Source: a virus (Duplodnaviria > Heunggongvirae > Uroviricota > Caudoviricetes). From it: DNA of 20,532 bases. A program made the translations under genes and the position numbers. Location of the stretch: IMG/VR virus record IMGVR_UViG_3300046474_000274, positions 100,425 through 120,956 of that record; one strand, 5' to 3'. The notes beneath the pieces were generated by a model. That model saw only the letters and a program-made list of their open reading frames with translations. It was not told where the DNA came from and made no database searches. This document shows positions 1 through 20,532 of this stretch, in pieces (positions within the stretch are counted from its first letter, which is position 1; the number at the start of each line of letters is the position of its first letter).

Positions 1-624
1 TGGCTCAAGGAATACGAGGCCAACGCCAAGCGGCACCCCGACGACCAGGTTGCGGCCGTTGCCACCTCGATCCAGAAGTTCGGCTGGACCTCGCCGATCA
101 TCGTCTGGAAGGACGGCACGATCATCGCTGGCCACGGCCGGCGCAAGGCGGCGCTGAAGCTCGGCTTGAAGAAGGTGCCGGTCATCGTCCGGCGCGACCT
201 TACGAAGGCCCAGGCCGACGCGCTGCGCCTCGCTGACAACCGCGTTGCCGGCACCGACTACGACCAGGCCGCGATCCAGATCGAACTGCAGCGCCTGGCT
301 GACGAGCTGGACGGCACGTTCGAACTGTCCGATCTCGGCTTCACCGATAAGGAACTGGATTTCAGCCTGGCTGAGCTTGGCGAGATTTCTGACGATCTCT
401 TCGTGGACGACATCTCCGGCGCCGTCGAGACCCAGAAGGAAGAGAACAAGGCCAAGGTCGAGGCAACCGATGACACGGCCGCTCCCGTCGGCGATGCCCT
501 CGGCTTCAAGCGGGTGACCATCGAGCAGAGCCGCAAGCTCAAGGGTCTGATGGCCGGCATTGAGATGAAGACCGGACGGAAGGGCGTCGAAGCCCTGATC
601 TACGTCCTTTCTGATGCGCAGTGA
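1..624 (+). CDS. ParB/Sulfiredoxin-like N-terminal domain protein (5' end outside window)
   Basis: Frame 1 is open from base 1: WLKEYEANAKRHPDDQVAAVATSIQKFGWTSPIIVWKDGTIIAGHGRRKAALKLGLKKVPV...ADNR. It carries the ParB-N hallmarks (SI..FG...PI, IIAGHGR, ADNR). The track start at 166 is an internal TTG. Confidence 0.9.
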   Translation, partial: WLKEYEANAKRHPDDQVAAVATSIQKFGWTSPIIVWKDGTIIAGHGRRKAALKLGLKKVPVIVRRDLTKAQADALRLADNRVAGTDYDQAAIQIELQRLADELDGTFELSDLGFTDKELDFSLAELGEISDDLFVDDISGAVETQKEENKAKVEATDDTAAPVGDALGFKRVTIEQSRKLKGLMAGIEMKTGRKGVEALIYVLSDAQ

Positions 625-626
625 TT

Positions 627-644
627 TAAGTAAGGACTTACTTA
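627..644. promoter_or_regulatory. Palindromic operator-like site, copy 1 (perfect)
   Basis: TAAGTAAG-GA-CTTACTTA fills the 22-bp gap between the stop at 624 and the ATG at 647. Confidence 0.8.
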
Positions 645-646
645 GG

Positions 647-1084
647 ATGACCGAACAGACCGCCGAAGTGATCTCTCTCGCAACCCGCAAGCCCTGGCAC
701 GAGGAGCAGGCCGAGAAGCGCAAGGCCCGCCGTTCCGATGGCCAGAGGAAGCGCTTCGAGAAGGACAAGGCCAAGAAGGATCACAAGACGGGCATGCTGA
801 TCATGCTCGACGAGGTGAGGGCGCTGATCGAGGCCGGCAAGTTCGAGGGTCTGATGATCTTCGGCCGCGATCCGAACAGCAAGGCATTCTTCAACGATTT
901 CATCCTCGATGTCGGCACCGTGCCACTCAACGACTATTTCGGCTTCGCCGGTCTGCTCGACACCGTGAGCCTCGAGCTCAAGCAGTGCGCCACGATGGCG
1001 CCGGCGCTCATGAATGACGGGTCGATCGAGGATCCGTATCTCGAGCCGGAATACGTGATGCTGGACCCGGAGGATTTCGAATGA
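647..1084 (+). CDS. Hypothetical protein (~145 aa)
   Basis: ATG at 647 avoids overlap with the upstream gene (track start 614); typical codon usage; ATGA overlap with the next gene; no recognised motif. Confidence 0.7.
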   Translation: MTEQTAEVISLATRKPWHEEQAEKRKARRSDGQRKRFEKDKAKKDHKTGMLIMLDEVRALIEAGKFEGLMIFGRDPNSKAFFNDFILDVGTVPLNDYFGFAGLLDTVSLELKQCATMAPALMNDGSIEDPYLEPEYVMLDPEDFE

Positions 1085-1722
1085 CCCTCTACACCATCAC
1101 CCGCAAGTTCAACACCTCGGTCGATCGCACCCCGCGCGTGCTGGAGATCGCCGAAGCCTTCGGTCTCGGTCTCTCCGACAAGGAATTCGTCGTCTACAAC
1201 GGTCTCCAGATCGAGATTAACCAGGGTGATGTCGTCTACATCACCGGTCAGTCGGGCTCCGGCAAGTCGCTGCTGCTCAAGGATCTGACGGCACAGATGG
1301 GCGAGGGCGGTCTGAAGATCGCCGATCTCAACAAGGTCGAGCTCGAGGAACGCCCTGTGATCGAGCTGGTCGGCAAGACCACGGTCGAGGCAACCGATCT
1401 GCTCGCCAAGGCCGGCATCTCCGACGCCTACATCTACCTGCGCAAGCCCTCGGAGCTCTCCGACGGTCAGCGCTACCGTCTCAAGCTCGCGATCCTCATG
1501 GCGTCCGACGCCGATGTCTGGATCGCCGACGAATTCGGCGCCGTGCTCGATCGCACGACCGCCAAGCTGGTCGCCTTCTCGATGCAGAAGGTCGCCCGGC
1601 GCATGGGCAAGACCTTCATGGTCGCGACCACCCACGCCGACCTCAAGGAAGAGCTCGGCCCCTCTCTCACCATCACGAAGCGCTTCCGCGAAAAGGTGGA
1701 AGTCGAAGGAGCAAACGCATGA
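1081..1722 (+). CDS. Stand-alone ABC-family ATPase with no transmembrane partner
   Basis: Walker A GQSGSGKS, signature LSDGQ, Walker B WIADEF, H-loop VATTH; no permease gene nearby. Confidence 0.9.
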   Translation: MTLYTITRKFNTSVDRTPRVLEIAEAFGLGLSDKEFVVYNGLQIEINQGDVVYITGQSGSGKSLLLKDLTAQMGEGGLKIADLNKVELEERPVIELVGKTTVEATDLLAKAGISDAYIYLRKPSELSDGQRYRLKLAILMASDADVWIADEFGAVLDRTTAKLVAFSMQKVARRMGKTFMVATTHADLKEELGPSLTITKRFREKVEVEGANA

Positions 1723-2030
1723 TGAATTTCGGCGATGCATTGAACCACCTCAAGTTCGACGGCAAGGCCGCGCGCCGCGGCTGGAACGGCAAGAACATGT
1801 TCATCTACCTGGAGAAGGGCTCCGCGCCTGGCAACACGGCCGTCGAGCCGACGAGCTGGGGCATGGATCTGATCTCCGGGGTCGACAAGGACCATTTCGA
1901 AACCGGCCCCGAGGGCACGACCGTCAGGCTGCCTCACATCAACCTGCGCGCTCCCAACGGCACGATCATTACTGGTTGGCTTGCCTCTCAGAATGACATG
2001 CTGGCTGAAGATTGGGTCGAGGTGCTCTGA
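1719..2030 (+). CDS. DUF2829 / Tad2-like protein (candidate anti-defence nucleotide sponge)
   Basis: N-terminal MNFGDALNHLK..GKAARRGWNGKNMFIYL and C-terminal GWLASQNDMLAEDW match the DUF2829 pattern (F..AL..LK.G....R.GWNG...W..SQ.D.LA.DW). Confidence 0.8.
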   Translation: MMNFGDALNHLKFDGKAARRGWNGKNMFIYLEKGSAPGNTAVEPTSWGMDLISGVDKDHFETGPEGTTVRLPHINLRAPNGTIITGWLASQNDMLAEDWVEVL

Positions 2031-2230
2031 TGGCAAAGCTCGTCACCACCGCGGACATCGTGATTCCGGCCGGCACCGAAGTCGGGCCTGGCCCGCTCAA
2101 GTCAGAATATTTCACCCCGCACGGCGAGATCATCATCGGGTTCGACAAGGACACGACCGGCTCGCTGCGCTTCGACCTCGATGAAGCCCAGGCACTCGGC
2201 CTGGTGAAGGAGGTCAGCATCAATGGCTGA
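2030..2230 (+). CDS. Small hypothetical protein (66 aa)
   Basis: TGATG overlap with the upstream stop (ATG 2030-2032) and overlap with the downstream start; no motif recognised. Confidence 0.65.
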   Translation: MAKLVTTADIVIPAGTEVGPGPLKSEYFTPHGEIIIGFDKDTTGSLRFDLDEAQALGLVKEVSING

Positions 2231-2546
2231 TCGCGGCTGGTATGGCGTCGACTTCGACGGAACGCTCGCAACCTATGACACCTGGAAGGGCATCGACCAC
2301 GTCGGGGAACCGATCTGGCCGATGATCAACCGTGTCAAGAGCTGGTTGGCTGCCGGCCGCGAGGTCCGGATCTTCACCGCGCGCTGCGCCGGGCCGGAAG
2401 ACTGCACGCCGGCGATCGAGAAGTTCTGCCTCGAGCACATCGGCCAGGTGCTGCCGATCACCAACATTAAGGACTTCGGTCTGATCGAGCTCTGGGACGA
2501 TCGCGCGGTTCGGGTCGAAGAAAACACGGGCCGCAGGATCCTCTGA
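2223..2546 (+). CDS. Minimal (capless) HAD-superfamily phosphatase
   Basis: Motif I GVDFDGTL, motif II IFTAR, motif III/IV K...LWDD. Confidence 0.85.
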   Translation: MADRGWYGVDFDGTLATYDTWKGIDHVGEPIWPMINRVKSWLAAGREVRIFTARCAGPEDCTPAIEKFCLEHIGQVLPITNIKDFGLIELWDDRAVRVEENTGRRIL

Positions 2547-2548
2547 CC

Positions 2549-2671
2549 ATGATCATGACCATCATTCTTCTCGTGCTGCTCGTGCTCTACCTCGTTCATG
2601 ACGAAGTGAAGTTTAGGCAGCGCTGGGAAGAGCTACACGAGCTCAAGGGCGACGAGGACGATGCTGCCTGA
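2549..2671 (+). CDS. 40-aa single-pass membrane microprotein (not in ORF track)
   Basis: MIMTIILLVLLVLYLVHDEVKFRQRWEELHELKGDEDDAA*; starts 2 nt after the HAD stop and overlaps the next start, exactly filling the gap. Confidence 0.6.
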   Translation: MIMTIILLVLLVLYLVHDEVKFRQRWEELHELKGDEDDAA

Positions 2672-3524
2672 TATCGAGACACTGATCGAGCGAAACGCGA
2701 GCCCTCGAGCTAATTTCGCGCTCACGGATCACATGTATGTGGAACGTGGGACCAAGGCTGATTGGGATCTGCTGCACGATCTGCACTACAAGGCGGAAGG
2801 GCTGCCGATCGGACCTCAGTTCTGGAAGCTGACGCTCGACGGGCAGACGATCGGCGTGCTCGTCGTCGGGATGCCGAAGGGTATGCTGAAGGAGCGCCAC
2901 CTGGTCTTCAAGAAGCTGGCGCCGGGCTCCGGCGACACGCGGCTGACCAACACCAACCGCTACATCTACATCAATGCCAATTTCCGCGTGGTCTCGCGCT
3001 TTGTCGTGGACACGATGTTCCGCGGCATCGGCGCCGGCTACCGGATGATGAACCTGGTCGCCCGGATGGACGGTCACAGGTTTATCGAAATCCAGTCGTC
3101 CATGTCGAAGTTCAACGCCTTCGGTCAGAAGGCAGGCTTCAACTTCGTCAAGCCGATGAACGCCAACAAGTTCGACGCCGGCATGAAGTTCTTCCGCGGC
3201 AATTTCGAGTCCACGCCGCAGGACTTCGAGGCCGTCGTCAACGAGCTGGAGAATTCGCCGAGGTTCGAGCAGCTCCTCGCCGCCTGCAAGGAATTCTACC
3301 AGAAGAACTCGGCCCAGGAGAATACCGGGTCCGCCCGTGACAAGGCTGACTCGCGCGTGGCTGCCATGACGCCGCGGGACGTGATCAAGGGTATCCAGCA
3401 GATGGCGCTCGCCTCGCCGATGTATGGCATCTACCAGAACCCCGACCTCGGCCGCGCCCTGCCGGAGAAGCTGCCGCTCACTGCCTTCGATCGCCAGAAG
3501 GTCAACGAAAGGCTCGTGCTGTGA
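2661..3524 (+). CDS. GNAT-fold acyltransferase-like protein
   Basis: Acyl-CoA binding motif A: SRFVVDTMFRGIGAGYRMM (~3021-3038), followed by FIEIQSSMSKFNAFGQKAGF, which resembles the GNAT beta5 strand and terminal GF motif. Confidence 0.75.
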   Translation: MLPDIETLIERNASPRANFALTDHMYVERGTKADWDLLHDLHYKAEGLPIGPQFWKLTLDGQTIGVLVVGMPKGMLKERHLVFKKLAPGSGDTRLTNTNRYIYINANFRVVSRFVVDTMFRGIGAGYRMMNLVARMDGHRFIEIQSSMSKFNAFGQKAGFNFVKPMNANKFDAGMKFFRGNFESTPQDFEAVVNELENSPRFEQLLAACKEFYQKNSAQENTGSARDKADSRVAAMTPRDVIKGIQQMALASPMYGIYQNPDLGRALPEKLPLTAFDRQKVNERLVL

Positions 3525-3769
3525 AGCCGCGTCGCACCGAGAAGCAGAAGGAGATCATGGGTCTTATTCTGAAGGCGGCCGGCGAGGGCAGGTTCCTCAC
3601 CACGACCGACATCCATGAGCTCGTCTCCTACGAGGCAAGCTATGGCGCGATCCGGATCTCTATTCGCTTCCTTGTCTCCCAGGGAATGCTGGAACGCCGC
3701 CCGGACGGTCAATTCACTCGTCTTGTTCCCACCTTGAGAGGATACGACTGGTTCCGCCCGACGACGTGA
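3521..3769 (+). CDS. Winged helix-turn-helix DNA-binding protein (82 aa)
   Basis: GTG start overlapping the upstream stop; helix-LTTTDIHELV-turn-SYGAIRISIRFLVSQGMLERR-wing(DGQFTRLVPT..G) pattern typical of wHTH. Confidence 0.7.
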   Translation: MKPRRTEKQKEIMGLILKAAGEGRFLTTTDIHELVSYEASYGAIRISIRFLVSQGMLERRPDGQFTRLVPTLRGYDWFRPTT

Positions 3770-3808
3770 ATTCCCATCCGTCTATCGTAATAGTTATATA
3801 TATGATAA

Positions 3809-3826
3809 TAAGTAATTACTTACTTA
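3809..3826. promoter_or_regulatory. Palindromic operator-like site, copy 2 (1 mismatch), inside an AT-rich island upstream of terS
   Basis: TAAGTAAT-TA-CTTACTTA; 3809-3822 is itself a perfect 14-bp palindrome TAAGTAATTACTTA; 3786-3835 has only 8 G+C in 50 bp. Confidence 0.75.
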
Positions 3827-3914
3827 TATATATCTTACCATGAGAGGACGGGAATGAAGATCCTCCGGTGATGAGATTCAAGGTCCGCGGCATTGAGAAA
3901 ATTTGGAAGAAAGC

Positions 3915-4577
3915 ATGTCTGAAGAAGTCGAAGCGAAGGAAGAAGTCAAGGAAGGCGCCGGCTCCACGGGTAAGCGCCTGTCTGATGCTGAATTCGCCGA
4001 AGCTAAGGAACTCTACGAACTCGGCAAGGCTGGCCTGTCTGAGCTCGCGGATCAGTTCGGCGTCACCAGGCAGGCTCTCTCGGCGCGTCTGAAGAACGCT
4101 GGCGCGGTTAAGGGCTCTCGGGCACACGAAGCTGCGGCTGCAACGAAGAAGGCTGCCACGGGCTCTCCCTCGGCTGCCGCGGCCGGCGCCATCGAGCGGT
4201 TCGTCGACAAGCGCGGCGAGTGGATCGAAGAAACCCGCATCACCGGTGTCCGTCAGCTCAAGCTCGCACGCCAGCTCGCCCAGAAGGCTATCCAGGACGC
4301 CATCTCGGCCGGCCGCTCGATCGCGACCGCGGATGAAGACCTGAAGGCTGTCCAGCGCTTCAACAAGATCCTCGTCGATAACCTGGAGTCCGCCCTCAAC
4401 CTGCTCGAAGCCGACAAGCACGTCGATGAAAACGACCTGCCGACGCTCAGCATCGAAGACCTGACCAACGAAGACATCCTCAAGCACCACGTCGGCACCG
4501 GCGCGCTGCCGGAGGATACGACCGTCGAGGATATGCTGGCCGGCGAGGCCGATCCGGAGATCGAGCTCGATGTCTAA
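3915..4577 (+). CDS. terS: Probable terminase small subunit (N-terminal HTH)
   Basis: HTH LSELADQFGVTRQALSARLKN, helical middle, acidic tail; overlaps the terL start; ATG 3915 preceded by GGAAG. Confidence 0.7.
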   Translation: MSEEVEAKEEVKEGAGSTGKRLSDAEFAEAKELYELGKAGLSELADQFGVTRQALSARLKNAGAVKGSRAHEAAAATKKAATGSPSAAAAGAIERFVDKRGEWIEETRITGVRQLKLARQLAQKAIQDAISAGRSIATADEDLKAVQRFNKILVDNLESALNLLEADKHVDENDLPTLSIEDLTNEDILKHHVGTGALPEDTTVEDMLAGEADPEIELDV

Positions 4578-5841
4578 TCCGATCTCCGCTCTGAAGCTTC
4601 ATCGACTGCAGAAGGTGGTCATGAACGACCGGCACCGCTTCCGCGTCGTCGTGGCCGGCCGTCGTTGGGGCAAGACGCAGGTCTCCAAGATTTCGCTGAT
4701 CAAGTATGCGGCTGCCAGGCAGAAGCAGCTCATCTGGTATGTCGCCCCGACCTACGCGATGGCACGCGACCTCATGTGGAAGCCGCTGAAGGCTGCCATG
4801 CCGAAGGAGTGGATCAAGTCGATCCACGAGACGCGCATGGAAATGATCCTGATCAACGGATCGGAAATCTCACTCAAGGGCGCCGACAAGCCGGACTCGC
4901 TGCGTGGTGTCGGCCTGCACTTCGTCGTCATCGACGAGGCCCAGGACATCAAGGAGGAGACCTGGGAAGAAGTCCTGATGCCGACGCTCGCCACGACCAA
5001 CGGCAAGGCGCTCTTCATCGGCACGCCGAAGTCCTACAATTGGCTCTACCATCGCTTCATGCTCGGTCAGCGCGGCCCGATGGTGAAGGATCACCGCAAG
5101 CGCCTGGTCACCAACGAATGGATGAGCTGGCAGTTTCCGACCATCACCTCGCCGTTCATCCCGCGCAAGGAAATCGAAGCGCGCCGGCGCGACATGGATC
5201 CTCGCTCCTTCCGTCAGGAATTCGAGGCGAGCTTCGAGACCATGTCCGGCCGCGTCTACTATCCGTTCGACCGCACCGAGCACGTTGGCGACTATCCGTT
5301 CAACCCGGCGCTGCCGATCTATATCGGCATGGACTTTAACATCGATCCGATGTCCTCGATCATCGTCCAGGAGCAGCCGAACGGCGAGATCTGGGTGGTC
5401 GACGAGGCTGTCATGTATGGCTCGAACGTCCAGGAGACGGCCGACGAGCTGTCGAGGCGCTATTTCAAGCACTTCAACCAGATCTCGATCTATCCGGACC
5501 CGGCCGGCAACAACCGCAATCACGACCGCGGCGAGACCTCGCTCGACATCCTGCGCGAGTCCGGCTTCAACCGGATCTATTTCAAGCGCAAGCACCCGGC
5601 CGTCCAGGACCGCGTCAACGCCGTCAACCGTCTGCTGCGCACTGCAGAGGGCGACGTGCGTCTGCGCGTGAACGCCAATTGCCGCAAGTTCATCGATTCC
5701 CTGGAGCAGACCATCTATAAGGAAGGCACCAACGAGGTCGACAAGAAGCAGGGCGCCGAGCACGCGACCGACGCTTTCGGCTATTATGCGGACTTCCGTC
5801 ACCCGATGCGCAAGAGCAAGATCCTGGGCGTTTCGATTTAG
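4570..5841 (+). CDS. terL: Terminase large subunit
   Basis: Walker A VAGRRWGKT, LKGAD..DSLRG, Walker B VVIDEA, coupling motif IGTP, RNase H-like nuclease GMDFN, YPDPAG, terminal H..DA..Y. Confidence 0.97.
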   Translation: MSNPISALKLHRLQKVVMNDRHRFRVVVAGRRWGKTQVSKISLIKYAAARQKQLIWYVAPTYAMARDLMWKPLKAAMPKEWIKSIHETRMEMILINGSEISLKGADKPDSLRGVGLHFVVIDEAQDIKEETWEEVLMPTLATTNGKALFIGTPKSYNWLYHRFMLGQRGPMVKDHRKRLVTNEWMSWQFPTITSPFIPRKEIEARRRDMDPRSFRQEFEASFETMSGRVYYPFDRTEHVGDYPFNPALPIYIGMDFNIDPMSSIIVQEQPNGEIWVVDEAVMYGSNVQETADELSRRYFKHFNQISIYPDPAGNNRNHDRGETSLDILRESGFNRIYFKRKHPAVQDRVNAVNRLLRTAEGDVRLRVNANCRKFIDSLEQTIYKEGTNEVDKKQGAEHATDAFGYYADFRHPMRKSKILGVSI

Positions 5842-5843
5842 GC

Positions 5844-5872
5844 TTGCAAGTAAGTAAGTCCTTACTTACAAT
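5844..5872 (+). promoter_or_regulatory. sigma70-like promoter for the portal operon with operator copy 3 (5851-5868, perfect) in its spacer
   Basis: TTGCAA (5844-5849) - 17 bp - TACAAT (5867-5872); TAAGTAAG-TC-CTTACTTA; AGGA RBS at 5889-5892. Confidence 0.8.
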
Positions 5873-5898
5873 GCGCGTTCATTGACGCAGGAACAATT

Positions 5899-7530
5899 AT
5901 GGCCGGAACCACGGAACATAAAGACGCGCTGAGGAACTTCTACGATCGCCGGCACCCCGGCTATCAGGAGTCGATCTCGCATTGGCACTTTCTCGACATG
6001 GCCTATCGAGGCGGCCGTGACTGGTTCCGCGACAACATTTTCCGCTACTACAAGGAAGGTGACCACGAATTCGAAAAGCGCCTGCAGCGCGCCTATCGCT
6101 TCAATCACACCAAGGAAGTCGTCGAGCTCGTCCAGAAGTATCTCTTCAAGGGCGAAATCACCCGCAATACGTCGGACGCGCACGATGTCGTCACCAGCTT
6201 TTGGAAGAAGGCGACCAAGGGCGGTGTGTCCGTCGATCAGCTCATGCGCCTGGTCTCCGTCGGTAACTCGACGGGCGGCCGCGTGGCGCTTGTGGTCGAC
6301 AACAACTTCCAGGCCGAGGTCGAGGTCTCCGAAGGCGTGACGCGCCCGGTCTCGATCGCCGAGGCCAAGGCTCAGAATTTCCGCATCTACGCATACACCG
6401 TGCCGGTCAAGGACATCCTCGATTTCGCCTTCGACGAAGATGGTGACGGCGAGCTCCTGTGGGTGAAGCTGCGCGAGATCGCCCGTGACGATCGGGATCC
6501 CTTCTATTCGACCGGCGACCTCATCGAGCGCGTGCGCCTGTGGACCCGCGACGGCTGGGAGCTCTACCAGGAGGTCGAGACCGGCGAGACCACGGTCATC
6601 AACGGCATTCGCACGCCGGTCAAGCAGGTCGAGATGATCGACTTCGGCTATCACAAGCTCGGCTTCGTGCCGGTCTATTTCGCCGATCACACGATCAATG
6701 AGGACAGCTACCGCGTCACGTCCCTGATCGACGATATCGCCTATCTCGATCGCGCCGTCGCCAACTATCTGTCGAACCTGGACGCTATCATTCAGGACCA
6801 GACGTTCTCCCAGCTCGCGATCCCGTCTCAGGCGATCCAGTCGGGCGACGACATGTTCAACAAGGTGCTCGAAATGGGCACCAAGCGCATCTTCGTCTAC
6901 GACGCTGGCGCCGGCTCGTCTGCGCGCCCGGAATATCTGTCGCCCGATCCCAAGCAGGCAGGCGTCATTCTGGCGGTGATCAACAAGATCATCAACGAAA
7001 TCTACAACACCGTCGGTCTCGCCGGCGAGCGCACGAAGGAAGACAATGCCGTCGGCATCGACAATTCCTCGGGTGTCGCCAAGGCATACGACTTCGAGCG
7101 GGTAAATTCGCTGCTTCTGGCGAAGGCTCAGTCCTGCCAGAACGCCGAAAACTGGTTGGTCAAGACCGTGCTTGCCTGGGCAGGCGAGGCGGCTCCGACC
7201 GACGACCTGGTCACCTATCCGACCACCTTCGACATCATGGGCCTGAACGACGAGCTGGTAACCGCCGAGGCACTGGCGAAGCTCCAGGGGCCGATCGAAG
7301 TGCGCCGCGAGCAGATGAAGTCGGTTGTCGACAAGATCTTCCCGCAGCTCAAGAAGGAGCTTCGCAAGACGCTCCACGCCGATATCGACAAGTGGCTCGA
7401 GGGCACTGACCTCCTGCCGCTGCCCACTTCCATCGGTGGCGCCAAGCCCGCTGCCGCCCCCAACCGTCAGGGCGAGGTCACCCGCACCACGTCCGCAAAG
7501 CCGAACACGACCAAGGCTGCAGCCAAGTAA
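5899..7530 (+). CDS. Portal protein (543 aa)
   Basis: Directly after terL; size and mixed helical/beta pattern typical of portals; disordered Pro/Ala/Lys-rich tail. Confidence 0.85.
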   Translation: MAGTTEHKDALRNFYDRRHPGYQESISHWHFLDMAYRGGRDWFRDNIFRYYKEGDHEFEKRLQRAYRFNHTKEVVELVQKYLFKGEITRNTSDAHDVVTSFWKKATKGGVSVDQLMRLVSVGNSTGGRVALVVDNNFQAEVEVSEGVTRPVSIAEAKAQNFRIYAYTVPVKDILDFAFDEDGDGELLWVKLREIARDDRDPFYSTGDLIERVRLWTRDGWELYQEVETGETTVINGIRTPVKQVEMIDFGYHKLGFVPVYFADHTINEDSYRVTSLIDDIAYLDRAVANYLSNLDAIIQDQTFSQLAIPSQAIQSGDDMFNKVLEMGTKRIFVYDAGAGSSARPEYLSPDPKQAGVILAVINKIINEIYNTVGLAGERTKEDNAVGIDNSSGVAKAYDFERVNSLLLAKAQSCQNAENWLVKTVLAWAGEAAPTDDLVTYPTTFDIMGLNDELVTAEALAKLQGPIEVRREQMKSVVDKIFPQLKKELRKTLHADIDKWLEGTDLLPLPTSIGGAKPAAAPNRQGEVTRTTSAKPNTTKAAAK

Positions 7531-7626
7531 CCGGCCGCACCTGCACCCGCATCTGGTCCGAGATACTGGACCAACCCGACTACGCCTAATCGAAACGCCC
7601 GAGACAATGGGTAAAGGAGACTGAGA

Positions 7627-8574
7627 ATGAAGACCGCAATCGCAACCGCAGGCGCAATCTATGCATCGTCCATGACGTATCCGGGCGCGCCTCAGATCAT
7701 GTTCGCCCCTGAAACTGGCGCTGGCGCCGGTGGAGCTGGGGACGCCGACGCGATCGCCGCTGCTGCTGCAGCCGCATCCGTTGAAAAGCACGAGCAGGAG
7801 ACTGCTGCTGCTGAAGCCGCAGCCATTGCTGCCGCCCAGGAACTTGCTGATGCCGAAGCCGCTGCTACGGCCGCTGAAGACGAGGGCAAGGACGCAAAGG
7901 CGCTCGCAGCCGAAAAGGCCAAGCTCCTGCGCGAGGTCATGGATAAGAAGACCAAGCTGAAGGACGCCGAAAAGAAGGCATCCGACGCTGCTGCTGCGCT
8001 CGCGGCCTATGAAGGCATCGATCCGGCAAAGGTCAAGGAGCTCATCAAGAAGGAACAGGACGCCGAGCGTTCTGCTGCCGAGGCACGCGGCGACTTCGAT
8101 CGCGTCAAGACCATGATGGCCGAAGAGCACGCCAAGAACACCAAGTCGCTCGAGGAGCGCATCGCGGACCTCGAAGGCAAGCTTTCCGAGAAGGACAGGA
8201 CGATCGACACCCTGACGATCGGCAATGACTTCGGTCAGTCGGCCTATATCAAGGATACCCTGACGCTGACGCCCGCAAAGGCTCGCCAGCTCTACGGCGA
8301 GCATTTCGAGGTGAAGGAAGGCAGGACTGTGGCTTACGACAAGCCGAAGTCCGCAGCCAACCGCAACCCGCTGGTCGACGCATCCGGCAATCCGCTGGTG
8401 TTCGATGAAGCCTTCAAGCGCATCATCGAGGCTGATCCGGACAAGGAAACGCTGCTGAAGGCGAAGGTCAATCCGGGCTCGGGCTCGAATAGCGCCCAGG
8501 TAAAGGCCCCGGAAAAGAAGGTCGTAAGCATCACGTCCGGCGTCGATCGTATCCGCGCTTCCTTCGGCGGATAA
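7627..8574 (+). CDS. Capsid scaffolding protein
   Basis: AGGAG RBS at 7615-7619; Ala/Glu/Lys-rich coiled coil; basic/Gly C-terminus (NPGSGS...); lies between portal and capsid with no protease gene. Confidence 0.8.
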   Translation: MKTAIATAGAIYASSMTYPGAPQIMFAPETGAGAGGAGDADAIAAAAAAASVEKHEQETAAAEAAAIAAAQELADAEAAATAAEDEGKDAKALAAEKAKLLREVMDKKTKLKDAEKKASDAAAALAAYEGIDPAKVKELIKKEQDAERSAAEARGDFDRVKTMMAEEHAKNTKSLEERIADLEGKLSEKDRTIDTLTIGNDFGQSAYIKDTLTLTPAKARQLYGEHFEVKEGRTVAYDKPKSAANRNPLVDASGNPLVFDEAFKRIIEADPDKETLLKAKVNPGSGSNSAQVKAPEKKVVSITSGVDRIRASFGG

Positions 8575-8597
8575 GCCAATTTTCAACTTATAGCGAA

Positions 8598-8621
8598 AAA
8601 AGTAAGCGCTAGCTTACTTTT
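8598..8621. repeat. Inverted repeat with operator half-sites but a 6-bp core spacer (variant copy 4); may also act as a weak terminator
   Basis: AAAAGTAAGC-GCTA-GCTTACTTTT, 23 bp after the scaffold stop. Confidence 0.6.
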
Positions 8622-8624
8622 CCC

Positions 8625-8671
8625 TTGCGCAGAAGCCCGCCGTTGGACTATTGTAAGTAAGTGCTTACATA
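8625..8671 (+). promoter_or_regulatory. Putative promoter for the major capsid gene with operator copy 5 (8654-8671, 1 mismatch) over the start site
   Basis: TTGCGC (8625-8630) - 18 bp - TATTGT (8649-8654); TAAGTAAG-TG-CTTACATA; the same TATTGT+operator junction occurs at 15853. Confidence 0.65.
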
Positions 8672-8714
8672 CGTAGTCCACGACGGGCTATGTGCATTTA
8701 AGGAGAATTCACGT

Positions 8715-9614
8715 ATGCCGCTTCTGATGACCGAAGCCGCAAAGCTGGCTGAAGACGATCGCCAGCGCGGCATTATCGAGGAACTCCTCGACAAGGACGA
8801 ATTTTTCGCCCTCGTGCCCTTCGTTCGGGCCAAGGACGACACGTTCAGCTACACCCGCGAGCTTGCTCTGCCGGGCGCCGGCTGGATCGACCCCTACGAT
8901 GATATCGAAGAGTCGACTGGTCAGGTCGAGAACATCAGCACCAAGATCAAGATCCTGGCTGGTCAGTTCGATATCGCCAACTTCATCTCCGAAGTTAAGT
9001 CCGACATGTATGATCAGATCGCCGTCCAGGCGAAGTTCAAGATCAAGGCGGTCGGCCGCGACTTCAAGAACGTCCTCATCAACGGCGACGCCGCTGTCAA
9101 CGCCAAGCAGTTCGACGGCCTGCGCAAGCTGGTCGATGTCGATCGCACGCTGACGGCTGGTGCCAATGGCGCGGCTCTTGCCTACTCCGCTCTCGACGAG
9201 CTGAAGGATGCCGTTCCGCTCGGTTGCGACTTCCTGATGATGCGCTCCGAAACCTGGCGCGTTATTCGCGAACTCAACCGTCTGCACGGTGGTAACACCG
9301 CTGAAATGATGATGGTCGAGAACTTCGGTGCTCCGATGCGCTTCTACGACGGCACGCCGGTCATCATCAACGACTACATTTCGAAGACCGAAACTCAGGG
9401 CTCCAGCTCTGCGACGACTTCGATCTACGCAGTCCGTGCAAACGAAGTCGACGGCTTCCATGGCCTCTGGGCCGGCGATGCCGCTGGTGTCCGCCTGGAA
9501 GAAATCGGCACCAACTTCAACAAGGACTCCAAGCGCTGGCGCGTCAAGTGGTATACCGGTGCGGCTCTCCGCGCTACCCACGCCGTTGCTCGCCTGAAGG
9601 GCGTCCTCGTTTAA
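8715..9614 (+). CDS. Major capsid protein (HK97-fold expected, 299 aa)
   Basis: AAGGAG RBS at 8700-8705; MPLLMTEAAKL...; FINGD....KQFDGL and ..W....AL......ARL.G patterns of capsid proteins; strong codon bias; flanked by a promoter and a terminator. Confidence 0.92.
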   Translation: MPLLMTEAAKLAEDDRQRGIIEELLDKDEFFALVPFVRAKDDTFSYTRELALPGAGWIDPYDDIEESTGQVENISTKIKILAGQFDIANFISEVKSDMYDQIAVQAKFKIKAVGRDFKNVLINGDAAVNAKQFDGLRKLVDVDRTLTAGANGAALAYSALDELKDAVPLGCDFLMMRSETWRVIRELNRLHGGNTAEMMMVENFGAPMRFYDGTPVIINDYISKTETQGSSSATTSIYAVRANEVDGFHGLWAGDAAGVRLEEIGTNFNKDSKRWRVKWYTGAALRATHAVARLKGVLV

Positions 9615-9616
9615 GC

Positions 9617-9645
9617 TTGAAAGTAAGTAAGAACTTACTTATGAT
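9617..9645 (+). promoter_or_regulatory. sigma70-like promoter with operator copy 6 (9624-9641, perfect) in its spacer
   Basis: TTGAAA (9617-9622) - 17 bp - TATGAT (9640-9645); TAAGTAAG-AA-CTTACTTA; same geometry as 5844-5872. Confidence 0.8.
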
Positions 9646-9671
9646 GGGCGGGATCAATTCCCGCCCATTTT
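9644..9671 (+). terminator. Intrinsic terminator after the major capsid gene
   Basis: ATGGGCGGGA-TCAAT-TCCCGCCCAT, a perfect 10-bp stem followed by a short T run. Confidence 0.75.
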
Positions 9672-9688
9672 GCTATTCGGAGAAAGCA

Positions 9689-10255
9689 ATGCCGCGCATC
9701 AAGCTCACGAAGCCCAGCTTCGCCAATCTGACCGGGCAGCTTCCCGGCAAGAAGTTCCGGGGTGTGAATTTCACCAGCGGCATTTCCGACGACATTCCGC
9801 TCGCAGTGGTCGATAAGATCGCGGCCCAGCTCGCAGGCTCTCGCCTGGTCGACGGCGCCGGTGCCGATCTGGGTCCGGCCGGTTCTCTCTATCGCAAGAC
9901 GACGATTATCCCGACGCCGCCCATTCCGCGCACCGAGTCCGTCATCGCCGAAGGCTCCGACGCCACGCGCGTTCGGACGATCAGCACTTCGACCTATACG
10001 CTTGTCGCTACCGATGTTGGCATGATCCTCGACTTCACGGTCGGCACCGTCGTCACCGTTCCGGCATCGCTCCCGGCTGCCTTCAACTGTGCGCTTCGCC
10101 AGGGTGGTGCCAATCAGATCCAGGTGGTCGCTGGGGCCGGCGCGATCGTTGAGGAAATCGACGGCAAGTTCAAGTCCGAGAAGCGCCTTGCACTGCTGAC
10201 GCTTGCACGCTTCCCGGACGGCAAGTTCCAGCTCATCGGAAGGACTTCGGCCTAA
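9689..10255 (+). CDS. Two-domain putative virion accessory/adaptor protein (188 aa)
   Basis: GGAG RBS at 9679-9682; N-terminal ~65 aa paralogous to the N-terminus of 11863-12498; Pro-rich linker; C-terminal TYTLVATDVG...VTVP..LP..F....Q.G..Q beta module seen in phage fibre-associated proteins. Confidence 0.75.
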   Translation: MPRIKLTKPSFANLTGQLPGKKFRGVNFTSGISDDIPLAVVDKIAAQLAGSRLVDGAGADLGPAGSLYRKTTIIPTPPIPRTESVIAEGSDATRVRTISTSTYTLVATDVGMILDFTVGTVVTVPASLPAAFNCALRQGGANQIQVVAGAGAIVEEIDGKFKSEKRLALLTLARFPDGKFQLIGRTSA

Positions 10256-11850
10256 TGGCGTCGTTCCTGTCCTCAATTGTCGGCCTCATGGCAGGCGTAG
10301 CCGCGGCATCTCTTGTCGCCGCGCCGGTCGATGTTGATCCCGATCGCTACATGTTCTTTGCGACCCGCAACCGCGTGCCGACTGGCACGCTGGTCACGGC
10401 CGCGGCCGGCCACAACTACGTCGTCTCGAAGATCGTGGTCAACACGCCTGAATACCCGGTCAACCATCTGCGCATCCACTTCTCGAACTTTCTACTGACC
10501 GAAGGCGGGAACTCGCCGCGCGAGCAGGCGACGGGTGCAATCCAGACCAATGCCAAGATCATCGATAAGGTGTTCGCCTACGCCAATGGCGAAATGGTGC
10601 AGGTCAAGTTCGGCGGCGCGCCTGGCCTGACTATCGCTACCGCGGCAAGGGGCGGTTGGTCGGACGAAATCGTTTTCACCAATAAGGTGACTTCCGAGAC
10701 CAAGGTCACCTTCTTCACTATCTATCACACGGCCGTTGGCGAGAAGCAGATCCCCGTCTATCGGATCCAGAAGCATCGCGGCGAACGCGTATGGTCGGGC
10801 GCCGATCTTGCGACCGTCGAGGCGTATATCAGCAATCCTGACGCTGACTCGGTTGGCCCTCTCGATGTGAGCTACGCCTCGCAGGCTCAGCCGCAGGTCT
10901 ATGGCCCCGACTTCATGGTTGCTAAGGGCTGGGATGGCCGTCCGGTCGCCTGCTGCTTCGTGGACTCGATCGGTGAAGCTCGCCAGGAATTCAGCGCGGC
11001 CGCCGACGATCGCGGCAATCTCGGCTGGCTTCGCCGCTGGCTCGACAAGAAGGCCGGCATCGGTCGCATCCCGCACATGATGATGGCTGGGCCTGGCGCT
11101 CACGCCGAATACGAAATGACCGGGACCGGGTCGACCATCGCAACGATGCGCTGGGATATTGTCGATGAAGTGAAGGCGATGAATGGTGGCACCAAGCTTC
11201 CCTTCACCGTGTTCGTCAATCAGATGGGTCAGAACGACACCGGCACGACCATCGCTCAGTGGTGGACGCGCATTTTTAATCCGCGCACCCGCTCGAACAC
11301 TCGCTACCCCGGCATTCGTCACGTCTATGTTCCCCCGCTGGGTCGCACCACGACCAATAACAATTGGAGGGATGCTACCGGCCAGTCCTTTTCGTCGAAT
11401 AATGTTTGGCCCGCTAACGAAGCCGATCCGGCGACTGGCAAGTGGGTAATGAGGGCTCGTATCCTTGCGCTCTTCGGCAGCATCGCCGATGCCGCAGTCG
11501 ACACCTATAGCGCCTGGGTCTCGCCCAGCGCCGATGGCAAGTGGCCTGGCTACCTCGAGCTGCCGTTTTCGACGCTCACCCAGCCGCTGAACGCCACGAA
11601 CTCGATCACGGTTGCGGATGGATCGATCTACCAGCCCGAGCAGGTGATCCTGGTCGGCGCCACCAACAAGATCATCTCCCAGGTCGACGGCAACGTCATC
11701 ACCTTCACTTCGGCTACGGCCGAGGTGCAGCCGGTTGGCACGCCGATTTATCAGATCCCCTCGGTCGACGGCGTTCACCCCTATCCGGTCATGGTTAGGC
11801 GCATCGTCGCCGGCATCCCGCAGTCCGAAAAGCAGAAGCTCGTAGCATAA
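10255..11850 (+). CDS. SGNH/GDSL-hydrolase (esterase) domain protein, 531 aa
   Basis: Block I FVDSIG (Ser238), block II AGPG, block III QMGQND (Asn327), block V DGVHP (Asp505/His508); TAATG coupling to the upstream gene. Confidence 0.8.
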   Translation: MASFLSSIVGLMAGVAAASLVAAPVDVDPDRYMFFATRNRVPTGTLVTAAAGHNYVVSKIVVNTPEYPVNHLRIHFSNFLLTEGGNSPREQATGAIQTNAKIIDKVFAYANGEMVQVKFGGAPGLTIATAARGGWSDEIVFTNKVTSETKVTFFTIYHTAVGEKQIPVYRIQKHRGERVWSGADLATVEAYISNPDADSVGPLDVSYASQAQPQVYGPDFMVAKGWDGRPVACCFVDSIGEARQEFSAAADDRGNLGWLRRWLDKKAGIGRIPHMMMAGPGAHAEYEMTGTGSTIATMRWDIVDEVKAMNGGTKLPFTVFVNQMGQNDTGTTIAQWWTRIFNPRTRSNTRYPGIRHVYVPPLGRTTTNNNWRDATGQSFSSNNVWPANEADPATGKWVMRARILALFGSIADAAVDTYSAWVSPSADGKWPGYLELPFSTLTQPLNATNSITVADGSIYQPEQVILVGATNKIISQVDGNVITFTSATAEVQPVGTPIYQIPSVDGVHPYPVMVRRIVAGIPQSEKQKLVA

Positions 11851-11862
11851 GGAACCTCTAAT

Positions 11863-12498
11863 ATGGAAATGAAGAAGCTCAAGGTCGCGACGGCGCGCAT
11901 GGCCGGCTATACCGGCGTTCTCGGCCCCGTCCGCTTTACCGACGGCGTGTCGGATGAGTATCTGCCGCGTCACATCCGCGACCGTATGGCCGCTTCGATG
12001 GAATTCCTCGAAGTCGACGCCGAAGGCAACGAAGCGCCGGCCGGCGCCCAGCATCGCCTGATTAGCGAAAGCGCTGAGCGTGCGCCGAAGCTCGAGCCGC
12101 TCACGCGCCAGACGCACGCCGAAAAGGCTGCCGAAATCGCCGCTGCAGCCGTGCTTGCCGCGAAGGTGCCGGTTCTGGAAACCCGCGCAAGTCTGGAAGA
12201 GATCGCCTCGAAGCGTGGCATCAAGGGTCTGCGCGAAATCGGCAAGAAGTGGGGCGTCAAGCACCGCTCGATCCCGACGCTGATCGAGATGATCCTCGAC
12301 GCCCAGGAAAAGTCTGTCGCCGCCCGCGATAAGAAGCTCGGTATCACCGCGGCCGAACCTGTCGTCGAACCCATCGCCGCTGATGCGACCGAAATCAAGG
12401 CAGATGAGCCGGTCGTCGGCGCCGTCGAGAATGCGGCAATCACCGGCGACCTTTCGGCTGCCATCAACCAGGCATCTTCGGAGCTGCCGAAGGAGTAA
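11863..12498 (+). CDS. Head-associated protein with a helix-extension-helix (HeH/Rho-N-like) motif
   Basis: GIKGLREIGKKWGVKHRSIPTLIEMILDAQ helical motif; position after the capsid gene typical of packaging/decoration helpers. Confidence 0.65.
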   Translation: MEMKKLKVATARMAGYTGVLGPVRFTDGVSDEYLPRHIRDRMAASMEFLEVDAEGNEAPAGAQHRLISESAERAPKLEPLTRQTHAEKAAEIAAAAVLAAKVPVLETRASLEEIASKRGIKGLREIGKKWGVKHRSIPTLIEMILDAQEKSVAARDKKLGITAAEPVVEPIAADATEIKADEPVVGAVENAAITGDLSAAINQASSELPKE

Positions 12499-12501
12499 GC
12501 C

Positions 12502-13341
12502 GTGAAGTTCTATCCCGAGGATTACATCGTCGAGGTGATCGTCAAGTTCACCGACCTCAATGGAGCGGCCGTCACCCCGACGGCCATCTCTGCCGTCCTT
12601 TACGACAGCGACGACGCCGTGGTTGTGGACTTCGGTTCGCTGCCCTTCGATGTAGCCGAGGGACAGAAGGTCATCCCCATCCCGAAGGAGTTCAATCGCC
12701 TCGAGGGTGACGAGATCCGTGCGGCGCGTATCCTGCGCGTCGGCATCGAGACGGCCGAGGGCACCATCCCGCGGTCGTTCTCCTACGCCATCGAGTCCGA
12801 GCAGCGCCTCGTGACCATGGTCAACACCTTCATCACGCTCGAGGCCGCCGAGTTCATGGCGCTCGACACGCCGAACACGTCCGGCTGGAACGTGGCAAGC
12901 GAAGACCAGAAGCTCGCGGCACTGACGGAAGCCTATCGCCGCCTGACGCTGATCCCGATGAAGTTCTCGGTCTATCGCGCTTCGGTCGGGAGCACCTCCT
13001 CTGGTGGCTGGCGCCCTGATTGGAATTCGATCGCACCGCGCGAGCTGATGGAAGAAACCGTCATCGAGCGCGACATGTGGGGCGATATCACGCCCGAGCA
13101 GTTCACCGACTTTCCGACCGCCTTCAAGAAGGCCGTTCGCCGCGCACAGTTCATCGAAGCCAACGAACTGCTGCAGGGCGATAATGTGCAGAAGAAGCAT
13201 CGGCAGGGCATCGTCACCGAGACCATCGGCGAAAGCTCCGTCACGCTGCGCTCCGGTGCCATCGATTACGGCATTGGCTCTGAGACGATGAAGGCCCTTG
13301 TCGGCTACGTAAACTTCAACATGAGGATCAAGCGCACTTGA
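12502..13341 (+). CDS. Head-tail adaptor (DnaT-like/gp15-like C-terminal domain) with an extra N-terminal beta domain
   Basis: GTG start after AAGGAG; TFITLEAAE..., W.....DQKLAAL.EA, and P...K.A....A...L....E.IG..SVT patterns of head completion adaptors. Confidence 0.7.
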   Translation: MKFYPEDYIVEVIVKFTDLNGAAVTPTAISAVLYDSDDAVVVDFGSLPFDVAEGQKVIPIPKEFNRLEGDEIRAARILRVGIETAEGTIPRSFSYAIESEQRLVTMVNTFITLEAAEFMALDTPNTSGWNVASEDQKLAALTEAYRRLTLIPMKFSVYRASVGSTSSGGWRPDWNSIAPRELMEETVIERDMWGDITPEQFTDFPTAFKKAVRRAQFIEANELLQGDNVQKKHRQGIVTETIGESSVTLRSGAIDYGIGSETMKALVGYVNFNMRIKRT

Positions 13342-14087
13342 TTCCTCATCGCCTCACCGAGGCTGCCGACCAGGCAGCGGTTCGCTACGACCATCTCGCC
13401 CAGACCTTCAGCGCTCTCCACACGACGGCGCTGATGTCGGCCGAGTTTGGCTATGCGAACCAGTCGAGCAAGCTTTTTGCCGAAGCATACGACGCTGCCG
13501 GTCTCTATTTCGAACGCGACAAGGAGAGCATGGGCGACCATATGTTCTCAATCGCTGAAAACGCTCACCAGCGCGTTTCTGAAAAGCTGACGACTATCGA
13601 GTCGTCTGGCCTGTCGGACGCAGCCCTGGAGCATCTGAGCGAGACCCAGACGTATCTCTCAAACGAGATCGCTGCTCAGGTGCATCGCGACATCGCACAG
13701 ATGCGCTTTTCGCTTCAGCGGGCGGTTCTGGGCGTCTCCCTCATCGAGCGCAGCCGGCGCATCCCGACCAGGCAGGCGCAGATGGCTTACGTCATGAAGG
13801 ATCGCCAGGAGCTCCAGCTTCAATTCGTCGATCGCCGCGGGCGCCGCACGCCCACCAGGACGTTCATCCGCTCGGTTTATCGCCATGCGCTGTTGTCGAT
13901 CCACAACGAGGTCACGCTGCACGCGCTGGCCGATCACGGCGTCGAGCACGCAGCGGTCATGAAGCTCGAGGATGGCGTCGAAAAGCAGATCGACCGGATC
14001 TCGATCCAGGACTACGCCGCGGTGCGCGACAGTCTGTTCCATCCCAATTCGAATTCCTTCCTGGATGTGGAGATCGACGATGTTTGA
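13338..14087 (+). CDS. Putative minor head protein
   Basis: TTG start overlapping the upstream stop; helical; FVDRRGRR.....FIRSVYR resembles the D..GR.W..Y motif of minor capsid proteins; start uncertain. Confidence 0.5.
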   Translation: MIPHRLTEAADQAAVRYDHLAQTFSALHTTALMSAEFGYANQSSKLFAEAYDAAGLYFERDKESMGDHMFSIAENAHQRVSEKLTTIESSGLSDAALEHLSETQTYLSNEIAAQVHRDIAQMRFSLQRAVLGVSLIERSRRIPTRQAQMAYVMKDRQELQLQFVDRRGRRTPTRTFIRSVYRHALLSIHNEVTLHALADHGVEHAAVMKLEDGVEKQIDRISIQDYAAVRDSLFHPNSNSFLDVEIDDV

Positions 14088-14427
14088 GCCCAACGTGCTA
14101 GGCAAGATCTCGCGCGTCATTGGTCGCGACGTTCACGCCCGGCCGACCTTTTCCGAGCCCGCGGACTGCCCGTTCGGCATCGTCAATCTGAATATTGGCG
14201 CGGCGAAGACCGTCGTTCGCGCCGACTCGTCCGCCTCTCGCGGCTCTGCCGATGAGGAGATGGCCGAGCGCGCCAAGATCCTGATCGCCCCTTACGTCAC
14301 GGTCGCGATCGGCGACCGCTTTGAATTCGACGGCATGACCTTCGTCATCGCCTCGAGGCACGTCCGGCGCTCCGTCATGGGCCAGGTCGATCACTTCGAG
14401 TGCGATCTGGAATTGGTGCCGGCATGA
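14080..14427 (+). CDS. Head closure/stopper (head-tail joining) protein, 115 aa
   Basis: Beta-rich; GRD..ARP.F N-terminus, IGDRFEFDG..F.I and H.ECDL C-terminus; expected position; GGAG RBS before ATG 14080. Confidence 0.7.
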   Translation: MFEPNVLGKISRVIGRDVHARPTFSEPADCPFGIVNLNIGAAKTVVRADSSASRGSADEEMAERAKILIAPYVTVAIGDRFEFDGMTFVIASRHVRRSVMGQVDHFECDLELVPA

Positions 14428-14921
14428 AGCCCAGGATGAAGCTCACCGGTCTGACGGCCGTTCGCACCGAGCTGCGCACGATTGCCGAGAAGGTGCCGGA
14501 CACGGCTCGCAAGACCATGCACCGTTCTGCGGCGAACATCGTCGAGACGGCAAGGGCATGGGCGCCGGAAGACGAAGGCAACCTGGTGCGCGGCATCCAG
14601 ATCATCAAGGACTATGCCGGCATGAACGGCCGCCTTCAGATCGATATCGGGATCGAGATGCCGCCTGACGCATTCTCGGCCTCGGGCACGCCGCTGACCT
14701 CGGACCAGTTCGACATCTACGCGACCCTGGTCCACGAGAACTACGAATACGTCATGCGCGTCAACGGCCCCGGCCCGAAGACGCTGGCGAAGATGGCAAC
14801 CAATCCGAACAAGGTCGGCTCAGGCTTTCTGTCACGCGCGGCACGCGACGAGGAACCCAAGCTGGAACAGAAAACGATCGAGGCCATCACCAAGATCATC
14901 AATGAGGTATCGACCAAGTGA
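14424..14921 (+). CDS. HK97 gp10-like neck/tail completion protein
   Basis: A..I...A...AP.D.GNL..GI, YA..VHE and GFL.RA motifs; ATGA overlap with the upstream gene. Confidence 0.85.
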   Translation: MKPRMKLTGLTAVRTELRTIAEKVPDTARKTMHRSAANIVETARAWAPEDEGNLVRGIQIIKDYAGMNGRLQIDIGIEMPPDAFSASGTPLTSDQFDIYATLVHENYEYVMRVNGPGPKTLAKMATNPNKVGSGFLSRAARDEEPKLEQKTIEAITKIINEVSTK

Positions 14922-15334
14922 TCTACGATATTCTGGAAAAGAAGCTCATCGACTCGGGCCTGGTCGTCGCCGGCGTTTCATTGTTTCGGGGCTTCATGCC
15001 GGCCGAGTGCCTGGTTGGCGTCATGACCCGCACTCCGCTCACCGGTATCAACATCGATCCCTTCATCGAAGGCTGGCATAAGACGGAACTGCAGGTCATC
15101 TGCCGGCACAAGGATCCTGTCGACGGTGCGAAGTTTGCCGCTGACGTTTGCAAGGCGCTGATCGTCGAGAGCCTGGAGACCTATCCGGCTTCGGAAGAGC
15201 GCGGCCCGGCCCACGTCAATCTATTTTATCCGATCACGCTGCCGATCCAGTATCCGCGCCTCGAAGGCCACGGCCTGGAATTCTCGCAGCACTTCAAGGC
15301 GGCGTTCGGCTTTAAGCCGGACTGGAAGGCTTAG
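14918..15334 (+). CDS. Tail terminator protein
   Basis: GTG start overlapping the upstream stop; LF.G.MP, LQVICR and FS..F pattern; position directly before the tail tube operon. Confidence 0.75.
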   Translation: MIYDILEKKLIDSGLVVAGVSLFRGFMPAECLVGVMTRTPLTGINIDPFIEGWHKTELQVICRHKDPVDGAKFAADVCKALIVESLETYPASEERGPAHVNLFYPITLPIQYPRLEGHGLEFSQHFKAAFGFKPDWKA

Positions 15335-15338
15335 CCCG

Positions 15339-15695
15339 TCAGGATTTGCTGATGCTTTCGAGCGTCATCTTGTAGATGTTGTCGAGGGTCTCGAGGCGGG
15401 CGGAACTGTCGGCGGCGCATTCGCTGCCGCTTCGGTGTTTCTCCGTCTTGTAATATTCGATCAGGTCTTGGGTAGCCTTGCCGACATCTACATTGGTGCT
15501 GGCGAGCGCCGTTAGGAAGTCAGCGTCATATTTGCTGTCGAACTGCAGGCGACAGTTCTCAGACATGATCCTCATCCTCGATATGACATTGAGCATGACG
15601 AAATAGGTCGCGTCATCAACGTCCTTGGCCTGCGCTGCCGGGGTAAGCGAGCTGAAGATGAGTAGTGCGGCCGCGGCCGCCTTGAGTATGCGCAT
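15339..15695 (-). CDS. Secreted/periplasmic small protein (moron-like gene)
   Basis: Only credible minus-strand gene; Sec-type signal MRILKAAAAALLIFSSLTPAAQA followed by KDVDD; two Cys; occupies a region with no + strand gene; converges on the tail terminator gene with a 4-bp gap. Confidence 0.8.
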   Translation of the reverse strand: MRILKAAAAALLIFSSLTPAAQAKDVDDATYFVMLNVISRMRIMSENCRLQFDSKYDADFLTALASTNVDVGKATQDLIEYYKTEKHRSGSECAADSSARLETLDNIYKMTLESISKS

Positions 15696-15801
15696 TGGTG
15701 TGGCTCCGAATGGTTTTGCAACCTCTCTAGCAACGCCTGCAAAGGTTGTCGAGCGGCCTGGTTGAGGGATGATTTCTCACCCTTATCCGAGGCCAGACGC
15801 A

Positions 15802-15819
15802 TAAGTATGCGATTACTGA
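15802..15819. promoter_or_regulatory. Degenerate operator copy 7
   Basis: TAAGTATG-CG-ATTACTGA (3 mismatches to consensus) in the divergent intergenic region. Confidence 0.45.
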
Positions 15820-15828
15820 CTTTTTCCG

Positions 15829-15875
15829 TTGTCAAGTCCTCCCGTTTTGCGGTATTGTAAGTAAGTGCTTACTTA
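15829..15875 (+). promoter_or_regulatory. Putative promoter for the tail tube operon with operator copy 8 (15858-15875, perfect)
   Basis: TTGTCA (15829-15834) - 18 bp - TATTGT (15853-15858); TAAGTAAG-TG-CTTACTTA; AAGGAG RBS at 15907-15912. Confidence 0.75.
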
Positions 15876-15920
15876 TCTTCGTCCGCAATGGGCGAAGCTG
15901 TCGCTGAAGGAGAATGCGCA

Positions 15921-16751
15921 ATGGCCTCGTCCACCGAGAACGTAAAGCTCGGCGTTTGCAACGTTCTCTTCGACGGGATCGACCTTGGCTTCACCAAGGG
16001 CGGCGTCGAAGTGGAAGTTGCCACGTCTACGAAGGAAATTACTGTCGACCAGTTCGGTGAAACCCCGATCGGCGAAATCATCATGGGCCGCACGGTCTCG
16101 GCGAAGGTGCCGCTGGCCGAGACGACGCTCGATAACCTCGTCGCCATCATGCCGGGCTCCGAACTCATTTCCGATGGCGCCAAGGCCGTCGGCACTGTTA
16201 CGTTCGCCACCGCAGCTCCGGTCAACACCGACAGCATCTCGATCGCTGGCGCGGTCTTTACGTTCAAGACGACCCCGGTCGGCCCGAACGACATGGCAAT
16301 CCCGGCCTCGATCGGCGCTGCCGCCTCTGCGCTCGCAGCCAAGATCAACGCCAATGCCATCCCCTACGTTGCCTCTGCACTGGCCGGCGTCGTCACGGTG
16401 ACCGCGAAGAACCGCGGTGTTTCCGGCAATGGCGTGATCACCAAGACGGTCGCAACTCCGGCTAACGTCACCGTTGTCAACCTGGCAGGCGGCGTCGATG
16501 CCACCAAGGCTCAGGTCAAGGTCTCCAACGGCGTCAACACCAACCTGCTCGCACTCGCCAAGACGCTCGTGCTTCGCCCGAAGGGCACGGCCGGTGAAGA
16601 CGACTTCACCATCCACCGCGCGATGTGCCCCGGCGCCCTGAACTTCGCCTACCAGTTCGACAACGAGCGCGTCTTCTCGGCCGCCTTCAAGGGCTACGCC
16701 CTCGACGATGGCCAGCTCTTCGCGCTCGGCGACGTGACTGCGACCGGCTAA
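15921..16751 (+). CDS. Major tail (tube) protein with an internal inserted domain, 276 aa
   Basis: NVKLG.C.V.F.G.DLG.TKGGVEV.V.T....ITVDQFG tube N-terminus and AY..DNERVF...FKGY C-terminus; followed by a terminator. Confidence 0.9.
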   Translation: MASSTENVKLGVCNVLFDGIDLGFTKGGVEVEVATSTKEITVDQFGETPIGEIIMGRTVSAKVPLAETTLDNLVAIMPGSELISDGAKAVGTVTFATAAPVNTDSISIAGAVFTFKTTPVGPNDMAIPASIGAAASALAAKINANAIPYVASALAGVVTVTAKNRGVSGNGVITKTVATPANVTVVNLAGGVDATKAQVKVSNGVNTNLLALAKTLVLRPKGTAGEDDFTIHRAMCPGALNFAYQFDNERVFSAAFKGYALDDGQLFALGDVTATG

Positions 16752-16776
16752 GCGGCTCACCGCTTCTGATCATCAC

Positions 16777-16811
16777 GGCCGGCGCCTCTCACCAGGGACG
16801 CCGGTCTTTTT
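16777..16811 (+). terminator. Intrinsic terminator after the tail tube gene
   Basis: GGCCGGCGCCTCT-CACC-AGGGACGCCGGTC stem (1 mismatch, 2 G-U) followed by TTTTT; a smaller hairpin AAGCGG-CTCA-CCGCTT lies at 16750-16765. Confidence 0.7.
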
Positions 16812-16835
16812 CCTCCTGACACAAGAGAGACTGAA

Positions 16836-17192
16836 ATGACCAAGGTCATCAACATCGCTTCCCTTCGCAAGCCTGCCGCTGTCGTCATCGAGACGGAAGA
16901 TGGGAAGAAGCACGACATGGTCCCGGCGACCGTCGGCACCTTTATCGAGAACCTCAAGGAAATCGAGGAACTCGGCCTGGACGCTTCCCCGATCAAGGAA
17001 GCCGAAATGACCCTTCGCGCTATTCAGCGCGCGTTCCCGACGCTTGAGCGCTCCGAGATCGACAAGTGGACGCTCGACGTTATCCAGAGCCTCTACGAGA
17101 TGATCCTGACGGTCAACGGTGAGGTCGCTTCGAAGGATCCGGCCGTGATCGAGGAGGTCAAGAAGACGGGAAAGTCCGCGGCGGCGGAGTAA
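16836..17192 (+). CDS. Tail assembly chaperone (lambda gpG analogue)
   Basis: 118 aa between tube and tape measure genes; slippery heptamer near the 3' end. Confidence 0.85.
   Translation: MTKVINIASLRKPAAVVIETEDGKKHDMVPATVGTFIENLKEIEELGLDASPIKEAEMTLRAIQRAFPTLERSEIDKWTLDVIQSLYEMILTVNGEVASKDPAVIEEVKKTGKSAAAE
17168..17174 (+). other. Programmed -1 ribosomal frameshift site G-GGA-AAG
   Basis: X XXY YYZ heptamer in correct phase (ACG GGA AAG), identical to the lambda G/T slippery sequence; the -1 frame is open to 17539. Confidence 0.9.
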
Positions 17193-17539
17193 GCCAGATC
17201 GACCTTGGCTTCCTGATCTGCAGGGTCATGGCCGAGTATGGTTTCTCCGTCGATCAAGTCCTGGAGCTAACGGTCAAGCGGTTCTGGTTTATCTCGAACA
17301 TGATTGACCGCATCCGGGCAGAGAAGGATCTGAGGCAGATCCAGTTGATGGCGTCAGTGGGTTCGAAGGAGGCATACGAAGCCGCCTTCAAGTCACTCAA
17401 CTCTCAGGCCGGTGAGGTCTTTGTGCTCGAAAAGGAAATCCCGACGGAGATCCGGATCGACCCGAAGACCGGATTGGACCCTGAATTCGATCGTGAGGGT
17501 CTGCGGGCACTGAAGATGAAGATCGCTGCTGGCCGCTGA
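17174..17539 (+). CDS. gpT-like C-terminal extension of the tail chaperone (gpGT fusion ~234 aa)
   Basis: The -1 frame reads VRGGGVSQIDLGFLICRVMAEYGFSVDQVLELTVKRFW... without a stop from the slippery site; the track ORF 17228-17539 is its 3' part. Confidence 0.85.
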   Translation, partial: VRGGGVSQIDLGFLICRVMAEYGFSVDQVLELTVKRFWFISNMIDRIRAEKDLRQIQLMASVGSKEAYEAAFKSLNSQAGEVFVLEKEIPTEIRIDPKTGLDPEFDREGLRALKMKIAAGR

Positions 17540-17541
17540 CC

Positions 17542-17559
17542 TAAGTAAGTCCTTACTTA
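17542..17559. promoter_or_regulatory. Palindromic operator-like site, copy 9 (perfect)
   Basis: CC-TAAGTAAG-TC-CTTACTTA-GG (symmetry extends over 17540-17561); abuts the AGGA RBS of the tape measure gene. Confidence 0.8.
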
Positions 17560-17569
17560 GGAATTGATA

Positions 17570-20532
17570 ATGACGGCTATTCGCGTTGAACTTCAGCTTG
17601 CAGACGGCAGCTTCACGACCGGTATGCTCCGGGCGGGGCAGTCGCTTGCTCAGTTCCAGCGGCAGCTAATCGCAACCAATCCTAACCTCCAGAACATTGC
17701 CGCTAACGGCGGCAATGTCATTCGCTCCATGCAGGGCATGGATAGCGCGACCAAGGGCTTCCTGAGCACCATGCGCGACGTGTCGATCGTCGCCGGCATT
17801 GTCTCGATGGGCCTGTCGAAGATGACCGGCGCGGCCAATGGCTGGGTCGGTGAAATCGTCCGCATCAATGCGGAGATGGAAAAGCTCAACTATCAGATGA
17901 AGGCCATGTCCACGGCTGCCGATCCTATCAAGGACGCCGCGGACAACGTGAAGTATCTGCGCGAGCAGGCAACCCAGATGCCGTTCTCGCTGCGCACGAT
18001 CACCTCGGGCTTCGTCAAGCTGAAGGCAACCGGCACTGATCCGACCAACGGCTCGCTGAAGGCAATCGCCGACGGCATTGCGGCCTTCGGTGGTTCGGAC
18101 GAAGCCTTCAGCCGCACCATTCTCGGTATCACCCAGGCGGCCGGTAAGGGCGTCCTGCAGATGGAAGAGCTCCGTCAGCAGATCGGTGAATCGATGCCGA
18201 TTGCGATGCAGCTTCTTGCCCGCTCGATGGGCATGACGGTCGGTCAGCTCGCCAAGGAAATTCAGACCGGCACTGTCGCAGCGCGCCCCGCGCTTCAGAA
18301 GCTCTACGACGAGCTTGATCGCGTCTATGGTGGCACCGCGCAGCGCATGATGCAGACCTTCTCGGGTCAGCTCACGCAGCTCAGCACCAACTTCCAGAAC
18401 CTGGCGACCAACGAAGGCGGCCGCGGCTTCTTCGACCAGGTGAAGACGCAGCTCCGCGACATCAACCAGTTCCTGTCCGGCGACATGGCAAACCGGATCG
18501 CGACCTCGGTAGGGCAGGGACTGTCCTCGATCGTCTCCGGTATGCGCACGGCTGTCGAAGCCGCTTTTGAGTTTCGTGATGAGCTTGGCCGCATCGCCAT
18601 TCTCGTCGGTGGTGGTCTCGGCATGCTGGCGCTGGCCCGCGGCATCACGACCACGACGGCCGCTATTCAGGCTGCTGGTGCCGCCTGGTCGATCTTCCGC
18701 GTTAACATGGGCGAAGCGGTTTCCAATATCGCACTCGGGGCGAGCGGCTTCCGCAACATGGCAACCGCGGCGACCGGCGCTCAGTTCGTCTTCATGGGCA
18801 TGCGTGGGGCGCTTGGCGCTCTCGTCAGCGGTTTTGCTGCCTTCGCTCCGCTGATCGTCGGCGTCGGCGTCGCTGCCTACACGGCCGGCGAATATTTCGG
18901 CATGTTCTCCGACCGCGTCAAGGACGCCTACGAGGAGCTGAAGAAGTTCGGCGCCGAGTCCAAGCGCCAGGCCGAGGAGATCGTCAACACTCGCCGCAAG
19001 CAGCTCGAGGATCGCATCGCTGCGATGGAGAGCATGCGCTCGCAGTCGTCTCCTGGCGCATGGGACAAGAAGATCGAAGATGCCCAGGCCCAGCTTGCCG
19101 CGGTCATCGCCGAGAGCCCGAAGATCATCTCTCAGGCGGCCAAGGCCGAAACCGGCAAGGCGCTTGAGGATTACAAGCAGGGCCTCGATGAGGCAATCGC
19201 TGCCCGTCAGCGCGAATACGACAAGCTGCAGGGCGAGCAGGACAAGGCTTTCGAGTCCGATCTTGCCGCGACGAAGGATAACGAGGAGTCGAAGTCTGCG
19301 ATCACCGAGAGGTATCGCAAGCAGCTTCTGGCCAACCAGAAGAGCCTGTCGCAGGCAATCATCGGCGAATACGACGCGCGCCTGACCGCGCTGCAGGATT
19401 CGCTGAAGACGGCCGACACCGACAACAAGGAATTCATCCAGGCGCAGATCAACTTCACGCGCGGGCTCCGGAACAGCGAGTTCCAGAAGCTCACGCTGCT
19501 TGATGGTAAGACCTTCGGCGCTGACAAGACCACTGCCGGCGCCGGCAACGAGACGAAGGCTGTCGAGCGTGGTTCCAATGCGCTTGAGCGTCTGAAGGCC
19601 GATATCGCCGGCATCACCGCGAACATGAACGGTGCATCCGGCGCTGCCGCCGAAATGGCCGAGAAGATTGCTTCCGGTGACTACGGCTCGGTGAAGGAAG
19701 GTGGCGAGGAAGTCGCCAAGCTCCATGGTGAGCTGCTCGCCGCTGCCGAGGCTAAGGAAGCCCTCGACAAGGTGATGAAGGGCAACCAGAAGGCCGATCG
19801 CGACCTGGAGAACGTCCAGGAGGATATTCGCGAGCGCGAAATGAAGCTCCTCGAGCGTCAGCAGGGCAGGGAGCTCAACGACGCTCAGAAGATGCGCCTG
19901 CGTCTCGACAACGGCAGCTACTTCGGCCTCGGCCCTTACGACAACATCAAGAAGGCACTCGGCGAAGTCGTCGGCGCCATGAACGCCCAGGGTGAGGCTG
20001 CCAATCAGGTTGGCACCGTCATGCGCGAGAACACGTTCTCGAACGCCACGGTCAATCATGTGGATGGCGTCACCTCGGCTGTCGCCCGCCTGACCCAGCA
20101 GGTCAACCTGCTTCAGGGTGGGCTGAACGGCGTCAACTTCTCCGAGATCGGCAAGGGCCTCTCGGGCGGCATCACCAGCGGTCTTGGCGCCGGTGGCCAG
20201 GCTATCCGTCAGTTCTCTGGCTCGATGCTGGAGCTGATCGCCCGCGGCGAGTCCGGTGGCAACTACAATGCGACCCTCGACAACGGCGCCTGGACGGGCG
20301 GTCCGCAGAACCTCGTTGGCATGTCGCTCAACCAGGTCCGCGACCTGCAGCGCCAGATGCTCTCCAACCCCGCCAACCGTGCCAAGTATGGCGACGGCAA
20401 GGGCTCGTCTGCTCTCGGCAAGTATCAGATCGTCGGTCAGACGCTCCAGGGTCTCATGGAAGAGATGGGCCTGTCGGGCGACGAGATGTTCGATGAGAAG
20501 ATGCAGGACCAGATGGCGATGCGTCTGCTCAA
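17570..20532 (+). CDS. Tail tape measure protein (3' end outside window, >987 aa) with a lysozyme-like domain
   Basis: ATG 17570 MTAIRVELQLADGSF...; tape-measure N-terminal motif GITQAAGKGVLQMEELRQQIGESMP; hydrophobic middle; coiled coils; absent from the track only because no stop lies in the window. Confidence 0.93.
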   Translation, partial: MTAIRVELQLADGSFTTGMLRAGQSLAQFQRQLIATNPNLQNIAANGGNVIRSMQGMDSATKGFLSTMRDVSIVAGIVSMGLSKMTGAANGWVGEIVRINAEMEKLNYQMKAMSTAADPIKDAADNVKYLREQATQMPFSLRTITSGFVKLKATGTDPTNGSLKAIADGIAAFGGSDEAFSRTILGITQAAGKGVLQMEELRQQIGESMPIAMQLLARSMGMTVGQLAKEIQTGTVAARPALQKLYDELDRVYGGTAQRMMQTFSGQLTQLSTNFQNLATNEGGRGFFDQVKTQLRDINQFLSGDMANRIATSVGQGLSSIVSGMRTAVEAAFEFRDELGRIAILVGGGLGMLALARGITTTTAAIQAAGAAWSIFRVNMGEAVSNIALGASGFRNMATAATGAQFVFMGMRGALGALVSGFAAFAPLIVGVGVAAYTAGEYFGMFSDRVKDAYEELKKFGAESKRQAEEIVNTRRKQLEDRIAAMESMRSQSSPGAWDKKIEDAQAQLAAVIAESPKIISQAAKAETGKALEDYKQGLDEAIAARQREYDKLQGEQDKAFESDLAATKDNEESKSAITERYRKQLLANQKSLSQAIIGEYDARLTALQDSLKTADTDNKEFIQAQINFTRGLRNSEFQKLTLLDGKTFGADKTTAGAGNETKAVERGSNALERLKADIAGITANMNGASGAAAEMAEKIASGDYGSVKEGGEEVAKLHGELLAAAEAKEALDKVMKGNQKADRDLENVQEDIREREMKLLERQQGRELNDAQKMRLRLDNGSYFGLGPYDNIKKALGEVVGAMNAQGEAANQVGTVMRENTFSNATVNHVDGVTSAVARLTQQVNLLQGGLNGVNFSEIGKGLSGGITSGLGAGGQAIRQFSGSMLELIARGESGGNYNATLDNGAWTGGPQNLVGMSLNQVRDLQRQMLSNPANRAKYGDGKGSSALGKYQIVGQTLQGLMEEMGLSGDEMFDEKMQDQMAMRLL

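Follow-up and report, generated by a model that had tools for sequence, protein, structure and literature searches.

Gene order upstream of the terminase genes

The window analysed here, a stretch of 20,532 nucleotides (positions 100,425 to 120,956), belongs to a Rhizobium phage-plasmid record of 120,956 bp (IMG/VR record IMGVR_UViG_3300046474_000274). Its positions 1-3769 hold a run of ParB, ABC ATPase, GNAT and winged helix-turn-helix (wHTH) genes directly upstream of terS/terL, with the following features.

1..624, + strand: ParB2, a ParB-N (ParB/Srx) protein (PF02195, 31.5 bits; phrog_930, 8e-71)
627..644, no strand: 18-bp palindrome TAAGTAAGGACTTACTTA separating ParB2 from the following gene, one of seven copies in the window
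647..1084, + strand: hypothetical 145-aa protein, non-core (14 of 37 relatives)
1081..1722, + strand: stand-alone ABC ATPase (PF00005, 1.6e-14; phrog_293, 5e-44)
1719..2030, + strand: DUF2829/Tad2-like protein, variable cargo (PF11195, 2e-21; 13 of 37 relatives)
2030..2230, + strand: small ORF of ~66 aa, variable cargo (from the ORF listing and sequence; 6 of 37 relatives)
2223..2546, + strand: HAD-like 107-aa protein, variable cargo (weak matches to phrog_415 and phrog_1238, ~2e-7; 7 of 37 relatives)
2549..2671, + strand: 40-aa hydrophobic ORF (from its translation), overlapping the GNAT start by 11 nt
2661..3524, + strand: GNAT-fold acyltransferase (AlphaFold, Foldseek and VIA; phrog_886, 6e-114)
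3521..3769, + strand: winged helix-turn-helix protein of 82 aa (AlphaFold and Foldseek; phrog_900, 2e-9)
3809..3826, no strand: palindrome copy with one mismatch, in the AT-rich spacer 5' of terS
3903..4577, + strand: candidate small terminase or DNA-binding protein of 224 aa (phrog_867, 3e-37; 34 of 37 relatives)
4570..5841, + strand: terminase large subunit, TerL (PF17289, PF04466, PF03237; phrog_2, 5e-55)
5899..7530, + strand: portal protein (phrog_145, 2e-93)

All the elements named in the initial annotation, namely the ParB-N, ABC ATPase, GNAT and wHTH proteins, were recovered at these positions. Start and stop codons overlap within the run at 1081/1084, 1719/1722, 2030, 2223/2230, 2661/2671 and 3521/3524, and the seeming gap at 2547-2660 is occupied by the 40-aa hydrophobic ORF, a comparable form of which is found in 11 of 37 relatives. 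These overlaps agree with translational coupling inside the run, but the coupling to terS/terL that had been proposed does not follow, since the run only adjoins terS across a 133-nt AT-rich spacer. The candidate terS itself overlaps the start of TerL by 8 nt at its 3' end.

ParB2 exceeds the PF02195 cut-off of 26.3 bits and, together with its phrog_930 match, bears out the ParB-N domain claimed upstream of terS/terL. It is truncated solely by the window edge, the complete ORF in the same record encoding 219 aa, and immediately before it, beyond that edge, comes a second ParB-N gene, ParB1 (246 aa). The N-domain of ParB2 resembles the ParB-N of ParB-methyltransferase fusions (phrog_498, 1e-37; PDLC03229, 6.6e-25), a homologue is present in all 37 relatives, and searches with the part of ParB2 that falls in the window showed no HTH DNA-binding domain.

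The 18-bp palindrome TAAGTAAGNNCTTACTTA occurs seven times in the window against zero copies expected, with a further copy 5' of ParB1 outside it. It stands before the ParB/ABC/GNAT operon and before the structural operons, and the operator suggested to be shared with the structural genes is retained as a putative one. The likely start of the 145-aa protein is 647, as the start at 614 in the ORF list would overlap the palindrome; this protein is without a Pfam, PHROG or NCBIfam match, and an ESM Atlas search with it gave nothing informative. Because the DUF2829/Tad2-like and HAD-like genes, the latter with a DFDGT motif read from the sequence, are each present in a minority of relatives (13/37 and 7/37), they are regarded, together with the small ORFs inside the run, as exchangeable cargo outside the conserved core. 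The AlphaFold model of the wHTH protein (pLDDT 93) confirms a winged helix, superposing on those of AF1382, MepR, MecI and MarR (Foldseek TM 0.80, rmsd 1.4 A), but no more than 27 of 37 relatives gave a detectable homologue. The protein is probably a frequent accessory DNA-binding partner.

The GNAT, the ABC ATPase and their fused counterparts

A Pfam search with the protein encoded at 2661-3524 gave no significant match. Structure prediction, on which its assignment as a GNAT was checked, produced a model (pLDDT 88, pTM 0.74) whose top structural matches are all GNATs (Foldseek E-values down to 8e-6; VIA Z 11-12.4), and as modelled it is a true GNAT-fold protein. Its motif A is kept (R121-G-I-G124-A-G), and 14 GNAT residues are invariant, among them H42, Y43, R79, R113, R121, G124, E143 and N152. 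An insertion of ~80 aa (~residues 170-250), helical and placed ahead of the last beta-strands, is not basic-looking on a reading of the sequence by eye. The phrog_886 match is accompanied by 1008 homologues.

The ABC ATPase is complete: of 120 ABC homologues, 90% or more keep each of its motifs (Walker A, the LSxGQ signature, the Walker B DE, the D-loop, the H-loop). It is the only bona fide ABC_tran gene of the 120,956-bp record, in the whole of which no ABC_membrane or FtsX domain was found, and the claim of an ATPase lacking a permease therefore extends to the entire phage. Its nearest relatives in sequence are transporter-type and ABCE/ABCF nucleotide-binding domains, not Rad50, SMC or UvrA.

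An exhaustive GNAT search returned 217 representatives, and among the 150 of them that were listed at least 59 distant relatives also match the window ABC protein, 38 of the 59 at 32-47% identity over ~180 or more residues (E 1.6e-62 to 4e-14). In all 19 long relatives scanned, ABC_tran lies N-terminal to the GNAT-matching region; the window ABC protein corresponds to the N-terminal half of such ABC-GNAT fusions and the window GNAT to the C-terminal half, with catalytic motifs kept in both and with motif A, the H-Y pair and the Arg residues invariant across split and fused GNAT forms. Judged by this homology, the ATPase and GNAT of the window are the halves of an enzyme that many other viruses make as one polypeptide chain, and they are read as functional partners because the fusion is widespread, even though up to four cargo genes separate them here. 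The fused protein is joined further to a family B DNA polymerase in three relatives (P0227, P0263, P0294) and to a GINS domain, Gins51_C, in another (P0181).

Conservation of the pair is strict. ParB, ABC, GNAT and TerL stand in the same order and on the same strand in 37 of 37 full-flank related viral contigs, so that the co-occurrence on which the initial proposal depended holds in every relative examined. All 37 have both the ABC ATPase and the GNAT, with median identities of 73% and 66%, against 64% for TerL and 54% for the portal protein. All 31 isolated SSU5-supergroup phages carry the GNAT, and the 31 isolates with a TerL at least 52% identical form the identical set of records. The ABC and GNAT pair is thus a universal, highly conserved part of the core gene set of SSU5-type phage-plasmids.

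Similar neighbourhoods recur beyond this group. In Gordonia Sisko, Leptospira LE4 and Pasteurella Pmp13, ParB followed by ABC-GNAT lies zero to three genes 5' of the terminase, and in Rhodococcus Jace it lies ~3 kb 5' of terS; in Streptococcus Javan511 the terminase is preceded by ParB and ABC, with no GNAT seen. Of 52 other viral contigs, up to 24 have TerL directly 5' of a fused ABC-GNAT gene. Genes downstream of fused forms include DNA polymerases, Prim-Pol, UDG and an N6-methylase. A formyltransferase (PF00551) follows ABC-GNAT in Sisko and phiE255, as it does in a Porphyromonas phage according to the record annotation, and an aspartate decarboxylase (PanD) and a CoA-transferase III follow it in Jace.

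Comparison with known systems

That a phage ABC ATPase-GNAT system acylates a DNA base is a prediction of Iyer, Zhang, Burroughs and Aravind (NAR 2013), as cited in Iyer et al. 2021 (PMC7824862). The idea of a DNA-acylating ABC-GNAT is accordingly not new, and the present reading matches that in-silico prediction as the later paper relates it. The system, also called the COG2401/MK0520-type 'ABC-type ATPase fused to a predicted acetyltransferase domain', has the same two domains as the window pair, both of whose proteins are homologous to the fusion halves. ABC-GNAT names appear on public homologues (JGI names, Escherichia phage Cyrano, Klebsiella phage ST13-OXA48phi12.3), and Tenacibaculum phage pT24, an example cited in PMC7824862, is matched by a fused ABC-GNAT query. 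The window enzyme differs in being split into two genes and set in a fixed ParB-ParB...terS-TerL frame as part of the SSU5-type core.

Phage Mu Mom is a GNAT-fold enzyme that hypermodifies adenine N6 in dsDNA using Gly-tRNA (PMC13219725). Mom (8bv8) is nominally the top structural match of the window GNAT (Z 12.4 over 143 residues, rmsd 3.4 A), tied with many other GNATs; both are encoded by late phage genes and have a helical insertion late in the fold. H42/Y43 of the window GNAT may correspond to H58/Y59 of Mom, together with a beta-4 Arg, on a reading of the sequences and a non-significant hhalign alignment. Membership in the Mom family is ruled out, as PF25680 gave no match to the window GNAT even at E 10 and the hhalign probability was ~1%, so that the analogy drawn earlier survives only at the level of the fold. 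The canonical CoA-binding motif A, RGxGxG, stands in place of the region of Mom's essential S124, and this points to acyl-CoA as the donor in preference to an aminoacyl-tRNA. Furthermore, Mom acts alone, whereas the window GNAT is paired with both an ATPase and ParB.

TmcA and NAT10, the tRNA/rRNA cytidine N4-acetyltransferases, couple an ATP-hydrolysing domain to a GNAT acting on nucleic acid. The analogy with TmcA made at the outset finds a fold-level match to the GNAT (2zpa, E 6e-5; 9j3c, E 5e-5), but it fails for the ATPase, which is of the helicase-type DUF699 class in TmcA/NAT10 and an ABC domain in the window. The context of window-type modules, with ParB, terminase, PolB and GINS, is DNA-related, unlike that of TmcA/NAT10. 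As for the ParB component, in 5mYOX/ParB pairs a DNA-modifying thymine dioxygenase is activated on dsDNA by a phage ParB, and in genome mining around such enzymes ParB (27%) and terminase (19%) genes were common neighbours (PMC13229309). These pairs share with the window a phage ParB-N without a detectable HTH beside a DNA-modifying enzyme, a candidate one here; they differ in that 5mYOX is an Fe/2OG dioxygenase and the window phage, with its ABC-GNAT acyltransferase, has two ParB-N paralogues.

Candidate substrates and predicted role

The reading preferred here, at a probability of about one half, is that ParB1-ParB2, the ABC ATPase (1081-1722) and the GNAT (2661-3524), the conserved core, form a late, ATP-dependent acyl-transfer machine acting on phage dsDNA before or during packaging. 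The GNAT would move an acyl group onto the exocyclic amine of a DNA base, most likely from acyl-CoA, given its intact canonical CoA-binding motif A. An ABC dimer would engage or open the duplex through ATP binding and hydrolysis, and the ParB-N proteins would be activators on dsDNA, by analogy with the ParB-dependent thymine dioxygenases. The packaging-linked system initially envisaged keeps its ATPase/GNAT partnership, its GNAT fold and its co-occurrence with ParB and terminase, with the DNA substrate predicted from context. That context includes the PolB and GINS fusions, the known activation of a DNA-modifying enzyme by a phage ParB (PMC13229309), and the formyltransferase and decarboxylase/CoA-transferase neighbours, read as donor-tailoring enzymes. 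Counted against DNA acylation are the helical insertion of the GNAT, which is not basic-looking, the closeness of the ABC domain to transporter-type and ABCE/ABCF domains, and the lowest Foldseek E-values, which belong to small-molecule (polyamine, agmatine, arylalkylamine, dopamine) N-acetyltransferases, although fold matches cannot assign a substrate. A literature search found no report of modified DNA in phages of the SSU5 or Rhizobium RHEph10 type.

A protein target is possible but considerably less probable. The ABC-GNAT would then acetylate a packaging or virion protein (terminase, portal, capsid, ParB) or a host protein late in infection, with the ATPase as a regulator or substrate-engaging module. 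RimI, Ard1/Naa10, GCN5 and HP0935, all N-terminal or lysine acetyltransferases, are among the structural matches tied with the best, and adjacency to TerL in two differing gene orders, with conservation at core-gene level, would suit such a role. However, the PolB/GINS fusions and the UDG, methylase, formyltransferase, PanD with CoA-transferase, and amidoligase neighbours look more like nucleic-acid hypermodification clusters than like systems for protein acetylation, and ParB partners are tied by experiment to DNA-modifying enzymes (PMC13229309). TmcA/NAT10-like modification of tRNA or mRNA, whether of the phage or of the host, by ATP-dependent formation of N4-acetylcytidine or by another acylation, is unlikely. 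TmcA and NAT10, the known ATPase-plus-GNAT nucleic-acid acetyltransferases, are among the top Foldseek matches, yet they align at rmsd ~14-15 A and their TM-scores do not exceed those of other GNATs, and the window lacks their helicase-type ATPase. Relatives of the window phage carry tRNA genes, a NAT10/TmcA helicase domain occurs in two downstream neighbours of fused forms, and an ASCH gene lies beside the module in Javan511; against these, the ParB, terminase, PolB and GINS associations favour DNA.

Acylation of a small molecule, whether DNA-co-packaged polyamines, a host immune signal or an antibiotic-like compound, would make the module anti-defence or metabolic cargo, which seems more doubtful still. 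The Foldseek ranking and the Tad2-like anti-defence gene between the ABC and GNAT genes point that way, but cargo genes are patchy whereas ABC and GNAT occur throughout and match TerL in conservation, and the ABC ATPase and the PolB or GINS fusions are hard to account for. It is very improbable that ParB-N and ABC serve phage-plasmid partition or DNA condensation, with the GNAT incidental. Although ParB-N is the fold of a partition protein, the phage group is plasmid-like and RHph_X66 has a ParA-like gene ~3 kb upstream, ParB and ABC-GNAT lie just 5' of the terminase in phages of unrelated hosts (Sisko, Pmp13), and the ParB and ABC genes of Javan511 are in a phage that takes its name from a sequenced host strain, a hint that it is an integrated prophage. 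The ParB2 fragment without a detected HTH, the location of the ParB/ABC genes in a late operon bearing the structural-gene palindrome, and the invariant catalytic residues of the GNAT also speak against partition.

Should the DNA-acylation reading hold, the acyl mark would shield packaged DNA or tell phage DNA from host DNA. The terminase neighbourhood may reflect just late co-expression. For an anti-restriction accessory it would be unusual to be present throughout and to be conserved as strongly as TerL, features that are also compatible with a function in the packaging machinery itself.

Gene layout and identity of the ABC and GNAT proteins

The window makes up the final 20.5 kb of an IMG/VR virus record that is 120,956 bp long and has direct terminal repeats. 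The Rhizobium phages RHph_X66, V1VFA-S, and B1VFA share 83% DNA identity with it, RHEph10 is a more distant relative, and all four, together with the window phage, belong to the SSU5-type phage-plasmid supergroup. The ParB-N protein, ABC ATPase without permease, GNAT, and winged helix (wHTH) protein that the initial annotation placed upstream of the terminase genes were all confirmed by profile matches and fold models. The run had also been described as coupled to the terminase genes, which is accurate in that it adjoins terS, but translational coupling does not extend to terS; within the run, ParB, ABC, and GNAT are all kept, whereas several of the internal genes are cargo.

Genes and sites from the start of the window to the portal gene
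1-624, + strand, ParB-N protein (ParB2), cut by the window edge
627-644, 18-bp palindrome
647-1084, + strand, hypothetical protein, 145 aa
1081-1722, + strand, ABC ATPase (PF00005)
1719-2030, + strand, putative DUF2829/Tad2-like protein (PF11195)
2030-2230, + strand, ORF of about 66 aa
2223-2546, + strand, HAD-like protein, 107 aa, DFDGT motif
2549-2671, + strand, hydrophobic ORF, 40 aa
2661-3524, + strand, GNAT, 287 aa (AlphaFold model, phrog_886)
3521-3769, + strand, winged helix protein, 82 aa (AlphaFold model)
3809-3826, palindrome copy in an AT-rich spacer
3903-4577, + strand, terS candidate
4570-5841, + strand, TerL
5899-7530, + strand, portal

A second ParB-N gene lies upstream of the window in the same record, preceded by a palindrome copy in a divergent region common with an SF2 helicase gene. 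Within the window, no RNA families were found with Rfam, and promoter and terminator scans stayed at chance level.

The ABC ATPase matches PF00005 at 55 bits (1.6e-14), and in an alignment of 120 homologues its Walker A (GxSGxGKS), LSxGQ, Walker B DE, D-loop LDR, and H-loop histidine are each at least 90% conserved. Its nearest sequence kin are transporter-type and ABCE/ABCF nucleotide-binding domains. The 121-kb phage genome encodes neither an ABC_membrane nor an FtsX domain and holds no further real ABC_tran gene. An ABC-transporter identity, the public label of both genes, was ruled out, as the genome has no permease and the protein encoded at 2661-3524 has a GNAT fold without an ABC domain. 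The label 'ABC transporter ATP-binding protein' or 'subunit', carried by the GNAT gene in RHph_X66, RHEph10, SSU5, phrog_886, and many GenBank records, is thus a misnomer, probably inherited from the COG2401 fusion name, and this wrong public annotation hides the ABC-GNAT system.

Assignment of the second protein comes from structure prediction. Its only significant sequence-family match is phrog_886, itself labelled 'ABC transporter ATP-binding subunit'; Pfam, NCBIfam, and PADLOC gave no significant match, and the best result of a PDB sequence search (E about 0.1) falls on acetyltransferases at motif A. An AlphaFold model built from 24 diverse homologues reached pLDDT 88 and pTM 0.74, its leading Foldseek matches are all GNATs (E 8e-6 to 1e-3), and VIA-align returned Z scores of 11-12.4 to 50 GNAT entries, so that the proposed GNAT identity of 2661-3524 survived a structural check able to overturn it. 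Motif A reads R121-G-I-G124-A-G, and the alignment contains 14 invariant residues, among them H42, Y43, R79, R113, R121, G124, E143, and N152. The model places a predicted helical insertion of about 80 residues (171-250) ahead of the final strands, between a two-residue strand at 161-162, taken as beta-6, and a strand at 254-259. The previously unannotated 40-aa ORF before the gene, hydrophobic in its N-terminal half and acidic at its tail, occupies an apparent gap and runs 11 nt into the start of the GNAT gene.

A split enzyme and its relation to known GNATs

An exhaustive search of 1.84 billion representatives identified 217 relatives of the GNAT, many of them 410-670 aa long; a word-index search found no longer homologues, and the exhaustive search was needed to reveal the fusions. 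In phmmer alignments, GNAT residues of about 10-165 correspond to positions of about 200-360 in fusion proteins of 450-500 aa. An ABC_tran domain lies N-terminal to the GNAT-matching region in all 19 long relatives scanned, several of which also have weak GNAT Pfam matches. When the window's ABC protein was used as the query, it matched 59 of the 150 GNAT relatives listed, 38 of them with 32-47% identity over at least about 180 residues (E 1.6e-62 to 4e-14). The fused-family alignment contains the same invariant H-Y, beta-4 arginine, and RGxG as the split GNAT, close homologues bear the JGI name 'ABC-type ATPase with predicted acetyltransferase domain', and GenBank notes in Escherichia phage Cyrano read 'MK0520 protein...'. 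Because both halves match the same fusion proteins, the ABC ATPase and GNAT are, judged by homology, one enzyme split into two genes, a Rosetta-stone case for physical and functional partnership.

Several metagenomic relatives carry additional domains: P0227, P0263, and P0294 are fused to family B DNA polymerase, P0181 to a Gins51 C-terminal domain (Gins51_C), and P0184 to a TFIIB repeat, and one relative has an intein with a LAGLIDADG endonuclease inside its ABC domain. The fusion and intein set comprises these five proteins, P0242, and the viral-contig loci L179-L181 and L200. Genomic context for the metagenomic fusion proteins was taken from related viral-contig loci and annotated phage records.

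Phage Mu encodes the GNAT Mom, which modifies adenine in double-stranded DNA with the help of Gly-tRNA; its important residues are H58, Y59, R111, S124, D149, R151, and Y159, and its helical insertion is essential (PMC13219725). Membership of the present GNAT in the Mom family was rejected: it does not match PF25680 at E values up to 10, a profile that Mu Mom itself matches at 253 bits and that finds nothing across the whole phage genome, and hhalign against Mu Mom or a 32-sequence Mom alignment gave a probability of about 1%. The Mom relatives taken from viral contigs were 85-100% identical, too close for a sensitive profile. VIA-align nominally ranks Mom first (Z 12.4, 143 residues, rmsd 3.4 A), in a tie with dozens of other GNATs. 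By inspection and a non-significant alignment, Mom H58/Y59 and R111 may have their counterparts in H42/Y43 after helix 1 and R113 in beta-4. The helical insertion of Mom comes late in the fold; in the model of the present protein, helices 171-250 precede the last strands. Where Mom has its S124 loop, this protein has the canonical CoA-binding motif A RGIGAG, from which we infer that its acyl donor would be acyl-CoA. TmcA and NAT10 are fold-level Foldseek matches as well; they employ an ATPase of a different class, and placement in theirs was rejected since the GNAT has no PF05127 helicase-type ATPase and is partnered by an ABC domain.

Conservation in SSU5-type phage-plasmids and occurrence in unrelated viruses

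Conservation was assessed in 37 IMG/VR contigs with full 8-kb flanks, in which ParB, ABC, GNAT, and TerL keep the same order and strand without exception; the initial annotation would have been contradicted had the genes failed to co-occur in relatives, and they do so in 37/37. Median identities to the window are 73% for ABC, 66% for GNAT, a figure that alone is biased as the contigs were picked by GNAT similarity, 64% for TerL, 55% for ParB, 54% for the portal, 45% for terS, and 44% for wHTH. Among isolated phages, the 31 records with a TerL at least 52% identical are the same 31 that carry the GNAT, and their hosts are Rhizobium, Pseudomonas, Stenotrophomonas, Xanthomonas, Klebsiella, Escherichia, and Salmonella (SSU5). 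In the SSU5 genome, the right end reads ParB-ParB-ABC-small-GNAT-small, with TerL at the left end. Complete co-occurrence in the contigs and the identity of the TerL-bearing and GNAT-bearing record sets establish the ABC/GNAT pair as a universal core gene set of the SSU5 supergroup rather than a patchy accessory.

The flanking and internal genes are detected less regularly: terS in 34 of the contigs, wHTH in 27, the small ORF in 6, and a small hydrophobic ORF at the place of the 40-aa ORF in 11, some being lipoprotein-signal-like. The gene at 1719-2030 is variable cargo, present in 13/37 relatives, and its profile match to PF11195 (76.7 bits, cut-off 25) makes its product putatively Tad2-like; anti-Thoeris sponge activity is the defining trait of Tad2. 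The HAD-like protein is minimal and occurs in 7/37 relatives. The 145-aa hypothetical protein had no informative match in an ESM Atlas search.

The 82-aa protein is modelled as a canonical winged helix (H1-b1-H2-H3-b2-b3; AlphaFold pLDDT 93), with TM scores of 0.72-0.80 to AF1382, MepR, MecI, and MarR. The window has 7 copies of the 18-bp palindrome TAAGTAAGNNCTTACTTA, where 0 are expected, each copy lying 20-60 bp ahead of a start codon; it precedes nearly every late operon. Two sites sit inside the spacer of a sigma-70-like promoter (TTGCAA-17-TACAAT; TTGAAA-17-TATGAT).

Copies of the palindrome
Window: 627-644, 3809-3826, 5851-5868, 8654-8671, 9624-9641, 15858-15875, 17542-17559
Upstream stretch of the same record (L089): 1885, 5310, 7192, 8627

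Some relatives have the palindrome at homologous positions and others lack it. As a candidate binder, wHTH is not supported, given that some relatives have the palindrome at homologous sites and lack a detectable wHTH homologue, while others have wHTH and lack the palindrome; because the two do not track each other, the protein is probably not what binds these sites.

Outside the supergroup, a fused ABC-GNAT query matches 91 phage records, and the neighbourhoods of representative phages are as follows.

ABC-GNAT genes and their neighbours in other phages
Gordonia Sisko: ParB, ABC-GNAT, formyltransferase (PF00551), terminase, portal
Leptospira LE4: ParB-like, ABC-GNAT, three small genes, TerL, portal
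Pasteurella Pmp13: ParB, ABC-GNAT, terS, TerL, portal
Streptococcus Javan511: ParB_N (annotated methylase), ABC, ASCH-domain gene, TerL; no GNAT seen
Rhodococcus phage Jace: ParB, ABC-GNAT, aspartate decarboxylase, CoA-transferase III; terS about 3 kb downstream
Burkholderia phiE255 (Mu-like) and a Porphyromonas phage: ABC-GNAT then formyltransferase, after tail genes
Nonlabens P12024S: ABC-GNAT between primase and helicase
Tenacibaculum pT24 (the literature's example): ABC gene then 113-aa gene; GNAT not confirmed

Three phages from different host phyla have a short gene of formyltransferase type immediately after ABC-GNAT: in Sisko (L085 1814-2464), PF00551 was confirmed and the record mis-annotates the gene as a tRNA methyltransferase; in phiE255 (L136 4589-5203), PF00551 is noted in the record; and in the Porphyromonas phage (L134 4586-5059), the assignment is by annotation alone. 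In Jace, a Rhodococcus/Gordonia phage (L137 3483-5703), the fused gene has aspartate decarboxylase (PF02261, 2e-33) and then CoA-transferase family III downstream, neighbours that suggest synthesis of a beta-alanyl-CoA-type donor for the GNAT; the CoA-transferase is consistent with an acyl-CoA donor. In Javan511 (L087 3486-5490), the gene named 'DNA modification methylase' has a ParB_N domain only and precedes the ABC ATPase, the ASCH gene, and TerL. ASCH proteins include N4-acylcytosine amidohydrolases.

In a further set of 80 viral contigs with fused forms (L138-L217), the large terminase is immediately upstream in up to 24 of the 52 scanned, and downstream neighbours of fused forms include DNA polymerases A, B, and III, Prim-Pol, UDG, N6-methylase, amidoligases, and radical SAM enzymes. 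At least 10 contigs of this set stop at the stop codon of the fused gene, and about 10 more end within 100 nt after it or inside the gene; trimming at provirus boundaries or a genome terminus may account for this. The formyltransferase, the PanD/CoA-transferase pair, and the amidoligase resemble steps that tailor the donor or the product in a hypermodification pathway.

Predicted acylation of phage DNA and its alternatives

A passage in PMC7824862, citing Iyer, Zhang, Burroughs, and Aravind (NAR 2013), presents the ABC-GNAT (COG2401/MK0520-type) system as predicted to acylate a DNA base, so the DNA-acylation idea of the initial annotation reproduces a published prediction; the literature searched contained no experimental work on the system. 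The present pair combines the ABC motifs, a GNAT homologous to the C-terminal half of the fusions, and matches of both halves to the same fusions; as an enzyme it is divided into two domains on separate genes, keeps its catalytic motifs intact, and is linked to genes for ParB, terminase, and the replisome. To the published prediction this analysis adds the split-versus-fusion evidence, universality in the SSU5 supergroup, TerL-level conservation, fold models, a negative Mom membership test, and a context of upstream TerL, PolB and GINS fusions, formyltransferase, PanD/CoA-transferase, and ASCH.

The ParB-N proteins offer a possible means of activation. A phage ParB-N protein without a DNA-binding domain activates its cognate thymine dioxygenase on double-stranded DNA, and ParB and terminase genes are frequent neighbours of such phage DNA-modifying enzymes (2026 PNAS, PMC13229309). 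Those activators consist of a ParB N-domain and a C-terminal domain, have no HTH, and are encoded beside the enzyme; ParB2 is likewise encoded beside the candidate modifying enzyme, and in its window fragment, which is missing the first 12 residues, ParB_N is the sole domain detected by Pfam. ParB2 matches PF02195 at 31.5 bits (gathering cut-off 26.3) and phrog_930 at 8e-71, and its N-domain (window 1-624; L089 7965-8624) is closest to the ParB-N domains of DNA methyltransferase fusions (phrog_498, 1e-37; PADLOC MTase_II, 6.6e-25), despite having no methyltransferase part.

Late in infection, the ParB-N proteins would bring an ABC2-GNAT complex to double-stranded phage DNA or activate it there, after which ATP binding and hydrolysis by the ABC dimer would drive DNA engagement or base access and the GNAT would move an acyl group from acyl-CoA to a base amine; the adjacent terminase would then package the modified DNA, and the mark could guard against host nucleases or flag phage DNA as self. 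We place the probability of this whole reading, ParB-activated acylation of phage DNA before packaging, at about 0.5. Terminase adjacency in two gene orders and the fusions to replisome proteins argue that the enzyme acts on viral DNA. Among the rival readings, a pair that acylates a protein is unlikely, and one that acylates RNA or tRNA is distinctly so; a small-molecule substrate seems slightly more improbable again, and a role of the module in plasmid partition is very hard to credit.

A broader form of the DNA-acylation reading, which we hold tentatively and at somewhat below even odds, is that the virion DNA bases of SSU5-type phage-plasmids, tractable Salmonella, E. coli, and Klebsiella members among them, bear a chemically new acyl mark, written post-replicatively by a ParB-activated, ATP-driven ABC-GNAT enzyme tied functionally to the terminase. 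This enzyme would represent a second class of DNA-acylating GNATs, different in mechanism from Mom as the first, with formyltransferase or PanD and CoA-transferase neighbours diversifying the acyl group in other phages. Since the module occurs universally in SSU5-type phage-plasmids, for some of which E. coli K-12 and Salmonella LT2 are available as hosts, the 2013 prediction is directly testable, and the interest of the system lies mainly in the fact that phages of E. coli and Salmonella can serve for the test. Should the prediction hold, the module would be a new type of enzymatic DNA base acylation, provide the first ABC ATPase known to partner a nucleic-acid-modifying GNAT, and widen the recently proven part that phage ParB proteins play as activators of DNA-modifying enzymes.

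Follow-up and report, generated by a model that had tools for sequence, protein, structure and literature searches.

Putative operator palindromes throughout a Rhizobium phage-plasmid lineage and a candidate XRE-family binder

What does a short A+T-rich palindrome do when it recurs between the genes of a G+C-rich phage-plasmid, and which protein reads it? The question is raised by the terminal 20.5 kb of a virus record 120,956 bp long, a Rhizobium phage-plasmid (G000). This whole stretch of 20,532 nucleotides is referred to as the window. An earlier note on its sequence had described a window-wide network of operators at module boundaries, by which one repressor would hold off sigma70 promoters of the morphogenesis genes.

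The relatives of the record are the Rhizobium phages V1VFA-S, B1VFA and RHph_X66 and the plasmids pRlX6 and pLM21S1, and together they constitute a RepC/ParAB phage-plasmid lineage. A prophage or a phage-plasmid had been suggested, and the latter is upheld by RepC, ParA and ParB, all encoded in the element, by the occurrence of pRlX6 and pLM21S1 as plasmids, and by the literature (PMC12509600, PMC5537653). The lineage is present in rhizobia serving as crop inoculants, with relatives in Methylobacterium, Shinella and Sinorhizobium. The motif is mentioned neither in the B1VFA/V1VFA-S genome announcement nor in the pLM21S1 papers, and a full-text literature search with the half-site returned only unrelated papers.

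Number, placement and conservation of the sites

A pattern search of the window with TAAGTAA(G)-NN-(C)TTACTTA gave perfect copies at 627, 5851, 9624, 15858 and 17542; the copies at 3809 and 8654 have one mismatch, and those at 8599 and 15802 have three. These nine are the sites of the earlier note, including the variant that it placed at 8598, in which 8-bp arms enclose a 6-bp spacer; none is expected by chance and no match occurred in any of 100 shuffles. As had been described, all nine occupy intergenic gaps or the very point where two genes meet, and they are A+T-rich (about 75%) in a genome of 60% G+C. The sites are real, but their restriction to a morphogenesis window is not, for the network spans the whole genome. 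The proposed scan of the entire replicon and of related phages yielded 33 sites at two mismatches or fewer in the 121-kb genome, about 35 overall, and 33 to 37 in each of four related genomes. All nine window sites are conserved in position in V1VFA-S, G002, pRlX6 and G001, with drift in the flanks and centre bases. Perfect sites favour the virion and packaging operons (9/12 versus 4/21 elsewhere, P = 0.003).

The motif is not equally frequent in coding regions or in host DNA, either of which would have spoken against the proposal. Although longest-ORF calls cover 91% of the genome, 26 of the 33 sites lie outside them (P about 3e-21), and at least four of the remaining seven precede the nearest in-frame start codon, indicating that these calls reach too far in the 5′ direction. 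In two rhizobial genomes (about 5 Mb each) one or two sites occur per genome, and 61 genomes of one rhizobial genus hold six in total at one mismatch or fewer (about 0.02 sites per Mb). The palindrome is not a host motif.

Most departures from the consensus fall on the innermost pair, G8/C11, and the invariant core is therefore TAAGTAA-N4-TTACTTA. Only one of 24 departures keeps complementarity and 23 break it; the conserved feature is the sequence and not the pairing. Degeneracy shows a mild polarity, as the outer positions over four genomes have 12 departures in the left half and 38 in the right. The 2-bp centre had been thought to vary freely, which does not hold: a pyrimidine-purine step is found at 23 of 33 sites genome-wide (CA 12, TG 8, TA 3).

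Registers on promoters and at gene junctions

The sites and the promoters and genes associated with them in the window are as follows.

627 to 644, no strand assigned: perfect palindrome between a ParB-N-like gene (stop 622-624) and an ORF with its ATG at 647; no recognisable promoter
3809 to 3826, no strand assigned: one-mismatch palindrome, lying at the centre of a longer imperfect one (3790-3841, 52 bp, A+T-rich)
5844 to 5872, plus strand: sigma70-like portal promoter TTGCAA-17-TACAAT; palindrome 5851-5868 forms the spacer and the first two -10 bases
8599 to 8620, no strand assigned: AAAGTAAG-CGCTAG-CTTACTTT, an auxiliary site located about 53 bp further upstream than the main capsid operator
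8625 to 8671, plus strand: capsid promoter TTGCGC-18-TATTGT; -10 at 8649-8654, overlapped and followed by one-mismatch palindrome 8654-8671
9617 to 9645, plus strand: sigma70-like promoter TTGAAA-17-TATGAT; perfect palindrome 9624-9641 inside the spacer
9689 to 10255: 188-aa virion-protein gene, downstream of the promoter at 9617-9645
10255 to 11850: SGNH-like esterase gene, downstream of the same promoter
15802 to 15819, no strand assigned: degenerate auxiliary site with three mismatches, 56 bp upstream of the tail-tube operator
15829 to 15875, plus strand: tail-tube promoter TTGTCA-18-TATTGT; perfect palindrome 15858-15875 overlaps the -10 (15853-15858)
15888 to 16751: Ig-domain major tail gene, downstream of the tail-tube promoter
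17542 to 17559, no strand assigned: perfect palindrome in the gap between ORF 17228-17539 (stop 2 nt earlier) and the tape-measure gene (ATG at 17570, 10 nt later)

The genes named earlier beside these sites were confirmed for the ABC-type ATPases and the terS-like, portal, capsid, SGNH-like esterase, Ig-domain tail and tape-measure genes, but no GNAT domain was found.

Five of the nine window sites (5851, 8654, 9624, 15858 and, more loosely, 3809) overlap or abut sigma70-like promoters, and three of the four promoters from a consensus scan of the window coincide with palindromes (chance about 3e-5). The palindrome takes three registers: TTGnnn-N1-palindrome-NNAT, where its terminal TA opens the -10 element; TTGnnn-18-TATTGT, where it starts at the last T; and GCTATAA-N2-palindrome-RBS-ATG. 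Promoters at 5851, 9624 and position 2173 of the record are of the spacer type. Such fixed registers suggest that the sites behave as operators, in agreement with the earlier reading of them as homodimer-type protein-binding sites. Repressed sigma70 promoters, as then envisaged, would fit the five sites above, but the network is not a device specific to morphogenesis: it extends over the whole genome and takes in about a dozen promoters of a phage-specific, non-sigma70 class. A search for a T7-type RNA polymerase found nothing, though the control search likewise failed.

The promoter at 5844-5872 is predicted to drive the portal gene (5899-7530). Its architecture is matched in RHph_N1_10, of a sister clade, with another palindrome (TTGACG-g-TCAATCAATATTGATT-TACCAT). 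Promoter and operator of the major capsid gene (8715-9614) are conserved in four relatives, and in RHph_N1_10 the capsid promoter carries that phage's own palindrome in an unchanged register. The homologue of the auxiliary site at 8599 is near-canonical with a 2-bp spacer, having one mismatch in V1VFA-S and two in G002. The site at 3809 lies upstream of a terS-like DNA-binding gene (3903-4577, PHROG 867) and is conserved in position in relatives; the promoter at 9617-9645 is followed by a G+C-rich hairpin (9643-9669) and then by its two genes. The site at 627 is kept in V1VFA-S, G002, pRlX6 and G001 and is absent from this junction in RHph_N1_10, which carries TAAATCAACGTTGATTTA at the junction of site 17542. 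As the tight junctions at 627 and 17542 leave no room for a promoter plus leader, both are better read as putative sites of roadblock type.

The candidate binder and its alternatives

In the sister clade of RHph_N1_10 and RHEph10 a different 18-bp palindrome occupies equivalent positions. None of the sites described above was found in RHph_N1_10; there a motif of its own, T[AC]A[AG]T[AC]AA-TA-TT..., occurs 26 times, matching at the terL/portal junction, both capsid sites, the post-capsid site, both tail-tube sites and the tape measure. Two further genomes carry palindromes of their own, about 27 copies of AGTCAGTMATKACTGACT in G005 and 23 of xAGTCAGTACTGACTx in G003. A reversed-pattern control is not valid for these counts, since a tetranucleotide repeat read backwards overlaps the real motif in a shifted register. 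Phage nickie showed no over-represented palindrome, and we therefore take it as a negative lineage.

One regulator accompanies these palindromes.

24146 to 24538 of the record, outside the window: gene for a 130-aa XRE-family helix-turn-helix protein, beside repC and divergent from a small ribbon-helix-helix (RHH) gene and repC

It is the only HTH_3 match above the Pfam cut-off in the genome, a borderline one (PF01381, 22.6 bits for the protein and 23.5 bits in six-frame translation, cut-off 23), and PHROGs 8, 2967 and 4 label it a transcriptional regulator or repressor. In the 150-aa ORF Pfam finds nothing but HTH_3 and HTH_26, and no S24 peptidase self-cleavage domain of the lambda CI/LexA type. 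An AlphaFold2 model from an 18-sequence alignment (pLDDT 82.7; a single-sequence model with pLDDT 51 was discarded as too poor) predicts a five-helix XRE fold followed by three C-terminal helices. Borderline as the score is, the fold is in agreement, with XRE-family chains at the top of the Foldseek search; the nearest solved structures are the dimeric operator-binding C.BclI, C.AhdI, C.Esp1396I, ClgR, DdrO, Stl and lambda cI.

The protein is found wherever one of these palindromes occurs and is absent from nickie, which has none. It is 72-79% identical in genomes with the same motif and 36% in RHph_N1_10, while the neighbouring RepC is 67% identical there. Lineages with different palindromes also differ in their recognition helices. 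Those of the two clades differ only modestly (KNQNMITMLK in the V1VFA-S clade, TQSNMVTMIK in that of N1_10), and the homologues in G003 and G005 have KRPNVLSMIK and AQPQALSMMK. In two rhizobial chromosomes a pattern-only search located the same 18-mer 15-60 nt upstream of genes of this HTH family, in both between two divergent paralogues. These homologues carry a quite different recognition helix, HGPEMLEGILRG, and a simple helix-to-site code thus fails.

The most plausible explanation, to which we assign a probability of about 65%, is that the palindrome serves as operator for one of the element's own regulators, most likely this XRE protein. The link between protein and site is correlative, resting on co-occurrence and co-variation; binding, dimer stoichiometry, repression and a connection with lysogeny are inferred. 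A dimer would contact both half-sites of 8 bp; a helical turn separates their centres, and the pyrimidine-purine centre between them is bendable. The sites lie in the promoter spacer, just after the -10 where transcription starts, or where two genes closely adjoin, and at these positions a bound protein would occlude RNA polymerase or block read-through. Control would then be by repression of separate promoters, as opposed to a single antiterminated late transcript. With operons for virion, packaging, replication, nucleotide metabolism and sigma factor all among those covered by the 35 or so sites, one protein could silence nearly the whole genome in the RepC/ParAB plasmid state. Cooperative binding or looping is suggested by the second, weaker site about 55 bp upstream at the capsid and tail-tube promoters; the centre-to-centre spacings of paired operators, 46-62 bp across sites and clades, are inconsistent and we therefore make no claim of helical phasing. 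The candidate's own promoter has only a three-mismatch site, about 55 bp upstream of its -10. The perfect site on the ParA operon makes a pure plasmid-state repressor awkward.

The binder could instead regulate the lytic programme as a timing or shut-off factor, perhaps activating some promoters and repressing others. This is consistent with the isolation of V1VFA-S and B1VFA as plaque formers (PMC12509600), the lack of an S24 domain, the failure of mitomycin C to induce pLM21S1 (PMC5537653), and the bias of perfect sites to virion and packaging operons, which could reflect graded timing. Yet a location in the spacer or at +1 to +18 is classical for a repressor and would suit an activator badly, the promoter spacers measure 17-18 bp and not the 19-20 bp of MerR-type activation, relatives that exist as plasmids need a silencing mechanism, and the HTH gene lies in the repC maintenance region; we consider a lytic regulator unlikely. 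Another protein of the element might read the sites as combined centromere and operator, namely the ParG-like RHH protein (95743-95991 of the record, after parA) or the RHH protein of 67 aa whose gene precedes repC. Built as a tandem tetranucleotide (TAAG TAAG), the half-site recalls RHH-bound box arrays, and the ParG-like protein occurs in N1_10, G005 and each of the four genomes with the same motif but not in nickie. It was, however, not found in G003 with its 23-site network or in the two rhizobial chromosomes with the 18-mer beside HTH genes, and the HTH family is found in all five genomes compared; the negative result covers G003, G008 and G015, all of them with a palindrome and HTH homologues. 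The RHH protein upstream of repC was rejected, being missing from G001, a genome with 33 sites. Centromere sites are normally clustered, unlike sites placed on about 35 promoters, and an RHH binder appears improbable.

A host protein such as a TetR-family regulator deserves mention, since a conserved TetR-type gene follows at least 35 of 120 exact genomic hits of the 18-mer at a distance of 0-45 nt, often with a TTGACA-N-palindrome-CAAT architecture, and 103 of 120 have the pyrimidine-purine centre. By this neighbourhood the same 18-mer is an operator of a widespread, unrelated TetR subfamily in other phyla, and the sequence alone therefore cannot identify the binder. The element, however, has no TetR_N match, on which ground an element-encoded TetR was rejected as well; the examined rhizobial hits have no adjacent TetR gene and number at most one or two sites per genome; and RHph_N1_10, sharing the host genus, uses a different palindrome at equivalent positions. 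A host binder is accordingly very improbable. Equally improbable is a role in RNA, as a 5′ hairpin stabilising or marking transcripts: the palindrome would be transcribed where it follows the -10, and its RNA could fold into a stem of 8 bp (-5 to -10 kcal/mol), but the spacer-type sites lie upstream of the start and would stay untranscribed, the departures that break pairing go without compensation, and the invariant sequence is replaced wholesale in the sister clade. Among other candidate binders, a minus-strand 118-aa ORF in the tail module (15339-15695) was rejected, since neither G001 nor N1_10 has it and no family matched it, and ParB-like proteins are unlikely, being present in nickie.

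Returning to the XRE protein, it is about an even prospect that it is the whole-genome switch of a widespread, almost unstudied family of ~110-120-kb phage-plasmids in Alphaproteobacteria and other lineages (one of 41% G+C). The operator would be set in three promoter designs, including a class probably read by the element's own sigma factor, and ~30 operators per genome would be rewritten with the protein at each change of specificity. If true, this would be a natural series of heteroimmune master-switch variants, and the V1VFA-S variant would have arrived by convergence at precisely the operator that an unrelated TetR subfamily uses. Silencing of a complete lytic programme is little known for phage-plasmids beyond P1 and N15, and a single short operator shared by some 35 promoters, together with a specific candidate protein, offers a direct experimental handle. 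Immunity groups become predictable from sequence, a set of tightly repressible promoters is provided for rhizobial genetics, and the concerted operator replacement between sister clades is a clean case of regulator and regulon changing specificity together.

Comparison with known systems

The fold of the candidate, five-helix XRE, is that of lambdoid CI/Cro, 434, P22 C2 and the restriction-modification C proteins, which bind as dimers to palindromes of 14-18 bp overlapping promoters and form immunity groups with co-varying operator and helix. The present palindrome, 18 bp long and placed in the spacer or over the start, lies within the 14-20 bp typical of XRE-family operators. Lambdoid phages, however, have two tripartite operator clusters and express late genes via antitermination, whereas about 35 single or paired sites are found here; the element also has neither the self-cleavage domain nor an adjacent cro-type partner, and the divergent paralogue pair is confined to the chromosomal relatives. 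An RHH protein of the TP228 ParG type travels with its repeat, unlike the RHH proteins here, of which the one upstream of repC is absent from G001 and the ParG-like one was not found in G003, G008 or G015.

RK2 (IncP-1) has a plasmid-wide regulon with palindromic operators (OA, OB) on or next to most promoters, its KorA sites overlapping the -10 element as here. It employs several cooperating repressors (KorA, KorB, KorC, TrbA), whereas a single motif dominates in this lineage, and KorB is of the ParB family, members of which are found here even in nickie without palindromes. The gp71 stoperators of the cluster A phage L5 number about 25-35 short sites in small intergenic gaps genome-wide, some inside transcription units where they block elongation. 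The two window sites at tight junctions without a recognisable promoter, 627 and 17542, may resemble these, and most others overlap promoters. Stoperators, in contrast, are asymmetric 13-14-mers acting in one orientation, as opposed to symmetric sites mostly on core promoters, and the hosts and proteins are unrelated.

The system of P1, whose repressor and operators are well established, is likewise that of a phage-plasmid: one repressor, C1, acts on many operators scattered over about 100 kb and many separate operons, its gene lies in the maintenance/immunity region, and there is no integrase-based lysogeny. Dispersal of this kind is seen in each of the four genomes, beside RepC and ParA/ParB and plasmid relatives. 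In P1, however, C1 binds as a monomer, and its operators are asymmetric 17-mers in place of the palindromes found here; nor does C1 belong to the XRE HTH_3 proteins. Control of the P1 late genes is indirect, through the activator Lpa, whereas every virion operon here bears its own site. The palindrome network would thus represent dispersed-operator immunity of the type known from P1 C1, the L5 stoperators and the Kor proteins of RK2, in a new variant.

Distribution and anatomy of the palindrome

The window was searched with the pattern TAAGTAAGNNCTTACTTA, allowing up to three mismatches, and 100 dinucleotide-preserving shuffles served as control. The search returned nine matches, at exactly the positions listed in the earlier note, each of them intergenic or exactly on a gene junction, and none in any of the 100 shuffled sequences, which confirms the original observation.

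Copies of the palindrome in the window (start positions)
627, 5851, 9624, 15858 and 17542: perfect copies
3809 and 8654: copies with one mismatch
8599 and 15802: copies with three mismatches

For the copy at 8599, a reading as 8-bp arms around a 6-bp spacer fits better. Site 3809 lies in the middle of an imperfect, A+T-rich palindrome of 52 bp (3790-3841) just 5′ of the terS-like gene, in a low-G+C stretch spanning 3600-4050. The inverted arms around the equivalent site are longer in relatives (ttcccgtcc...ggacgggaa), and the 52-bp structure may function in packaging or as an origin-type site.

The motif belongs to the element genome-wide. The window spans bases 100425-120956 of its record. 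The whole record (G000; 120,956 bp, 60% G+C, a 127-bp terminal repeat and genes nearly all on one strand) carries 33 palindromes at up to two mismatches, including 13 perfect ones, and at the same threshold 33, 37 and 37 were counted in the IMG/VR relatives G001 and G002 and in Rhizobium phage V1VFA-S, respectively. Although longest-ORF calls span 91% of G000, 26 of its 33 sites lie outside them (P ~3e-21), and the calls appear over-extended at their 5′ ends, since for at least four of the remaining seven sites the nearest in-frame start codon lies 3′ of the site. Perfect copies are over-represented in the virion and packaging arc (9/12 versus 4/21 elsewhere, P = 0.003). Two rhizobial genomes of about 5 Mb hold 1-2 sites each, and 61 genomes of one rhizobial genus hold six in total at up to one mismatch. 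Because site density in rhizobial chromosomes is about four orders of magnitude below that of the element, the motif is not equally frequent in coding or host DNA, the finding that was to speak against an operator network.

The sites share a near-invariant core, TAAGTAA-N4-TTACTTA, and departures cluster at the innermost pair G8/C11. Outside this pair, departures number 38 in the transcription-downstream half-site versus 12 in the upstream half, counted over all sites in four genomes. In 23 of the 33 G000 sites the 2-bp centre consists of a pyrimidine-purine step, so that it does not vary freely as the earlier note had described.

Placement of the sites on promoters

Registers of the palindrome
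5851, spacer type: TTGCAA-g-palindrome-CAAT
9624, spacer type: TTGAAA-g-palindrome-TGAT
G000 2173, spacer type: arrangement identical to 5851 and 9624
8654, start type on the sigma70-like promoter of the capsid gene: TTGCGC-18-TATTG/T
15858, start type on the sigma70-like promoter of the major tail gene: TTGTCA-18-TATTG/T
Outside the window, start type on a phage-specific promoter class: CTCC-N12-13-GCTATAA-N2-palindrome-RBS-ATG
627 and 17542, junction type: in the gap from a stop codon to the following start codon

In the spacer type the 17-bp spacer is taken up by the palindrome, whose final TA provides the first bases of the −10 element. In the sigma70-like start type the palindrome starts on the base that ends the −10 element, and sites 8654 and 15858 are each paired with a weaker palindrome about 55 bp upstream (8599 and 15802). 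At 627 and 17542 a promoter and leader do not fit in the gap. Across 20 kb, a consensus promoter scan detected no more than four sigma70-like sites, and three of these coincide with palindromes (chance ~3e-5).

The phage-specific class (CCGCTCAtcACCTg..CgCTCC-N12-13-GCTATAA) comprises about two dozen promoters between 16 and 83 kb of G000 (e.g. 39837, 44201, 64952, 74065, 80337 and 82733). Only about half of them carry the palindrome, so that the operator is a module that can be separated from the promoter. G000 also encodes a sigma-70-family protein (28754-29398), the gene being 3′ of a perfect palindrome.

A TTATAGC heptamer (GCTATAA when read from the minus strand) lies directly beside the auxiliary capsid operator, at 8586-8593; it is kept in all relatives including the sister-clade Rhizobium phage RHph_N1_10, and may be an antisense promoter of the phage-specific class. 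A G+C-rich 11-bp hairpin at 9643-9669 directly follows the −10 element of the promoter after the capsid gene, and a hairpin unlike it in sequence occupies the equivalent place in RHph_N1_10. The window hairpin stands between the promoter and the RBS and could serve as a capsid-transcript terminator or a 5′-end stabiliser. On the minus strand inside the tail module, a 118-aa ORF (15339-15695) without family match shows only 37-53% identity in the nearest relatives and is missing from both G001 and RHph_N1_10. Its behaviour is that of a variable, moron-like insert adjoining the doubly operated tail-tube promoter.

The element and its relatives

Across the terminase-to-capsid stretch G000 is about 87% identical to Rhizobium phages V1VFA-S, B1VFA and RHph_X66; identity to the RHph_N1_10/RHEph10 group is about 70%, and Pseudomonas phage nickie and Salmonella phage-plasmid SSU5 are more distant. 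Near relatives are also found among plasmid entries: pRlX6 of R. beringeri, pLM21S1 of Sinorhizobium and, in Shinella and Methylobacterium, plasmids of about 117 kb. G000 encodes RepC, the annotation of V1VFA-S includes ParA and ParB homologues, and a gene for a ParB N-terminal domain protein extends into the window start. B1VFA and V1VFA-S were termed possible prophage-plasmids in their genome announcement (PMC12509600), pLM21S1 has been described as a plasmid-like prophage related to RHEph10 that was not induced by mitomycin C (PMC5537653), and RHEph10 and pLM21S1 have been placed beside the Acinetobacter "AB" phage-plasmid group (PMC7969092). In pRlX6 (L326, 6042-7673 and 18718-21491), the genes for portal and tape measure are annotated as several pieces, reflecting either sequencing frameshifts or a decaying prophage-plasmid. 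Candidate anti-defence genes of G000 encode a Tad2-like (Thoeris anti-defence 2) domain protein (window 1719-2030, E = 2e-21) and an Acb2/Tad1 hairpin-domain protein (G000 94316-94948).

All nine window sites keep their positions in V1VFA-S, G002, pRlX6 and G001, and at these positions the flanking intergenic bases and the centre dinucleotide vary. The RHph_N1_10 genome has no copy of this 18-mer and carries 26 sites of another 18-bp palindrome, T[AC]A[AG]T[AC]AA-TA-TT..., in matching registers and at matching junctions: between terL and portal (TTGACG-g-TCAATCAATATTGATT-TACCAT), at both capsid sites, after the capsid gene, at both tail-tube sites and before the tape measure. Neither the V1VFA-S-type nor the RHph_N1_10-type motif was found in nickie. 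Such a concerted change at about 30 dispersed sites is what a changed specificity of a single trans-acting factor would predict, and a host factor is argued against because both clades infect Rhizobium.

The candidate binding protein and known systems

Only one open frame of G000 reaches the HTH_3 cut-off (24086-24538). Its start is probably at 24146, giving an XRE-family HTH protein of 130 aa, and the gene is divergent from a 67-aa ribbon-helix-helix (RHH) gene and repC. The shared intergenic region holds one three-mismatch palindrome, and two identical two-mismatch palindromes lie just 3′ of the HTH gene. The protein is 72-79% identical in three same-motif genomes; in RHph_N1_10 identity drops to only 36%, versus 67% for the adjoining RepC, and nickie has no homologue. 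An AlphaFold2 model built with an 18-sequence alignment is confident (pLDDT 82.7) and predicts a five-helix XRE domain followed by three C-terminal helices, with NMITMLK (residues 39-45) as recognition helix. Its nearest solved structures are the controller proteins C.BclI, C.AhdI and C.Esp1396I, then ClgR, DdrO, Stl and lambda cI, all dimeric operator-binding proteins, and a profile search of PDB sequences gave weak matches of the same kind. Homologues in other phage-plasmid-sized viral contigs accompany different palindromes and have different recognition helices.

Recognition helices of homologues and accompanying palindromes
RHph_N1_10/RHEph10: TQSNMVTMIK; the motif of that group
G005 (viral record of another lineage, 115.8 kb): AQPQALSMMK; AGTCAGTMATKACTGACT, about 27 sites
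G003 (viral record of another lineage, 109.7 kb, 41% G+C): KRPNVLSMIK; xAGTCAGTACTGACTx, 23 sites

A further search, for the exact 18-mer, covered one genome per prokaryotic species. In two of the few rhizobial matches, Rhizobium sp. RU33A and G015, both found by DNA pattern alone, it lies 15-60 nt 5′ of HTH-family genes and is flanked by two divergent paralogues (L329 of RU33A, 1015-1918; L331, around 1501), an arrangement that looks like a small CI/Cro-like switch. The recognition helix at these loci, HGPEMLEGILRG, differs from the phage helix beside the same 18-mer, so there is no simple helix-to-site code; the helix of the second RU33A paralogue, KQGAKMMNLITG, is nearer to that of the phage.

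Among 120 exact matches fetched from bacterial genomes (L130-L249, e.g. L152, L163, L226, L229 and L246) the centre is YR in 103, and at least 35 lie 0-45 nt 5′ of a conserved TetR-type gene (motif GFxGTTTKEIA..GVSEAxxFRHF) in Acidobacteria, Pyrinomonadaceae/Blastocatellia, Firmicutes, Bifidobacterium and others. Several of these read TTGACA-N-palindrome-CAAT, the design of the G000 spacer-type promoters, and at some loci the final A of the palindrome is the A of a leaderless ATG. A widespread TetR subfamily thus appears to use TAAGTAAG-YR-CTTACTTA as its autoregulatory operator. The sharing of the 18-mer looks like convergence, and its use by an unrelated family cautions against naming a binder from DNA alone.

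The element itself encodes no TetR domain. The RHH protein encoded upstream of repC is missing from G001, which has 33 sites, and was rejected as binder; ParB-like proteins, which also occur in the palindrome-less nickie, are unlikely binders. A ParG-like RHH protein encoded after parA is a rival to the HTH protein. It occurs in the Rhizobium clades and G005 but was not detected in G003 or in either of the two rhizobial chromosomes; members of the HTH family turned up in all five. That the palindrome acts instead as an RNA stem is improbable: a stem of -5 to -10 kcal/mol could form, but spacer-type sites would lie outside the transcript and variation among sites is non-compensatory. Complementarity is broken by 23 of 24 departures and kept by one, so that selection acts on sequence and not on base-pairing.

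We infer that one protein acts at many promoter-embedded operators, by which a phage-plasmid would silence its strong promoters. This core of the earlier proposal stands; its scope is to be widened beyond the window, to take in the entire genome and a second class of promoter. The design adds a variant to the dispersed-operator immunity known from P1 C1, the L5 stoperators and RK2 Kor, from which it differs in that the operators are symmetric, XRE-type and placed directly in every virion operon.
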